The notes beneath the pieces were generated by a model, which had not been told where the DNA came from, made no database searches, and saw only the letters and a program-made list of their open reading frames with translations. A stretch of DNA of 64,000 nt, from positions 288,001 to 352,000 of the forward strand of contig CAVYHV010000014.1 in NCBI GenBank assembly GCA_963768425.1. Reading direction: 5' to 3'. The translations under genes were made by a program, and so were the position numbers. This document shows, piece after piece, positions 1 through 64,000 of this stretch. Position 1 is the first letter of the stretch. Each line of letters opens with the position of its first letter. Source of the DNA: Candidatus Bathyarchaeota archaeon (lineage in GTDB: Archaea > Thermoproteota > Bathyarchaeia > Bathyarchaeales > Bathycorpusculaceae).

Positions 1-120
1 AAATCCAAACATTTGATATGGTCCTCGCTGGAACAAAAAATGGACGATGAAGTGGTAATAATCGAGGTTAAACGAAGACTTATGCTGAATACTTGAGTGC
101 TCCTTTTCAAAGACTCAGTT

Positions 121-264
121 TTAGAGCTTACTATAACACGGAAATGTACGTGCCAAGATGTGCTTCATGTTCTTGCTCAAGTAATGTTTCGATACCTCAG
201 GAAAACTGTTATAAAACTCCCCAAGTTCTTCTTCTGAAAATACTATATTCTTTTTCTTAGACAT
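121..264 (-). CDS. small hypothetical protein (47 aa, MSKKKNIVFSEEELGEFY...), possibly a truncated or frameshifted gene
   Basis: Own translation; ATG at 264 preceded by SD-like GAGGT; below ORF-track cutoff. Confidence 0.3.
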   Translation of the reverse strand: MSKKKNIVFSEEELGEFYNSFPEVSKHYLSKNMKHILARTFPCYSKL

Positions 265-370
265 TTGATTACCTCAAGAAAAGGTATGTAAAAGTTCAAC
301 TTTAGAGTTGGTTTGTACCAAGTCTGTTAGACCTAAAAAAGAGGCTTTTTAAAATTAGCCGAGAAAAAAA

Positions 371-420
371 GGGAATGCAAGTGAAGTCTCCACTGGAAGG
401 AGCGTTCAATTTGATTCTCC
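371..420 (+). repeat. dispersed repeat R1 (core 381-409 GTGAAGTCTCCACTGGAAGGAGCGTTCAA)
   Basis: Ungapped match to cores at 3047, 7475, 8201; flanks GGGAAT/ATTCTC are complementary. Confidence 0.85.
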
Positions 421-566
421 ACCCAAAACACCCGGGGATTGGATTTCAACCCTTAGCAGGAAGTTCTATTGCGAATTTTGTTCCCTTTCCTTGAACTTTC
501 AAGGCTTGCTTTCCTGATGATTCTGACGCAGATGGTCTTCTATTATTCGATGACCCGCGCGCGCTA

Positions 567-1421
567 TCAGTAAGATGGCGTTAAAATCAGCGTATCTTTA
601 ATATTCAGAATCTGCTTTATTTTCACTATCTCTTCGTCATTAAGACCTAAGTTTTTTACTGACGTTAACTCTCCGAAAATTTTTGAGTGAGAAAATCTCT
701 CAATTTTAAACCCTTCTTCCTCAAAAAATCTTTTTATTTCAGCCTCATCGGCGAAAACATTGTTTCCGCATAAAATATTGTACTGATCCTGTTTCATACG
801 ATTTTTAGCAAAATTATCTGCTGATTGACTCATTTTTTTTAGTGTGTCCTTGCTATAAACCTCGTTAGTAATCCAACAGCCAGAATATTCGCTGAATATT
901 TTATGGATGTTTTTAGCTAAGGTATGTTTTTCTTCCATTGAAAAATACGGTAAAAGTCCTTCGGTGATAACGGCAAGAGATTTGTCTTTTTTGAAAAAAG
1001 CAACAGCCTTCGATAAACTCTCCATGTCAAGAGCATTTGCTGCTTGAAAGTGGAGATTCGGATGTGATTCATTTGACTGAGCAAGAATTGACTGAGCAAT
1101 TTCCTTTTCTTCTTCCAGAATTTGAGGCAAATCAGTTGCTACATATACGACATCGGAATTTCTTGTCATCGATAAACCACGAGGAGACAGTCCAGCGGCA
1201 ATCTCTAAAACTTGAGTTATGCCATGTTCTTTGATGATTTTGTCAGTGACTTTATACCGTGCTTCCCAGATAGGAGATCCCCGAATATCCCCAGTCTGTT
1301 CTTCGAAGGATTGTTTAGCGTTACTTTTAATTGCAATCTCTTTTGCAAAGGGAATGTCAGTAAACGTTCTTGAATAAGCTACAAGTTTAGCAGTTGGGCT
1401 AATTTTCTCAAATTCTTTCAT
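567..1421 (-). CDS. class I SAM-dependent methyltransferase (LCM/O-methyltransferase-like)
   Basis: QVLEIAAGLSPRG motif I, TDLP, ITEGLLPY. Confidence 0.8.
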   Translation of the reverse strand: MKEFEKISPTAKLVAYSRTFTDIPFAKEIAIKSNAKQSFEEQTGDIRGSPIWEARYKVTDKIIKEHGITQVLEIAAGLSPRGLSMTRNSDVVYVATDLPQILEEEKEIAQSILAQSNESHPNLHFQAANALDMESLSKAVAFFKKDKSLAVITEGLLPYFSMEEKHTLAKNIHKIFSEYSGCWITNEVYSKDTLKKMSQSADNFAKNRMKQDQYNILCGNNVFADEAEIKRFFEEEGFKIERFSHSKIFGELTSVKNLGLNDEEIVKIKQILNIKDTLILTPSY

Positions 1422-1536
1422 TTTATATCTTCCGAACTTTTTGTCTTTAACTAAATGGCGGCATGTCTTATTAATTTTATAGCGAGCTTATTCGCTGTTG
1501 CGATAATTATTTATTTAACAGAATGATGTAAAACGT

Positions 1537-2265
1537 ATGCGCAGGTTAGTTATAGAGTGGTCAATTAACGAAGCAATTAAAAGAATTAAGGATAGAGAAA
1601 TCGAGAAACTCAAAGAGTACGGAGAGCAGGTCGATTCAGGACTAGTCAAAAAAGCTGAATCGACTGAATTGAACAGGCTTGAGACAATTAAAAAAATCAA
1701 ATCATTTGAGGTGCTTCACATTTTAAGATTTAATTCCTCTGAAACGGCTGCAATATTCAGATTAGAGTCCAAAGATAACTCTTTGGAAGTTGAAGAACTC
1801 TTAAAAGTACTCCTTCAAAATCTCAACGTCGAATATCAGCTTTTAGAACAGGATAGAGACGCTTGCATCTATCTTATCAAGGGAAAAACGGTTCAGTCAA
1901 ACTCAGGAACACTTATCAGAAGAGGGATGTACCCTATGTTGCCTTTTGCGGTTAGGGATGGAAAAGTCAGAGTTACTCTTGTTGGAGATAATGACCAGGT
2001 TAAAGAGTTCCTTGAAAATAGGCGGGTTAACTACAAGGTGCTATCGCTTACGGATGCCAAATTTTCACCCAATTCACCGATCAGTCGCTTGACTGAAAAG
2101 CAGCAGGAAGCGATCTCTTTGGCTTTTAGGTTTGGCTACTTTGATACACCCAGAAAAGTAAGCGCAGATGAGTTGGCAGCAAAGCTTGGTCTTTCGAGTT
2201 CTACGTTAGCGGTTCATTTGAGAAGAGCGGAACGGCGACTACTCGCTGAAATGTTAAACGAGTAA
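1537..2265 (+). CDS. HTH_10 (Bat-type) transcriptional regulator
   Basis: C-terminal LTEKQQEAISLAFRFGYFDTPRKVSADELAAKLGLSSSTLAVHLRRAERRLL. Confidence 0.88.
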   Translation: MRRLVIEWSINEAIKRIKDREIEKLKEYGEQVDSGLVKKAESTELNRLETIKKIKSFEVLHILRFNSSETAAIFRLESKDNSLEVEELLKVLLQNLNVEYQLLEQDRDACIYLIKGKTVQSNSGTLIRRGMYPMLPFAVRDGKVRVTLVGDNDQVKEFLENRRVNYKVLSLTDAKFSPNSPISRLTEKQQEAISLAFRFGYFDTPRKVSADELAAKLGLSSSTLAVHLRRAERRLLAEMLNE

Positions 2266-2375
2266 GAACAGCCGTCACTACGTTTGATAGCTATAAGTAA
2301 AGAATAGGAGCAGTTACCTGCCAATTATGATTTTCTTAAGGAGATTTGAGAAGTAGGAGAATACTGATTGACAAA

Positions 2376-2834
2376 TTATATGGATTGCATCAACATCAAA
2401 GCAAACTCTTCAGCATGTTTGAGGTCGTCTGAGTTTGGTCTATCTTTCTTAGTGCCACCCACCAGTTTTAATGGACCCCACGTGTTGAATCCAGCACAAT
2501 TAAATTCGTCAGCAATTGTATAGCCTTTTGATTGGAGTTTTTCCCTAAGAAGTGAGTGGAATTTGGGTGCGTTTTCGGTATTTGCAGATGTGGAGAAGAT
2601 GAATGCTTTCTTGTTGATTTGCTGTGGGAGCTTTTCTGCTAGGTCTAACAAGTCTTTGTGATGTTTCCAAAAGTAAATCCCTGAACCAAAGCCGACAAGG
2701 TCATACTGATTAAGTTCTTCTAAGTTAATTTGTTGCGGAGTCTTTATTTCTGCATTAATCACTTTCGCTATAACTTCAGCTATTTTCTGGGTGTTGTTGT
2801 GATGATATGAAACCAAGATTATCAAAGACCTCAT
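2376..2834 (-). CDS. flavodoxin family protein
   Basis: SYHHNNTQKIA FMN loop, YDLVGFGSGIY, FIFSTS. Confidence 0.88.
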   Translation of the reverse strand: MRSLIILVSYHHNNTQKIAEVIAKVINAEIKTPQQINLEELNQYDLVGFGSGIYFWKHHKDLLDLAEKLPQQINKKAFIFSTSANTENAPKFHSLLREKLQSKGYTIADEFNCAGFNTWGPLKLVGGTKKDRPNSDDLKHAEEFALMLMQSI

Positions 2835-3035
2835 GAAGTACTCAACCTGCCAACTTCACTGTTGGCGTTACCATTAACTTCTTTTTTTAACTAATAATGT
2901 ATTGCGTTGACTTTATCAGTAGAAAGGAGAAGCCAAAACAAACAGAATTATTGCGACATAAGCGATTAAAGAGCTATTAAAATAGTATATTCAAAGGGTT
3001 AGGAACTTCGCTATTTAATCAACCACCCAGGAAAA

Positions 3036-3092
3036 TGGGAATGCGGGTGATGTCTCCACTGGATGGAGCGTTCAAGTCCCACCCCTGCACCA
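3036..3092 (+). repeat. dispersed repeat R2 (core 3047-3075) joined to tRNA-like 3' end GTTCAAGTCCCACCCCTGCACCA
   Basis: Core GTGATGTCTCCACTGGATGGAGCGTTCAA; 3070-3092 resembles T-loop, acceptor 3' strand and ACCA. Confidence 0.8.
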
Positions 3093-3365
3093 CTATGTTG
3101 AAAACCACTGGAAGTTTGTCCCGGCAATGAATTTTGTTTGTTTTGGATTTTTCATTTATTTTCTCTTCCTAAATAGTTTATGAACGTCGAAATCGCAGAC
3201 AAAATCAAATCCTGCATCTATTGGAAGGCTTCTTCAGCTTTGGTCTTTAGTTACTTTTGAAACAAAGTCTGTCTGGTCGACAAATAGGGATTCTTTGAGT
3301 TGCATGTAAAGGACCTATTTTTGATGTTTTGTGATCTAACTCCTGCATGACTTAAAGGATATCCC

Positions 3366-4604
3366 TCAAAAAATTTGAGGAGCTGAGTTAATCGTGAAAG
3401 ACACTTTTGACAAATACACCATAAAGCAAAGGCTAAGAGTGAAAGGTCGCTTTTGGGTATTTTTATTCTTGGTTTTCGAGGGCTCTTTGAAGGCCTGCAA
3501 TTTGTTGCCTAGCAGGGTTATGGCAAGCAAGATTGCTCCGATAGCGGTTAATGCTACGCCTGCAATGTAGGCAAAGTTGTTACTATATGTCCAGCTGTAA
3601 GTGACTATGTAGCTGACGTTTTTGCTATATGAGTCGATGTTTGAGAGAATTAAGTACACGGTGGTTGGGGGGCCACTGTTAACAAAGTCTACGCCAGTTT
3701 GTCCAGATGAAGCGTTAATCTTAGGTATGCTCCAGCTTCGAATATCCGTAATAGTGCCATTGCCCCATTGCATGAAGGTTGAGTTTTCTCCGTTCCCGAA
3801 TGCTTGTATGGTGCCTTTGTCAGAGCTAATTTGGATGCGGTAGATGCCAGCCGAGCCTTCAACATAGGCTATGGAATTGTAATTTTTAGCTGGCACGTTA
3901 ACTGAGCCATGGGAAAGCGTAACTTGCGCATTAACAGGGCTTGAATAAGTATTTGCCAAGTAAACGCCAAAGACAAGCATTATCACGCAAACAACCAGCA
4001 CAATCGCCTTTTTGCGCGTCATCTTAAAGTTTTTCAAGGAAGCCCTATGTTTCACCGCGAAAAAAGCTGCAACTGCCAGAATTACAACTAAACTTGCCGC
4101 GGTAATCATCGTTGCCAAGTTTAAACCCGATTGATCCATCACCAACGTTTCCTCGTAAACTGCTACGTTAACTTGCTGGCTAATGTTTCTCGAGTTCCAA
4201 AACACTATATTTGCAATTTGAGTGTTTGAACTGCTGCTTACGTCATAAGGGTATGCTTGGCATGGAACAGGCAAGTTATAAAAATCGCCGTTTCCTGAAG
4301 CTCCATCCCAGGACACCGCAAATTGACCTTTCAGCCATTTTTGCAAGTTCGCGTCCGTGAGAGCACTGGAAAATACCGTGTTTGATGCATCGTTAGCGTA
4401 TACCACAATGTAGTAGGAGCCTGATTCGTTGAGAGAGAAGCTTTTGTAAGTTGTTGAGTTTTCAGGCAAAGAAAATGTTTCAGAAGATATGCATGTTAAC
4501 CGATGCTGCGGAACCGAATATGTGTTCTCCATGGATAATCCTACAAAAAGCGCCGCTACAGCAATAACCGCAACTAAGACGCCTAATACTCTACCGTGAC
4601 GCAT
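3366..4604 (-). CDS. membrane-anchored hypothetical protein with two similar extracellular beta-rich domains
   Basis: TM-domain-TM-TM-domain-TM pattern; many N-x-S/T sequons; C-terminus may be frameshift read-through. Confidence 0.7.
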   Translation of the reverse strand: MRHGRVLGVLVAVIAVAALFVGLSMENTYSVPQHRLTCISSETFSLPENSTTYKSFSLNESGSYYIVVYANDASNTVFSSALTDANLQKWLKGQFAVSWDGASGNGDFYNLPVPCQAYPYDVSSSSNTQIANIVFWNSRNISQQVNVAVYEETLVMDQSGLNLATMITAASLVVILAVAAFFAVKHRASLKNFKMTRKKAIVLVVCVIMLVFGVYLANTYSSPVNAQVTLSHGSVNVPAKNYNSIAYVEGSAGIYRIQISSDKGTIQAFGNGENSTFMQWGNGTITDIRSWSIPKINASSGQTGVDFVNSGPPTTVYLILSNIDSYSKNVSYIVTYSWTYSNNFAYIAGVALTAIGAILLAITLLGNKLQAFKEPSKTKNKNTQKRPFTLSLCFMVYLSKVSFTINSAPQIF

Positions 4605-4702
4605 TTACGTTCTAAATGAGCACTTGACAAATTAAGGTAAAACCCTTTGTGCGTCCAAAAAGTTAAGTCAACACCTTAAAACCTTCTCCAACGAGATTTT
4701 TA

Positions 4703-5365
4703 TTGAAAAGGCAAAACGATATGAGCCAAGCCGAAAATGTCGCAGAAGGTTTTGTAGCAGTAGCAAGCGCAATATGGCTGCTCTTATGCGCCTGGGTTTC
4801 ATCAACAATCAATCTGTGGCTGGGATTAGGCGCCTTTCTTTTTTTAGCTATCCCTTTCGCAGGACGCGTCATACTGCTTCTAAAAAACCTCAAAGTAAAA
4901 ACAACTATCCAAACTCGCGTTAAACAAGCCAAAAACGGTCTGATGAGTTTGCAAGGGTTTGCCTTTGCATGTTGGTTTTTCGATGTTATCTCAACAGTTT
5001 TTGTTTTGAACATTCAGCGGTCAGGAGATGAGCTAAACATTTTAGGCTGGCCCTACAGCGCGTTAGGAGCCTTGGCATTTTATGTTCCTGTTACTGTTGC
5101 AGCTTACTACCTGCTGTTCAAGGTTAAATCAAAAGAGTCATTTTACGCAACAGCGGCACTAACCGCCGTATCCATATTCATCGGCTTGATGAACCTGAAC
5201 GCTGGCCTGTCAAATCTTACGCAGCTCTACACTTTCAATCTATCAATGGAAGATTTCGCCATTTTTGGAATTTGGCTTGCCATCATGGCTTCATTAAGCG
5301 CTTTTAACGTTTTAGCAATAACTAAAAGAGCAAAGCCCTTTGCAAAAGCAGAAGTTAACTGGTAG
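4703..5365 (+). CDS. multi-pass membrane hypothetical protein
   Basis: 220-aa ORF with about 6 hydrophobic segments. Confidence 0.65.
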   Translation: MKRQNDMSQAENVAEGFVAVASAIWLLLCAWVSSTINLWLGLGAFLFLAIPFAGRVILLLKNLKVKTTIQTRVKQAKNGLMSLQGFAFACWFFDVISTVFVLNIQRSGDELNILGWPYSALGALAFYVPVTVAAYYLLFKVKSKESFYATAALTAVSIFIGLMNLNAGLSNLTQLYTFNLSMEDFAIFGIWLAIMASLSAFNVLAITKRAKPFAKAEVNW

Positions 5366-5439
5366 GTCGGCTAGTTCGCAAACAATAGCCCATATGCCGC
5401 ATACTATGTGGATTAAGTATAACATTTTTAAGTTGCATT

Positions 5440-5976
5440 TTGGGAAATGGAGAAAAGTCTATGAGCTTCAATCGCAAATTAAAAACAAGAGATGATCCGT
5501 GTTTGATATGGAAAATTCTTGTGGGCGTAGATGGTTCTGAATCTTCGGAAAAGGCTTTGGATTACGCTCTTGAAATTGCTGATAAGTTTTCCGCCTCGAT
5601 TCTGATACTTAACGTTTTTCAGTCGCCTCCGGAAATTGGAAATCAACTTAGCATGATACAGCAGTCTTCATCGCCTGGATATTCCCAAGAGTCAATAGAT
5701 TACCAGCCAATTATCAGGGAATTCAGAAAGGTGCATGAGGCAGTTTTGTCCAGAGCCACTGAAAAAGCAAAAAAATCAAAGCCCATGCTTAAAATCACCG
5801 CCGAACTCAAGGAAGGAGACCCATCATCACAGATAGTTGAGACTGCTGCAAACGGCGAGTTTGACTTAATAGTTATTGGTCACAGGGGGGACAGTCAGAT
5901 CAGAGAACTCTTCCTAGGCAGCACAAGCGAAAGAGTCGCCCACCGAGCAACATGCGCCGTACTAATTGCCAAATGA
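5440..5976 (+). CDS. universal stress protein (UspA family)
   Basis: KILVGVDGSESSEKAL; DLIVIGHRG...FLGSTSERVAHRATCAVLI. Confidence 0.92.
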   Translation: MGNGEKSMSFNRKLKTRDDPCLIWKILVGVDGSESSEKALDYALEIADKFSASILILNVFQSPPEIGNQLSMIQQSSSPGYSQESIDYQPIIREFRKVHEAVLSRATEKAKKSKPMLKITAELKEGDPSSQIVETAANGEFDLIVIGHRGDSQIRELFLGSTSERVAHRATCAVLIAK

Positions 5977-6140
5977 AGCTATCAACTCGCCAAATCACGC
6001 GCCGCTCATTATTTTTATTGGACGTCTGAATAAATTTAAACAAAATCAGAATTATTCCCTTTTCAAGCCATTATCATAGCGAATAGCTTGGAAAGACTTT
6101 ACAAAAAGCTAATAATAAGTTTGTAGGGTAATCAGAACTC

Positions 6141-7028
6141 ATGAATGTTCAGATTAGAAATTTCGTAGAATCCGATTTACCATTTCTCTTGGAACTGCTG
6201 AAAGACCCAGATTCCGAACAGAGACTTCTCTACACGCATTATGGAAACGGCAATTTTTCCTCTTGGCTCAGAGAACGTAGGATTAAGGTTTTGATAGCTG
6301 AAAACAACTGCGGAATAATTGGTTCCGTTGCTTATAATGATGGGTTTTGGGGAGAAGAAATTGAGTGGCTTGTTACCTGCGGAAACCCGGATCGAAAACT
6401 TGTGGGGGATATGTTGATTAGAGGAGCTGAAAAGTATGTAAAAAAAGATACGGTTTTTACTTCGGTCATCGCTGGAAGCTCCAGAGTTGAAGAATGGGTT
6501 CAACGAGGCTATTGCCCAAATGGAGGACTGTATTATATGATTACAAAACTTTCAGGCTTGAAATCCACCCCTAAAATCCCCGAAGGCGCCCTGTTACGAA
6601 GCCTAAAGCCAAAAGAAGAAAACAAATTCGTTCAACTTGTAAACGCTGGATTTGGGTGGGAAAGGGTCAAGTTGGGTGATATTGAAAAGTGGAAAACTGA
6701 AAGTCCGCCTTTCGATGAAGAATGGATTTATGTTGCTGAGAGTGACGGAAAACTTGTTTCTGTTGTTGTCGCAAAACCTGACACAGGCTATAATCGGTTT
6801 TTCAATGCAAACAGAGGATATTTGGGCCCAGCAGCAACACTTCCTGAGTATCGGGGCAAGAATCTTGCATCTGCACTTACGGTGCATGCAATGAATTCTC
6901 TGTTTAAACGAGGAATAGATTCTGTGTGTTTATTCACTAATGAAACAAATGCTTCGTCAATAAAATTATTGCAAAAGATTGGTTTTCAAATTGGTTTTCA
7001 TTGGAAGTTTATGCTGAAGCATTTCTGA
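6141..7028 (+). CDS. tandem GNAT N-acetyltransferase
   Basis: PEYRGKNLASAL acetyl-CoA motif, N..SIKLLQKIGF; two GNAT-sized halves. Confidence 0.85.
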   Translation: MNVQIRNFVESDLPFLLELLKDPDSEQRLLYTHYGNGNFSSWLRERRIKVLIAENNCGIIGSVAYNDGFWGEEIEWLVTCGNPDRKLVGDMLIRGAEKYVKKDTVFTSVIAGSSRVEEWVQRGYCPNGGLYYMITKLSGLKSTPKIPEGALLRSLKPKEENKFVQLVNAGFGWERVKLGDIEKWKTESPPFDEEWIYVAESDGKLVSVVVAKPDTGYNRFFNANRGYLGPAATLPEYRGKNLASALTVHAMNSLFKRGIDSVCLFTNETNASSIKLLQKIGFQIGFHWKFMLKHF

Positions 7029-7124
7029 CAACCTTGTGCTTGCTACATGGTAAGAGCTTCGGGCAGCTCCGAATCCTTTTATGTAAAAGCATTCTAACGT
7101 AGACAGATCTAAAGGGGAGTTTAC

Positions 7125-7457
7125 TTGGAATCAATGTATGTACGTGTTGCTGATAAGTCAGAGATAGAAATGGGCAAGATGAAAAAGGTCGCATTAGATG
7201 ACAAAGAGATTCTTATTGCCAATGTAAATGGGAAATATTATGCTGTCGATAACACGTGCACACACTTCGGAGGCAACCTTTCAGAAGGCGTCTTAGAAGG
7301 CAACGTTGTAACGTGCCCGAATCATCGAGCTAAATTTGATGTAACTACGGGAAAAGTGGTTTCCGCCCCTGCTGAAACCCTCGGACGCCCAGACATAGAG
7401 GATTTGCAGACGCATTCGGCGAAGGTTGAAGACCAATACATAATGGTCAAAGTTTAG
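7125..7457 (+). CDS. soluble Rieske [2Fe-2S] ferredoxin
   Basis: CTH...CPNH ligands; AVDNTCTHFGGNLSEG. Confidence 0.92.
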   Translation: MESMYVRVADKSEIEMGKMKKVALDDKEILIANVNGKYYAVDNTCTHFGGNLSEGVLEGNVVTCPNHRAKFDVTTGKVVSAPAETLGRPDIEDLQTHSAKVEDQYIMVKV

Positions 7458-7465
7458 CAAAAGAA

Positions 7466-7513
7466 GAATTACAGGTGATGTTTCCACTGGAGGGAGCGTT
7501 CAATGCATTCCCC
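7466..7513 (+). repeat. dispersed repeat R3 (core 7475-7503)
   Basis: GTGATGTTTCCACTGGAGGGAGCGTTCAA; 3' flank GCATTCCC is the reverse complement of the R1/R2 5' flank GGGAATGC. Confidence 0.85.
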
Positions 7514-7576
7514 TACTGGATTTGCCAGAGGATTACTTAGTTATTCTTAAAACATAGAAAATGGAGATTTGTCAAG

Positions 7577-7747
7577 TCATTTAGCTTTTAGAAGTTCATC
7601 CATTAAGGTAAGTAAGAAGTATCCTTGTTGTTTATCTAACTTTGTGCATGATAGGCTATGAAGTAATTGATAGACTTCGACACCATATTTCTCTTTGAGT
7701 TGTTTCCCATTATGTTCTATAATCTCAGTGCTTGTATTTTTACTCAT
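7577..7747 (-). CDS. small hypothetical protein (56 aa, MSKNTSTEIIEHNGKQLKEKYGVEVYQLLHSL...)
   Basis: Own translation; ATG with upstream GAGGG; amphipathic composition. Confidence 0.45.
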   Translation of the reverse strand: MSKNTSTEIIEHNGKQLKEKYGVEVYQLLHSLSCTKLDKQQGYFLLTLMDELLKAK

Positions 7748-8187
7748 TAAAGACCCTCACTTCTTCCATTCTTCGATTCAGATTTAAGACTTTTCTTTAT
7801 GAAAGCTTTCCCCCACACATAAGACATTCAAGTGGGAACTTATAGCGCGTTTGTAAAAAAACATTTGAGAGCTCCGTTGGATTGAGGCTTCAAAAAACCT
7901 GCGTAACATGCATCCGTATATGGGTTATGTGATTTAGCACATTGACTAAGCTCCGCCTTTGCCAGACCCTAAGGCGTATATTCTTCAATTCAGGATTCAA
8001 GATTTTGCTAACCGCTATGGACTTTGTTGATACAGAATTTCGGCTAAGATTTCTTTGCGTCTCTCTTTGCGGTTCTTCTTTTGGTTCTTCATGCCTAATA
8101 GAGGAATAATTTAGCATTAAAATAAAAACTTTATTCATTCTGGCTAATGAACAACGCTGAGAACCAAGCTTTAACCATGATAAAGAA

Positions 8188-8237
8188 AGGTGTTTTGTTG
8201 ATGATGTCTCCAATGGAGCGAACGTTCAAAGCAACCT
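8188..8237 (+). repeat. dispersed repeat R4 (core 8201-8229)
   Basis: ATGATGTCTCCAATGGAGCGAACGTTCAA; different but complementary flanks AGGTGTTTTG/CAAAGCAACCT. Confidence 0.75.
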
Positions 8238-8338
8238 CTATTCTAAAAGGACCGGGAGTTTGGCTGGCACCCTTCATGAGCTACATCATTGCTTTGTCTT
8301 TTACATTTGGCTGCTTCTTTCCTTTTTTAAAAATTTAA

Positions 8339-9840
8339 TCATGTTTCCATTCCGACACACTTGTTACTTATACATTGTATAATGGGGGAAATCGCCTCTT
8401 TGTTTGTCCAATCAGTTTCTTCATGCAATAGTATCAATTGTTCTTGAGATTTCTTGTCAATTCTAAACCAAGAATTAAATCTAAGTTTACTCATTGGACC
8501 TAAGTTCATAAGCCACTTGTCGTTGCAGTCGAGCTTGTTGTAATCATATGCGCCGGGCAGAGGAAAGCAGATGATATTTTTCCTCAAGTTCGCCGGCAGG
8601 CTTGTCTCTATAACTTGGTACTGTTCCAGCGTTACCAAAGATGCTCCAGTCGAAACGAACATAACCACTTTTTTCGTGCTTAAAACACCCCAGTTATTTT
8701 TTAGGAAGTCGATCCCTTTGATTTTCCCAATGTGAACGGACGATCCGTAGATCACTGTAGAATAACGTTTCAATGAGGCAGTATCAAATTCAGAAATGTC
8801 CAGAGCCTTTGTCTTAAGTTCTTCTGCTATCCATTCAGCGTAACGCTTGGTTGCTCCATACTTCGACTTGTAAATGACGACTACATTATCTGATCCGGGT
8901 TTTTTGGCTTTGTCGCATTCTTCTTTTCTATCCAGACTTTCGTTCTTGTGACTCTGGCTTTGGCTGTGGAGTTTATCCTTTATTAAATAGAAGAGACCGC
9001 CGTAAGCTAATAGTCCCAAAACGGGAAAAACAATTATTCCTGCTGAGCCAGATCCTGTCGTTACTGCTGGATCCTTATTGATTACTTCTATGATTGCACT
9101 TGCGTTAACAGCAGTGCCCAACGTGATAAAGAATCCATAGAAAAGCAGCACTAATGGGTAAGCCTTTTTCGGTTTAGACAATAGAAGCAAGAGAGCTAAG
9201 AAACCCATCGGAATCGTGATTCCAAGATCCAGAAACTTTACCATCCACCATGAAGTAGGTGTTGCAAGATAGTCGCCTGCTGAAGTGTTGCCGGTTGAAA
9301 TGACCTGAGCAAGCTGCGAAACCCACATGAAACCGAACATTAACAGAAAAATCGCCATCGTAGCAACGTAGATTCGTAGTCCTTTCACTTTGAAATTGGG
9401 GGCGTCTTTACTTGTGAATCGTGTGAAGCTTCCAACTAGTAAAATTAAACCGCCTATTGTCAATGTTAAGAACAAGCCGCAAAATGCCTCGGAGTTGCCC
9501 GTATAAGCCGGGTTTCCCCATTCTTGTCCTATGCCGTATTCTAATCCAGAGTACATCAGCATAACTGGCGTCAGTACCAAAAAGTACTTGGAGCTGTCCT
9601 TTTTTAGGAGGACCAAAATTCCACCAACGATTAAAACTGGCGCCAAAACAATCAGATTAGTTATGTCAAAGGCTTGTGTTTGCCAATTCCCAGAAAGCGA
9701 CGTTCTATAGTGAATAATGTTAAACACCGCTGGTCCTGAAGCGCTATCAATATGAGATCAGCTGCACAAGCAAGAGCGCTAATGCCAACTACAATAGGCG
9801 GAATTAACTGTTCATTATCCGATTCAGTTACGTCTGCCAT
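8339..9840 (-). CDS. multi-pass membrane protein fused to C-terminal HemG-like flavodoxin domain (frameshift near 9740)
   Basis: About 8 TM segments then VVIYKSKYGATKRYAEWIAEEL...VIYGSSVHIGKI; N-terminus in ORF 9661-9849 (ATG 9840). Confidence 0.75.
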
Positions 9841-9845
9841 TAAAC

Positions 9846-10109
9846 TCACACCTGCCTCGTATTGCGAATTCCTTTTTTGCAGAGTTTATTTAGCTCATTT
9901 TCAGCGATGTCAATCCTCAAAATGCCCTTTTCCCCGACAATTTCAAGGATTACACCTTCAACAAACTCTGAGTGATGTAACTCTCCAATAGTACCTTCGA
10001 CTTGGACGCTTTCATTGAAGTTGCTCGATAAGGTGACATTCTTGAGGTCGGCTTTGGATTTGAGTTGAATGGAGAAGGACCGCTCCTTCGCAGTCTTACC
10101 GTGTTTCAT
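9846..10109 (-). CDS. small hypothetical protein
   Basis: 87-aa ORF with SD GGAGG; VEGTIGEL...ILEIVGEKGILRID beta-rich pattern. Confidence 0.7.
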   Translation of the reverse strand: MKHGKTAKERSFSIQLKSKADLKNVTLSSNFNESVQVEGTIGELHHSEFVEGVILEIVGEKGILRIDIAENELNKLCKKGIRNTRQV

Positions 10110-10186
10110 TCCGTTTTTTCCTCCGAGTGACTAAGAGGCGGAAAAAGAGATTAGTCTTATTTGACAATCATGTGTAAGAATAAACA

Positions 10187-10969
10187 TTGATGTTTAGGTA
10201 CAGGAGAGAACAAAGCTTGGAAAATGGCCAAGGCGTTCAAAACTTATTTTTTAATCTCACTAGTGAAAGCAGACTTCAAATATTGTACAAACTAAAAAAC
10301 CAACATCTGAAAATGAATGATATAGCGCGGGAATTGGATTTGACTGCTACCGAAACTACTAGGCAACTGCAACGCCTAAAAGAGGCACGACTGGTTGAGA
10401 GGCAACCTGAAGGCACATATGCCCTTACAGAATATTGCATGCTCGTATTGCAGCTTTCTCCCGCCTTTGAGTTTGCTTACAAACACAAAAACTATTTTCT
10501 AACCCGGGATATTTGGCGAATTCCGTACGAATTTCTAAATCGAATAAGCGAGCTATCATCAGCCAGTTTATCCATCAACGTAGCAGATTCTATTAACCGT
10601 GGCGAGAAAATGGTTAAAGAAGCTGAAGAATACGTATGGACCCTTCGAGACAAATCCTTAGACACGATGGGATCATTAATGCTTGAACAATATGGAAAAA
10701 ACGTTAAGTCATTTAGATTTATGTTCGCCGAAAATTTGCGTTCTCCTTATAGGCCATCCCATGGGCGACCAGAAGTTGAGGAGAGAACACTTGCAAAAAT
10801 CCCTGCAATTATAGTTTGCACGGAAAAGGAAGCGGCAGTATGTCTGCTTTCAACTGATGGTCGAGCGGACTATTCGGGCTTCTTTGGCACAGACCCCTAT
10901 TTCAAGAAATGGGTAAAGGACCTCTTTCTTTATTTCTGGAACATTGGAAAAAGGGTTTTCCCAACCTAA
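10187..10969 (+). CDS. ArsR-type winged-helix regulator with archaeal C-terminal (DUF1724-like) domain
   Basis: SESRLQIL...MNDIARELDLTATETTRQLQRL; C-terminal FKKWVKDLFLYFW. Confidence 0.82.
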   Translation: MMFRYRREQSLENGQGVQNLFFNLTSESRLQILYKLKNQHLKMNDIARELDLTATETTRQLQRLKEARLVERQPEGTYALTEYCMLVLQLSPAFEFAYKHKNYFLTRDIWRIPYEFLNRISELSSASLSINVADSINRGEKMVKEAEEYVWTLRDKSLDTMGSLMLEQYGKNVKSFRFMFAENLRSPYRPSHGRPEVEERTLAKIPAIIVCTEKEAAVCLLSTDGRADYSGFFGTDPYFKKWVKDLFLYFWNIGKRVFPT

Positions 10970-11198
10970 TATTGATCAACCTGTTGATGGTAATCATGAA
11001 GTGCTCGCTGCCTCCCAATTTTTCTTGGAAAAGAAAAAAGCGAAGATTGGCCGCGAAGAAACTTACAGTAACACTGCTTCTTTCTGTGGTGTTCAAAGCG
11101 TTTCCCAGCCTGAACTGCCATATGATTTGAGTTCAACCCTAAATTTCAAGATGCTTGGAAAGAAAAAGAAGGGAAGAAACAAAAGCGAAGTTGGTTGT

Positions 11199-11483
11199 CT
11201 ATTGTTTTTTGTGCTCTTTGAGAACGGTCATCGGTGACGTGCTAGTGTCGGCGATACCCGGCATGGCTCGTAAGACCTCGCCGATGAAGTGAAGGCTATT
11301 TTCGTTGCTGTCAGCTTTGAAGAAAATGACGAAATCCCAGTATCCATATAAGCTCCATGAAGACTCAATCATCACTCCTTTCATTGGTTCGGTAGGCATA
11401 TTTTTGAACGCTTCCCAGAACTCGCCGCCTTTTCCTGAAATCGTTTTGATTAAAACTTGATATTTCATCATGCTTTTTTCCAA
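11199..11483 (-). CDS. stand-alone Lrp/AsnC ligand-binding (GYD-like) domain protein
   Basis: SLYGYWDFVIFFKA...LRAMPGIADTST. Confidence 0.7.
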   Translation of the reverse strand: MEKSMMKYQVLIKTISGKGGEFWEAFKNMPTEPMKGVMIESSWSLYGYWDFVIFFKADSNENSLHFIGEVLRAMPGIADTSTSPMTVLKEHKKQ

Positions 11484-11655
11484 TTAAAACACCATGCTTA
11501 TTTTTGTAAAGACTTGCCTTTAAGACTCTGTGACTGCATAACCGCAACAACAACCGCCCAAGGCCCACGCCAACTTCCCCTTCGACACCAAAGAACTTTT
11601 GCAAAACTCCAGAGTCCCCTTCTGCAAACTACTTCGGTAAAGTTTCATGCTATCC

Positions 11656-11916
11656 CCTTGGTTTAAGCAAGGCTGACAATGTCCAGTTGGCTGATGGTTT
11701 TATGTTTTTCAGCGTAGATCCAACTGTCGGCCAAGCACTTGTTGCATCAGACTGAGACAACATTGTCTTAAATCATTTTGCACAATGATTAGTTAGCAAG
11801 GGAAAGTGGAACTACTAAGAGCCAACGTGTTGAGCGGGTCTGGCAGCTAACATAAAACAAGGCGCCCCCAAACTTTTGCGCCTGCCAATGTTAGCACGCG
11901 GCTAAATCCGCCCAAC
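11656..11916. ncRNA. candidate structured RNA (or ssDNA) element; family not recognised
   Basis: At least nine complementary segment pairs of 5-9 bp within 260 nt, some crossing; no credible ORF. Confidence 0.45.
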
Positions 11917-12100
11917 CAACATTTTTGCCCCTAACTCAAAATCCCTTTTTAAACAACCTGATTGAACCCTTAAATCAACAGCCAACCCCAAACATTCTAC
12001 GTCAACACAACCAAACCAGCTATCTCCTTTTCGGAGAACCCGCAAAAGGCCACTTTTCGAGTCGACGACAAGTCAATCATTCCCAAATCCGCAAAGCCAA

Positions 12101-12242
12101 AGGGAGTCAAATAGAGTCGAATTGGGTCAAAATGGGTCATTAGGAGTCATAACAAGTCAAATAGAGTCAAATGGAGTCGCAACCTGCAAATGATTCAAGC
12201 TCCTCCACAAGGAAGCAGCCCAAAACACAAACAAAAAATTTT
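12101..12242 (+). repeat. phased array element copy A: 8 x 10-bp units with invariant GTC plus conserved ~60-nt tail
   Basis: agggaGTCaa atagaGTCga attggGTCaa aatggGTCat taggaGTCat aacaaGTCaa atagaGTCaa atggaGTCgc, then AACCTGCAAATGATTCAAGCTCCTCCACAA... Confidence 0.9.
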
Positions 12243-12266
12243 GCATTAAGAAAATGCTTTTTGGGT

Positions 12267-12749
12267 TTAAGCTAGGTAGACGGTTACGTTTCCATCTTTG
12301 TCTTTTGCTGCTCGAACCTTGATTTTTCTCGGAGGTTTCTCGATGCCTCTGTTCCAGATTCTCTGGTTAAGCTCCTGGCTTATTATGAGTCTAGGTAACT
12401 CTTCTTCTTCCTCTTCTTCGGTAACCTTCATCTCTAGTTTCATGTGCTTGGTGATGAAAATCTTGATCAATTGCATCGCTCGGGAAGCACGCTTATTCGG
12501 CGGCCTAACCAACGCTCTCCCCAATGGGATCGTGTAGGTTCGCTCTTCAACGATTTCTTCTTCTTCCTTCTTCTTGCGTTTAGGTTTAGCTTCCTCTTCT
12601 TCAGCAACAGCTTCCTCAGGCTTCGCTTCAGCCGTCGGCTCCCCAACTACTTCGGGAACTTGTTCCTCAACGGTTTCTTCTTCAGCAAGCGGCGGCAACT
12701 CTTCTTGTTCGGTGACTGTCTGCGTTTCTTTTTTGTCTTCACTAATCAT
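12267..12749 (-). CDS. rpl31e: 50S ribosomal protein eL31 with acidic N-terminal extension
   Basis: EERTYTIPL...KRASRAM...LNQRIWNRGIEKPPRKIKVR. Confidence 0.95.
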   Translation of the reverse strand: MISEDKKETQTVTEQEELPPLAEEETVEEQVPEVVGEPTAEAKPEEAVAEEEEAKPKRKKKEEEEIVEERTYTIPLGRALVRPPNKRASRAMQLIKIFITKHMKLEMKVTEEEEEEELPRLIISQELNQRIWNRGIEKPPRKIKVRAAKDKDGNVTVYLA

Positions 12750-12764
12750 CTACATCTACGTCTC

Positions 12765-12923
12765 CTATGCCTTTATCTTCCTTGTTCGCCAATTGCGCCT
12801 TTGCTTAGGGTTATTCCTAACTTTACCGTCAGTTCGGGCAATTACCCATGTGGGAACAGACGTTGCGATCTTGCCAGCTTTGGCTAATCGAAGCTTCTTG
12901 GCTGTTGGTTTAACTCGCGCCAT
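12765..12923 (-). CDS. rpl39e: 50S ribosomal protein eL39 (52 aa, missed by ORF track)
   Basis: Own translation [52 protein letters not shown]; canonical position before rpl31e. Confidence 0.95.
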
Positions 12924-12927
12924 ACTT

Positions 12928-13257
12928 TCATATCCTTCTAATTGTTGGTTCTCGCTTCCGTGATTGAAGCTGAATTAATATCTGTTTAAGCTGAGCATCC
13001 GACAACGGAATAGGCAACTTCCCTGTCTGCGCCATTTGAATCAGCTGCATCTCAATCTGCTCCGCAAAGTCCTGCTTAACCATCTTTAGGTTGTTTAGCC
13101 TCTGCTGAGCCTCAGGCGCCAATATCTTTCTTAACAGCGCCTGTTTCTGAGCATCTATCTGCGCTTCTTCTTGGCTTTGTCTTTGCTCGTCACTTACGCG
13201 ACGCTGCATTGACGATAACTTTCGTCTACGGATTTGGTCAAGCTCGTCATCCGACAT
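12928..13257 (-). CDS. PDCD5-like DNA-binding protein
   Basis: [12 protein letters not shown]...[20 protein letters not shown]; canonical neighbour of rps19e. Confidence 0.92.
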
Positions 13258-13262
13258 TGCGT

Positions 13263-13727
13263 CTATTCGCCTTGATACTTCTTCAGCGCAGGGATAGTCT
13301 TAACTACTTCTTTATGCAAGTCTCCAGCGACCTCTTGAAGCAACTTACGACCCTTAGGAGTCATCCGTCTACCCTGAGGCTTAGTGGTTTGAACCAAACC
13401 TGCAGTTTCAAGCTGCTGAAGAATCTTGCGAATGTTACTTCCACCGGCTTTAGTGGCATGCGATTTTTTAACGCCGTTATTTTTTCTTCCACCATAATCA
13501 GCCCGCAGCTTCTCAAGCCCGATTGGACCATGAACATAGACTTTCCGGAGAACAGACGCGCTTCTGGTGTACCACCAATTTGGGTTTTGCGGCTGTTTTT
13601 CAACGTGGGTACCTGTCTTAGCGAAGGCTGCCCAAGGAAGAGGCTGGACTTCATCAACGTTTTCCCTAAGATACTTTGCTAAACGATCGATGAACTTTGA
13701 AGATGGAACATCATGAGGAGTAGTCAA
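13263..13727 (-). CDS. rps19e: 30S ribosomal protein eS19
   Basis: WAAFAKTG...WWYTRSASVLRKVY...YGG; likely TTG start at 13727. Confidence 0.96.
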   Translation of the reverse strand: MTTPHDVPSSKFIDRLAKYLRENVDEVQPLPWAAFAKTGTHVEKQPQNPNWWYTRSASVLRKVYVHGPIGLEKLRADYGGRKNNGVKKSHATKAGGSNIRKILQQLETAGLVQTTKPQGRRMTPKGRKLLQEVAGDLHKEVVKTIPALKKYQGE

Positions 13728-13863
13728 GATTACTCTAATCCTTTGTTTTTCCTTGCAGTAAAACAATGAAGCCAAATATAAATATTCTCTGGGCAGGAAT
13801 TAAGGCTCACGCAAGACAACACGCCTCAAGTCAACTCAAGCAAGCTGAGTTTTCAGCGGCCTC

Positions 13864-14133
13864 CTAACGCACAGATGCATTCGCTTTCAACACGAAAACC
13901 CGCAGATCAATTCTTGACGGGCAAACATAAGTGCAGTTTCCACATCCCTCACAGAGGTCAACTCGAAGCTTCCGCAGCGTTTCCTTTTTGTTTTTCTCGA
14001 AAGCCTCTTTGATTAAGACTGGGCTCAGGTTGTGCGGGCAGGAACGCATACAGACGCCACATCGGATGCAAGCCACTGTTTTCTCCTGCTTACGAGGATT
14101 CTCAAGAGTTTGAGAGGCACCCATACGTTTCAC
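13864..14133 (-). CDS. 2x[4Fe-4S] ferredoxin resembling the RnfC C-terminal dicluster domain
   Basis: CIRCGVCMRSCP and CEGCGNCTYVCPSRIDL. Confidence 0.8.
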   Translation of the reverse strand: MKRMGASQTLENPRKQEKTVACIRCGVCMRSCPHNLSPVLIKEAFEKNKKETLRKLRVDLCEGCGNCTYVCPSRIDLRVFVLKANASVR

Positions 14134-14332
14134 TTTGAAAGCTGAAACATGAACGATAATTATATAGGTTTTTGCTACAGCAGAATTTTGTCACCTTTCA
14201 AACACTGAAGCAGGAAAGAGGCTTTTTGTTTCCCAAAACTATACAGACATTAAAACACCATGTGGTCGACTCTTTAGAAATGCTTATTACTTATCGCCGT
14301 TGATGTCTATTTGTAGATTCTGAAGGTTTTTT

Positions 14333-15363
14333 ATGTCTTCTGAGAAAAATCGGGCCTTATATTCTAGCGATTTCCAGTCCTACTGCAGCAACGCAAAAAA
14401 ACTTGTTGATTTTGAACTCCAAACGCTTCTGCCGGCCATCGCCAAGTTTAAGCTGCGAAAACAAATAGAGTACGCCCTACTGACCAAAGGGAAACGGCTT
14501 CGCCCCACTTTAGTTCTGTTGAGCGGGGAAAGCGCAGGCGGCAACCGAACGCAGCTTCGCAGGTTGGCGTTGGCTTTTGAGCTATTGCATTTAGCAACGC
14601 TTGTCCATGATGACATTTTGGATGAGGACACGTTCAGGCGAAATGCCCTGTCGGTTTATGCAAAATGGAGCGTTAAAGATGCTATTCTTGTGGGTGACGT
14701 TTTGGCTTCGTTTTCGCTGTCTTTGTGCAAGGGATACAGAAGGGAAATCCTCAACGTGATTATCGACACTTGCATGCAGCTTTCAGATGGCGAATACAGC
14801 GACGTAGAATTAGCCGGTGAAGAATTAAACGAAAAAGAGTACTTTGGAAAGATACAAAAGAAATGCGCAGCACTTTTCAGGGCAGCCTGCGAATGCGGAG
14901 CTCTTGCAGCCGACGGCTCATCCAGCGTGACTAGGCGTTGAGGCTTTTCGGCGAGAACTACGGTGTTGCTTACCAGATAAAAGACGACATACTGGACGCG
15001 CAGGAATGGGGGAACGATCTGCAACCCGACGTCAACAAGTTCCGAGCCACACTTCCAATAATACACGCGTACGAAACGGCTGGCAAAGAGAAGCAGGTGC
15101 GTTTCAGAAGGCTTCTTTCCGCAAAAACAACCCGGAACCTTAGTATTTTCCTAAGAGAAGTGCAGCCGTATTTTGAGAAAGGCTCCTTAAATTACTGCAC
15201 AAACCGATTAAACATGTACGTTGACAGGGCAGTTGCAAGTTTAGCGCCGTTGAAAGAAACCCGATTTAAAAGTTACCTCGTTGAGATGGCTGAGTTATTG
15301 AAGATGGAAGAACAAGAAGTCGGCATCCAAAAGATCGCTGCAGAAACCAGAAAGTTAACGTAG
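14333..15363 (+). CDS. trans-polyprenyl diphosphate synthase, probably medium/long chain (frameshift near 14935)
   Basis: GKRLRP, FARM LATLVHDDILD..RR, SARM YQIKDDILD in second frame. Confidence 0.88.
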
Positions 15364-15406
15364 AGACACTTTCTTTTTTTGTCATTTATACTGAGGATGA
15401 AAAATT

Positions 15407-16899
15407 TTGACTGGGAAGCTGCAGTTAGCTGGTGAAATTTATTCGGATGAGGCATCTTTGAAAGCCTACTCCACGGATATGAGCCACTACTCAGTTAAGC
15501 CTCAGATGGTTGCTGTCCCAGCAAACGAGCAAGACATCGCTAGGATAATCGCTTACGCAAAGCAAGAATCGATCCCTATCACCCCGCGTGGAGCAGGCTC
15601 TAACCAATCAGGCTCCGCCGTCGGACCAGGCATTATTGTTCTCTTCTCCAAAATGAACGCTATTGTTAAAAGGAATGGGCGTAGGGTTCGGGTTCAATCT
15701 GGCGTAATCCACAAGTTCTTGACCAGCAACTTGCCGCGGACGGGCTAAGGATCCCTTATGACCCCACGTCCCGTGGGTTTTGCACCATAGGCGGAAACGT
15801 CGCAACCAAGGCAAGCGGGGTCAGAAGCCTCAAATATGGGACGGTTGACTCGGCGCTAAGAAGCCTACGTTTCTTTGACGTCGCCCACGGGTTAATTGAT
15901 ACTCAAGGTCGCCTGCCCGAAACCGTTGAAGAAGCCATCGCTGACCTTAAGAAACGTCTTATTAGCGATAAAGAAGCGATGAGCGTCCTAAACGCTCGAG
16001 GCAACCTCAAATCCAGCAGCGGCTACAACCTGCGAAGCCTCATCCAATACCAAGAGCCAAACGAAATCGTGACCCATCTAATGGCTGGCTCGGTTGGTAC
16101 GCTGGGGGTTTTCAGCGAAGTAGAGTTGGAAGCAGTTCCCTTTCCCGAAAGCCGCATACTCTACATCGCCTTTTTCCGTTCCTTGACGGAAGCAGCCGAA
16201 GATGTGAAAAAGCTCATGGCAATCAAACCCTCAGCTGTCGAGCTCATGGATTCTTACGGAGTTGATTTGCTAAGAAAAACCAATGAAGTCAACGTTCCCC
16301 TTGATTGCAAGGCTGTTCTGTTTGTGGAATTAGATTCTGACTTAGAACAAACGAGTATTGCTATGATGAGTTATTTGAAGGAGAAACCACTGGAATTCTC
16401 GGTTGAAACTGATCCGAAAAAGCAAGCTGCGCTTTGGATGGTGAGGGAGTCGATGCTTCTTTGGATTATGAACTCGCTGGAAACGGCGCAAAAAAGGTTT
16501 CCGCCCTTTGCAGACGATATAGCTATACCAGTGCAGCAACTACCGAACTTCATAGCCGCCGTTCAACAGATATTGGATAGTTTTGGGACTATTGCAGTGA
16601 TTTACGGGCACGCAGGCGAAGGAAACCTACACATAAGGCCAATGATTAGCATTGAGAATTGGGAAGAAAACCTAAAAAAATTATCCAGCCTCATCTTCGA
16701 CGCAGCCCTAAAGGCAGGTGGAACCATAACGGCTGAGCATGGACTAGGAAGAAACAGGTCATTGTATCTTCGCAATGAGTGGGGAGACAAAATCTACCGC
16801 TATTTCTCAGAAGTAAAGAGGATTTTTGACCCCACAGGACTCTTAAATCCGGACGTGGTTTTCACGTCGGATGATCTAACAAAAAACCTCAAGTTGTAG
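15407..16899 (+). CDS. FAD-linked oxidase, GlcD/D-lactate dehydrogenase family (frameshifted near 15720-15780)
   Basis: PRGAGSNQSG, TIGGNVAT.ASG, GHAGEGNLHI, AEHGLGR, DPTGLLNP. Confidence 0.85.
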
Positions 16900-17087
16900 C
16901 CTTCCGCAAACGACACGGGTGTAGTGTGGCAACTACAACAAACCCTTTTATCGCTTGCTAAGCTCCTTTTTGAATGGTGTTTCCATGCGTTCTTATGAAG
17001 AAGTAGGCTACTGTAAGAGTTCCCTGAAGTCACACACCCTTTCAGACCCACAAACTCACCAATCTAAGCGACCAGGGGCTGAATAAA

Positions 17088-18311
17088 ATGGCAACCCAAG
17101 CACAAAAAACCGCGCCATCAACCACTAAAGACACTGGACTACGCGGAGTCCTCATCGCCGACACGGCAATCTCGCTTATCGACGGAGTAAAAGGCGAGCT
17201 TTCCTATCGAGGATTCGACATACATGATTTAGCTGCTTACTCAACCAGTGAAGAAGTCGCTTATCTGCTATTAAACGGCAACTTGCCAACAACGGCGCAG
17301 ATTGAAGAATTCTCAAAGACCCTTGTAACGGAAAGAAAACTGCCACCAAGCTTAGTTGAAGTTCTCAAAAAACTTCCCAGCTCAGCAGCACCTATGGATG
17401 TTCTGCAGGGAACAGTGGCTTTGCTTGCTGATTTTGACCCCGAAAAGCATGATGACTCAAAAGAGGCTAACCTGAAGCGTGCATCTCGACTAATAGCTGT
17501 GTTACCCACAGTGGTTGCGTTTTGGGATAGAATCAGAAAAAACCAGCCCCCTATCGAGCCGAACTCGAAGCTGAATAGGGCTGCGAATTTCCTGTACATG
17601 CTCTCAGGCAATGAGCCAGAGGAGGAGACAGCTAAGGATTTTGACACCTCGTTGGTCTTGCATGCTGAACACTCGTTTAATGCCTCTACTTTTGCCGCAA
17701 GGGTTGTGGCTTCAACGCGGGCTCACATGTACGCCGCAGTCAGCGCTGCCGTCGGGTCGCTTTCAGGCGAATTGCACGGCGGAGCGAACATGCAGGTTAT
17801 GAGGAACCTCGTTGAAATCGACGATCCAGCCAAAGTTGAAGCTTGGGTTAAAGCGAAATTTGACAACCATGAACGCATCATGGGCATGGGTCACGCAGTG
17901 TACAAAGCCTTAGACCCCAGAGCTGATTTGCTTCGGCACATCTCCGAGAAACTTGCGCGGCGAACAGGCGAACCGAAATGGTACCTAATGACTAAAGAAA
18001 TCGAATTTAACACTCAACGCGAGTACCGAGTGCGCAAAGGCGGCGAAATCTACCCTAACGTAGACCTATACAGCGCCTCCGTCTACCATATGCTCGGCAT
18101 CCCTGATGACTTGTTCACACCCATCTTTGCTGTAGCAAGAGTCCCAGGATGGGCAGCACACATTATCGAAGAAAAGTTTCCTGCGCCGCCGATTAAGCCT
18201 GAACTTTACCGCCCCAGCGCACAATACGAAGGCAACTACTGTGGAGCTGTAGGCTGCAAATACGAACCCATGGCTAAACGGGCAACAGAAAGCCAACAAC
18301 AAACAAAGTGA
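17088..18311 (+). CDS. gltA: citrate synthase / 2-methylcitrate synthase
   Basis: HAEHSFNASTF, LHGGAN, MGMGHAVYK, PNVD. Confidence 0.9.
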   Translation: MATQAQKTAPSTTKDTGLRGVLIADTAISLIDGVKGELSYRGFDIHDLAAYSTSEEVAYLLLNGNLPTTAQIEEFSKTLVTERKLPPSLVEVLKKLPSSAAPMDVLQGTVALLADFDPEKHDDSKEANLKRASRLIAVLPTVVAFWDRIRKNQPPIEPNSKLNRAANFLYMLSGNEPEEETAKDFDTSLVLHAEHSFNASTFAARVVASTRAHMYAAVSAAVGSLSGELHGGANMQVMRNLVEIDDPAKVEAWVKAKFDNHERIMGMGHAVYKALDPRADLLRHISEKLARRTGEPKWYLMTKEIEFNTQREYRVRKGGEIYPNVDLYSASVYHMLGIPDDLFTPIFAVARVPGWAAHIIEEKFPAPPIKPELYRPSAQYEGNYCGAVGCKYEPMAKRATESQQQTK

Positions 18312-18341
18312 CCAAAAAGTTTTCGCGCAGAGAGAAAGATG

Positions 18342-19076
18342 CTATCCAGAGGCACTGTTTTTTGGCCGCAGCTCATCCATGATTCTTTTTCTAATTTCCA
18401 TGATATGCTTTGTAACCTGAATAGATTTAGGGCAAACCACCGTGCATCGATAGTAAGATTTGCAGCTCCATGCACCATGCGGCTTATCCATAATTTGCAG
18501 GCGTTCAAGCATGTCTTTGATGCGGCTGTCAAAAATGTATCTGTGCGCCCTAACGATGGCGGCTGGCCCTACATAGCTGGGATCTTCTTTCTGGCTGACA
18601 GGGCAAGCAGAGACGCAACAGGCGCACATAATGCATTTGATGTCATCGTCAAACTGCGATCGCTCCTCAACCGTCTGCCGATGCTCTTTGCCTTCTTCTG
18701 CTGCCGTCAAGCTTATCCCCTGGGACGAGTGAACAGATTTTTCCTTCGCAAAAAACTCGTCCAAGTCCACCACTAAATCTTTCACGACGGGAAACACGCT
18801 AAGAGGCTCAATCAGGATTTCTTTGTCAACTGGATAGTCTTTCACAAGTTTTTGGCATGCCAAAGCTGAAACCCCATTGATCGTCATGCCGTCGGAACCG
18901 CAGATACCATGGGCGCAACTCATTCGGTAAGCTAAGCTTCCATCTTGTTCCCATCGAACCTTATTGAGGCAGTCAAGAAGCCTATCTGTTGATTTGGCGT
19001 CAACAACGAATAAGTCGTAACGTGGTTCTTTGTCAGCTTTAGGGTCGAACCGGAAGATTTTCAACTTGACGTTCAT
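18342..19076 (-). CDS. sdhB: succinate dehydrogenase/fumarate reductase Fe-S subunit
   Basis: SCAHGICGSD..LAC; CIMCACCVSACP; CKSYYRCTVVCPK. Confidence 0.93.
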   Translation of the reverse strand: MNVKLKIFRFDPKADKEPRYDLFVVDAKSTDRLLDCLNKVRWEQDGSLAYRMSCAHGICGSDGMTINGVSALACQKLVKDYPVDKEILIEPLSVFPVVKDLVVDLDEFFAKEKSVHSSQGISLTAAEEGKEHRQTVEERSQFDDDIKCIMCACCVSACPVSQKEDPSYVGPAAIVRAHRYIFDSRIKDMLERLQIMDKPHGAWSCKSYYRCTVVCPKSIQVTKHIMEIRKRIMDELRPKNSASG

Positions 19077-19077
19077 G

Positions 19078-20803
19078 CTAGTACTTCCTCGCTTTAGGTT
19101 CAAAACGAGTAATACTCACGGGTTTATACCGAGCTTCGAGTCCGTTGGCAGTGTGGAATATGAGTGAGTGCTTAAGCCAGACTTCGTCGTTGCGGCTGGG
19201 AAAGTCGTTGCGGAAGTGAGCTCCTCGGCTTTCTTCACGTTTCAGTGCAGAATAAACGATTACTTTTGAAAGCTTCAGCATATTATCGAGCTCAAGCGCT
19301 CCCTCAAGCTCATAGTTGAAAGATTTGCCACGGTAGCTGAGACCAAGATTAGCCGCTCTACCTTGAAGTCCCTGGATCCTGCTTAGAGCCTGCTCTAACC
19401 CCACTTTGTCGCGGAAAACGCTGCATAAGTGAGTCATCACTTTCTCCATTTCCACGCGTATCTCGGCAACACGTTCCTTTCCAGTAGAAGCCAGAAGGGA
19501 ATCTATTCTTGAAAAAACCATTTGCTCAGCATCTGCGTCAAGAGGGGTTTGAGAGGTTTCGCCGACATAATTCGCAATGTGCAGTCCGGCCCGTTTTCCG
19601 AAAACAACCAGATCAACCAACGAATTTGTTCCAAGCCTGTTGGCTCCATGAACACTTACGCATGCACATTCACCCGCCGCATACAACCCAGGAATGACAG
19701 CGGATTTTTCATCTGCAAGGACGCGTGCTTGAGCGTCAGTGGGGATGCCGCCCATCATGTAGTGACAGGTTGGCGCAACAGGAATCGGCGATTCGCTAGC
19801 GTCTATACCTAAGTAGGTCTTGACGAACGATGTGACCTCCGAGAGTTTCTGCTGCAACTGATCTTTGCCAAGATGCGTTAAATCCAAGTAAACGTAGTCT
19901 GAGCCTTCGATACCTCTGCCTTCGGCGACTTCGGTTAAAATGGCTCTGGAAATGATGTCTCTTGGCGCCAGGTCCTTCAGCGACGGCGCGTAACGTTCCA
20001 TAAACCGCTCGCCCTTGCCGTTACGCAACACGCCGCCTTCAGCTCGAGCCGCTTCGCTGACCAAGATGCCTAAACCGTGAATCCCAGTTGGATGGAATTG
20101 AACGAACTCCATATCTTCAAGCGGAACCCCCGCTTCAAAAGCCAAAGCGAAGCCATCTCCCGTAGCGGCAAAAGACATAGAAGTCGTTTGAAAGATTCTG
20201 CCGCAGCCCCCCGTAGCTAACAAAACTGCTTTCGCATGAAAAACCACCGATTCGCCCGTCGCCAACTCGTATCCCGAAACGCCGCAGCATCGTCCTTAAG
20301 GCATCAGAAGCGAGGTAACAAAGACTTCGTTGAATATTTTTACGCCTCGAACCATGCAGTGGTCGTAGAGCGTGTCCATAATAACGCGCCCCGTCCTGTC
20401 AGATGCATAGCAAGCCCTCTTCACAGGCGCCTCCCCGAAGTTTCTGGTGTGCCCTCCAAATCGTCGCTGCTCAATTGTTCCTTTCTCGTTGCGGCTGAAG
20501 GGTACGCCAAGATGCTCCAGCTCAATCACTCTCTCAGGGGCTTCCCGAGCCAGAATTTCAGCCATATCCTGGTCTGCCAAGTAGTCGCTTCCTTTCACTG
20601 TGTCAAACATGTGCCATTCCCAGTGGTCTTCCTCCTCATTTCCAAGAGCCGCCGCAATACCGCCTTGAGCCGCTCCACTGTGACTTCGAGAAGCATACAC
20701 CTTGCTGATGACAGCTACGTTGCAGGTTTCTGACGCCGTCAAGGGCAGCAGTCATGCCAGCAATGCCTGCGCCAACGATCACCACATCAAATTCATGAAT
20801 CAT
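19078..20803 (-). CDS. sdhA: succinate dehydrogenase/fumarate reductase flavoprotein (two frameshifts)
   Basis: DVVIVGAGIAG, RSHSGAAQGG (FAD-His), QFHPTG, HYMMGG, HGANRLGTNSL, ESRGAHFR across ORFs 20636-20824, 20296-20742, 19078-20265. Confidence 0.92.
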
Positions 20804-21923
20804 GCCTTTTTCCGTCCTGTTCACTGAAGAATAGGATATCCCGGTTGACTTCTGAGAGCGAGTCGCAACTTGTCATAACCATAGCCATCCGCAAATCACT
20901 CTTCACATAGTTGATGTACATTGCCACAGCTTCGGGTCCGCCTGCAAGGCTCATCCACGCAAGTGGTCTTCCAATCAACGCCACATCCGCTCCCAACGCC
21001 AGAAGCTTAAGAACATCGAAACCTGTTCTTACCGCGCCATCAGCCATTATAGTGATTTTGCCTTTGAACTTGTCAACGATTTCCGGCAGGACCTCCGCTA
21101 CGCCTTTTCCGCAATCCATTACTCTGCCGCCGTGGTTACTGACATCAAGCGCTTTTGCTCCGGAATCAGCCACTTTGCCCGCGTCCTCCACATTCATGAT
21201 GCCCTTGAAGATGACGGGTTTTTCTGTGGCGTCGACTAGTTCTTTGAGATCACTTTCGCTTTTACGGTAAAGTGGCTTGCCTCTCAGCGCCCAGTTAGTT
21301 GAGCCGTAGCCATCTAAGTCAACGCCGATAGCTAATACGTCGGCATCTTCACAACGCTTAAACAGATTTAGAAGACGCTCTTGCGACTGCGGTTTGAAAA
21401 CAGGGATGCCCCAGCCGCCGATCCCGCCAATAACATCTATCCCAGGATGGTCAGGTGCATCAACGGTGTTTCCGCTTAACCCGATGGTGCCTGCCTGCTT
21501 AGCGCCTTCCACCATGCCACGCTGGAATTCCTCTTCACTCAACGCGTTATTCATGCTTATCAGTGTCCCGCTTATGCTTGTCGCCAACACGGGTAAAGAA
21601 ATGCGGTTACCCAGAAAAGTTGTTTCTAATTTTGGTTCGCGATGCTCTTTGATGACTTGCATCTTGAGCGTGTATCGTGAAAGAGCTTGAAAGTTTGCGC
21701 TCCAAGTTTTGCCCTGACCTGCGCCTCCGAAACCGATGGGTTTCCCGTACTTCATTCCTTGGCAAAGCCTATCAGGGTCTCCATCGCACACTTTGTTTAC
21801 AGCGCAGACCTTCGAGAGTTGTTTTCTGGCGATGTCCCGATAGTAGGATATGTCTTTTAGAGGTTTTTCATTTGTCGATGGATAGTGTTCTTTCGTATTT
21901 TTCCCTTGCAGATATGAATTCAT
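20793..21923 (-). CDS. FMN-dependent alpha-hydroxy acid dehydrogenase/oxidase
   Basis: KGIM, DVSNHGGR, DGAVRTGFDVLK.LALGA, IGRP; N-terminal Cys cluster. Confidence 0.9.
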   Translation of the reverse strand: MNSYLQGKNTKEHYPSTNEKPLKDISYYRDIARKQLSKVCAVNKVCDGDPDRLCQGMKYGKPIGFGGAGQGKTWSANFQALSRYTLKMQVIKEHREPKLETTFLGNRISLPVLATSISGTLISMNNALSEEEFQRGMVEGAKQAGTIGLSGNTVDAPDHPGIDVIGGIGGWGIPVFKPQSQERLLNLFKRCEDADVLAIGVDLDGYGSTNWALRGKPLYRKSESDLKELVDATEKPVIFKGIMNVEDAGKVADSGAKALDVSNHGGRVMDCGKGVAEVLPEIVDKFKGKITIMADGAVRTGFDVLKLLALGADVALIGRPLAWMSLAGGPEAVAMYINYVKSDLRMAMVMTSCDSLSEVNRDILFFSEQDGKRHDS

Positions 21924-22090
21924 TGTTCATTTATTTCTTTCAGGTTGCCTTTCCAGTGCCCGCAGACCGGGCATCGCCAAGTTTGAGGAATTCCCTCCAA
22001 TTTCATGCTTGGCGGCAGCTCTGCTACTAAGTCGCCTTTTTCATCATCAAACGTAAAGCTCCTGCAGAACTCACACATAAACTTCAACAA
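21920..22090 (-). CDS. rubredoxin
   Basis: CEFC...FDDEKGD...PQTWRCPVCG; start uncertain. Confidence 0.85.
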   Translation of the reverse strand: MLKFMCEFCRSFTFDDEKGDLVAELPPSMKLEGIPQTWRCPVCGHWKGNLKEINEQ

Positions 22091-22266
22091 TAACACCGAG
22101 CAAAACTGATTTTGGGTCACTGTGCCCTGATTAATTCCAAGTTTATCGTTTCTAAAAAACTTTTGCAACTCAGCGGTAAGAGCACTATCCTTTGGAAACC
22201 CTTAAATCGTTGCCTCAAACCCATTGTTAATGATGATGTTTTTCATCTTTTTCTTAAAAAGAAGGC

Positions 22267-23124
22267 TTGTTTATGAATGGAAAGGATTTTGCTTTTGATT
22301 TTGTAAAAATTGATATGCCACCTGAGAGACCGAGAAACTCTGGTATAATAGAGTTTAGAGGACCGTACTATAACTCGGTCAGTTACGGCTTCTTGAAAGA
22401 TTTGCTTGATGATTGGTCGTTTTACGTTGACGGGTTCAAGTTTGCCGGCGGCTCGATGAGGCTACTTCCTAGGGCAAGAGTACGCCAAATTATTGGGGCA
22501 TGCCATGAGCATGGGCTTTATGTTTCCACCGGGGGATTTGTTGAGCGGGTAATTGTTCAAGGAAGCGAAACAGTTGACAACTATCTTGATGAATGTAGGC
22601 AGTTGGGGTTTGACGTTGTCGAAGTTTCAAGCGGTCTTGCACCGATTTCTCTGGAAGACAAACTGAAGATTATGAGCCAGGTTCAAAAGTTAGGCATGAA
22701 GCCTAAACCCGAGGTTACAATGATGATTGGGGCAGGTGCGGGCACACACATCGCTGGGTACGAGGCAGGCATGAAGCTGCGAAGCTTTGACGAGTTCTCA
22801 GAAGAAGTATCGACCCACCTCAAAGCAGGCGCAGAAATGATAATGATAGAATCCGAAGGTTTAACCGAAGATTTGCCGCCTGAACAATGGAAAACTGATG
22901 TCATCAAGAAAATCGTAGACAAGTTCGGAACCAAAAATCTGATGTTTGAAGCTGCGGATCCTCCGGTGTTCAAGTGGTACCTCAAAAACTTCGGCAAAGA
23001 CGTGAATTTGTTTATCGATTACTCGCAGATAGTCGAGTTCACCGCTTGGAAAACTAAGCTTTGGGGAGACCCTGAAATCTGGTTGGGAAAACCCGTTAAA
23101 TATAATAAGAACAAAAATCGATAA
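22267..23124 (+). CDS. phosphosulfolactate synthase (ComA) family, HSA32-like subgroup
   Basis: VDGFKFAGGS, HEHGLYVSTGG, LGFDVVEVSSG, MIESEG, MFEA, VNLF. Confidence 0.85.
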   Translation: MFMNGKDFAFDFVKIDMPPERPRNSGIIEFRGPYYNSVSYGFLKDLLDDWSFYVDGFKFAGGSMRLLPRARVRQIIGACHEHGLYVSTGGFVERVIVQGSETVDNYLDECRQLGFDVVEVSSGLAPISLEDKLKIMSQVQKLGMKPKPEVTMMIGAGAGTHIAGYEAGMKLRSFDEFSEEVSTHLKAGAEMIMIESEGLTEDLPPEQWKTDVIKKIVDKFGTKNLMFEAADPPVFKWYLKNFGKDVNLFIDYSQIVEFTAWKTKLWGDPEIWLGKPVKYNKNKNR

Positions 23125-23195
23125 GGAAAAACAAAAAAGTGAGGCGGTTTCCACCGCAACGAACTCTGTCTCCAGATTTTTGAGTCAATGAAGTG

Positions 23196-24560
23196 CTAAG
23201 TGAAGACCAAATTCTCCGTCAACTTTCGAGCATCAATATTCTCCAGATGTGCCACCGCGTCCATAATTTCCTTTTTTCTCGCCTCTTCAACGAACATAGA
23301 GACAAGGGATGAAAACTTCTCAGTTGCATCGGCCCAGCTCATCGGCCGCGTTAAGAACCCTTCATAATCGTCAACCGCTTTGGTTAGGGTTTTCCCGTTT
23401 TTTAGGCGGATTGTTATTTCACAGGGCATGGCGTTTGGAAATCTCTTGCTTAACTCAGATGAAGGGACAATCTGGACCTTCTTTAAGAGAGCCTGCACAT
23501 CGCTCCTCATTACTCTTTGGGGCAAATATTGCTCCGGGGTAACCTTGCCATCGATTAAGGCAGCTGAGAGAATATATGGGAGACTATGATCTGCTTCCTC
23601 TTTCGTTCGGACCAGCTTTTTTTCGCCCTCTTCGCCGCCCCCAATAATCTTGTAAGCAACATCGAAAATGCGCACGTCAATTGAATCTGCATCTTGAACT
23701 CTGAGACCCTGCTTTCTTAACGATAGAATGCAATCTATAGCGGATTGGGAATGTATTTCAGCATTGTATTTCTTCAGAATGGTGCGGTTCACTGCCTCAA
23801 GGTTCTCTTTTTTCCAGTCAATCTCGAAGCGCCCGGCAATAGAATCCATGAAGCCTTTGTTGCCTTCAAAAACTTCCAGCGGACCAGTGATTCCCTCGCT
23901 GGCCAGAAAAGTGGCGTGTAAAGCACAGGAAGCCATGAATGGGTATGCGATGCCTTTCCAGTTGGAGAGTTTCCCGGTTCTTGTGACACGAAGTGCGTTC
24001 AAGGATGTACCGCTGATGGCGATGGAGTTAGCGGTTTTGGCGGTGTCAAGCCTCAACGCTTTGGATACGCCCGCAGCTACAGCGTAGGCTCCCTGAGTCA
24101 CATGGTCAAAGCCTTTGTCTCTTACAGGTGCAACCTCGCTTAAACGGCATTGAACCTGATAAGCCACAGCCAAAGCAACCAAAAATTCTTTCCCCGATGC
24201 ACCAGCATACTCTGAAGCAGCCAGAACTGAAGCGAGATTGTCGCTTGGGTGACATGTTTCTCCTTTTGAGAGGAAACTGTCGTTAAAATCTAGGTACCTA
24301 ACTAGCGTGCTATTTATCAGGGTAGCGCGATCCGGAGCGGTTTTGGCTCCACCTATCAAAGTGCACAGAGGCAGTCCCCCGAACTCGCTTTCGACCTTAC
24401 GTATGGACTTTACAGGTTGGCTTTGCAATGCTCCTATGGCGCAACCAAACGAATCAAGAACCCTGATTTTTAGCTGCTCAACGGCTTTGCTTGACAGGTC
24501 CTCAAACCTGGACGCATGCACAAATTCAGCAAGTCCTTCAACACATGTCAATTGTAACAA
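23196..24560 (-). CDS. prpD: MmgE/PrpD family (2-methylcitrate dehydratase-like)
   Basis: RYLDFNDSF...CHPSDN, LSNWKG, EADHSLPY. Confidence 0.88.
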   Translation of the reverse strand: MLQLTCVEGLAEFVHASRFEDLSSKAVEQLKIRVLDSFGCAIGALQSQPVKSIRKVESEFGGLPLCTLIGGAKTAPDRATLINSTLVRYLDFNDSFLSKGETCHPSDNLASVLAASEYAGASGKEFLVALAVAYQVQCRLSEVAPVRDKGFDHVTQGAYAVAAGVSKALRLDTAKTANSIAISGTSLNALRVTRTGKLSNWKGIAYPFMASCALHATFLASEGITGPLEVFEGNKGFMDSIAGRFEIDWKKENLEAVNRTILKKYNAEIHSQSAIDCILSLRKQGLRVQDADSIDVRIFDVAYKIIGGGEEGEKKLVRTKEEADHSLPYILSAALIDGKVTPEQYLPQRVMRSDVQALLKKVQIVPSSELSKRFPNAMPCEITIRLKNGKTLTKAVDDYEGFLTRPMSWADATEKFSSLVSMFVEEARKKEIMDAVAHLENIDARKLTENLVFT

Positions 24561-24674
24561 GTCTCCTTACAACAGTCCAATTTAGTTAAACTTGATTGAC
24601 GCAATAAACTTAGCCCTCCAAAGCACACTTCGTTAGCCTAAAAAAATTCTTATTCAACGAAAACAAGTTAGCTA

Positions 24675-25838
24675 GTGATTATTTTGAATTTAACAGAGTA
24701 CGAAGCAAAACAAGTTTTCTTCAATTATGGTATTCCGATTCCGAAAGGAACTTTAATTTCTGAATCCAAGCAAACCAAAGATAACATGAACAGTTTAAAG
24801 CCGCCATACATGGTTAAAGCGCAAGTTCCAGCAGGTGGAAGGGGAAAAGCTGGAGGAATTATATCTGTTTCATCAGTACACGAGGCAGAACAAGCCGCTG
24901 CCAAACTTCTTGGAACACAAATCAAGAACCTTCTTGTAAAGCAAGTCCTAATCGAGGAAAAGCTCCCGGTAAAAAAGGAGTTGTATCTGGGAATCACAGT
25001 TGACCGCTTTAACCGTTGTTATGTTGCCTTGGCTTCTGCGGTGGGTGGCGTGGAAATCGAGGAAGTCGCCGAGAAAACTCCCGAAGCAATCTTCAGAGAC
25101 AGGGTGGATTCTCAGCTGGGCATGCCTTCTTTTCAGGCATTAGCGATCGCGAAACAATTAGGTTATAGCGGCAGCCAGCTCTTAGAATTAGTAACTGTTA
25201 TTCAGAAACTTTTTCGAGCGTGTGTTGAAAGCGACGCTGAAACGACGGAGATTAATCCTTTGGTGGAAACGGTAGCGGGAGGTTTTGTGGCTGCTGACGC
25301 TCGCATGGTTATTGATGATAATGCCCTGTTTAGGCATCCAGAGTATGAGGCAAAGCAAGTTCAATCGCTCTCGCCTGACGATACTTTAGCTTTGAAACAC
25401 AGTTTAGCTTACGTTAAACTTGACGGCGACATAGGCGTTGTCGGCAACGGCGCTGGGTTGGTTATGGCAACGCTTGATTTGTTGATTTTTTTCGGTGGCA
25501 AACCAGCAAATTTCTTAGATGTAGGCGGCGGAGCAAGCACGGAAGCAATCACTGCGGCTTTAGTAATAGTTCTTGGTGACTCAGCTACAAAAGCCGTTTT
25601 AGTCAACGTTCTGGGTGGAATAACGCGTTGTGACGATGTAGCAAGAGGCATAGTTGAAGCTATCAAAGAAACTAATTCAAAGAAGCCAGTGGTTGTTAGG
25701 CTTGTTGGCACGAACCAGCTGGAAGGACAAAAAATTCTCATCGACACTGGAATATCCGTTTTGGGCAGCATGGAGGAAGCAGCAAAGCTGGCAGTTGCGT
25801 ATGCGGCGGAGGGAAGCGGTAATGGGGATTTTGGTTGA
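24675..25838 (+). CDS. sucC: succinyl-CoA ligase (ADP-forming) beta subunit
   Basis: VKAQVPAGGRGKAGG, DDNALFRH, GNGAGLVMATLD, PANFLDVGGGA. Confidence 0.96.
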   Translation: MIILNLTEYEAKQVFFNYGIPIPKGTLISESKQTKDNMNSLKPPYMVKAQVPAGGRGKAGGIISVSSVHEAEQAAAKLLGTQIKNLLVKQVLIEEKLPVKKELYLGITVDRFNRCYVALASAVGGVEIEEVAEKTPEAIFRDRVDSQLGMPSFQALAIAKQLGYSGSQLLELVTVIQKLFRACVESDAETTEINPLVETVAGGFVAADARMVIDDNALFRHPEYEAKQVQSLSPDDTLALKHSLAYVKLDGDIGVVGNGAGLVMATLDLLIFFGGKPANFLDVGGGASTEAITAALVIVLGDSATKAVLVNVLGGITRCDDVARGIVEAIKETNSKKPVVVRLVGTNQLEGQKILIDTGISVLGSMEEAAKLAVAYAAEGSGNGDFG

Positions 25839-26718
25839 TTCTGGAACGAGAGCGATTGTTCAAGGCGCAACGGGCAAACAGGGCAGCTACCAAACTAGGC
25901 TAATGCTTGACTATGGCACGAAAATTGTGGCAGGAGTTGTGCCTGGCAAAGGCGGAACATTGGTAAACGGATTGCCCGTTTTTGATACAGTAAGTGAAAC
26001 AGTCGATGCCTATTCTCCCAATGCCTCAATAATTTTTGTGCCAGCGCCATTTGCGAAAGACGCTGTTTTGGAAGCAGCCGCCAGCAAAATCGAAACAGTC
26101 GTAGTAATCACTGAACATCTGCCAATAAGAGACACTATTAGCAGCTTAGGATACGCGGCTCATTCGAATGTCACGGTTGTTGGTCCGAACACGCCGGGAA
26201 TCATTACGCCCGGTGAATGCAAACTTGGAATAATGCCAGCAGACGTTTTTGCACCGGGAAGTATTGGTCTTGTTTCGAGAAGCGGAACTTTAACCTACGA
26301 AATAGCAGCCAGTCTCACAGCCAATGGTTTGGGTCAGTCGACCTGCCTTGGCGTCGGTGGCGACCCCGTCGTGGGCTTAAACTTCATTGACGCATTAGAA
26401 CTATTCAAAGCTGACCCGAAAACGAAAGCGGTGGTTTTAATCGGTGAAATCGGCGGGAACATGGAAGAGCTGACAGCAGAATATATCGCCCAGACGCGTT
26501 ACCCTAAGCCGGTTGTGGCTTACGTGGCCGGTCGCTTTGCGCCTGAAGGCAAGAGGATGGGTCACGCGGGAGCTATAATTACTGGAAAACAGGGAACGGC
26601 TCAAAGCAAGATTGACGCCTTTTTAAGTTCGGGTGTTAAGGTTGCTGAGAAGCCAAGCGACGTTGCAGCCATTTTGGCAACAGAAGTTGAGACACAAAAA
26701 CAAGTTGCCGATAGCTGA
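25822..26718 (+). CDS. sucD: succinyl-CoA ligase alpha subunit
   Basis: VQGATGKQGS, GPNTPG, SRSGTLTYE, MGHAGA (phospho-His). Confidence 0.96.
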   Translation: MGILVDSGTRAIVQGATGKQGSYQTRLMLDYGTKIVAGVVPGKGGTLVNGLPVFDTVSETVDAYSPNASIIFVPAPFAKDAVLEAAASKIETVVVITEHLPIRDTISSLGYAAHSNVTVVGPNTPGIITPGECKLGIMPADVFAPGSIGLVSRSGTLTYEIAASLTANGLGQSTCLGVGGDPVVGLNFIDALELFKADPKTKAVVLIGEIGGNMEELTAEYIAQTRYPKPVVAYVAGRFAPEGKRMGHAGAIITGKQGTAQSKIDAFLSSGVKVAEKPSDVAAILATEVETQKQVADS

Positions 26719-26829
26719 ACTGTCGAGTACAAGTGCTCGGTCGGGTTCCAAAAGATTTATCTTTAAACCTAAACAGAACTATTATATGATTGCCAAGTTG
26801 TTGGCAGTTTTTTGCAGCGAGCTGTCTTT

Positions 26830-27786
26830 ATGAGCCAGAATAACCCGAAAAAATTTAGTGCTGAAGACCTTAAGCAATTCGATGGGTCAAATGGAAAACC
26901 ATTGTATGTTGTTTTCAAGGGAAAAGTTTACGACCTTACAACCAGCCCGCTTTGGCTTCAGGGTACGCACATGGGCATGCATAACAAAAATGACGACTTA
27001 ACTGAAGCAATAAAAACTGCCCCACATACTGAGGATAACGTTTTCAGATTCCCGTATGTTGGAGAAATAGCCGAGCCCGTTTTGAAGGCGCCACCGCCTC
27101 TTCCACTTGAAGAGCAAAAGCCTGTCCAACTACAGGTGCAGTCCCCACCGAACGCTGCGGGAGTCATGGAGAGGCGTACTTTCCTGAAACTTGCAGCTGC
27201 GACTGGGGGAGCAATCACTATAGCCGCGTTGCTTTCAACTTTGAAGGCAGGAACATTTGTGCCCCCTCCAACCACAACGACAGCGTGGCCAATAGTCACT
27301 GTTACAAACCTAAGCAAACTGACAAACCTCGTGCCGGTTGTGTTTTATTACCCATTAACCAGCACTCCGAACTACCTTGTAAAACTGGGCGTGGCCGCCA
27401 CAGGCGGCATCGGACCAGAAAATGACATCGTGGCTTTCAGCGCGATTTGTCAACATTTAGGATGCGAATATGGCTTTGTTGCTCCAGGTGGCTCACCTCC
27501 CTGCAACTCAGGGTACAAGGCAGTTATGCCCATGGGCTACTGCTGTTGTCACGGTTCACAGTACGATTTCGTTCACGGCGCGAAAGTAATTGGCGGTCCA
27601 GCTCCACGACCTGTTCCTATGGTTCAACTGCAACTGGATACAACTACAGGAGACATAAGCGCGGTTGGGATGCAGCCGCCGACGATTTTTGGGCACGGTC
27701 CGCCGGGAACTACGAATCCAGCGTCGGTGATGCAATATGATTTACAAGGTGGAGATTTAGTGACGCAATCCACAGTTTTGGGATGA
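26830..27786 (+). CDS. cytochrome b5-like heme domain fused to Tat-anchored Rieske protein of a cytochrome bc-type complex
   Basis: N: LKQFDGSNGKPLYVVFKGKVYDLT..H..H..APH; internal MERRTFLK + TM; CQHLGC and CCCHGSQYD. Confidence 0.88.
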   Translation: MSQNNPKKFSAEDLKQFDGSNGKPLYVVFKGKVYDLTTSPLWLQGTHMGMHNKNDDLTEAIKTAPHTEDNVFRFPYVGEIAEPVLKAPPPLPLEEQKPVQLQVQSPPNAAGVMERRTFLKLAAATGGAITIAALLSTLKAGTFVPPPTTTTAWPIVTVTNLSKLTNLVPVVFYYPLTSTPNYLVKLGVAATGGIGPENDIVAFSAICQHLGCEYGFVAPGGSPPCNSGYKAVMPMGYCCCHGSQYDFVHGAKVIGGPAPRPVPMVQLQLDTTTGDISAVGMQPPTIFGHGPPGTTNPASVMQYDLQGGDLVTQSTVLG

Positions 27787-29325
27787 ATGAGCATGACTGA
27801 ACAAACTGAGCCCGCCAAAAAGACCGCTTACGACAAGCTTGTCGACTGGTTTGACGTGAAGTTCGGCTTCGCCAAAGCGCCGCTAAAGCCGATTCCAGAC
27901 TTCACTATGAACCCGATTTACTGGCTCGGCTTGCTATTAGCTGTGACTTTCGGCTTACAGGCGCTAACAGGAATCTTCATGCTTCTCTACTATGTGCCTA
28001 CACCTGCCCAAGCCTACTCGTCGACGGCATCTATAATCAGTTCCGTGCCTCTTGGTTCGCTTGTTGAAACCTTTCACCTGTACACAGCCTACGCCATGAT
28101 TATCTTGACATTTCTCCACCTCACCCGCAACTTTTTCGGCAGCGCTCACAAAGGGAACAGGGATTTAATGTGGCTTGTCGGAGTCATTTTGGCTGTAGTA
28201 GTCGTTAGCTTCGGGGTGACAGGGTATCTTTTACCGTGGACAGTGATTTCAAAGTCGGCAAGCGACGTCGCCATTGGATTTCTCAACTTCTTCCCCGTTG
28301 GCTTAGCAAACCTTGGAAAATTCGTTGCGGTAGGCTCAGGCAGCGACGCATCAGAGTTGACAACGTTCCTTCACATTCACACCGTTTTCCTTCCGCTAGC
28401 GCTCATTGGACTTTTGGGGTTGAAGATTTACATGTATGAAGTGCATGGCCCAATCTACGTGTCAGCTTACGGAAAACCGGGAAAAGGCAAGTACTACAAC
28501 TGGTTCCCGAAGATCTTCCTCTACTTCGTCATGCTCGCAAGCGCCTACGTAGCGATACTGCTGGCTGCATCTTCCCTTTTCCCTCTGGTTTTGCCACCAG
28601 CATATTCCGCAGCAACCGCCGGCGCATATGTCGTCCAGCCTGACTGGTATCTGCTATGGGTTTACCAACTCTTGAAAATCCAGATTTTTGAAGGACCAGC
28701 CGCGGCTTACGTGATAGCCGCTCTAATTGCTTTTGGAGTACTTCTTTTCCTCATGCCTTTCTACGACAGAAGCAAACGCAGAAACATAAGTCAAAGACCA
28801 GTCTATACCACTATCGGCGCCGTGCTGATAATTGAGCTCATAACTCTAACCATATGGGGCTATCTGACTCCTGGGCGAATAATTCCGGATTACCAAGCCC
28901 TGCTTGTTTTAGGCGGAGTAGCTGTGGCAACTATCGCTGCGCTTTGGGCGGTTTATCGACTACGACGAAAAACAAACACAGCAACTGTCCTGCCGACACA
29001 ATCTACAGCAAACCCACTCTTGACCAGCCCGCTCATGACGACACCATCCATCGCAAACCATTCCCCAAAGAGGGCTGCCCAGTCGAAAAAACAACTTGTA
29101 AAGCGTGCAGGCCAAAACTTGTTTAATTCGTTCACCGCTGTTTTCGCCGTTTTCCTGGCTGTTGCATCAGTTTCACTGGCGTCAGCCGTAAACATGTTAC
29201 CTAACGTTTTACCAAATGCGCCCTTCTTCGTGTTAGCTTTGTCTGCTTTTGTCGTTTCGGCGTTTTTCATGAGTCGGATGCTACGAAAGTTTGTGTTAGC
29301 GTATAACGGAGCAGTGACTAAATGA
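27787..29325 (+). CDS. cytochrome b of a bc-type complex (fused b6 + subunit IV type, extra C-terminal TMs)
   Basis: LTGIFMLLYYVP, FHLYTAYAMIILTFLH, TGYLLPW, Qo motif PDWY, MPFYDRS. Confidence 0.92.
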   Translation: MSMTEQTEPAKKTAYDKLVDWFDVKFGFAKAPLKPIPDFTMNPIYWLGLLLAVTFGLQALTGIFMLLYYVPTPAQAYSSTASIISSVPLGSLVETFHLYTAYAMIILTFLHLTRNFFGSAHKGNRDLMWLVGVILAVVVVSFGVTGYLLPWTVISKSASDVAIGFLNFFPVGLANLGKFVAVGSGSDASELTTFLHIHTVFLPLALIGLLGLKIYMYEVHGPIYVSAYGKPGKGKYYNWFPKIFLYFVMLASAYVAILLAASSLFPLVLPPAYSAATAGAYVVQPDWYLLWVYQLLKIQIFEGPAAAYVIAALIAFGVLLFLMPFYDRSKRRNISQRPVYTTIGAVLIIELITLTIWGYLTPGRIIPDYQALLVLGGVAVATIAALWAVYRLRRKTNTATVLPTQSTANPLLTSPLMTTPSIANHSPKRAAQSKKQLVKRAGQNLFNSFTAVFAVFLAVASVSLASAVNMLPNVLPNAPFFVLALSAFVVSAFFMSRMLRKFVLAYNGAVTK

Positions 29326-29978
29326 TGAAGGACAACTTTGACTCTTTGCGCGTCACCGCCTATTTCCTATTGGCTTTCCTGGCAATTGTCGGAGTTGCAG
29401 TTTGGCTTCTAAACCTGATAACTCAATGGAGAGTCTTCGGTTTCTTGATGAGCGCAGAATTCACCGCATTCGCAATGCTCGTCTACCTTTTCTATATGGA
29501 AGACCCGGTTGCAGCCAAGAAAATATTAACCTCCGGGTTCGTTGCCCTAGGAATCCTAATTATTTTGGCAGGCGCCGTTTTAGCTGGTGCTGGGACACCG
29601 GTGACGCTGCCTAAGCCCAATGTTTCAGTCACTCTTTACGCTGGCGAGGTTTCCTCCAACTTGTTCGGATTCGGAAACAGCGCAACTTCCATAACTTCGC
29701 CTGGTCCAACCTTAACGTTCACGGTGGGCGACGTCGTAAACATGACTGTTTTCAACGCGGGAACAATGCCTCATAACTGGGCGCTAGTCGCCTCAAACGA
29801 TACTTCAGGCAAAGTTCTTTTCGGCGCACAAATCGACAGCGGCCAAGTTCCCATACCCGTCAACGAATCAGCATCGGTTGTTTTCAGAGTCACAAAAGCT
29901 GGGAATTACTACTACATTTGTCAGGTTGCGGGTCACGTACAGTTAGGTATGTGGGGCAGTGTGATAGCGAATCCGTGA
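29322..29978 (+). CDS. membrane-anchored type-1 blue copper protein (sulfocyanin/plastocyanin-like)
   Basis: Three N-terminal TMs; PHNW...YYYICQVAGHVQLGMWG gives H/C/H/M ligands. Confidence 0.88.
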   Translation: MMKDNFDSLRVTAYFLLAFLAIVGVAVWLLNLITQWRVFGFLMSAEFTAFAMLVYLFYMEDPVAAKKILTSGFVALGILIILAGAVLAGAGTPVTLPKPNVSVTLYAGEVSSNLFGFGNSATSITSPGPTLTFTVGDVVNMTVFNAGTMPHNWALVASNDTSGKVLFGAQIDSGQVPIPVNESASVVFRVTKAGNYYYICQVAGHVQLGMWGSVIANP

Positions 29979-30778
29979 CACAAAAAACCGCTGAAAAACT
30001 TTATGCTTCATGCCTCTTTTTCCTCGCAAGTTTACTTACGGGCCTGGTAAGCTTGGTCGCGTTAGGTTTTGTGTTTGCAAAGCAAAAAACCGAAAAGACA
30101 CATGAACCTAAAAAAGCAAAGGGTTTCCTTGCAGATGAGCATAAAGCACTGAATTTTTACAGAGTATTCTCTGTTGCCTACGACACTTTGAACCCGTACT
30201 TGTACACCGACGCCATGCGCAGCGAGATGGTAAATCAAATCCCAAACGGCGCAAACCTGCGGGTGCTCGACGTTGGATGCGGAACAGGCTACACCACATC
30301 AGGAGTTTTGAAGCGAGGAGACGTTTCAGAAATGGTTGCGTTGGACATGAACCCTGTGCAGCTCAAAAGAGCCGTCAAAAATCTGCGCCCGGAAAAGGTC
30401 AGGACTTTTATTTCAAGAGGCGACGCGGACAACTTGCCGTTTGCAGACTACTCTTTTGATGCGGTGATTTCTGTTGGAGCTATCGAGTATTTTCCTGATC
30501 CTGAGAAAACAATTATGGAGTTTGCAAGAGTCATAAAATCCAGCGGAACCGTTATTGTTGGCGGACCTGAATTGGGTTGGTTCAGCAAGCTGGCTTTAAA
30601 CAGGGTTTTTTACACGCCTTCCGTCCGAGAAATGGAGACTTTTTTTCGCAAAGCAGATCTTGTCAGGGTGAAATCCAGCCTTACAGGTATGAAAACTTTT
30701 TTCGGAACAAGCAAGTATGTTGTTTTTGCCGTTGGAAAGAAGCCGAGTCGACTGAGGATTAACGGGAAGACTAGGTAG
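29975..30778 (+). CDS. quinone-ring SAM methyltransferase, VTE3/MPBQ-MT-like (UbiE/MenG functional class)
   Basis: FYRVFSVAYD.LNP..YTDAMR, VLDVGCGTGYTT, GDADNLPF, SVGAIEYFPDP; adjacent to menA. Confidence 0.75.
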   Translation: MTQKTAEKLYASCLFFLASLLTGLVSLVALGFVFAKQKTEKTHEPKKAKGFLADEHKALNFYRVFSVAYDTLNPYLYTDAMRSEMVNQIPNGANLRVLDVGCGTGYTTSGVLKRGDVSEMVALDMNPVQLKRAVKNLRPEKVRTFISRGDADNLPFADYSFDAVISVGAIEYFPDPEKTIMEFARVIKSSGTVIVGGPELGWFSKLALNRVFYTPSVREMETFFRKADLVRVKSSLTGMKTFFGTSKYVVFAVGKKPSRLRINGKTR

Positions 30779-30781
30779 GGT

Positions 30782-31813
30782 TTAAGGTTTTTTTCTTGAA
30801 CTAAGCAAAGCCCAAGCCACAGGAGCATATGCAATGGCCAGCATTGCCAAGATGAAGACGAGTTGAAACGGGTTAGCTTTGTTCAATGTGCCCGCGACTG
30901 AGTAACCCGCGATTAAACCGAAGGCGGTCACGCTGTGAGCCACTATCATGTCAAGGTTGGCTGGTGCCATCAATCTCGGATTGTCATTATGTATCCTAAC
31001 GACCCTAATGGAGTGGATTACGAGAGGCAGGGAAAGCAAAGCGACTAGAGTGTAGAGCGGTATGAAGCCGAGCAAGGCAGAAGCGACGATTATCGAGTAT
31101 GTGCATATCCAGCTTGCTATGTACAGTTTGATCCCTGCCTGTTTGCCGTACCTTGCGACAAGCGTGAGTTTCCCAGCAGCTGTGTCCTCCTTTATGTCAG
31201 GAATCTCATTAATCACAATCATTGAAAACAGCATAACTCCTAAAGGCAACGTCGCCAAAAAAGCCTGCAACGTTATGGTTTGCGCTTGAACATAAAAGGC
31301 GCCTAAACCGATGATTGAGCCGAAATTCACCAGCATTGCAAGCTCGCCTAGCCCGTGGTGGCCAAAGCTTATCGGCGGAGCGGTATAGAAAACAGCACAA
31401 AACACACCGAATATTCCAAATGCCAAGATAGGCAAGCCTCGTGTTAAGGTGAGGTAGAAGCCGACAATCAAAGTGACGAGGTAGCACAGGGTGAATGCCT
31501 TAAACATGCTCCTAGGCGTCAAGAGTCCGCTGCTAAGAGTAGCGCTGCCGCCTGAATACGGGTTCTTCTCACCTGGTGCAAGCTTGTCCACACTGTGTTT
31601 ATAGTCGAAATAATCGTCGGTCATGTTTAAACCGATGTGATTAATAATTATGGCGACGAGAACAAGAAGGAAATACAGTGGAGTAAAACCGCTGTTAGTA
31701 GCCCAACTGACTAAGCCGCCCAAAACGGCGGGGAAGATACTGGGAGGCACAAAGTGGTAACGGAACGCTCGCCACCACACTTTCGCTTTACTGATTTGAT
31801 CTGTGCTTGACAT
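30782..31813 (-). CDS. menA: 1,4-dihydroxy-2-naphthoate polyprenyltransferase (UbiA superfamily)
   Basis: NMTDDYFDYKHSVD, YTAPP....HGLGE, NEIPDIKEDTAAGKLTL. Confidence 0.88.
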   Translation of the reverse strand: MSSTDQISKAKVWWRAFRYHFVPPSIFPAVLGGLVSWATNSGFTPLYFLLVLVAIIINHIGLNMTDDYFDYKHSVDKLAPGEKNPYSGGSATLSSGLLTPRSMFKAFTLCYLVTLIVGFYLTLTRGLPILAFGIFGVFCAVFYTAPPISFGHHGLGELAMLVNFGSIIGLGAFYVQAQTITLQAFLATLPLGVMLFSMIVINEIPDIKEDTAAGKLTLVARYGKQAGIKLYIASWICTYSIIVASALLGFIPLYTLVALLSLPLVIHSIRVVRIHNDNPRLMAPANLDMIVAHSVTAFGLIAGYSVAGTLNKANPFQLVFILAMLAIAYAPVAWALLSSRKKP

Positions 31814-32113
31814 CCTTGTACAATCCTAAAGAAATATTTACATTAAGTAAATAGATAAACCTAAATTCAAGGGCTTAGCAGAAGCAGGCGCCAAAACGTC
31901 TGCATCCCGACATCTAAATAATCAAATTCGGCAAATTAAAACCTACCTAAACTGAAGGCGACATGGTTTAATGAATTTTCTTCGCCCTTCAGCCATTTAG
32001 AAATAATTTTTGTGTAGACATAAAGCAACAAAAAAGGGCGAAATTAAATCGATTCTTTTGTCTTAACTCTACTTTCCCCATTTCAACCTCTTTTTGACAA
32101 AACAGGACAAGAA

Positions 32114-32413
32114 TTATTGAGGCGGCTGTTCTGCTTTGCGTTTTCTGAAAAGAATGAACACGTGGCCCCTAACTTCAACCAAGCCGGACCCAGTTTGCTC
32201 AGCAGCTTTGGAACCTATTGATTGAGCTGTGTTATCACTTTGCAAAGCGGCAGGCAAAACCCTGACTTTCACCATCTTGTTTTTCTGCAGTTGCTTCTCC
32301 ATCTCGCCAATGCACTGCGGCGTTAAGCCTTCTTTGCCGACCCAAATTGTTGGGTTCTCATCTTTCAAAACGTGCCTAACGTGACGTTTCATTCGCGTAG
32401 TTATTTTGCTCAA
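32114..32413 (-). CDS. yhbY: YhbY/CRM RNA-binding protein
   Basis: PTIWVGKEGLT...MVKVR...VEVRGHVFILFR. Confidence 0.9.
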   Translation of the reverse strand: MSKITTRMKRHVRHVLKDENPTIWVGKEGLTPQCIGEMEKQLQKNKMVKVRVLPAALQSDNTAQSIGSKAAEQTGSGLVEVRGHVFILFRKRKAEQPPQ

Positions 32414-32735
32414 GATTTTGTTGCACCTTTCTCTTTCTTAACATCATGCGGGTCTGATTGCCGCAGTTTAAACAAGTTATTACAACATGAGGCTCCCTTT
32501 TCTGCTTTACCCTAACCCGACAATTATAGCCTTGAACAAGCAGCGCATTGCAGTTTTTGCATGTTTGCCTCCGAAATTCTGTGGGCAATCGAATTCTAGC
32601 AGCCATAGCGATTCTTCGAGCTGACTTTACATATTGTGCGGCTAATTTGGGGTCTTCTTTAGAAATTTTCTTTGCCTCATCTAGCAGTGTTTGAATTCGC
32701 TGCCTTGCAATTTGCTTAACGCTGGTTTGCCTCAT
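32376..32735 (-). CDS. rnp4: ribonuclease P protein component 4 (Rpp21)
   Basis: IARQRIQTL...CKNC...CLNCG zinc ribbon. Confidence 0.93.
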   Translation of the reverse strand: MRQTSVKQIARQRIQTLLDEAKKISKEDPKLAAQYVKSARRIAMAARIRLPTEFRRQTCKNCNALLVQGYNCRVRVKQKREPHVVITCLNCGNQTRMMLRKRKVQQNLEQNNYANETSR

Positions 32736-32795
32736 TTAGCCTTCACAAACAACAAATAACGTGCTGAGACTCGAACATAACATTTGCGCCTTCAA

Positions 32796-33683
32796 TCAGC
32801 TTTTCCCTAAAAGTTCAAGCTTCAACCGTTTCAGCGCTTCGTGCATTTCAAGCGGTTTGCTTTTCAGCGTCTGCTGGGCTTTTGTGGTGTCAAGCGATGA
32901 ATCCATTGGTCGCTTCGCCGGCCATTTGAATTGTGAAGACAGAGCTGGATCTATGAGGTTTTTGTCAAGGTCGAATGTTTCTGCAATTTGTTGGGCAAAT
33001 TGGAATCTGCTGACTCGTGTGGCGCCGCAAAGATGAAATGTTCCTGTTAAGTGGCGTTCAGCTGCTTCAAGCGTCATTTCTGCCAGATTCGTGTTGAGTG
33101 TTGGTGTGTTCCATTGGTCAGTCAAGATTTTGAGGTGTTCTCCTTTGCGAAGCGCTTCAATTAGCCAAAGCGCGAAGTTAACTTTTCCAGCTGCAGGTGT
33201 GGAGCCGTAAATTACGCTTGGCCTGCCAATAAGATATTCGGGCAGAGCCTTAACAAGGTCTTCAGCCGCAAGTTTGGTTAGCCCGTAGTAATTAATCGGG
33301 TCAGGCTTGTCTAACTCGGTGTAATTGCCTTTTTCTCCGTTGAAAACATAATCTGTTGAAATGTATATCAAAAAAGAACCAACCATCTTGGCTGCGTTCA
33401 CGATATTTCGCGTGCCTTCAACGTTGATTTTCCACGCAAGCTCCTTGTTTAATTCACATTTATCAACATCAGTCAGGGTTGCAGCGTGAACCACTACGTC
33501 GGGCTTAACCCGGCTAAATGCTTGGTCAACCAGTTCTTTGTTTGAAACGTCAAACTTGACAAAGTTGCCGCAAACCGGCATCTCCTGAACGTCGCAGGAA
33601 TATACTTCAATATTTCTTTCAATCGCCGTCTTCGCGAGTTTTGAGCCGTAGAGACCTATGGCGCCAGTGATTAGGAGTTTCAA
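32796..33683 (-). CDS. rfbD: dTDP-4-dehydrorhamnose reductase
   Basis: ISTDYVFNG, YGLTKLAAE, AKRP..SSLD; likely TTG start at 33683. Confidence 0.9.
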   Translation of the reverse strand: MKLLITGAIGLYGSKLAKTAIERNIEVYSCDVQEMPVCGNFVKFDVSNKELVDQAFSRVKPDVVVHAATLTDVDKCELNKELAWKINVEGTRNIVNAAKMVGSFLIYISTDYVFNGEKGNYTELDKPDPINYYGLTKLAAEDLVKALPEYLIGRPSVIYGSTPAAGKVNFALWLIEALRKGEHLKILTDQWNTPTLNTNLAEMTLEAAERHLTGTFHLCGATRVSRFQFAQQIAETFDLDKNLIDPALSSQFKWPAKRPMDSSLDTTKAQQTLKSKPLEMHEALKRLKLELLGKS

Positions 33684-34688
33684 TGGAATCCACTCAGTTT
33701 CCAAGGGGTCGGATGGAGAATCACATCGTTCGCGAATGGTGTCCACCAATGCTCGTTGTCAAGATACCAGCGGACAGTAGATTCTAAAGATTCTTCGAAG
33801 TTGCATTTCGGCTGCCAATTCAATGTTTTCCTTATTTTTGACGAATCCAAGCTATATCTTGTATCATGGCCTGGACGGTCTTCAACAAAATTGATCAAAC
33901 TTTCAGGTTTATGCACAGCAGGCGAGTATTTTCTTTACAATCTCGATGTTTGTAATTTCGTTTCCAGCTGAAACGTTGTATACCTCGCCAGATTTTCCCT
34001 TCTCAAGAACCGTTTCGATTGCTTCACAATGATCTCGAACGTGGATCCAGTCGCGTATGTTTTTGCCTGACCCATAGACCGGTATGGGAAGATCTCTCTG
34101 CGCACGTATGATTGTTTTCGGAATAAGCTTCTCCGGCAGCTGATAAGGACCGAAATTGTTTGTGCAGCGGGTAATTGACACGTTCAAGTTGTAAGTTCTA
34201 TGGTACGACAGAACGAACATGTCAGCTGCAGCTTTGGAAGCGGAGTAAGGATTGGATGGTTTAGGCGGCTCATTCTCTGTGAAGGAACCTTCCAACGTTT
34301 CCCCGTAAACCTCGTCAGTTGAAACCTGCAGAAGCCGAACTTTATGATTGTGCTTGCGTATGGCTTCCAAAACTGTGAAGGTGCCGATTGTGTTGTTTTG
34401 CAGAAACACGTTTGGGTCAGCAATGCTTCGATCAACATGCGTCTCTGCTGCAATGTTAACAATAGCATCTACTTGATGTATGAGCCTGCTGATAAGCAAA
34501 GGATTGCAAATGTCGCCTTTGATGAATGTGTATCTTTTATCGTTTTCAACATCATGCAGATTAGCCGGGTTGGCGCCTATTCCTACCTTGTCGACATTTA
34601 TCAATTCGTAATCAGGGTATTTCTCAAGGATGTATCGGCAAAAATTGCTGCCGATGAAGCCTAAACCGCCAGTAACTAACAGTCTCAT
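33680..34688 (-). CDS. rfbB: dTDP-glucose 4,6-dehydratase (frameshift near 33915)
   Basis: TGGLGFIGSNF, AAETHVDRSI, STDEVYG, YSASKA; C-terminal DRPGHDTRY in second frame. Confidence 0.93.
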
Positions 34689-34694
34689 GGTTGA

Positions 34695-35216
34695 TCACTT
34701 ATGAGCCGGGAGATTCCAATCCCAAGCTTTACCTACTCGAACATCGTTCTTTTTGCCGTTGATAATTTTGGGGATAAGCAGAGGGTCATTCCAGGGTCTG
34801 CGTTCCTCATCAGGATTGGCGGGGTCATACAGGTTTGTTGTAAAGTACAGGAGCATAGCGGATTCGTCGCCTAGAGCCTTGAAGCCATGCCAGTAATGAC
34901 CTGGAATTCGAACCACCTGCAGGTTTAACGCGCTTGAGATAACCTCGTCAAGTTCTTTTGTTTCATCGTCGAAAGCGCAGATTTTTATTAATCCTTTAAG
35001 CGCCAAAAAATAATCTACTTGTCCTCTCAGATGCCTGTGCCATGCACGGATAACGCCAGGGTAAGTTGATGAAAGATTAGCCTGTGCAACAGCATCCTCT
35101 CCGAAAAGATCTTTCCAGTCTTTACGCATAACTTCGGTGAAAAAGCCGCGTTCATCTGGTAACCGACTTATTGGTTTAATCCGTATGCCCTGTAACATGT
35201 CAGTGCTTCCCTGCAT
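34695..35216 (-). CDS. rfbC: dTDP-4-dehydrorhamnose 3,5-epimerase
   Basis: DERGFFTE, GVIRAWHRH, IPGHYWHGF. Confidence 0.9.
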   Translation of the reverse strand: MQGSTDMLQGIRIKPISRLPDERGFFTEVMRKDWKDLFGEDAVAQANLSSTYPGVIRAWHRHLRGQVDYFLALKGLIKICAFDDETKELDEVISSALNLQVVRIPGHYWHGFKALGDESAMLLYFTTNLYDPANPDEERRPWNDPLLIPKIINGKKNDVRVGKAWDWNLPAHK

Positions 35217-35259
35217 TAATTCCTATAATAATATTTATAATAGTTGTTATTTTCTCGGG

Positions 35260-36318
35260 CTAAACTTCTATCTCTGAGTAGTCGCCTACATGCAACTTGA
35301 TAGTTCTGTTCCTTTGGTTCTTTGTCACCTTTGCGTTTTTGCCAATCAAGCTGTCTTCCAGCCGCTCTATGCCTTTAACAGTAACGTTTTCTTGTATGAC
35401 ACAGTATTCGATGTTGGAGTTGACCACCTGCGAGCAGTTGCCAACGCTCGTGTACGGCCCGATGAAAGAGTTTTCAATCAAGGCCCCTCGCCCTATCACG
35501 CATGGTCCTCTAATGGTGCTGTCTGTCACTTTGGCTTCTGGCTCAATCTTAACTCTGCCATCCAATGTACTGTTTTTTACCTCTCCTTTTACGTCAAGAG
35601 TGATGTATTCATCAAGGATTTTCGCGTTTGCAGATAGAATATCATCTTTTTTGCCTGTGTCAAGCCACCAAGAATTTAGGATTTCAGCTTTGACCTTGAA
35701 CCCCATGTTTATCATTTCTTGGATGGCGTCAGTGATTTCCAACTCGCCCCGCCCAGAAGGCTTTATCCGTTCAATTGCCTGATGGACTTTGCCCGAGAAC
35801 AGATAGGTGCCGATGATGGCAAGGTTACCCATCGGGGTTTTAGGTTTCTCAACGAGTTTGATGATGTTTCCTTTTTCGTCAAGTTGAGCTATCCCAAAAC
35901 TCGACGGGTTATCAACCTCTTTGAGGATGATAAGTGCATCAAGGTGTTCGTTTTTGAATTTCTTCACAAACGCGTTTAAACCTTGACCAGTAACGTTGTC
36001 GCCGAGGCACATGATAAAGGAATCTTGCCCCAAAAAACGTTTAGCAGTCCTGACTGCGTGTGCTAAACCAAGAGGCTCCTGAGGAATATAGGTAACATCG
36101 AGACCCCAAGCTGAACCGCCGTTAACGTAGTCCTTAACATACTGCCCAGTTTCCGGCGCAGTGATTATCCCGACTTTTTTTACGGCCGTTGCAGCCACTT
36201 GGTCAAGAACGTACCCCAAAATTGGTTTGTTAGCCACTGGAATAAGCTGTTTGGCGCAAGTGAAAGTTAAAGGCCTAAGCCTGGTGCCTTTTCCCCCGCT
36301 GAGAACAAGTGCCTTCAT
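35260..36318 (-). CDS. rfbA: glucose-1-phosphate thymidylyltransferase (long form)
   Basis: LSGGKGTRLRPLT...KQLIPVANKP, EKP, RGELEITDAIQ. Confidence 0.94.
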   Translation of the reverse strand: MKALVLSGGKGTRLRPLTFTCAKQLIPVANKPILGYVLDQVAATAVKKVGIITAPETGQYVKDYVNGGSAWGLDVTYIPQEPLGLAHAVRTAKRFLGQDSFIMCLGDNVTGQGLNAFVKKFKNEHLDALIILKEVDNPSSFGIAQLDEKGNIIKLVEKPKTPMGNLAIIGTYLFSGKVHQAIERIKPSGRGELEITDAIQEMINMGFKVKAEILNSWWLDTGKKDDILSANAKILDEYITLDVKGEVKNSTLDGRVKIEPEAKVTDSTIRGPCVIGRGALIENSFIGPYTSVGNCSQVVNSNIEYCVIQENVTVKGIERLEDSLIGKNAKVTKNQRNRTIKLHVGDYSEIEV

Positions 36319-36468
36319 GAATATCCCAAACGCATATGGTTTTAACTATGACCTGCTTTTTCCACTTAAAGGTTATGTAAAATATTTCTTTGTGGTTACA
36401 TTGACGCAATCACATAATCGTATTAACATTAAAGAAGAATAACAACTTAGAGACCACTAATTTATCGG

Positions 36469-36667
36469 GTGAACGAAAACGCAAACCCAACTCAAACGTA
36501 AAGTCAACCATTATTTTGCGAACCTCACAAACAAATGTAAGTTCGCTGATTCATGTAGTTTATTCGCTAAATCAAACTACACCTGCACAAAGGACGGCGG
36601 AAGCTACTGCGGCAAATACAGAACACTGACCAGAATGGCACGGAATAGTTCCGCCAAAACAAATTAA
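36469..36667 (+). CDS. small 4-Cys protein missed by ORF track (probable 1-nt error after GTG start)
   Basis: Frame 36473-36667 reads ...FANLTNKCKFADSCSLFAKSNYTCTKDGGSYCGKYRTL... Confidence 0.5.
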
Positions 36668-36724
36668 TGGAAATTCACTAAAAACCACTAAAGTAAACAA
36701 ATCGCTCAAAAGAAATGTGGGAAC

Positions 36725-38347
36725 CTAATTGCTTATTGGTTCATCCGATTTGGATGCGCCCATTAGTTTTTCCATAACTTTTAACAGAAAACGTAAGAGT
36801 CCACGAAGAGGCCCAAGCGCATCAGAGATTTGGCGAAGAGTAGTTAGGTCGCCTCGATCGATGGTCCTGGTTGCTATCGCAGCCAAAACGAAGATTATCG
36901 GGAAAGCAATTACACCGATGACTAACTGTTGCAATGGTATTGAGACAAACCTGAACGCTGTCAAAGGCAGCTTCGAATTCAGAACGTAAATTGAAATGGC
37001 AGCTATGCCTGAAGAGAGCAAGATCTTAACTGAAGACAACCAATCCACTGAAACACCGAATTTCTTCTTTAAAAAGCTTAAACCAACGAATAAGCTTGGA
37101 AAACCGACAGTTAAAGAAGCAGTAATTAGACCTACTACGCCGAAGCTTCTAATCAGAAGGAAACCGACTGGAACACCAATGCCAACTTGAAGGACAGAAA
37201 GGCCCAAGTTGAATTTTGTGAAACCTTGTCCCAACAACAAGTTACTCATACTTAGACTTCCCAAAGCAGTGTAAAGGTAAGTTACTGAAAGCAACGCCAA
37301 AAACAATGGAGCCGAAGAATAACTGTTGTGATAAATGAATCCGACGCCGGGCTGCGCAAGAGCAATAACTAAGGCTGCAACTGGCACGACAATAAGCGAG
37401 GCAAACTTCACTGAATATTGAAAGACAGATTTCAAGGTATCATGATCTTTTCGGTAGTCCAGTTTTGAGAAGGCGGGAAACAGCATGGTTGTAACAGGCG
37501 TAGCAAAGAAAGTTATTAGAATCGAGAAATTAATAGCCAAGTTATAGTTTCCGATGAGGGCGTTGTTTGTTACATAAAATGCAAGTATGTAACTATAGAA
37601 TACGGTTAGTAACCCGGTAAGTATGGCGCCAATCGAAACAGGTATACCATACCCCAACATGGTTTTGATTGTTGAAGAAACCTCAGTTCTTGTTGCTGAT
37701 TTAGGTAACAACCTGTAAATGCTCCATACCAGAATTACTCCAGCTAACCCCGCGATGAGAGCTGAAACGGTGTAACCAGTTATTGCACCAAGAGTTCCAA
37801 AACCTAAGAGCACAAGTCCGATTATCAAACCCGTTTTGATTGTTGACTGAATTATCAGCATAAAACTGTAATACTGCATTATTTCCAGTCCAGTGAACGC
37901 GGCAGTTGCGGAGTTCACCAGCGCCCCAGCCAAAACAAAGAAGGATGCGATTTGAATTAACGGCACTATTGTTGGACGATGTAGGCTAGTGGCAATAAAA
38001 GGGGAAAGGAAAAATGAGAGGATAGAAAGCGACAAGCCAAGTGCAATCTCGAAAACTAAGCCCGAGACGATTATGCCTCTTATTTTTGCTTTGTCTTCAA
38101 CGTTGTACTGCGCAGAATATTTAACCATAGCCGAGTTAACTCCACAATCTCGAAACGTGGCGATTAGGGTCGGCCCGACTATGGCTATTGAATATAAACC
38201 GTAGTTTTGTGCACCAAGAATGTAGGTAATAACTAGGATGCCGACAAAAGAGATGACTGTGGAGGCAACTAAACCCCACATGAGGTTGAAACCGCCTTTT
38301 GCTGAAATCTTCGCCATCTCTGTACCTTTACTCATGGTCTTTCCCAA
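36725..38347 (-). CDS. oligosaccharide flippase (Wzx/MATE-like)
   Basis: About 14 TMs; LGAQNYGLYS, LFPAFSKL. Confidence 0.88.
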   Translation of the reverse strand: MGKTMSKGTEMAKISAKGGFNLMWGLVASTVISFVGILVITYILGAQNYGLYSIAIVGPTLIATFRDCGVNSAMVKYSAQYNVEDKAKIRGIIVSGLVFEIALGLSLSILSFFLSPFIATSLHRPTIVPLIQIASFFVLAGALVNSATAAFTGLEIMQYYSFMLIIQSTIKTGLIIGLVLLGFGTLGAITGYTVSALIAGLAGVILVWSIYRLLPKSATRTEVSSTIKTMLGYGIPVSIGAILTGLLTVFYSYILAFYVTNNALIGNYNLAINFSILITFFATPVTTMLFPAFSKLDYRKDHDTLKSVFQYSVKFASLIVVPVAALVIALAQPGVGFIYHNSYSSAPLFLALLSVTYLYTALGSLSMSNLLLGQGFTKFNLGLSVLQVGIGVPVGFLLIRSFGVVGLITASLTVGFPSLFVGLSFLKKKFGVSVDWLSSVKILLSSGIAAISIYVLNSKLPLTAFRFVSIPLQQLVIGVIAFPIIFVLAAIATRTIDRGDLTTLRQISDALGPLRGLLRFLLKVMEKLMGASKSDEPISN

Positions 38348-38540
38348 GTTTGCTCGTAAATGTAAAGTTAAACTATCGATGAGGAGTGCTTGCGTTTATC
38401 GCTTTTGGTTCAATGCGCCAAATCCAAAGTGCAGAAAACGATCTCATTAATTTGCGAGGGCAACTAACTGAGCTTACAGAACGTTTTTTCTGAGATTTTC
38501 AGGCATCCAAGGTTGAATATGAAATGGCACTTGACTTGCG

Positions 38541-39885
38541 TTAGTTGCCTAAGCCTATGGCAACAAACTTGAGCTTTTTGCTGTATTTCTCAGGGTCATA
38601 CATCCTTCTTCCGTCCACAAGTATGGGCTGCTTCATATTTTCTACGTAGTCTTCAGGAGTCAGTTTTTTGAATTCACTCCATTCGGTGACGATTATCGCG
38701 CAGTCCGCTTTTTTGATACAGTCAAGCGCCGAAGAAGCGTAGTGGATTTTGCCCTTAAAAATCGATTTTGCGGTTTGCGAAGCAACTGGGTCATAGGCCG
38801 AAACGTGTGCCCCTTCTTTTAGCAACTGGTTTATTATGGGTACAACTCGGGCTTCTCTCATGTCGTCGGTGTCGGGTTTAAATGCCAAACCCAAGATGGC
38901 TATTTTCTTGCCTCCCAAACTGCCCAATTGCTGTATGCAGAATTCTACGGCTTTAAGAGGTTGCGTGTGGTTTATGTTTTCAACTGATTCCAAAAGTTCA
39001 GGAGTGTAGCCTAAGTTTTTTGAGCAGGCAATCAGGGCTTTCACGTCTTTGGGGAAGCATGAGCCGCCGTAGCCTAAGCCTGCGTCGAGGAATAGGGGTC
39101 CGATGCGTTTGTCTAAACCCATGGCTGCCGCCACCATTTTAACGTCTGCAGCCCGGAATTTTTTCGCAAATGTTAGCTATTGTATTGATGAAACTGATTT
39201 TTGTGGCTAACATTGCGTTGCTCGCATATTTGATAAGTTCAGCCGTAGATAGGGTGGTTCTAATCAACGGGGGCATCTTGCCACTGTAAAAGTCTCTGTA
39301 TAAATCTTCCAAAGTGTCGCCTGACCTTTCATCATACGACCCTATAACGACGCGGTCAGCCTTTACAGTGTCTTCAAACGCGGAGCCTTGGCGCAAGAAC
39401 TCTGGGTTCATGCATAAACCAAACTGTGTTCCGCAGGTTTTGAGTGATTCTTTTTCAATTATGGGTTTCACGGTGTTTTGGGTCGTTCCGGGGATAACCG
39501 TGCTTTTGATTACAGTGACTTGGTAATTGTTTTTCTTTTTTAATCCCTTGCCTATATCGTGTGCGGCTGATTCTATGAATTTGAGGTCGATGCATCCATC
39601 TTCCTTGCTCGGGGTTCCAACCGTTACAAAAGTCAAGTCTGAATCAATGACTGCTTTTTCAGTTTGATTAACAACGCATTACAAATTGCCGCTTTCAACG
39701 CTCGCTTTAAGTTTTTCTTGAAGACCAGGCTCATGAAAGGGTGGGATTCCCTGATTGATTTTTCTTGCTTTTTCCTCGTCTACTTCGCAGGCGGTAACTT
39801 TGTAGCCTTTGCTTGAAAACCCCACTGCCGTACATAAGCCCACATAGCCTGCGCCAATGACGGAGATTTTTGGTTTGTTTTTCAA
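38541..39885 (-). CDS. ugd: UDP-glucose 6-dehydrogenase (two frameshifts)
   Basis: IGAGYVGL, VGTP, NPEFLRQG, ELIKYASN, GYGGSCFPKD, GLAFKPDTDDMRE. Confidence 0.92.
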
Positions 39886-39947
39886 GATGTAAGCCTCGGA
39901 TGGAGCTTAATTTGAATTTAATATTCAGATTAAATATATATGGGTTC

Positions 39948-40848
39948 ATGATTAAAGAGAAGGCAAAGGGTGAAGCTGTGATCCGTAAGGTCATCGTCCC
40001 AGCTGCAGGATTAGGCACACGGCTGTTTCCTGCAACGAAAGAACAACCTAAAGAGATGTTGCCGATCTTCACAAATACACCTCAAGGCGATTTGGTAGTG
40101 AAGCCTGTTGTGCAAATGGTTTTTGAGCAGTTGTATGATGCTGGGCTGCGTGAGTTTTGTTATGTTGTCGGCAGAGGCAAACGCGGCATAGAAGACCATT
40201 TCACCCCTGACGCAGCACTGCATCAGAACACTGGAAAGCCTAGGGAAAAACGGACAGGCTTCTGATCTTGAAAGTTTCTATAGCAAACTCAATTCTTCCA
40301 CAGCTATGTGGGTTAATCAGCCTGAGCCTAAAGGGTTTCGGCAATGCAGTTCTGATGGCTCAACCATTCGTTGAGAAAGAAAGTTGCCTGGTTCATGCAG
40401 GAGACAGCTGCATAATTTCGAAAGACATGGATTACGTGAAAAAGTTGCTTGACGCCTTTGAGCGGTTCAACGCAGATGCTGCCTTCCTGGTTTTGGACAT
40501 TGAGAATCCAAAACAATACGGAATAGTTGAAGGCGAAGAGGTAGAACCTGGAATAATCCGAGTTAAGTCAGTGACCGAGAAACCTGAGAAACCCAAGACA
40601 CACTGGGCAATCATGGCCATGTACGCTTTTCACCAGTAATCTTCAAAGCCTTAGAAATGACAAAGCCTGGAAAGAATGGTGAAATCCAGCTAACCGATGC
40701 AATCCAGAAACTAATTGACTCAGATTCTAAGGTTTACGCAGTTAAACTTGACAGCAGCTACTCTCATTTAGATATTGGCAGTCCAGAAAGATACTGGCAA
40801 GCTTTAGAGTTGTCACACCAACACTTTTGCAAGAGACCAAACCCATGA
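39948..40848 (+). CDS. galU: UTP--glucose-1-phosphate uridylyltransferase (several frameshifts)
   Basis: VPAAGLGTRLFPATKEQPKEMLPI; KGFGNAV; EKP; GEIQLTDAIQ. Confidence 0.85.
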
Positions 40849-41854
40849 TGGACAACATAATCAGGGAAGACCTTGAAAAGATAAAGGAAGCAGTCAAGGG
40901 AGATGCTTTCGACGAGAAGAGAGTACTTGTCACTGGTGGAGCTGGGTTCATCGGCAGTTGGCTCTGTGATGCCCTGCTCTGTTTTGGCGCTAATGTTACT
41001 GCGGTTGACGATTTGTCCACGGGAAGACTGAAAAACATTAAACATCTAAACGAAAAAGATACTTTTCAGTTTGTTAAGTCGGATGTTTGCTCGTTCAAAT
41101 CCAAAGAGAAATTCGATTTCATTTTTCACATGGCTGGACACGCATCCCCTGACGAATATCAAACCCACCCAATTGAGACCCTGCAAACCAGCGCTTCTGG
41201 AAGCTTTGCCATGGCTGAGCTTGCAAGAAAAAATCAAGCCACATTGCTGTTCGCTTCAACCTCCGAAGTTTACGGGGACTCAGAAGTTATTCCCACGCCC
41301 GAAACTTATTGGGGAAAAGTTAACCCGATAGGTCCCCGGTCTTGTTACGATGAAGGAAAACGTTTCGCAGAGGCTCTTCTTATCGCATATAGCAAGCAAT
41401 ACAAGCTTGATGTGGTGATTCCAAGAATTTTTAATACTTATGGTCCTCGCTTGCGAGAGGATGGCTTATATGGCAGGGCAATGTCACGATTTATTCTGCA
41501 GCTTAACCAATCAGCCCATCACAGTTTATGGCGACGGGAAGCAGACCCGGTCTTTTTGCTACGTAACTGATACTGTAACAGCGTTGATGTTATTGATGCG
41601 CATGCCCGAAGGCCAAAAGTGAGGTTATTAATGTTGGCAACACAATTGAAATTACAATACTTGAGTTAGCAAATAAAGTTCAGAAAGCAACAAAATGCAA
41701 GTCAAGCATAGAATTCCATGCGTTGCCGAAAGATGACCCGAAAAGGCGTTGCCCAGACACAGGCAAACTCCAGAAAACACTTGGGTGGAAACCAAATGTT
41801 AGTTTTTCAGAAGGGTTAAAAAGAACAATAGCGTGGTTTTCGAAGAAGAATTAA
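40845..41854 (+). CDS. UDP-glucuronate decarboxylase (UDP-xylose synthase), frameshifted
   Basis: [59 protein letters not shown]. Confidence 0.88.
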
Positions 41855-42053
41855 GGTTCTCTCCAAAACATTCGCATAAATATTGGGTGATTTTAGTTTT
41901 TACCGCGCAATTCACCACTAAAGAAATAATATTAGTGAACGGAGATTTTAGTGGGGCAATACTTTTGCCAGTACTAGTGACAGTATTGACATTAGAACTG
42001 AAAACACAAGGCATATAAAGGGAGCACAATATGAAAAGAATAGGTTTCGAAAT

Positions 42054-42872
42054 TTGGGAAAATTTGATTCGCCCATGCAGAAAGCTTTTCTTGCACTAAG
42101 ACACCCCTCTGCTGCCTACCAAAGATTGGGTTATCGCATAGATGGAATAAAAGAAAAAGGACACAAGGGGCGAATTCATGAATACCAAAAATATATTCAA
42201 GAAGAAAAAGATGCAATGATTATCCTAACCGGATTTACCCCAGAAACAATAAGCCGAGCATTCACCGATTTTGAAAAAGAAACGGAGTTTTCAAATAATA
42301 TAGATAAGGCGCTCGATTACGGCTATGACTTAATGAAGGGAGGAATATCAGAGGCAGGAAACATATCGCTAATTGAACGCCGAATACTTTTCGTATTATG
42401 CAGACTAAGCAAACCCGATATCGTGCTAGAAACGGGCGTTGCAAACGGCATATCCTCTGCTTACATCTTAGAAGCGTTAGAAGATAATGAGAGAGGCAAA
42501 TTATCATCGATAGACTTACCGTCTGTTGCGTTGACAACAATTTTTCACAGAAATGTTGGCTGGATTGTGCCCGAACAATTAAGATATAGATGGAATTTGA
42601 CTTTAGGCAAAAGTTCGAAAATATTGCCAACTATGCTCCTCAAACTACAAAAAATAGATTTCTTCTTCCATGACAGTAACCACAGCTATAACAATATGAT
42701 GTTTGAGTTAAAAACGACTTGGCCCTTCATAAGGGATGGTGGAATAGTAGCATGTGATGACGCAGTTGAACGTGATGCATTCTTGGATTTCTCTGATTCC
42801 GTCAGATTAAAACCTGTAATTTTTGATGGCACAAATACTGGAGCAATTAGAAAGTTGAACGCCAACCAATAG
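42054..42872 (+). CDS. class I SAM methyltransferase (Methyltransf_24-like)
   Basis: VLETGVANGISS, SIDLP, FFHDSNHSY. Confidence 0.85.
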   Translation: MGKFDSPMQKAFLALRHPSAAYQRLGYRIDGIKEKGHKGRIHEYQKYIQEEKDAMIILTGFTPETISRAFTDFEKETEFSNNIDKALDYGYDLMKGGISEAGNISLIERRILFVLCRLSKPDIVLETGVANGISSAYILEALEDNERGKLSSIDLPSVALTTIFHRNVGWIVPEQLRYRWNLTLGKSSKILPTMLLKLQKIDFFFHDSNHSYNNMMFELKTTWPFIRDGGIVACDDAVERDAFLDFSDSVRLKPVIFDGTNTGAIRKLNANQ

Positions 42873-43018
42873 AATTATTAATGAAAAAAATCCAGATTCC
42901 ATTTTCTAAATTTTCTGCGTTTTTTGGAGTGAATCCTAAGAACTGCAACCAAAAGCTACTTGAGAGAGTGACCGTTTTCTTCTCAAAGCAATTATTTTGA
43001 TTAATAGTTACAAAAAGA

Positions 43019-45475
43019 TCAGTTGTTTGCTTTATCTTTCTTTACGTGTTTTTTGTAGACGTATGTTATTTTGTTTTTGCTCAAGTATGTAGTGCAAATA
43101 ATCAGTGACGTTATTGATATTGCCGCGCCTGCATAGAACAAATTTTGGGGGGTAAACTCTAAAGTTATTGTGAATGTCCCTGCTTTGTCAATATACCATC
43201 CATTGGCGTATCCATTAGCTGTAAAATGGTCTTGATCGGGTATTTGTTGTCCATTGATGGTTGCAACCCAGCCGCTGTCAAAAGATTCGCTGAAGACGAG
43301 GTAAAATGGTTTTGAAGAGTTTACATGGACTATGTATTGGGTCGGCTGGATCTTTTCGTAGATTATGGAAGTCTCGTTTGCATGGTTCTGAACGAATACT
43401 GTGCTCATCGGAAGAGTTGAAATTTGCTGAGCACTAAGTTGACTGGAGAGGGCAATAACAGAGTCGTTGGGATTAAAGTCGCTCTCCGCAATTTGTATTG
43501 ATTGATTCAAGTCCACATCAGATAGAATAGTCGTTGACGCGGAATAAACCTCCTCAGGTTGCCAATAGGAGTTTTTGTAGAAAAGAAGTTGTCCAAATGT
43601 CTTTTCAAGAGTCAACGCGCCACTCGAGCTTAAAATCGATTGAAACTGATCAGGCGAAGTTGATATCCATGATGTATTATTTTCCACATACAGCCAATTT
43701 GTGTCTTCTTGGAAAAGAACGTATTTAACATTCATTAAAGCCAATATTTTACTCGCTGCTGTGGTTTGGTTATCAATTATTAGTTGCGCTGCTAAGCCAG
43801 CTATTCCGTTGCCAACTGCTGATGAGGCTATAACTGCCTTCGAACCCAACCAATCGACAGGATACGGTCCGTCGTATCCACCATTTGCCCATTTTAGTTC
43901 AGCATACCCGAGGGTGGAAAGTGGCAGAATGAGTATGTTGAAATCTGATTGATCGGTTGCAAGCCAATTACTGGCAATTTGATAGTAAGGTGGCATTTGA
44001 TATCTGTTAGATTGTATTACTTGAGTGCCAGGTCTGATAACATCTCCAGTCCATAAGGGAAAAGCATAAACACCTACTATCAAAAAGAGAATGACAATTA
44101 TTGGAGCGGCACTTAATATTTGTCGCGAAACATGTCGAAATCTATTGAGACTATGGTTTATCCTTCTGAAAAGTTCTGTGAGCGTATAGCCGATTAGGAA
44201 GGCGTAAGTGAGGGCAAGATACATCCCGAATCTGTAGTAAGGGGTATCGAAAAACGCGTTAAATAGTGGTATTCGCGAATATATCCAATTTCCTACAGGA
44301 GAATATGCACCGTTGATGAGCAGCAGACTTATTACTACAGAAAATGCGAAAAAAAGAACGTGTTTATCTTTTGGTCTCATCAATAATGGAATTGATACTA
44401 AAAATGGTAACAAGAAGCTTACAATAATTGGAAGAGGAGTCTGATATGTTGATGCCCAGATGAAATATGCATCGCCTCTATAACCTGAATTCAGACCCCA
44501 ATATCCAAGAAGACGAATTGCCCCGATTACTGGAGCGCTATTTAACTTTACTGCCGATAGAAAAGAAACTCCCATGCTGCTGTATGAGCTTGTGACATAT
44601 GCGAGGACATGTGTGGAAAAATATGCATCAGGAATAAGCCAATAAAGGTTTAATGAAATCCATGTTAAAAAAAATACTGCTGTGAATTTTAATGCTGAAA
44701 AAAAGGCTATTTTGGTGGGGTTAACCAAAACATAAAATATCAAGTACATTAACAGAGGCAACAAAGTCAAAGGGACATATGAGGGGTCACCAAACATAGA
44801 TGTGGCGAGCAGCATAACAAAAGCAGCAATTATCGCGAACTTGACGTTTTTCTTTTCATTCAAGCCTTTAACAAAAATAGCGAGAATTAATGGAAGCAAA
44901 GCATAAATCATGAAACTTGTTGTTCGCAAAGGCAGTATTGTGATTGCAACGTAAGGGTTCAGCATGTAAAAAATGCCCGAGATCAAACCAGCAAGATGTT
45001 TAAGCTTAACAGTAGTATTTCTTAACAGCGTAATAGTCAAATAGTACATGGATAAACCGCCGATTGTGAAGACGCCATAGAAAAGTATCTGTTCGGTAAC
45101 TGACAAAGAAAGACCTATGATTTCAGAAAAGGCAAAATACGACCACACCGGGAATGTGAGTGCGCACACGCGGGGATTGGCACTGCCAAGTGACCTAGAA
45201 TCCCAAACGTAAAAATTTGCTGTAAAACTTCTGAGCCTATCAAGCGGCATTGAAAAATCGCCCGCTGATATTAAGTATTCTCCACGAAACCAAGAGATAG
45301 AAAGGAGGCCGATAAGCCCAATAATTAATAAAGCAATAAAAGAACCCGAGTGCACATGGAGATACCGTCTAAAGGGATTAGAAAACGTCTCATTTTTCTT
45401 AGATAAAAGGCCTTGAACTCTTGCAGTGGAAGCTTCAATGTCAAGCGTAAAATAGCCCCTCTTATCTTTTACCAA
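43019..45475 (-). CDS. large polytopic membrane protein, GT-C-like (AftD/YfhO-type)
   Basis: About 12 TMs, FYMLNPY; C-terminal PFYLVFSESFDSGW...HFTANGYANGWYI. Confidence 0.7.
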   Translation of the reverse strand: MVKDKRGYFTLDIEASTARVQGLLSKKNETFSNPFRRYLHVHSGSFIALLIIGLIGLLSISWFRGEYLISAGDFSMPLDRLRSFTANFYVWDSRSLGSANPRVCALTFPVWSYFAFSEIIGLSLSVTEQILFYGVFTIGGLSMYYLTITLLRNTTVKLKHLAGLISGIFYMLNPYVAITILPLRTTSFMIYALLPLILAIFVKGLNEKKNVKFAIIAAFVMLLATSMFGDPSYVPLTLLPLLMYLIFYVLVNPTKIAFFSALKFTAVFFLTWISLNLYWLIPDAYFSTHVLAYVTSSYSSMGVSFLSAVKLNSAPVIGAIRLLGYWGLNSGYRGDAYFIWASTYQTPLPIIVSFLLPFLVSIPLLMRPKDKHVLFFAFSVVISLLLINGAYSPVGNWIYSRIPLFNAFFDTPYYRFGMYLALTYAFLIGYTLTELFRRINHSLNRFRHVSRQILSAAPIIVILFLIVGVYAFPLWTGDVIRPGTQVIQSNRYQMPPYYQIASNWLATDQSDFNILILPLSTLGYAELKWANGGYDGPYPVDWLGSKAVIASSAVGNGIAGLAAQLIIDNQTTAASKILALMNVKYVLFQEDTNWLYVENNTSWISTSPDQFQSILSSSGALTLEKTFGQLLFYKNSYWQPEEVYSASTTILSDVDLNQSIQIAESDFNPNDSVIALSSQLSAQQISTLPMSTVFVQNHANETSIIYEKIQPTQYIVHVNSSKPFYLVFSESFDSGWVATINGQQIPDQDHFTANGYANGWYIDKAGTFTITLEFTPQNLFYAGAAISITSLIICTTYLSKNKITYVYKKHVKKDKANN

Positions 45476-45498
45476 CTTAACACTTTCAGCTTATATTT

Positions 45499-45990
45499 AT
45501 CAATTCCGAGCAACTAGTACCTTAATTCCAAAAAAAGGCGCAACAAGTAGCATGAAATAAAATATTGTTATTATAACTAAAACCATTGCAATTGCCACAA
45601 AAAATACATTCTCCGCGGATTTTGAAAACCTTTCGTACTCTCAGTTATTTTTATTCAGCTCTTTAGTGGTTTTTGGGCAATTATCCTCTCTGGGATGAGG
45701 AAAAATACCAAAGGGGCGCTCTCAACAATAACCTTTCCGAGGATAACAAGACAGGAGTTGACAAATTCCAAAAACTTTGTAGTACTTAAGTTGGCAAAAA
45801 CTATGAAATCATGCCTGTTTTTTCTACGTTCAAAACTCTAAAACCTTGCTCTTCCAACATATGAACAAATTTCTGATTCGTTTTAATAATAATTTATGGT
45901 GTCCCTAATCTAAAAAGGGTGGCTATATTCTTAATCAACCCATTTAATAACTAGATTTTGAGCAGCAAAATGCCCTTTTCCGTCCAATCA
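45499..45990 (-). pseudogene. possible degraded methyltransferase C-terminal fragment
   Basis: Stop-interrupted pieces KFVHMLEEQGFRVLNVEKTG and FGIKVLVARN*. Confidence 0.3.
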
Positions 45991-45998
45991 CCGGAGCG

Positions 45999-47035
45999 TT
46001 ATTCTGCCCAATTACGTATCCACCAACTGAAGTAACAAGTGCAATTTTTACATAAAGGTATCATGTTAAAATCTCCATTAATGTGTATTTTCCTATATTT
46101 TTTCAGCTTTTCGCCCGTCCACACTTGGCGTATTGATTCATTATTCAAATCGCCTATTATCATCCTATCATCATAATCAATGCAGCACAAAGGCACTCTT
46201 CCATCCCAAGAAACTACAAGTTCCGTCCATAAGAGTCGGCAGGGAGTAATTCGTCTCGTGAAATGCTTTTCCGTTTTTATCTCAGCGTTGCCAGACCAAT
46301 CATGAGTATTTGAAATCCAGACTTGACCGTGTTTCTTCCATTCTTTTACAAAATCTTTAACTTGGTTCTTGTTTTCGTCTATACAACAAAAATTTATCAC
46401 GATTGCGGGTTTTTCTGTTTTCTAGCATTCTTAAGTTCAACAAGCCGATTTATGTTATTTTTGACTATATCATAATTAAGCCCTTTTCTAATCTTCTCAT
46501 AAATCTCTTTGGTGTTAGAATCAAGACTGATGTAAATTCGATCTAAACCAGACTCTAAAATTTCATTTGCGGTCTCTTTTGTCAAAAGTGAGGCATTAGT
46601 ATTAGTTGAAACAACTTCAATCCCTGCCCTCTTGGCATAAGCAACTTTTTGAGAAAAATATGGATCTAGCAAAGGTTCACCAAACCTATAAATCGCGACT
46701 TCCTTCACTTTTAGATCTACGCAATCTGCAATTATTTTCTTAAATAAGGAAAAATCCATAAAGCCTATCTTTCGAGTCAATTTGTCGCGGACGCAAAATA
46801 CGCAATGAGCGTTGCAAGCATTTGTATTTTCAATAATTACTTTAACAGGTCCATCCTTTTGAGATAACATAATTTGTTTCATTTGTTTTTTGTAGAAATT
46901 TGCGTAAACTGGGTTTTTGTTCAAAGCTGGAGAATTGAGGAAAACAGAGACAAATTTGTTAAGCTGAGAACGAGACTTTGTTAGATCTATTACTTTATTT
47001 GTTATCTTAGTTTTTGTGGTCATTTTAAATTCCAT
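45999..47035 (-). CDS. radical SAM/SPASM-twitch protein (frameshift near 46400)
   Basis: CNAHCVFC, GEPLL; PCRLLW...DGRVPLCCID...GDL...CKNC. Confidence 0.88.
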
Positions 47036-47408
47036 ACGTATCAGTGTCTTTCGGATTAAAAACTTCGTTCACAATGGACAAAAGATACATATCGTCGTTG
47101 CCAATATTTTGTAGCGTATGTGCTATATATGGCTGTATTTCGACTGATGATGGATTTTCATCCGACAAAATTAGTTCTTTTGTTTCTTTCGTATTGATAT
47201 CTTCAAGCGTCAGCTTTGCCACTCCTTTAATTACACAAAACCATTCAACCTTTCTCTTATGGTAATGTTTTCCCCTAAAAGCATTGGGTTTAGATGTGGA
47301 AAAGTGTATGTGTTTTATTTCCTCTTTGATAAAGTCGCTTCTCAATACTTCTATAAGGTATCCTCGTTCATCTTCATGTTTCATAATTGCTCTTACATTA
47401 ATTTGCAT
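47025..47408 (-). CDS. cupin sugar epimerase (WxcM/CapF-cupin-like)
   Basis: DERGYLIE, RGKHYHKRKVEWFCVIKG, FNPKDTDT. Confidence 0.8.
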   Translation of the reverse strand: MQINVRAIMKHEDERGYLIEVLRSDFIKEEIKHIHFSTSKPNAFRGKHYHKRKVEWFCVIKGVAKLTLEDINTKETKELILSDENPSSVEIQPYIAHTLQNIGNDDMYLLSIVNEVFNPKDTDTYGI

Positions 47409-48333
47409 TGAGGAACATCACCTTTTTTCTGAATTCTTCCTCTTTTTGCTTCATTGTAATTACACTCTCTGAGATTGTACTCATTTTCTTCCCTAATGAA
47501 TCTTCGACTTTGGAAACATCTAATGAAGTGTTTTGGGGTCGACGTGCGACTAAAGAGAATCTCTTCTCAAACTCACAAAGGCTAGTTACTTTAATAAGAT
47601 CTGTTTTCAGATTAAATATTCCTGCAACGACAAGGGAAAAACGATACTTTGTCATCGAATCAGCGCTCGCCACGTTAAAGATGCCCGTACTTTCACTCTG
47701 AAGAAGCTCGATTAGAATGTTAGCCAAATCATTGGTAAACATCAACGAACTAATCTGATCTGTCGCGAAAAAGTTTTCATTCCTTTTAGCGCGATCAATA
47801 ATTAAGGACGAGAGACTTGGTTTAAGAGGATTTGGATTCCATCCATGCAAACTCGTTCGAATGCTAAGGAAATTATCGTAGTTTTTGGCGATTATTTCCT
47901 CTCCTTGGAATTTAGTTTTGGCATAGACAGACATCGGGTTTGGTTTATCGGTTTCTGAATAATTCCCTTTTTTTCCATCGAAAATGTAGTCAGTACAAAC
48001 ATAAACCAATTTGGCTCTGCATTTTTTGGCAACCTTAAGCATATTTTTTGTTCCAGTAACATTTACATCATAGGCTAATTCAGGGTTTTTCTCACACAAT
48101 TCTAGATCTGTCAATGCTGCGGCATGAATTATTATGTCTGGTTGCGCTTTTTCCATTTTGTTAAGTGAGTCTTTTACTATATCCATCTTTAAGGATTTGA
48201 AATTTTCATTTTCAATTCTTATACCGCTATTATGGTAACAACAAAACACTGTATGCTTCTTTATGAACTCTAGGCAGAGAGCGCTTCCTAAAAGTCCGTT
48301 ACCGCCAGTTACCAAAACATTCATTGAACCCAT
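47398..48333 (-). CDS. RmlD-like NDP-4-keto-6-deoxysugar reductase
   Basis: VTGGNGLLG, CTDYIFDG, YAKTK, RRPQNTSLD. Confidence 0.85.
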   Translation of the reverse strand: MGSMNVLVTGGNGLLGSALCLEFIKKHTVFCCYHNSGIRIENENFKSLKMDIVKDSLNKMEKAQPDIIIHAAALTDLELCEKNPELAYDVNVTGTKNMLKVAKKCRAKLVYVCTDYIFDGKKGNYSETDKPNPMSVYAKTKFQGEEIIAKNYDNFLSIRTSLHGWNPNPLKPSLSSLIIDRAKRNENFFATDQISSLMFTNDLANILIELLQSESTGIFNVASADSMTKYRFSLVVAGIFNLKTDLIKVTSLCEFEKRFSLVARRPQNTSLDVSKVEDSLGKKMSTISESVITMKQKEEEFRKKVMFLNAN

Positions 48334-49319
48334 CCTTCTGCAGAAAGCAAAGAAATAATTCCTTCTTCGTCAAGCATTGTAGTATTATTTGATGTATACT
48401 CGGGTATATTTCTTATAAGCTTAGGACGCGTCAAATTCTCATGCGGGCATACGATGTAATGAGTCTCCGTTTCAATTGCTCTACGCATTTCCTCCTCAGA
48501 AACCAACACCTCGTGAATTTTTTCACCGGGCCTAATACCGACCTTTTTTATTGGGTAATCTTCTCTTCCAGTGATTGCCTTAGCCATAGCCCTTGCCAAA
48601 TCAACTATTTTGCACGCGGGCATTTTCTTAACAAAAAGTTGTCCACTCGTACCTTCAAGAGTGGCATTGAAAACAAGATCAATTGCCTCATCTAATGTCA
48701 ACAGAAATCGGGTCATCTCAAAACTGGTTACAGGCAGATAGTGGTTGGCTTTTATTTTTTCTTTGAATAATGGAATGACACTGCCTCTGCTTCCGATTAC
48801 GTTTCCGTACCTTACGCAGAGAAATCTTGTGTTCCATTTTTTCGTTGCGGAATTGTTCAGATTCAACATTATTTTTTCTTGAATTGCTTTGGTCATACCC
48901 ATAACGTTTATGGGCTTGACTGCCTTGTCTGTGCTAATTGCCACAAGAACTTCAACATCGTTTTCTATCGCGGCTTTTCGTACATTTTCTGCGCCCAAAA
49001 TATTTGTTTTAACAGCTTCCATTGGATGGAACTCGCAGTTTGGCACTTGCTTTAAGGCTGCTGCATGGTATACGATGTCTATCCCTTTCATCACTTCGTA
49101 CACTCTATCGTAATCTCTTATATCGCCAATTACGAATTCCAAAAGATCATTGTTTTGGAATTCGTCCTGCATGTCACACTGCTTCTTTTCATCTCTACTA
49201 AAAATTACGATTTTGTTTGGATTCAGCTCTAGTAGCCTTGAAACAATTTTATGTCCAAAACTACCCGTTCCTCCAGTTACAAGGATGTTTTTATGGTCTA
49301 AATTCTTTGGTTCTTTCAT
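48321..49319 (-). CDS. UDP-GlcNAc 4,6-dehydratase/5-epimerase (FnlA/CapE-like)
   Basis: TGGTGSFG, FSRDEKKQ, HAAALKQVPNCEFHPMEAV, STDKAV, RYGNV, GIRPGEKIHE. Confidence 0.88.
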   Translation of the reverse strand: MKEPKNLDHKNILVTGGTGSFGHKIVSRLLELNPNKIVIFSRDEKKQCDMQDEFQNNDLLEFVIGDIRDYDRVYEVMKGIDIVYHAAALKQVPNCEFHPMEAVKTNILGAENVRKAAIENDVEVLVAISTDKAVKPINVMGMTKAIQEKIMLNLNNSATKKWNTRFLCVRYGNVIGSRGSVIPLFKEKIKANHYLPVTSFEMTRFLLTLDEAIDLVFNATLEGTSGQLFVKKMPACKIVDLARAMAKAITGREDYPIKKVGIRPGEKIHEVLVSEEEMRRAIETETHYIVCPHENLTRPKLIRNIPEYTSNNTTMLDEEGIISLLSAEGWVQ

Positions 49320-50617
49320 GTTTTATTAACTCCAGGTTTAGATATATTAAGAATGCAAACTTTTCTCACTTTGTTTAACGTCTCTTTGGCCATTATGTCC
49401 CAATCCCATTGCTTGGCGAAATTCATCGCTTCTTGGCTGAGGCTATTGTACAAAGTTTCGTCTTCCAATAATTTAAGAAGCTGATTGGCGAAGAATTTCA
49501 AATCATAACAAGGGATTTTAAGCATACCTTTTGGATAATAAACTTTTAGACTCTCCAAGTCGAACGAAACGCCAGGTAACCCACATACCATTGCTTCGCA
49601 AGCAGCCATACCTCCACTATCCATTATGGATGGGTGAACCACAACTTTGCTATCTTTTATTATTCTAAATTTTTCTACTCCATCTATGAATCCGAATGTC
49701 TTAACATTACCAGCTAAACCATATTGCTTTATTTTATTTTGAACTTGGATACTTAATGGACCCGAGCCGAGTATAGCTAACTTAGCGTCTTTTTTCTTTT
49801 CACAGACATATTTCCAAATATCAATAAGCTCTAAGACTCCTTTCTCGGGAACTAAACGTCCAATGAAGATCGCATCGAACTTCTTTTCTCTCGATTCAGG
49901 AATTGACAATGGTGTTTTCGTATCCACCCCACCGTAAATAGCGACAACATTGTCGATAGTGAGTCTTCTGCCATCTATGAATCGCCATCTGTCCAATTCA
50001 TTCGTGACCCAAATCATATCAGCATATTTTTGCATAAGCCAACAAATAGGCTTTTGAGATAAGTAGTAGAGGAACCCCTTGAACTTGCGCGATCCCTTAT
50101 AAGAAGACGCGGCGCTAAAAGGATTCGGAACAAAAAGAAAACATGAGGCAATCCATTTTGCGTTTTTATTTTTCATTTTTATTAACCAAGCAGGTATTGA
50201 ATCAGGCCAAAAATCTGAGGGAGAAAATAATATATCTAACTTTGACAAACCACGAGTTTGTATTGCTGCCGCGACCCCTTTACTTAACGAAATGGTTGTA
50301 TGGAGTAAAAGTGTAGCCAAGTTATACTTGGCAAAGACAGGGGTGCTGAGCACATTGTATTGAACGTTTCTTTTTGGTAGAAGATACCTTTGATACATTT
50401 GTTGTCCACTTGTAGTGGTCATGATTACAATTACGTTGCCAGATTCTGCCCATCGTTTTAAACTCTCTATGGCTATCCGATCACCACCACTTAATCCAAC
50501 TTGCGACAAACCACCACCAGCCACATTTGCGGTTACGATGAAGCGCATCGGTGCGTTCTCACATTCTGAAATATTGGCACACATAAATTCAATCGCACCA
50601 TTTAGAAGCTTTTCCAA
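49316..50617 (-). CDS. GT4 glycosyltransferase
   Basis: IGRLVPEKGV, PSIMDSGGMAACEAMVCGLP. Confidence 0.88.
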   Translation of the reverse strand: MEKLLNGAIEFMCANISECENAPMRFIVTANVAGGGLSQVGLSGGDRIAIESLKRWAESGNVIVIMTTTSGQQMYQRYLLPKRNVQYNVLSTPVFAKYNLATLLLHTTISLSKGVAAAIQTRGLSKLDILFSPSDFWPDSIPAWLIKMKNKNAKWIASCFLFVPNPFSAASSYKGSRKFKGFLYYLSQKPICWLMQKYADMIWVTNELDRWRFIDGRRLTIDNVVAIYGGVDTKTPLSIPESREKKFDAIFIGRLVPEKGVLELIDIWKYVCEKKKDAKLAILGSGPLSIQVQNKIKQYGLAGNVKTFGFIDGVEKFRIIKDSKVVVHPSIMDSGGMAACEAMVCGLPGVSFDLESLKVYYPKGMLKIPCYDLKFFANQLLKLLEDETLYNSLSQEAMNFAKQWDWDIMAKETLNKVRKVCILNISKPGVNKT

Positions 50618-50716
50618 CGAGGCTCTGTTTCCAACCTAATTCAGACGCGTTTCCAATCATTGTCTACCAACTTTTTATTTCCCACTCTTTATTAATTTGT
50701 TGAAAATATGGTAAAA

Positions 50717-51584
50717 TTACTTCGTATTTTGAAGATATGACATGGCGACTCTGAGTCTCAAACAATACATGGCGATCATGAGTACTGGGTGCCTTATCAG
50801 CTTTTTCCATTTTCCATTTTCAACAAAAACACCAATCAGACGGTACCTGACACCTGCCTGCTTCATTGTTTCCGGATCAGTATGACCCCATTTTCTGACG
50901 TATTTTTGAATTCCATCAGTATAGTAACCTTTCTTTTTCAGATACCGCGCCATGTTGAATCGACCTTCATTGTGATAAAGATACGAACTAACGATGCCAG
51001 TCTGACCGATTTTCCTTATTTTTCTGTCGAAGTCCCAATCTTCGGGACCAACAAGCGTTTCATCAAATCCTCCAACTTGAAGAAACAGATCTCTTCGAAC
51101 GAATCTTACTGCATCTATAACTGTACCAGTATAGAAGCTTCGCTCAAAATCTCTAACTTTTATCCAGAAGCCCTCTCCAACAATTCTTTCAGGAACATAA
51201 AGAGCATCAACGTTGATCACATTCACATTTTTCCACACATTCTGCTATCAAGTTTGGGCTCAAAATCATATCAGCATCCAGATAAAGCAGGTATTTGCCG
51301 CTGGCAACTTTGGCGCCATAATTTCTTTGTGCAGACCGTTCATTTCCCTTAAAGTAAACTTTTGCAGTGTATTTTTTTGCAAATTCAGCAGTTTTGTCTT
51401 CTGAGAAATTATCAACTACAATTAATTCAATGTTCTTGAAAGTTTGACTTCTTATTGATCGCAGACAATTTTCGATGTTTTTCTCTTCATTTTTTGTAGT
51501 TATAACTACAGAGACCAACGGAACATTTTTTGTTTCTGCAGAGTAAATGGTGGACACCTGTGTAAGATTACTTGTCTTTTCCAA
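50717..51584 (-). CDS. GT2 glycosyltransferase (frameshift near 51210)
   Basis: VSVVITTKNEE, VVDNFSEDKT, YLDAD; GGFDETLVGPEDWD. Confidence 0.85.
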
Positions 51585-53041
51585 AGTCCTTTACGTGCCC
51601 CAAGACTTTTGCTGCGCCCTTAACCGAGTACTTAACATCTTTTAATGATCGTATTCGAACAAGCTGTTTAAGCATGTATTGTGGTGTTAAGAATACTTTG
51701 TATATTTCGTCGCAGAGCTTCATTACTTCTTCAGGCGTCATATCAGGCGTGGTCATGACAGGTTCTTTCATGTCGAAACGTTCATAATCCTTAGGGTCAA
51801 CTCGGAACCAGCCATTCTTCAATGCTTCAGCATACAATTTACTTCCCGGATAAGGAATAACAACGGTAGACTGCAGGGTAACAGCCCAGCCTTTCTGCAT
51901 CATCGTTTTGGCAACATTCAAAGTACTTAATGCGTCTTGGCGTGTTTCCCATGGATAACCCACCATAATCGTTATGTGTGGTTCTAATCCTTCTTCTCGG
52001 GGTATTCTGCACTCATTCATGATATCGTCGATTTTTGTTCCTTTGTTAAGTCTGTCAAGTGTAGCTTGGCTTCCAGATTCCACACCGAAAAGAAGCATTC
52101 GGAAACCCGCCTTCTTCATTAACCGATAATCATCCCGCGTTAATGCTCCAAACCGCATGTTGCAGCTAAACTGGACTTTTTTGTTATATCCTCGCTCAAT
52201 CATCAGGTTGGCGAAGCGTCTAAGCCATTCTCCCGCTGGAAAACAGCCAGTGTCATCAAACACTGACTTAACGCCGTAATTTTCAATTAACAATCCAATC
52301 TCGTCTGCTAACCGTTCAGGCTTCATTGCTCGGAAAGTAGGATACAAAGTAGGCCATGAGCAGAAGGTGCAACCGCCGTCTTTTCTCCACCAACAGTCGC
52401 GACCTGCCATAGTGTAGGCGCCTGGAGTAACCTTGAAGTTGCCGTTTCGTTCGTTGTAAAGCTGCCATTTTGATAAATCGCGATTAATATGTGGCAAATC
52501 ATCCAAACTATGATTTAACTTGAACTGCCCAGTGTTTTTTATGTTTCCGTTTTCTCGATACCAAACCCCAGACTCAAGCTCTTTTGCTTTGCCATCTAAG
52601 AAAATTAACCAAGTTTAGTAACAGAAAGTCATAGTCGCCACCTGTCAGAACAAAATCAACCTTGCTCTGCTCCATCGATTCCTGAGGTAATGCAGTAACA
52701 TGATCGCCAACCAAAACAACCTTTGAATTAGGAAGAACTTTTTTCACATCACCAATAATGGACCAATGCTTCTTTACCACGGGAGTTTTAGTCTCAATCA
52801 TGATAACATCAGGATTGCTTTGCTCCAAATCGCTTAGCCATTGGCTGTAAGTTTTCTCCTCTGCAATCCCGTCATCCCAAACCACATCATAACCCGCGTT
52901 CGCCAACAAAGTTGCAGCATAAGCTGGAACAACAGGGTAAATGTACGTTGGCGATTGAAAATACTGGAATTGCCTGTTTTGCGATAGAAGTGGAACGCCT
53001 TTCTCTGAAATGATTGGCGGATAGGAGATGCTGATTTTCAT
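51568..53041 (-). CDS. cobalamin-binding radical SAM enzyme (frameshift near 52590)
   Basis: N-terminal B12-binding-type domain; CWWRKDGGCTFC, FDDTG, GVESGSQ, MVGYPWET. Confidence 0.85.
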
Positions 53042-53056
53042 CTTTTTAGATCACGC

Positions 53057-53995
53057 TTAATTAAGCCCGATAGGAAGAAAGAGCCGTAGATGATATGTGT
53101 TACTATTATGCCTAGCCAAACTGAGAAAAGCAACTTTACATTTCTGAACTTGCAGTGCAGCTGCAATTAAGCTTGAAACAAGATACATTGCTACACCAAA
53201 GAGCACAATATAGGCAAAGAATGAGAAGAATAAAGACAATACTATACCTGCAATAAGGGAAAATACAAGTAGAGAAGGAAAGAAATACGTGAGTTTCGCG
53301 GAGTTTTCAGGAAACTTTTTGGCAAAGAATCCTCTGTGTTCCCCAAATCTTGAAACTTGCTTGAGATGTGGTTTAAAAAGTGAACGTCGATGATGATAAA
53401 CAACCACATCGGATGATTCAATGAGTTTTTTGCCAAGTTTCTTAATTGCCAAGCACATGAGTGTGTCTTCGCCTGGCCAGTATTTCTCATTCCAACCCCC
53501 AGCCGCTTCGATTACCGTTTTTCGGGCAATAAAATTGCATGAGTGGATGTCATCTGACTCAAAACAGCTTTTGGTTTTATATCGGCTTGATAAGTTACCA
53601 ACCATAAATGAGGACAAGACATAGCCTCCAGCTTTTTGCATGAAACCGTCTGCTTCCGGCGTTAATCCAGGTCCTCCGACGCCTCCAACTTCGGGGTCTT
53701 CAAAATATTTCAAAGCATTGGTCAACCAGTCACTTCGAGGATAAGCGTCATTATCGATGAAAGCACAGAACTCGCCATTTGAGCTTTTGACGCCAATGTT
53801 ACGTTTGACTCCAGGAGCTACTGGTCCAGTGGTTATAACTTTGACTCCATCAATCGCTTCGGTAGAATAGTCAGGTAACAATATTATCTCAAAATTTGGA
53901 TAATCCAAGTGTTTACAGTATTCAATGCACTCTCTTGTATAGTTGTCCACGTCTTTACAAGGTATAATAATTGAAACAAGCGGTTTTGAAGACAT
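53057..53995 (-). CDS. GT2 glycosyltransferase with C-terminal TMs
   Basis: VSIIIPC, FIDND, GGWNEKYWPGED, HHRR. Confidence 0.88.
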   Translation of the reverse strand: MSSKPLVSIIIPCKDVDNYTRECIEYCKHLDYPNFEIILLPDYSTEAIDGVKVITTGPVAPGVKRNIGVKSSNGEFCAFIDNDAYPRSDWLTNALKYFEDPEVGGVGGPGLTPEADGFMQKAGGYVLSSFMVGNLSSRYKTKSCFESDDIHSCNFIARKTVIEAAGGWNEKYWPGEDTLMCLAIKKLGKKLIESSDVVVYHHRRSLFKPHLKQVSRFGEHRGFFAKKFPENSAKLTYFFPSLLVFSLIAGIVLSLFFSFFAYIVLFGVAMYLVSSLIAAALQVQKCKVAFLSLARHNSNTYHLRLFLPIGLN

Positions 53996-54768
53996 TAATG
54001 TTCACGAAGAACAAGTGAAACCATGTTTTGAAAACCATTTTTCTCGGGAAGCTGGCGCTGATACCAATGGATGACCCGAAGCCTGTACGCTATTCCAAGC
54101 AAATCAATAAACATGTGCCCCATCTCTTTCGGCTTAAATTTAGCATCCAACTTGATGTTTACAGGCATCTCCACAACTTTCAAGCCATAAAGATTCGCGA
54201 CAGCCAGCAACTCAACGTCAAAAGCATAACGTTTCACAGCCAATCTGGGGAAAACATCGATAAATGCACTTTTCCTCATTGCTTTAAGCCCAGACTGGGT
54301 ATCTTTAAGAGGCACCCCAGTAAGAAAACGAACTAAGCCATTGAAGACTTCGCTCAAAATTCTTCGAGACACGGGCACTTCCACTTGTGAATCACTATGC
54401 TTTTTAGAAGCTATAACAATGTCACCGTACTTCAGAGCATCAAGATATTTCGAAATAGTTCTCAAGTCGATTTCCATGTCGCCATCAGCAAAAATCACGA
54501 CGTTCCCGTTGGTTTGCATAAAACCAGTCTTCACAGCATGCCCTTTACCCACGTTCTCGCTGTAACTTACCACTTTGACATGACCGTTTCTCCCAGCGTA
54601 TCTCCTTGCTTTTGCCAAAGTGTCATCTCTGCTGCCGTCATCAACTACCACAATTTCATATGGCAAATTCTTGTCCTTGATAACTGCATCTATTGTTCCG
54701 AGCGTGTCCTCAATGAAGTCTTCCTCATTGTATGCTGGAATAACAAAAGATAATTCTACTTGCTCCAT
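53995..54768 (-). CDS. GT2, dolichol-phosphate glycosyltransferase-like (DPM/DPG synthase family)
   Basis: VIPAYNEE, VVDDGSRDDT, NVGKG, FADGD, DTQSGLK, FDVELL. Confidence 0.88.
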   Translation of the reverse strand: MEQVELSFVIPAYNEEDFIEDTLGTIDAVIKDKNLPYEIVVVDDGSRDDTLAKARRYAGRNGHVKVVSYSENVGKGHAVKTGFMQTNGNVVIFADGDMEIDLRTISKYLDALKYGDIVIASKKHSDSQVEVPVSRRILSEVFNGLVRFLTGVPLKDTQSGLKAMRKSAFIDVFPRLAVKRYAFDVELLAVANLYGLKVVEMPVNIKLDAKFKPKEMGHMFIDLLGIAYRLRVIHWYQRQLPEKNGFQNMVSLVLREH

Positions 54769-55031
54769 TAAACAGCCACCTCATCATTGTTTTTTCCGCG
54801 ATATTTCAGAAAGCTGGCAAGTTGAAGAAAAACTCCAGCGACCAAGGCATAATACGCGTAAACGGCTACATTGTCAGCTAAGGAAGACAAGCCTGCAGAC
54901 AAAGAAACAGCGGCAACAATCAAAAGAAACATGAACCCTACTATAAAGGGAGAGCCCCAATTCTCCTTAACGTATCCTTTGACTTTAATCATAATCTTAT
55001 TGAAGCCGATTTGTGTCATATTGCAGAGCAC
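54768..55031 (-). CDS. small two-TM membrane protein
   Basis: ENWGSPFIVGF...ADNVAVYAYYALVAGV; stop overlaps next start. Confidence 0.7.
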   Translation of the reverse strand: MLCNMTQIGFNKIMIKVKGYVKENWGSPFIVGFMFLLIVAAVSLSAGLSSLADNVAVYAYYALVAGVFLQLASFLKYRGKNNDEVAV

Positions 55032-55211
55032 ACTGTTCTTATGTCTTAAGAGCGAAGCTCAGAATTTAACGTTTGCCATAATCTCGGAACACACAATAAA
55101 AGTTCCAAACTTTAGACGACAAATGATTAGACGCTTGCAATTTTGAATTATCGTTTGAATATTTTAACATTATTAATATGCATCACAGCCAAGAAGATTG
55201 CGAACGAAGAA

Positions 55212-55490
55212 TCAAATGCCCAACTCGCCAGCAGAAATATTTCCTAACTTCTGAGCTGTGAAACTGATTTTTTGAGCCAAAGGCAAACCAATTCTCCTCA
55301 AACGACTTGAAAAGCTGCTTTTCATAGCATCTTCCAGCTTCCTTGTGAGCACAGCGATGCTTTTTGCTAACTTTGCACTTCGGATGTTATCTACAACTCT
55401 TATTGTTAAATCAAAGAGTACTCTGTCTATTCTTTGCAATGCTTTGAACCATGCGCCAGAACGCATAGCTTTAGTTTTCAGATTCACCAA
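55212..55490 (-). CDS. basic hypothetical protein (both ends probably affected by frameshifts)
   Basis: KAMRSGAWFKALQRIDR...VVDNIRS; in-line with glycan operon. Confidence 0.6.
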   Translation of the reverse strand: MVNLKTKAMRSGAWFKALQRIDRVLFDLTIRVVDNIRSAKLAKSIAVLTRKLEDAMKSSFSSRLRRIGLPLAQKISFTAQKLGNISAGELGI

Positions 55491-55720
55491 TTGTTTTTTA
55501 TTAAGGAAGCGGAAACCATCGCTATTAAGTACATACTTTAGACATTATGTTTTCATTCTCGCCCTGTTTTTATCAACATCTGTTTAATGATATTTATGAA
55601 TTGTGCATTTAAGTGAAAATTGTGATATTTCAAAATTAAGATGAACGATGTTTTTATGAAAAAAATTGTTAATATCGATCGTGAAGAATTTGGAGTCATC
55701 ATGTTTCAATCTTACATTAG

Positions 55721-57241
55721 TTAATTTGAAGTATAGCTGTAGATGGCGATTTTTCCACTGCTGGTAGACTTCGTGAAATGACGAGGGCAAAGTTGGTAGG
55801 TCATACCATCCTTGTCCATTTACCCACCATATTAGGTATATTTGCGTATGCCCTTCTTGAGCAGCCGTTATTGCCGCATTGACGGGGTCGTCAAATCCGT
55901 AGTTCATAACCTGATTACTATTGAGCGTTAACAATGCCCAACCATAAAACACTGTATGCGTAAGCAAAAGTGCGTTGCTATTCAAGTTATCTTTGAACCA
56001 TTGCAGAGCGTTGACCGTGTCATGACAGTCGGTTATCGGTATCGTATTCTGCAACATCGAGGTTGGAATTTGATATGAGTAATTGTTGAAATGTTCTGGA
56101 TTAAAGTAAAAGAAAGGCTTTTCCGAATTCATAAATATAAAACCAAAGCTTAGAATAGCCGTTGATAAAACAAGGTATAATATCGCAATTCTGTGCACGG
56201 TTAATTTGAAACGTTTCCATTTGATTGATTTGAGCCTGCTTAGAGCATCCGTCGCATAAAATGCGAGCGGATACGTAAGCAGTAATACCCAGCGATAAGG
56301 GCTTACAGAAGAAGTGGGGATAAACAGCAAAATAAAACTCAAGAGAAGCCAAGACCTGAGTTGAAGATTCCCAAATCGCCAAAGACCCACAACCACCAAG
56401 GGCAGCAGAGGCAAGAAACAATACAAGAAGAAACCCCCTTCACTTATCAACATAGATTGATAGGAAGCAAAACCAGTCCAAGTGGCCAAAGGTGATGCAT
56501 TTGTTGAGTAACCAAGAACGCCAGACTGCGCCACACCACTTAAATAAACGATGACAAAATAAACCGCCGCAGGCAAAGAAACAACAACCAGATCAATTGA
56601 CCACTTAAAATCTTTATGGAACAAGCTATAGGCAACTGTACCAATGATAGCCCCAAACATAAGTACCGCTACAAGCTGATGAGATAACACGACTGCCATA
56701 ATCGCTAAAGAAAGAACAACATAACTTTTCCAAGAACTATCCTTTCGGTTGATAAGCACATAAGCATGTAAGGACAACAAAAAAGAAAACTAAACCAAGC
56801 TCTTCTCGAAGTTGATCCCAAGAGGCTCTTAAAGCCACAAAATAAACTGTTCCTAAAACAGCAACAAACGTGCTCTTGAGAAGGACCAGCTCAAGCCTCT
56901 CTTAGCAAAAAAATATATTGATAACCCCAAGAAACCGAGAAGCAACGGCGAAATTATCTTAATCAAAAAACCGGCGATCCACCAGCACTAACTAATGTCA
57001 TATAGATCGCGTAGAATAGTGGGGCTATCTGAAAGGAAAGCCCATAAGTTTACGCCATTATGTAGCCATAACAAGTGTATTTGGAACATAAAATGCCATG
57101 AGTATCGAAACCAAGCATGTATGGGCCCATTAAGATCTCAGGTATAGTCCTCACGATTAAGGGTACGATAAATGCTAAAAGCGCGAAGATCATGGGATGA
57201 TTACCAGTCCAACGTTTTATGGGATTAGTAATCCAAGTCAC
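55721..57241 (-). CDS. polytopic membrane protein, GT-C-like (multiple frameshifts)
   Basis: N-terminal RTIPEIL.GPY..GFDT, many TMs, SHQ, YRW; ORFs 57050-57241 and 55584-56780; alternative end SGKIAIYSYTSN*. Confidence 0.65.
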
Positions 57242-57274
57242 CTTTTAATTCTCCAAGCACGCCAAAATGTGGAT

Positions 57275-57442
57275 TTACTTTATTAAACTTTGGTTCAAAC
57301 CTAAAATGTTTTGTGCTTTGCGAATGCTTTGGGGGTGTTTGCGTCTGCTCTTTATGGCGGTGTATATGATTGAGCCGTTATACAGCGTCCAGAAAAGCAG
57401 AAAGACCAGCAGAACAATGGAGATAATATCGACTATTATCAT
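57275..57442 (-). CDS. small single-TM protein (55 aa), possibly an N-terminal gene relic
   Basis: Own translation MIIVDIISIVLLVFLLFWTLYNGSIIYTAIKSRRKH... Confidence 0.35.
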   Translation of the reverse strand: MIIVDIISIVLLVFLLFWTLYNGSIIYTAIKSRRKHPQSIRKAQNILGLNQSLIK

Positions 57443-57881
57443 TTTGAAGCCGGTCCCATTAAAGATTTAACATAAGTTAAAACTGTAAATTCAAGCACCA
57501 TGCAATCTTCATTCTTAAGGCTCTGAAATAATGTTGAGAGGCAAGTCCCCAACTTCATTAGTCATGTTTTTCGCGAGACCAACTTGCATTTCTTGTTTAC
57601 AGCCCATTATTGATTTTAGTACTTTTAAGTCTTGTTTATGGATACTCACTTTTCAAGCTATAACCACATGTTTTAGAACGCCAAAATAAGAAATTATTTT
57701 AAGAAACCAAACATCAAGGAGGAAAGAAAATGATCGCTTGAAAACAATTCAGTAGCGAATATTATTTGAACTATAGTCTTAAATGAGCCTTCAGCCTACA
57801 ATGTATTTATTGGTCTCAGTATAGTATGAGTATGCTCTATGAGATTGAATCGTCCAACATTACAAAGGAAGGTCTTCCAAA

Positions 57882-59413
57882 ATGAGGCACAGGTTGATTC
57901 ACCGTAAAAAAAACACGTCCATTCTTCAACCTCATTCAGTTCCTCTGGAAGAACCTCTTCGCCTTAAGCACAAAAGTTTTTTCCCCCGGCAGATCCACTG
58001 GAAACTTAACAAGAAAGCAAAATGCCTTATAGCCTCAGCGGTCATAGCCCTCGTATTAGTTTCTTTTTTCGCAGTCTTATACTTGGAGAACAAACCCAAA
58101 GCAGATGCAGCCATCATACCTCAAAAAGATAACTCAACCAGTACAACTACCCCGACCTCCAGCCCAAATTCCAAAAGCAAAAGCTCAGGAGGCTCACTTT
58201 CCAACTTAAGCGGTTTGATAAACGGGATAAGCCAAGCAATCCAGAATGCAGTTGGAGACCAGACTAAGCCCCACGGGCATAATCGAGTCTGCGCAAACCA
58301 TCAACAGCACCGTTTGGAAGCAGGTAGCAGCAGCTGCGTGGTCATTTTTCCAACCTGGCATCGGAGTCGACAGTAATACTGGGCTACCCTACGGTGGGGG
58401 CAAAAGCTTCCCTGATTTCACCGATTGGGATTTAGGCGTCTACATCCAAACCGTTATTGACGCACAGAAAATAGGTTTAATAAGTGCCACGGGCGCATGG
58501 GGCGCAAACGACCGAATAGATAAGGTTTTAACGTTTCTGGAAACTCGACCGCTGAATGATACAACCCATTATCCTTTCTGGTTCTACGACGCAACAACAG
58601 GACAAGATGATCATTTAGAATCAGACAACTCCACTGCGGTTGTTGATATCGTTGATACAGGAGTTCTGTTTGTCGCCCTCAACAATCTCCGCGTTTTTGA
58701 CAGCACCTACGCCGAGCAAGTAAACAACATAGTGCTTAACGAATCTGCAAATCAAAATGGTGGATCAAATTATGCCGCCTTGCTGCCTAACATAGTGAGC
58801 ACCGCTGATTCAAACAGCATTTATGCGTACTTGTTCACTAGCGGCTTTGCAAGTTTCTGGCCTTCAGATAAATTATGTTCCCACCGATATTCTAAACAAC
58901 ATCATAAATTCGCCGCCAGTTACAAGCCCCTACGGCAACGTCACGTTGCCGGTGCTCCAGTCACCTGCGACCCACTTCTGTTATCAGTCTTCAACCTCAA
59001 CGATAGCAATGAATTGTCAGGTTACATGAACCAAGTCTATTTGGCTCATGAAGCGTATTACAACGCGACCAACAACTACGTGGCTTTCAGCGAAGGAAAC
59101 AGCCAAGAAAACGGCTATATATACGAGTGGGTAGTTGCACCCAACGGCAGCATGTGGCAAGTAACAAACGAGGCACAAACCGTATACTACACATCTGATA
59201 TTATTATTTACACCAAGGTAGCCTTTAGTTTCTTAGCCCTTATACAACTCGACTTTTGCAAGAAACATGGTTGTCTTCCTTGAAAAACAACTTCCTACAC
59301 CTACAGCTGGCTACTACGCCGGCTATAGTTATTCGGATGGCGCAGATACGGCGATAGATCCTAACACAAACGGCTTAATCATCCAAGCCGCACTTTACGC
59401 TATCCAAAATTAA
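57882..59413 (+). CDS. membrane-anchored secreted DUF3131-like protein (frameshifted)
   Basis: TM + Ser/Thr linker; AWSFF...TGLP...TDWDLGVYI, PFWFYD, DIVDTG, AFSEG, YTKVAF, NTNGLIIQAA. Confidence 0.65.
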
Positions 59414-59786
59414 CCAACAAACACTTGCATAAATAGTTTCAAATCTGCATATAAATGTTGAACATCTTTTGACGTGACCCACAATTTCAGGATTTTCCTT
59501 TCGGTCTCCGTCCAGACCAAATCCTTAATGACTCTATCTTATGCTTAATCTTCAATTTATTTGAAGATCGGCCCCAAAACGCAAAGAAAAAACTGCCTTA
59601 ATCTCAGGCAAATATACTGCTAAAAAAGACTTTGTCAATTTAAAAATTGATAGTGTCTGAACTCAGTCATGAACTCGATCAAATTGCTTGGTAGAATCGC
59701 ACATAGAAACGCCATATGAATTATGGCTTGACTTAAGAGCCACACTAAATAAACCAACTTTTTCTTGTTTTTCAAATAGAAGCTGA

Positions 59787-62700
59787 GTGAAATCAATATT
59801 TATGATTCATAACTGTCTTATTATCAACTCAATCACTAAAACTGGGGATAGAATAATACAATACCTCAATCAGAACGGAATAGATATAGAAGCATCTGAT
59901 TTGGTTTCTTCAAACAAGAAGAACATTATTCGAGTTTTGCATGTTGACGATGATCCGTGCATTCTGGAAATCTCAAAACAGATTATGACGGACATGGATG
60001 CCAGCCTCGAGTTTGATGCGCCTGTTGCGTGGATGAAGCCTTCAAGAAACTATCAAGCTGGACAATACGATATTGTTATTTCTGATTATGAGATGCCCCA
60101 AAAAGATGGACTTCAGTTTCTAAAAGAGTTACGAGAACAAAAGAATCAAATTCCCTTCGTACTATTTACGGGCAAAGGCAGAGAAGAAATAGCGATAAAA
60201 GCTCTAAACCTTGGCGCAGACGGATACTTCACCAAGCATGGATCCCCCGAAACAGTGTATGGAGAACTATGTCACGGATTAAAAATGGCGGTAACACGCA
60301 AAGCAACCGAAGCTGCGTTATTTGAAGCACAGACCCTGACAAATTCCATCATTAACAGCACAAAAGACATGATTTGGTCTGTCAGTGCTGATGATTTTCG
60401 TCTTCTCACATTTAACAAAGCGTTAAGCGACTATTTCTTCAGAACCCAGAATTTGACCATCAAAGAAGGCATGAATTCATGAAGATATCATGCCAACTGA
60501 ACAACTCGCCCATAGATGGAATGAACTTAACAAACGAGCATTGAAGGAGGGCTCATTCACAATCGAATACACGACCTTGAAGGAGCCAAGGGTTTTGGAA
60601 TTGACTTTTGATCTCCTAAAACGTGGGAACGAAGTTTTTGGAATTGCCGTGTTTGGAAAAGATATTACTGAACGCAAAAAAAATGAAGAAATCGTGAGAA
60701 AAAGTGAGGCGAGATATCGAGAACTAGCCAACTTTTTGCCAGAGATAGTTTTTGAAGCGGACTTAACCGGCAAAATTACTTTTTTCAGTCAAAGAGCTTT
60801 CGAAGAAACCGGTTTTACGGCAGAAGAACTCGAAAAGGGCATAAACATGCTTATCATTCGTTGTTCCAGAGGAACGAGAAAGGGCAAAAGAAGCAATCAA
60901 AAAAGCCTTAGCAGGCGGAGACAGAGCGAGGGCCACAGATACATGCTTTACAAAAAGAATGGTCTTTCTTATCCCGCGATTGTCAAAACGGCTGCTATCA
61001 TTTCCGGAAACAAAGTGACAGGGCTAAGAGGGTTAGTTATAGACTTGACGGAAAGCGAAAAGAATGAAGAAGCTTTGCGGAAAAGTGAGGAGCGTTTTCG
61101 TCAATTTGTGTTGTCCTCTCCAGACACAATGCATCTGCTTGATCCCAGTATCACATAAGGTGGAGTTCCTTAACCGTAAGGAGTTTTTGGGCTATTCTTG
61201 CAAAGAGTTAGAAGCAGCTAATTCAATTTTGCCTTATCTCCATCCCGACGATCGCGAATTAGTGCAAGCGGTGTTATCAGCTCGCTCTTGAAAGGCAGTC
61301 CTGATGGACAAAAACCCATTGAATATCGTCTGAAAAACAAAGCTGGCAATTGGGAGTGGATTAGAAGCCGAGCAACCATATTAAAGTACGATAATCAGGG
61401 CAAGCCTGAGCAAATATTGATGACGCTAACCGTAGTTACTGAAAGCAAAAAAGTTGAAGAGTCACTGAAAGAAAGCGAGGAAAAATTCAAGAAACTGGCA
61501 GAGGAATCGCCTAACATAATTTTCATCAACAATGCGAGGAAGAGTAGTTTATGCTAATAAAAAATGCGAAGAGATCACAGGGTACAGTAAGGAAGAATTG
61601 TATTCGCCTAATTTTGATTTTCTTTCTCTTAATCCGCCAGAGTATGTTGATGCAGTAAAGTCTGCCTATGGAAAGCATTTGAGGGGCGAAACGGTCCCTC
61701 CGTATGAGTATGCACTCATCACTAAAGATGGAAAAAGAATTAATGCAATAATCAACACGTCGCTCATAGAATACGACGGCGATAAGGCTATACTTGGAAT
61801 TGTGACGGATATCACTGAACGTAAGAAAGCGGAAGAGGCTCTTAGGCAAGAGCGGGATATGCTTGAATCAGTTGCGAAAGCCAGCGGTGCCGGTCTAGTA
61901 ATTGTCAGTAAAGATTTCCATGTGCTATGGGCAAATGACTTCATAAAACGCTACAAAGGCGATACTATAGGAAAACTATGTTATGCAACGCTTAACAGTT
62001 TGGATAAGCCTTGCTCTGATTGTGGTGTAGCAAAAGTTTTTGCTGGAAAAACAACTCTTGATTCCCACGAGTACTGCTCTACAACTGTCGATGGCAATCC
62101 GTATTGGGTCGAAATAGTGGCTACGCCTCTTTTGGATGAGAAGGGAAACATCACGTCCGCAGTGGAGATTTGTGTGGATGTAACTGAACGCAAGAAGAAC
62201 GAAGAGAAGCTAAGAGAAAGTATTCATAGAAACGAATTGATCAATGAGAAACTTCAGGTTGTTGGCAGTTTGACTAGGCATGATGTGGGCAATAAACTCA
62301 TGGTTGTAAAATCAAATATCTATTTGCTTAAGAAACAAATTGGAAACGATCCCAAATTAGCTAAGTACTTTGAAGCCATTGACTCTGCAATTAAGCATTC
62401 TGATAAAATGTTTGAGTTTAGCCGTATTTACGAGAAAATCGGAGTAGAAAAACCCTCAAGAACAGATGTTGCCGAAAGCTTCAATCAAGCTGTTGCCCTT
62501 ATGCCAAACTTGGGCGCAATAAAAATCGTTAATGACTGCTATGGTTTAGAGGTTAATGCCGATTCATTGCTCAAGCAACTTTTTTATAACTTTCTAGACA
62601 ACTCGCTGAAGCATGGCGAAAAAGTCACGCAAATACGTCTGCATTACGCTAAGGATTGTGAGGGAGTGAAACTTTTCTATGAAGATAATGGAGTTGGTGT

Positions 62701-62869
62701 GCCAGAAGCCAATAAGCCCAAGCTTTTTGAGATTGGCTTTACCACTGGTAAAGGCAGTGGTCTTGGATTGTATTTGATAAAGAAAATGATGGAAGTCTAC
62801 GGATGGACAATTAGTGAAGATGGTGAACACCGTAAAGGAGCAAAATTCAAATTAACCATTCCAAATTGA
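59787..62869 (+). CDS. hybrid sensor: receiver + multiple PAS + histidine kinase (several frameshifts)
   Basis: LHVDDD...SDYEMPQKDG...FTGKG; repeated DITERK; RHDVGN, NFLDNSLKHG, EDNGVG, GSGLGL. Confidence 0.9.
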
Positions 62870-62920
62870 CGCTGAAAACCTAAAATTCGGATTAAAGCAT
62901 TTTTTGGCACGCAATTTTTT

Positions 62921-63075
62921 AACGGTAGAAGACGTTAAAGAATGTTAACGGACGTCTGAAGACTTTAAGCGACGTTAAAGGACGATAAGTGACGTTAGTG
63001 ACTTTAAAGGACGGATGCTGCAGATGATTAAAGTCCTGTTTCAAAAAAGCAACCCAAAAAACAGAGCAAAAAATC
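62921..63075 (+). repeat. phased array element copy B: 10-bp units with GAC core plus homologous tail
   Basis: GAC at 62931, 62951, 62961, 62971, 62981, 62991, 63000, 63010; tail CTGCAGATGATTAAAGTCCT...AAGCAACCCAAAAAACAGAGCAAAAAAT. Confidence 0.85.
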
Positions 63076-63185
63076 TTCTTTTTAACCCACTCTATCCTTA
63101 AACCGAGCTTTCTGGAGCATGCCTCTGAAGGTCACTCTTTAATTTAATGGCATATAGATTCAAGATTTTTATGTTGACTTATAGC

Positions 63186-63330
63186 ATTTAGAGTCGAAAC
63201 AAGTCTTTTGTAGTCTTAACCAGTCAATTGGAGTCAAATCTAGTCAGATATAGTCTTTAGGAGTCGCAACCTGCAAACAATCCAAGCTCCTCCACAAAAA
63301 AGCAATCTGAAACACAAACACAAAAAATTC
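63186..63330 (+). repeat. phased array element copy C: 8 x 10-bp units with invariant AGTC plus conserved tail
   Basis: AGTC at 63192, 63202, ... 63262; tail GCAACCTGCAAACAATCCAAGCTCCTCCACAA...AAACACAAACACAAAAAATT closely matches copy A. Confidence 0.9.
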
Positions 63331-63354
63331 GCCAGGAATTCCATCGTTTTATAG

Positions 63355-63978
63355 CTAAGGTTCAGCCATGAACTCAATAAAGTCTTTCAGACTTCTTGGC
63401 TGTAATGTATAGTTGGATTTTCTTTCTTCGCCGATCGTTGAGAAAGCCGATGAGCCGTAATCATGCCCCGGATAGACTTCCACTGCGTCGGGCAGTTTCA
63501 TGAGTTTGTTGAAGAGGCTGTCGTACATGCTTTTGGAGCTGCCGCCTGCAAAGTCGGTTCTTCCGCATTCGCCGACGAACAAAGTGTCACCTGTCAAAAG
63601 CTTTTTGCCATCTACCAGCAAACAGATGCTGTCCGCCGTGTGACCAGGCGTGTAAATGACTTTTATGGGGATTCCGCCGACGAACAGCACGTCTCCATCT
63701 TCGACCCCGATGTCAAAGTTAACTCTCGACAGCTTGTAGGCTACAATTTTGGCGTGAAACATTGAGGTTAACTCGGCGTTTCCGGCAGTGTGGTCTGAGT
63801 GCCCATGCGTGTTGATAACGTACTTGAGCGTGAATTTCTCAGCGTTTAGAATCTTCATGATTTCGCCGGCGTTGAAGCTTGAATCTACAACTGCCGCGTC
63901 CTTTGCGTCTTCATCCGCCACTATGTAGGAGAAGTTGTCGCTGTGTTGCTGAATCTGCTTGAAAAACATTTCTTGCAA
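63355..63978 (-). CDS. metallo-beta-lactamase fold hydrolase (glyoxalase II/ETHE1-like)
   Basis: THGHSDH, TPGHT, TGDTLF...GRTD, YPGHDY. Confidence 0.92.
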   Translation of the reverse strand: MQEMFFKQIQQHSDNFSYIVADEDAKDAAVVDSSFNAGEIMKILNAEKFTLKYVINTHGHSDHTAGNAELTSMFHAKIVAYKLSRVNFDIGVEDGDVLFVGGIPIKVIYTPGHTADSICLLVDGKKLLTGDTLFVGECGRTDFAGGSSKSMYDSLFNKLMKLPDAVEVYPGHDYGSSAFSTIGEERKSNYTLQPRSLKDFIEFMAEP

Positions 63979-64000
63979 CCCTGAAAACCTATCTGGTAAC

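Follow-up and report, generated by a model that had tools for sequence, protein, structure and literature searches.

Three array-tail cassettes in the window

The window analysed here, a 64,000-nt stretch of a Candidatus Bathyarchaeota archaeon genome, contains three cassettes (A, B and C) in which an array of ten-base units leads into a conserved tail. The features of these copies and of the genes flanking them are listed below by position in the window.

12024..12069, minus strand: copy A stump, decayed 5' end of a small regulator gene, start codon lost (limits approximate, set by eye against intact gene starts)
12100..12179, plus strand: copy A array, eight units of ten bases with free spacers, the box (A/G)GTC occupying unit positions 6-9
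12180..12242, plus strand: copy A tail (tail model, 63.6 bits, E=9.6e-19)
12267..12749, minus strand: flanking ribosomal protein L31e gene, named from reading of its translation
62925..63013, plus strand: copy B array with the box GAC[GT], about nine units of which one has 9 nt
63014..63076, plus strand: copy B tail, a variant starting GATGCTGCAG (63017-63076: 52.8 bits, E=2.3e-15)
63105..63153, minus strand: copy C stump, regulator gene start reading M-P-L-N-stop, then truncated by the copy B tail
63187..63266, plus strand: copy C array, eight units, each carrying the box AGTC
63267..63329, plus strand: copy C tail (49.6 bits, E=2.2e-14)
63355..63978, minus strand: flanking MBL-fold hydrolase-like gene, converging on copy C, named from reading of its translation

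Scanning the window with the tail model returned exactly these three tails and one 21-nt partial match (59573-59593, E=0.008), and Tandem Repeats Finder reported period 10 at 12104-12178 and 62931-63013. The arrays of A and C abut their tails directly. As the preliminary description had noted, GTC recurs every 10 bp in all eight units of both A and C, at a constant unit position in each, and copy B lies in tandem with C. Its placement of A and C close to the stop of a minus-strand gene was correct, but the cassettes do not begin there: it is their tails that end 25 nt (copy A) and 26 nt (copy C) from the stop codons of the L31e and hydrolase genes, respectively. The L31e gene is the last of a row (S19e, a small protein, L39e and L31e, named from their translations) that converges on copy A. 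Both A and the B-C pair are sited between gene ends, with no promoter there in need of regulation. The weaker block shared upstream of A and C (63107-63138 in the latter) proved to be real, lying inside the copy C stump, and corresponds, in reverse complement, to the first part of a 92-aa gene that diverges from the array. The best reading of these features is that A and C are orphan cassettes retaining a gene stump, and B an orphan without one.

A many-copy cassette family in peat-soil Bathyarchaeia

Initially described as a three-copy element, the window copies are members of a many-copy cassette of peat-soil Bathyarchaeia. The 2.96 Mb genome (G000) carries 62 tails (nhmmer, E<=0.01) to 67 tails (covariance model, E<=0.001), grouped in 41 clusters, and extending the suggested tail-profile scan to the genus detected tails in 19 of 36 genomes, with per-genome copy numbers between 0 and a maximum of at least 86. 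Each copy comprises 3-16 ten-base units, most commonly eight, with a 4-5 nt box (GTC, GAC, AACG or others) in fixed register and free spacers, leading into a conserved A/C-rich module of about 60 nt with the core TGCA...CAAG...AAGCAACCCAAAAC.

The regular expression (G[TA]C.{7}){5,}, proposed in the preliminary description, matched 58 times in the genome, in 58/58 cases at most 260 nt from a tail, and returned 0 matches in each of five shuffled genomes. The 10-bp register is also seen across the family: mean period-10 autocorrelation across the 62 copies was 0.60, against 0.254 (sd 0.061) in 20000 random 70-mers, and 49/62 exceeded the 99.9th percentile of the random values. Conversely, 41 of the 42 period-10 regions in the genome are accompanied by a tail. 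Chance is excluded as the origin of this periodicity. The paralogous arrays differ in their box words (GACG, GACT, GTCT, GTCA/GTCG, AACG, TACT and GCTT). Five of the six larger box classes include an intact gene with that box in its own array; no intact gene was found in this genome for the GATG class (8 copies).

A linked small regulator gene and its predicted fold

Seven intact genes encoding proteins of 89-103 aa are divergent from arrays in this genome, and truncated stumps are present at further copies. The complete cassette runs from the tail through the array and a gap of 12-45 nt to the regulator start codon on the opposite strand. Array and tail were detected upstream of the regulator gene in 29 of 30 genus loci, the remaining one being cut by a contig end after the boxes, and in 54 of the 63 metagenome loci with enough flanking sequence. 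The copy B tail variant with GAC boxes also precedes an intact gene in one metagenome locus (L337), and in further families of the class, homologues were seen by eye to be preceded by short arrays with a tail-like motif. Among 36 same-genus genomes, tail and gene were both present in 17 and both missing in 14, with 3 presenting the gene only and 2 the tail only, one of these through a single weak match. Roughly 85-90% of cassettes are gene-less (7 intact genes among 62 cassettes in G000; 10 intact-looking genes and 6 stumps among 115 external copies), and something besides autoregulation must therefore explain their number.

The AlphaFold2 model of the regulator (pLDDT 92, pTM 0.82) presents a duplicated strand-strand-helix-strand unit, and the protein is confidently predicted to form a single-chain swapped-hairpin barrel. 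The best Foldseek match was PhS018 of Pyrococcus horikoshii (PDB 2GLW; E=4.9e-6, TM 0.72 over 96 columns, 23% identity), an uncharacterised single-chain AbrB-like barrel likewise of 92 aa, and the same entry was the sole PDB profile match below 0.01 in sequence searches (2glw_A, E=0.006, residues 8-73). MraZ structures, including MraZ on a four-box promoter, were also matched by Foldseek (E=4e-3 to 2e-2, probability 0.89-0.99, TM 0.44-0.50). A search of the seven proteins against Pfam with hmmscan (E<=1) returned no MraZ or AbrB family, the sole match being a sub-threshold DUF7905 in one protein, and a genome scan with PF04014 yielded 15 matches elsewhere and none among the seven regulator genes. 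Since Pfam is silent for all seven proteins, the assignment to a family depends on the fold together with a single weak profile match. Three relatives bear a JGI name of PrlF type. AbrB, MazE, AbrB-type VapB and PrlF proteins are dimers of one half-barrel and are usually encoded beside a toxin gene. The swapped-hairpin DNA-binding fold and the autoregulation of the own promoter would be shared with them, as predicted here, but the Bathyarchaeia protein is modelled as a barrel formed by a single chain, and its gene has no conserved partner downstream (seven G000 genes and flanking ORFs).

The (A/G)GTC boxes of A and C match those preceding the sole intact paralogue of their class in the genome (G000:C14:47877-48161, outside the window), and the copy C array is a unit-by-unit homologue of the array at this gene-linked copy (G000:C14:48271). 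GTC is present in 8/8 units of the gene-linked array also, and comparison with it revealed 0/24 box differences in both copies, as opposed to 15/56 spacer differences in C (p=0.004) and 30/56 in A (p=1.5e-6). Units are conserved position by position among paralogous copies. This conservation suggests that the boxes of orphan arrays are under selection, and with boxes invariant and spacers diverging the core of the earlier proposal, that the units form a putative protein-binding track along a single helical face and are not the product of slippage, holds.

The residue preceding the first [VI]Q[VI]P motif of the regulator tends to follow the box, with R accompanying GAC[GT], K accompanying GTC[GA], T or A accompanying AACG, and N accompanying TAC; exceptions are K with GACT, GACG and AACG. 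On a tree of 78 proteins, at least 26 changes of box are counted. The association comprises only two supported independent pairs (sign test, p=0.5-1) and could be due to shared ancestry.

Candidate roles of the arrays

As described in PMC12957436, MraZ binds four GTG(G/T) boxes at 10-bp spacing (boxes of 4 nt separated by 6 bases) upstream of its own gene, cooperatively and with one subunit per box. Direct boxes every 10 bp upstream of the regulator's own gene are also observed here, and a single chain with two swapped-hairpin halves is predicted by AlphaFold2 and Foldseek, so that the MraZ box array provides a described analogue for an element first thought to have none. In bacteria, MraZ-type box arrays are known from one locus per genome, at which MraZ heads the dcw cluster and is followed by rsmH. 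In contrast, the archaeal host carries dozens of paralogous cassettes with different boxes and a constant tail, most of them gene-less, and no dcw or rsmH locus is associated with them: the neighbours of the seven G000 regulator genes show no relation to one another or to members of the dcw cluster, as judged from reading their translations and from all-against-all BLAST. The protein is also shorter (92 aa against about 150 aa) and without a Pfam MraZ match, and the arrays are longer (3-16 boxes against 3-4).

By analogy with MraZ, we consider that the arrays are probably operators of a diversified family of single-chain swapped-hairpin regulators. The 4-5 bp boxes, exactly one helical turn apart, would each be bound by one molecule of the 92-aa PhS018/MraZ/AbrB-like regulator, and these molecules would sit along a single face of the DNA with cooperative binding, like MraZ on its four boxes. 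The order of tail, array, gap and divergent start codon suggests that the regulator would control its own gene. The family has split into paralogues that differ in the boxes of their arrays, and most cassettes, A, B and C included, are orphans left by gene loss. The product of the intact paralogue could still occupy the boxes of A and C in trans, which would make them additional sites, decoys or roadblocks. The constant association of array and tail runs against a simple operator, which does not predict it. Also weighing against the operator reading are the position of A and B-C between gene ends, the predominance of gene-less cassettes and the GATG class with no intact gene in G000.

A bolder and rather doubtful version posits lineage-specific 'programmable' DNA recognition, in which the 92-aa barrel would read the box through a few hairpin residues, paralogues and arrays would have co-diversified in pairs, and the cassette would be transposable or copy-pasted. 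Gene-less arrays would here be dedicated high-avidity landing pads, dozens per genome, with the shared tail as a nucleation or partner-binding module; at gene ends they might block transcription or insulate, or they might help to organise the chromosome.

The predominance of orphans, their patchy copy number within one genus and their clustering in groups of 2-5 units on one strand are also features of a selfish, MITE- or SINE-like non-autonomous repeat, for which the gene-bearing form would be a mere parent element, array and tail would have been spread by some mobilising activity or by recombination, and orphans would have no cellular function. The cassettes resemble MITEs in being short, numerous, intergenic, patchily distributed among species and related to a gene-bearing form. 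Composite junctions recur, with pairs of the B-C type also at C25:46201/46420 and C29:27907/27590; the B-C pair is missing downstream of the orthologous hydrolase gene in 4/4 relatives, and elements follow L31e in both orientations among species. In relatives the element is present or absent after L31e and after the hydrolase gene, with flanks too diverged or rearranged to define its edges, and no alignable empty site at which to look for target-site duplications was found. Against this reading, copy A has no terminal inverted repeats (0 inverted pairs of at least 10 nt in 11950-12300) and copy B has only a 24-nt, A/T-rich pair (71%), which lends no support to the earlier suggestion of a mobile element end. 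Furthermore, no transposase, integrase or other recurrent neighbour was found in 285 ORFs flanking cassettes, no conserved motif was found downstream of the regulator gene, and the conservation of orphan boxes relative to spacers is unlike that of neutral relics. We regard a purely selfish origin as unlikely.

Sequence-independent structural DNA, in which phased A/T tracts bend the helix or position histones or another nucleoid protein and boxes are incidental, would account for the exact 10-bp period, for the pairing of about five A/T-rich with about five mixed bases in most units, and for the many box words that serve. Pure bendability, however, predicts the opposite of what is observed, namely GTC and GAC letters that are invariant while A/T-rich spacers drift, and arrays with AACGGG or AGTCGCAG units are not A/T-rich. 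The histone-positioning signal considered in the preliminary description should follow histone genes and lie in base composition; histone-fold genes are near-universal in the genus (97/100 genomes), whereas tails occur in about half of the genomes and track the regulator gene. This explanation appears quite improbable, as does one in which the cassettes are a family of small non-coding RNA genes, or the array acts as RNA in a long structured leader of the regulator mRNA. Consistent with an RNA role, one strand of the tail is rich in A and C and the other has oligo-T runs, which would stop archaeal transcription, and 15/36 gene-linked copies carry a TATA-like word inside a near-palindrome of the tail; together with a ribosome-binding-like purine run seen by eye ahead of the start codon, this would place the array in a transcribed leader. 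Yet Rfam 15 returned no matches at gathering score over the window and, for 11650-12300, none at E<=1, the RNAalifold prediction for 31 tails contains 0 pairs, cassettes show no orientation bias with respect to flanking genes (12/10/10/9), and the link between TATA-like word and gene seen in G000 (4/7 against 2/55) is absent from the external set (1/10 against 16/105). Centromeres of the parC type and iterons typically contain phased direct repeats, and in ParR-parC iterons and omega-protein heptad arrays of plasmids a small DNA-binding protein cooperatively coats rows of adjoining short direct repeats. Those proteins have a ribbon-helix-helix fold and differ in repeat length and role (plasmid partition or copy control), and the arrays described here are chromosomal and numerous. 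A centromere-like (parS/parC) site or iteron origin, as initially entertained, is barely credible for some 62-67 dispersed copies per genome, which lack any recurrent partition-like or initiator-like neighbour in flanking ORFs and are missing from 17/36 same-genus genomes.

If the arrays are operators, MraZ-like logic would recur in an uncultured archaeal lineage, amplified there into a diversified family. The consulted passages of PMC4333400 name no DNA target for PhS018. A genuine pairing of paralogues and boxes would give the uncharacterised PhS018-like proteins a first candidate target. Such pairing would also constitute a natural series of matched protein and box variants on a 92-aa scaffold, of use in studying how swapped hairpins read DNA. 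Searches of the open-access literature found no report of these intergenic repeats, and the papers returned on Bathyarchaeia and AbrB were off-topic by title and abstract. The orphan arrays raise the question of whether, in archaea, arrays of regulator sites at gene ends have a roadblock, decoy or architectural role. In annotation, the cassette family accounts for about 60 conspicuous repeats between genes in each genome of a Bathyarchaeia genus that is widespread in peat and soil.

Cassette anatomy and genome-wide distribution

The three copies detected in the window (C14:288001-352000), named A, B and C, share a cassette organization, in which a row of 10-base units (the array) carries boxes of 4-5 nt and is accompanied by a conserved, A/C-rich tail of about 60 nt. 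Copy A is located past the final gene of a ribosomal-protein row, and the B-C pair between two converging genes.

Cassettes of the window
12100-12179, copy A array: eight 10-base units, with GTC at one fixed unit position in 8/8
62925-63076, copy B: GAC[GT] boxes in about nine units, then a diverged tail, in tandem with C and preceding it
63187-63266, copy C array: eight 10-base units, with GTC at one fixed unit position in 8/8

The preliminary description of a phased 10-bp array followed by a conserved tail in A and C was correct, with all other unit positions varying and the array abutting the tail without a gap, and the tandem placement of B and C was likewise borne out. The weaker block reported to be shared upstream of the arrays is real, and corresponds to the reverse complement of an ORF start (M-P-L-T-R-K-V-T-F...). 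It is hence coding sequence, and a long-range pairing between this block and the tail, suspected by eye, was abandoned for this reason. Scanning with a tail model identified the tails of A, B and C as the only ones in the window. A second, decayed tail suspected by eye at about 11954-11996 yielded nothing at E<=1, and a partial match of 21 nt, to the model's A-rich end (59573-59593, E=0.008), is likely due to chance, since no array adjoins it.

The proposal of a three-copy element did not hold at the genome level. The 86-nt tail of copy A retrieved about 20 clear relatives within the assembly (2.96 Mb in 33 contigs), and the family comprises 62 tails by iterated nhmmer and 67 by a sequence-only covariance model. 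These cassettes form 41 clusters of one to five units, with a single strand used within any cluster, and the period-10 array lies on the same side of the tail in every copy. Mean lag-10 autocorrelation was 0.60, versus 0.254 for random genomic 70-mers, with 49 of 62 copies above the 99.9th percentile. A genome scan with the regular expression suggested in the preliminary description, (G[TA]C.{7}){5,}, returned 58 matches, all of them beside a tail, and none in five shuffled genomes; among 42 period-10 regions of whatever sequence, all but one adjoin a tail, which is the best-conserved part of the cassette.

Arrays contain 0-16 recognisable units, most commonly eight (12 copies) or six (11 copies), and when the units are read in the tail's register, conservation falls on the final 4-5 letters of each 10-mer. 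Boxes fall into several classes (GTCA in 18 copies, GACG in 10, GATG in 8, GACT in 7, GTCT in 5 and GCTT in 3). The order seen in B and C, in which a GTC-box unit comes after a GAC-box unit and the junction to a gene remnant is identical, recurs on contigs C25 (46201-46484) and C29 (27530-27909). The C29 copy contains at least 16 near-identical tail-adjacent units and differing distal ones, which suggests a recent expansion on the tail-proximal side.

A pattern scan of species-representative genomes identified at least 114 stretches. Among the 80 matches listed, 73 carried a Candidatus Bathyarchaeota or Bathyarchaeia MAG title (isolate labels included bog and SPRUCE), and the other seven were single matches in unrelated bacteria, mostly with another gap length and one extending over more than 6 kb. 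Of 36 further genomes of the genus, 19 were positive with the tail model and contained 1 to at least 86 copies each; among 24 genomes belonging to other families of the order only one was positive, through a single match (E=9e-4).

Association of the cassettes with a small regulator gene

The block upstream of the arrays belongs to a small gene (the regulator gene, 92 aa) that is divergent from the array in complete cassettes. A full gene of 89-103 aa occupies this position at seven copies of the genome, and further copies retain only its 5' remnant, or stump. In copy C the stump reads M-P-L-N-stop and is then interrupted by the tail of B, and in copy A it is decayed and, as judged by eye, has lost its start codon. 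Cassettes lacking the gene (orphans) outnumber complete ones by about 8:1, and all but one of the six larger box classes of this genome include an intact gene.

Elsewhere in the genus, array and tail lie directly upstream of the gene at 29 of 30 loci, and at the remaining one the contig ends after its boxes. A recognisable tail was present at 54 of 63 metagenome loci with enough flanking sequence, most of the others presenting boxes and a tail-like motif. Across the 36 same-genus genomes, gene and tail occurred together in 17, both were missing in 14, and two had only the tail and three only the gene, counts that are not independent because these genomes are relatives. Of 301 genomes searched, the one studied here among them, fifteen from outside the genus carry gene homologues. 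By eye, those in other families of the class present short box rows, with a best lag-10 autocorrelation of 0.40-0.72, and a tail-like core (TTAAGC ... GAAAAGCA).

Between the array and the regulator start codon lie 12-45 nt, and no conserved motif or conserved boundary was found 3' of the gene. A tRNA-like sequence was noted by eye directly after the intact gene of a five-unit cluster (C10:27767-27990). A TATA-like word within a near-palindrome occurs in 15 of 36 gene-linked tails. In this genome it was found in 4/7 gene-linked versus 2/55 other tails, but the proportions in an external set (1/10 versus 16/105) indicate that the link to the gene is not general, and a role of the tail as the promoter of the regulator was thus rejected. 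In the AACG/AGTC subfamily, the TATA-like word adjoins the gene instead of lying in the tail.

Predicted protein fold and proposed box recognition

Pfam searches returned nothing for the seven proteins, and 58 database relatives carried no names except for three PrlF-type labels, the few organism names given being all Bathyarchaeia. The AlphaFold2 model, based on a 39-sequence alignment (pLDDT 92, pTM 0.82), presents a duplicated strand-strand-helix-strand unit. The second half of the protein contains the sequence K-D-G-R-I-x-I-P, which may resemble the D-x-x-x-R signature of MraZ. The top structural match was PhS018 of Pyrococcus horikoshii (2GLW, E=4.9e-6, TM 0.72), also matched by the sequence profile (2glw_A, E=0.006), followed by MraZ (E=4e-3 to 2e-2), including its structure on its four-box promoter. 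PMC4333400 presents PhS018 as an archaeal protein that is uncharacterised and related to the AbrB-like swapped-hairpin fold. For MraZ, PMC12957436 describes cooperative binding by four subunits, each contacting one box in the major groove, and repression by MraZ of its own operon, with transcription starting within the first box.

In the mechanism that we propose, one single-chain barrel would bind each box, the 10-bp spacing would place all bound barrels on one face of the DNA, and binding would be cooperative along 3-16 boxes. Complete cassettes would in this manner mediate autoregulation of the divergent regulator gene, and at some loci the array would have to overlap the core promoter. The roughly eightfold excess of orphans and the constant presence of a tail beside the arrays fit this scheme poorly, and the tail, although the best-conserved part, has no assigned place in it.

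A tendency links the box to the residue just before the first [VI]Q[VI]P motif, with R accompanying GAC[GT], K accompanying GTC[GA], T or A accompanying AACG and N accompanying TAC; D in the protein's second half gives way to A or S with GT boxes. The tendency persists, with exceptions, in 42 further non-identical loci. The protein tree provides two well-supported independent residue-box contrasts, for which a sign test is underpowered (p 0.5-1). With so few independent contrasts and a test far from significance, the tendency is no more than compatible with specific recognition.

Orphan cassettes, alternative explanations and neighbouring sequence

The boxes of A and C, (A/G)GTC, are those of the array preceding the intact gene at C14:47877-48161, to which the C array is homologous unit by unit. 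Relative to this array, C presents 0/24 differences in boxes and 15/56 in spacers (p=0.004), and A presents 0/24 and 30/56 (p=1.5e-6). The persistence of boxes in copies that lack the gene, against diverging spacers, thus argues for continued use of the orphans. The GAC[GT] boxes of B resemble the arrays of intact genes on contigs C8 (where a GAC-box paralogue occupies 120024-120323) and C10, and its tail variant precedes an intact gene at a metagenome locus (L337). As no promoter is needed where A and B-C lie, these cassettes could conceivably serve as roadblocks, decoys or architectural elements.

A selfish repeat, an RNA gene, and a centromere or origin were considered as alternatives. Turnover of cassettes, which bears on the first of these, is real: cassettes after the ribosomal-protein gene L31e, which converges on A, are patchy (8/30 loci; 7/29 in relatives) and occur in both orientations, and B-C is missing at the orthologous gene in 4/4 relatives. 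These relatives carry another gene beside this position, and the empty-site comparison yielded no alignable counterpart. The histidine-kinase gene beside B (61532-62869) is not the neighbour of the MBL-fold hydrolase gene (63355-63978) in any of the four, which places the B-C pair at a gene-order break. Against a selfish repeat, orphans have spread without a visible engine, with no inverted ends at A and just a 71% A/T-rich pair at B, and no recurrent neighbour family or enzyme gene was found among 285 flanking ORFs. Regarding an RNA gene, RNAalifold placed no pairs in 31 tails, revealing no consensus RNA structure, and Rfam gave no match in the whole window at gathering score or in 11650-12300 at E<=1. 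Metatranscriptome contigs (four runs, three studies) cover a neighbouring 94-aa gene, a hairpin region (about 11832-11928) and ribosomal-protein genes; 11970-12264 lies outside them, a gap that is uninformative because the contigs derive from relatives that are 90-99% alike.

A further alternative was bent or histone-positioning DNA, the latter raised in the preliminary description. The histone reading is weakened the most, because a histone family is present in 97 of 100 other genus members, whereas arrays track the small regulator gene. The PF00808 histone fold had no match in the genome studied here (91% complete), but the same prevalence led us to discard a histone-less genome as explanation, and the missing histone is probably an assembly gap.

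Two further readings of the tail were set aside. The frames of its T-rich strand are open merely through absence of A and, by eye, present no conserved start codon, and among 19 clusters with a converging gene only four have its stop codon within 33 nt, which led us to reject a terminator of that gene. The T-rich strand could still act as a transcription terminator, which leaves the conserved non-T letters unaccounted for. Across the 41 clusters, cassettes showed no preferred orientation with respect to the genes on either side.

Several minor features accompany the cassettes. Four mutually related methyltransferase-like ORFs, recognised by reading the translation (C14:104124, C17:92357, C29:11799 and C6:262896), each lie less than 3 kb from a different cassette, which may be chance. 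No tRNAs were found within the window. A conserved non-coding block at 11805-11935 forms a long, imperfect hairpin, after which the + strand has ACA and a T run, with minimum free energies of -38.4 kcal/mol (z -1.8) on the + strand and -49.2 (z -2.3) on the - strand. It also adjoins L31e in three related genomes (G035, G004 and G031), is covered by RNA contigs of two runs (X2 and X5), had no Rfam match at E<=1, and may represent an H/ACA-like or other small RNA. Lastly, the L31e homologue (12267-12749, - strand) has a long acidic extension at its N terminus, some 70 residues rich in E and P, which relatives share (51-84% identity, 160 aa), and RNA contigs contain joints skipping 103-137 nt within this repetitive part, which are probably strain length variants.

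Follow-up and report, generated by a model that had tools for sequence, protein, structure and literature searches.

What is a run of genes for quinone chemistry, electron transfer and the TCA cycle doing between yhbY and rps19e of a Bathyarchaeon? Our answer is that the cluster most likely encodes the central section of an aerobic respiratory chain in a soil or peat archaeon. The window that we analysed, 64,000 nucleotides of one contig, has the order rnp4-yhbY-[block]-rps19e-PDCD5-rpl39e-rpl31e described in the initial annotation, and all of the functions named there are indeed encoded in it (Table 1). That annotation counted 17 genes splitting yhbY from rps19e; the split stands, but the count falls to 16, because the "rubredoxin" is not a gene of its own but makes up the N-terminal domain of a fusion with an FMN 2-hydroxyacid dehydrogenase, a single ORF in relatives (457 aa in G084, 442 aa in G131). 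A ComA-family gene, which travels with prpD, had gone unnamed, and the small dicluster ferredoxin also occurs alone within the yhbY-rps19e interval of relatives. The host was correctly taken for a Bathyarchaeon, as 21 of 22 ortholog records carry Bathyarchaeia or Bathyarchaeota in their titles, and we infer Bathycorpusculum/Bathy-6 to be the best-fitting genus. The metagenome runs containing the stretch are from soil and peat.

Table 1. Genes of the block and its flanks (positions in the window).
Feature	Position	Strand	Remarks
rps19e, left flank	13263..13775	-	
Small dicluster ferredoxin resembling RnfC C-terminal domain	13864..14133	-	
Polyprenyl diphosphate synthase	14333..15363	+	one-base indel split; 342 aa in G084
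GlcD-like FAD 2-hydroxyacid oxidoreductase	15407..16899	+	no GlcF adjoining; split here, 497 aa in G084
Citrate synthase II / 2-methylcitrate synthase	17088..18311	+	TIGR01800 over cut-off
SdhB/FrdB iron-sulfur subunit	18342..19103	-	
SdhA/FrdA flavoprotein	19078..20792	-	split here, whole in G084; 5' end approximate; no SdhC/D adjoining
Rubredoxin / FMN-dependent 2-hydroxyacid dehydrogenase fusion	20793..22168	-	split here, one ORF in relatives
ComA-family protein	22267..23124	+	under TIGR03849 cut-off
MmgE/PrpD-family dehydratase	23196..24560	-	below TIGR02330 cut-off
SucC + SucD, ADP-forming succinyl-CoA ligase	24675..26718	+	both over cut-off
Rieske protein	26830..27786	+	N-terminal cytochrome b5-like domain, three conserved His
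Long cytochrome b	27787..29325	+	His97, His111, His198, Lys213; Qo motif PDWY
Membrane-anchored blue-copper protein	29322..29978	+	three hydrophobic segments; His, Cys, His, Met ligand pattern
SAM methyltransferase, UbiE-like	29975..30778	+	under MenG/UbiE cut-offs
MenA-type DHNA polyprenyltransferase	30782..31813	-	TIGR00751 107.9 bits, cut-off 102.15
yhbY + rnp4, right flank	32114..32735	-	

The block is real and inherited; it is not chimeric, and it is no recent island. Chimeric assembly is ruled out by the presence of the same site in many independent assemblies and by the bridging of both junctions, the left by a 1,554-base contig of run X1 (13704-15258) and the right by a G084 contig that is continuous across 27666-33081 at 93% identity. 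As first annotated, there is no integrase (26 ORFs scanned) and no convincing boundary repeat; nor is there a tRNA within the window to serve as a target, or a foreign codon bias, so that the hallmarks of an integrative genomic island are lacking. A recent single horizontal acquisition would fit the GC content of the block (47.8%, compared to 44.3 +/- 1.9% for 18-kb windows), a value reached in 20 of 1,215 overlapping windows, those covering the block included, and the bacterial names at NCBI of two close homologs. However, those homologs are probably mislabelled bins, GC3 is ordinary (0.49 vs 0.48 +/- 0.07), the nearest kin of the Rieske protein and cytochrome b are archaeal, and their tree is congruent with that of the hosts across three genera. 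(The host tree covers 36 of 120 genomes, includes the rml genes adjoining the block and is weak at its deep nodes; in the cytochrome b tree, three rows with wrong ORFs were disregarded.) The block is thus not recent, and we consider either a recent transfer or a chimera extremely unlikely.

Within the genus, a cytochrome b ortholog (72-95% identity) is carried by 14 of 119 other genomes, and in 11 of these 14 holders the core (Rieske/cytochrome b/blue-copper/MenA) lies between both flanks. (A count of the interval took the second of the rnp4 copies in G106 and one copy each for G117 and G102, with split matches merged in three genomes and one reversed pair dropped.) All 15 holders, this genome counted, have a MenA ortholog. 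The core has been lost in the close relatives G117, G083 and G035, a menA pseudogene adjoins yhbY in G108, and G065 and G136 have a different quinone set at the site, with prenyl synthase, UbiE, Nuo-type and Hdr genes. The initial annotation named two possible refutations: a chimera, which is absent, and ancestry at this position, which holds to the extent that the core is old here within part of the genus. Nor did the idea of a single acquired unit survive comparison: at least three sub-modules of the block occur separately in relatives, and the TCA genes form one of them, nested within the core only in the closest relatives. We propose that an old accessory respiratory module, repeatedly lost, sits at a variable site between yhbY and rps19e, and that the separately moving TCA genes nested into it later.

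One-base indels break four genes (prenyl synthase, glcD, sdhA and the rubredoxin fusion) that are intact in G084, the closest relative, and the whole-gene form is found at three of the four indel places in contigs from two other DNA runs. A script count, which missed sdhA, gave split genes at a similar rate outside (10/52) and inside (3/15) the block, so the breaks are probably assembly errors. The Rieske, cytochrome b, blue-copper, methylase and menA genes are all intact. Contigs from two RNA libraries overlap parts of citZ, sdh, Rieske, cytochrome b and copper genes, although contigs are not evidence of transcription.

We next consider the quinone. Apart from the match in Table 1, other MenA models score below their cut-offs for MenA. 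The methylase scores 57.9 bits with TIGR01934 (cut-off 158), and its Atlas neighbours are UbiE-like; it is a quinone methylase by context only. A likeness to plant MPBQ methyltransferase was not borne out by a structure search. Among the 120 genomes, none encodes MqnA/D for naphthoquinone ring synthesis or MenB over cut-off. The quinone is apparently finished from a scavenged precursor, with salvage read from this absence only. A parallel is offered by Streptococcus agalactiae and other lactic acid bacteria, in which, according to parts of PMC11220326, external DHNA or quinone plus heme switches respiration on. Here, MenA and prenyl synthase occur without ring synthesis, and heme synthesis is unfound in some of our genomes: HemA and the AhbCD-like pair were detected in three of five and were missing from G000 and from G085, which is 100% complete. 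The chains differ, being NDH-2 and cytochrome bd in those bacteria and an archaeal Rieske/cytochrome b, cupredoxin and heme-copper chain here.

The quinol-oxidising chain that had been proposed is borne out by gene content, including a menaquinone-type Qo motif. The Rieske protein, whose gene adjoins that of cytochrome b, has the boxes CQHLGC and CCCHGSQY, including the disulfide cysteines, with the cluster Cys and His in 119-120 of 120 homologs. Rieske boxes with Ser and Tyr go with high potential, which suggests a high potential here and an imperfect fit to menaquinone. Ahead of the Rieske anchor is fused a cytochrome b5-like domain, predicted to lie on the cytoplasmic side, after which comes an internal twin-arginine motif, RRTF (RR and F in 120/120); TatC is present in all five genomes tested. 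This domain matches the archaeal cytochrome b5M structures 6NZX and 6VZ6 (E ~1e-15), and cytochrome b5M proteins bind heme, according to sections of 10.1101/2021.11.30.470528. Those are stand-alone proteins, in contrast to the fusion here, and the word "Rieske" is absent from the text of the b5M family paper (10.1101/2021.11.17.468889). The blue-copper protein matches Pfam Copper-bind and SoxE above the gathering score, and its loop pattern has a single match in the assembly.

Cytochrome b has about ten membrane helices in the structure model, and its top Foldseek matches are all complex III cytochrome b. PDWY is found in 116 of 120 homologs, a motif that correlates with menaquinone in bacteria in the relevant portion of PMC4122944. 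The fourth heme histidine is replaced by Lys213 in 120/120 homologs, leaving the four-His set incomplete, and the lysine sits on a continuous helix (187-220). A normal Q-cycle is uncertain owing to this replacement. Of the rest of the bH pocket, by equivalences taken from a b6 alignment, Gly48, His111, Trp129 and Gly132 are invariant and Arg114 nearly so. Lys213 is common to three Bathyarchaeia families, one Nitrososphaeria record and one further Thermoproteota genus and is older than the b5-Rieske fusion; more distant aligned Thermoproteota sequences keep His, the Lys clade being separate. Passages of PMC4122944 describe loss of the second bH His in Pyrobaculum cytochrome b; the likeness is in the ligand position lost, and the lysine here is invariant across the clade.

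These features are reminiscent of the Sulfolobus SoxM supercomplex (Rieske protein SoxF, cytochrome b SoxG, sulfocyanin SoxE and oxidase SoxH/M): among solved structures the Rieske domain matches SoxF best (1jm1, E 3e-19), PDWY is shared with SoxG as given in part of PMC4122944, and a blue-copper carrier with a Pfam SoxE match is paired, in relatives, with a CuA-bearing A-family oxidase. Unlike in SoxM, cytochrome b here belongs to a separate clade with Lys for the fourth His, the Rieske protein carries a b5-like domain, the quinone is MenA-type, the oxidase is usually in another operon, and the host retains the Wood-Ljungdahl pathway.

How would electrons enter? Flavoprotein and iron-sulfur subunits of complex II are present as SdhAB, but the SdhC/D membrane anchor (PF01127) was found in 0 of 5 genomes, and the complex I-like operon resembles the Hfo hydrogenase type, so that we found no quinone-reducing entry point. 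The one CCG protein in this genome lies within the hdr/mvh operon. Anchorless sdhAB also occurs in genus members without Rieske/cytochrome b (7/7 such loci read). The original suggestion that succinate and lactate/glycolate feed the chain is unsupported, since no quinone-reducing partners are present and relatives without the chain commonly have anchorless sdhAB as well. The block is likewise not self-contained, as had been thought: it has no oxidase, and no MqnA/D or MenB over cut-off (120 genomes) or SdhC/D (5/5) was found to complete it. Elsewhere, aconitase, isocitrate dehydrogenase, 2-oxoacid oxidoreductase and fumarase (motif and sequence reading) and ATP-citrate lyase (sequence reading) are encoded. 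For a 2-methylcitrate cycle, which needs the lyase PrpB as well as PrpC and PrpD, the PrpB motif K[KR]CGH has no match in this incomplete assembly; that ComA replaces PrpB is speculation.

An alternative route would be a second, cytoplasmic port, in which bH (His/Lys or single-His) and a b5 heme pass electrons to Qi from soluble donors (anchorless SdhAB, GlcD and the rubredoxin-FMN dehydrogenase), in a chain running on neighbours' DHNA and, in some strains, heme. Complex III would then double as the membrane anchor of complex II. Family f35, which holds related cytochrome b at 43-53% identity, has the opposite arrangement: in G439, Sdh has SdhC/D and the Rieske protein lacks the b5 domain. Block-type SdhA also travels with the module across genera. 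Against this, all seven loci read in chain-less genus members have anchorless sdhAB, and Lys213 predates the fusion; we regard the port as quite unlikely. A predicted complex of SdhB, the b5-like domain and heme scored 0.00, which carries no weight either way.

The terminal enzyme had been placed outside the window, and the block indeed has no oxidase genes; heme-copper oxidase, bd oxidase and ATP synthase were also not found in this assembly (91% complete). A heme-copper oxidase is present in 12 of 14 cytochrome b-holding relatives, the two without being 71% and 68% complete, and in 46 of 120 genomes of the genus. As 34 of these 46 lack such a cytochrome b, the oxidase needs no Rieske/cytochrome b module; a Fisher test on the counts (12/3/34/71) was given no weight because related genomes are not independent. 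The relatives' oxidase, under the TIGR02891 cut-off, is A-family, with the metal His, the Tyr/Glu motif GHPEVY, the D-channel Asp and CuA in subunit II, and it lacks the K-channel Lys (ISIPFEGVVL in G085 vs ISIPTGVKIF in solved enzymes); residues were read from G085 aligned to solved enzymes, with motif-alignment rows chosen by motif. Its loci have heme O synthase and flanking cupredoxins, with the CuA motif in 9 of 13 scanned, and Rieske/cytochrome b and cox share one cluster only in G079, G229, G439 and locus L121. ATP synthase accompanies the oxidase in 46/46 genomes.

Could oxidase and ATP synthase be truly lost, leaving a decaying orphan or only fermentative TCA flux (soluble fumarate reduction and succinyl-CoA ATP)? 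Both are unfound here; the place where G085, G128 and G130 carry cox is an unbroken, empty stretch in this assembly; four genes of the block are broken, the core is gone from three close relatives and menA is a pseudogene in G108; and ATP-citrate lyase is encoded. As proof of an assembly gap the missing ATP synthase is weakened, since it also went unfound in 35 of the 120 genomes of the genus, one of them the single-contig G003; its true loss is therefore possible. Yet the Rieske-to-menA genes are intact, and the breaks fit the genome-wide indel rate and are absent from other runs' contigs. In G084, moreover, cox is at another place, and 0 of 21 ORFs of that contig were matched at >=70% here, housekeeping genes included. 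Oxidase absence here is probably an assembly gap on that account, and we hold true loss to be distinctly unlikely.

Oxygen is the likely terminal acceptor. Humic quinones, metals or nitrogen oxides, reached via the surface blue-copper protein, would suit the soil and peat origin of the runs, the different quinone set in G065 and G136, and the lignin or PQQ proposed as quinone-like acceptors for Bathy-6 in parts of PMC11697101. The Rieske/blue-copper branch is high-potential, however, the oxidase of 12/14 relatives carries the cross-link Tyr typical of oxygen reductases, and a CxxCH scan of 2,884 ORFs found no multiheme c protein, making another acceptor very unlikely.

Together, these data favor, at a probability of about 0.6 and as far as sequence can indicate, an old accessory module that would be the SoxM-like quinol-oxidising half of a chain with salvaged quinone and an A-family oxidase encoded elsewhere. 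Prenyl synthase, MenA and the methylase would complete menaquinone, starting from a scavenged naphthoquinone head (DHNA, for example); quinol would be oxidised at the PDWY Qo site by cytochrome b together with the Tat-exported Rieske protein; and the blue-copper protein, substituting for cytochrome c, would carry electrons to the CuA site of the oxygen reductase. As the Wood-Ljungdahl machinery is kept (acetyl-CoA synthase beta in 5/5 genomes tested), the host would be a facultative microaerobe. Should heme bH be absent or altered, quinol might instead be oxidised without a full Q-cycle, mainly to scavenge O2 or dump electrons and so protect the Wood-Ljungdahl enzymes. Lys213 throughout, the missing Pyrobaculum His, read as probable heme loss in a portion of PMC4122944, the oxidase without K-channel Lys, and the FprA, rubrerythrin, SOD and catalase-peroxidases (KatG) of this genome (motif and sequence reading) are consistent with such a low-yield chain. 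But the remaining bH pocket is conserved, an invariant Lys resembles selection rather than decay, and in 16 of 29 genomes no more than 16 kb separates A-type cox from the ATP synthase operon; we consider such a chain unlikely.

Oxygen respiration is already known in other Bathyarchaeia: parts of PMC10321748 and PMC12694404 give soil Houtuousia a cytochrome c oxidase and a near-complete TCA cycle, and part of PMC12296737 gives one FEN-987 peat MAG oxygen-respiration potential. Houtuousia, perhaps (a guess) the f35 lineage, reportedly lacks the Wood-Ljungdahl pathway and is the sole oxidase holder, in contrast to the acetyl-CoA synthase and oxidases of the genus here. The module itself and the His-to-Lys change are undescribed in the literature searched, which excluded supplements; gene tables of PMC10321748 and PMC11697101 and an alignment figure of PMC4122944 may list them. 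Parts of PMC10684969 and PMC11697101 describe Bathycorpusculum/Bathy-6 as living by fermentation or acetogenesis, lacking a quinone pathway and without any identified terminal acceptor. With oxidases in 46/120 genomes, and MenA and a quinol-oxidising complex in 15, beside acetyl-CoA synthase, the "microoxic Bathy-6" idea (PMC7110647) becomes a testable chain, which predicts culture with low oxygen, DHNA and heme. Studies of Q-cycle variation gain two targets, the cytochrome b clade with Lys for His and the fusion of b5 and Rieske, and such a chain would bear on carbon turnover at the redox boundaries of peat and soil.

Between yhbY (with rnp4 beside it) and rps19e, the block carries the functions that the initial annotation had assigned to 17 energy genes, although only 16 genes are present. 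Comparison with ORFs of relatives showed that the rubredoxin is part of an FMN dehydrogenase fusion and not a separate gene, and a ComA-family gene inside the block had been missed. Four block genes carry one-base indels relative to G084, the nearest relative of the genome under study (G000); all four are whole in G084. Because contigs from other sequencing runs have the whole-gene form at three of the four sites, and because genes are broken in the block at about the same rate as in the rest of the G000 assembly, we treated these indels as presumed assembly errors. Independent sequence spans both junctions; the two DNA runs compared were one soil and one peat metagenome. No integrase or boundary repeat was found around the block, as first reported, nor was any tRNA. 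Block GC is mildly high and GC3 is ordinary. The usual position of sdhAB ahead of fumC is empty in G000. Coordinates are collected in the table.

In the genus set of 120 genomes, rnp4 and rps19e were both found in 108 and lay in order on one contig in 75. The gap between them was below 900 bases in 27 of these 75, below 2 kb in 43 and 10-30 kb in 7, so yhbY-rps19e adjacency is the common state, in keeping with the conserved gene string described initially. The interval is a variable slot. Some relatives have it empty, and others hold a ferredoxin alone, a blue-copper gene alone or unrelated cargo. It contains sucCD and sdhAB in G117 and G083; the core (prenyl synthase-Rieske-cytochrome b-copper-methylase-menA) in G087, G090, G138 and G004; and the core minus the prenyl gene in G016 and G131. 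The full form, with TCA-type genes nested inside, is found in G085 and G130, in G086 and G128 with the FMN enzyme not intact, and in G084 split across two contigs. A citZ-sdhBA-fusion-comA-prpD set is sited away from the slot in G016, G131, G090 and G087. A different 24-kb energy block, comprising a prenyl synthase, Hdr genes, a Nuo-type operon whose NuoB has tandem Cys, and a genuine UbiE, occupies the slot in G136 (loci L081-L082) and G065 (L103-L104).

Orthologs of the block cytochrome b occur in 14 of the 119 other genus genomes at 72-95% identity: 11 between both flanks, one beside yhbY only (G106), one elsewhere (G079) and one unplaced (G082). The G106 bin, possibly mixed, has two rnp4-yhbY copies (L051, L102) and the core module at one only. 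Two sister genera also have cytochrome b (64-73%), as do two Bathyarchaeia families further removed (43-53%). The nearest kin are archaeal. As for the host, the titles of ortholog records name Bathyarchaeia or Bathyarchaeota in 21 of 22 cases and Nitrososphaeria in one. Repeated homologous swaps at the slot may offer an alternative history. Old presence with repeated loss fits better than a recent single transfer, as the Rieske and cytochrome b tree broadly agrees with the host tree and a menA pseudogene adjoins yhbY in G108. The initial framing of the block as an acquired island is wrong.

The block Rieske domain has Sulfolobus SoxF as its closest match and is preceded by an N-terminal cytochrome b5-like domain, whose three His are conserved in 116-119 of 120 homologs. 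The cluster of b5-Rieske fusions is mostly from Bathyarchaeia; the b5-like domain is a separate gene adjoining the Rieske gene in G229, and the Rieske protein is without it in G439 and G257. The blue-copper protein shows the type-1 ligand set and contains three membrane segments. Cytochrome b has a PDWY motif and three heme His, while the fourth heme His position aligns to Lys213 and is Lys in 120 of 120 homologs. This Lys is common to a defined clade, with His kept in 24 more distant Thermoproteota sequences. Loss of the His at the same place has been noted for Pyrobaculum cytochrome b (PMC4122944, available excerpt), and the available excerpts of PMC3509893 and PMC5600118 make no mention of a lysine heme ligand. 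Because the remainder of the heme pocket is conserved in the homologs, we infer that the heme at this site is probably bound but unusual.

MenA accompanies cytochrome b in 15 of 15 genomes, and MqnA/D and MenB were found in none of the 120, so salvage or an unrecognised route of synthesis must supply the quinone head. Salvage would be akin to the DHNA-dependent respiration of S. agalactiae (PMC11220326, available excerpt). HemA and an AhbCD-like pair were found in three of five genomes, and in neither G000 nor G085. Among the same number of genomes, none had SdhC/D, and SdhA, present in 70 of 120, mostly belongs to a more remote type encoded in sdhAB-fumC operons that have no anchor; the idea of a chain fed by succinate and lactate thus lacks its connecting step.

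The terminal acceptor enzyme had been noted as absent from the window, and no heme-copper oxidase, bd oxidase or ATP synthase was found anywhere in the G000 assembly. Heme-copper oxidases are encoded in 46 of the 120 genus genomes, among them 12 of the 14 other cytochrome b holders. The holders' operon consists of coxBAC, cupredoxins and heme O synthase, and in its subunit I the Tyr and Glu of oxygen reductases and the D-channel Asp are present and the K-channel Lys is missing. At four loci, the Rieske/cytochrome b and cox halves are united in one cluster. The oxidase and ATP synthase may really have been lost from G000, since ATP synthase also went unfound in 35 of the 120 genomes, single-contig G003 included. 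Each of the 46 oxidase-bearing genomes does have an ATP synthase. An assembly gap, to which we assign a probability of about three in four, is suggested by the 21 ORFs of the G084 oxidase contig, none of which has a close match in G000.

The genus also has a second, cbb3-like oxidase type; about 14 genomes fall in its score band, with three loci read, and C-family oxidases are unusual in archaea. In addition, a two-gene Tat-type flavoprotein dehydrogenase, for which no NCBIfam name was obtained at 1e-12, often adjoins A-type cox operons. This pairing also occurs in genomes without Rieske/cytochrome b or MenA, which suggests quinone-free respiration via cupredoxins there.

Locations of the block and of other features in the window, in G000 and in relatives
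Feature	Location	Remarks
Energy-gene block	window 13864-31813	between yhbY and rps19e
Small soluble Rieske ferredoxin gene	window 7125-7457	outside the block
dTDP-rhamnose and glycosylation cluster	window 33000-57000	ordinary; low-GC stretch (35-38%) at 44-50 kb
Stand-alone cytochrome b5-like genes	C6:155206-155454; C10:138627-138869	G000 contigs
Aconitase, isocitrate dehydrogenase, ATP-citrate lyase subunits	C13:17482-23619	G000 contig; clustered, putative, assigned from the sequence
FMN dehydrogenase	L188:10377-11426	G439; Rieske ferredoxin domain in place of the rubredoxin of the block enzyme
Second oxidase type	L060:6610-12119; L062:7304-12808; L064:7423-12582	cbb3-like subunit I (below NCBIfam cut-offs), tri-heme CcoO/P-like subunit, CcmF
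Tat-type flavoprotein dehydrogenase	L065:478-3123; L058; L063; L067; L070	beside cox
Cupredoxin between coxC and ctaB	L066:11912-12442; L067:7382-7909	G085 and G130; Ser and Asp replace the Cys and His copper ligands

G000 encodes acetyl-CoA synthase, and its 11-gene complex I-like operon is similar to the Bathy-6 Hfo hydrogenase (PMC7886697, in part); by inference Bathycorpusculum is therefore its likely genus. In the portions available of the papers concerned, that genus is called fermentative (PMC10684969), and reports of oxygen respiration concern Houtuousia (PMC10321748, PMC12694404) and one peat MAG (PMC12296737). Microoxic life has been suggested for some Bathy-6 on the strength of SOD and pyruvate oxidase (PMC7110647), and a complete TCA cycle with no quinone pathway or terminal acceptor is reported for Bathy-6 (PMC11697101), again from partial texts. 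The words "cytochrome" and "oxidase" had no match in PMC8407382, and no account of this module was found in the open-access main texts covered. The initial annotation was largely right in its respiratory reading: this is a real, inherited and modular respiratory locus, for which oxygen is the likely terminal acceptor.
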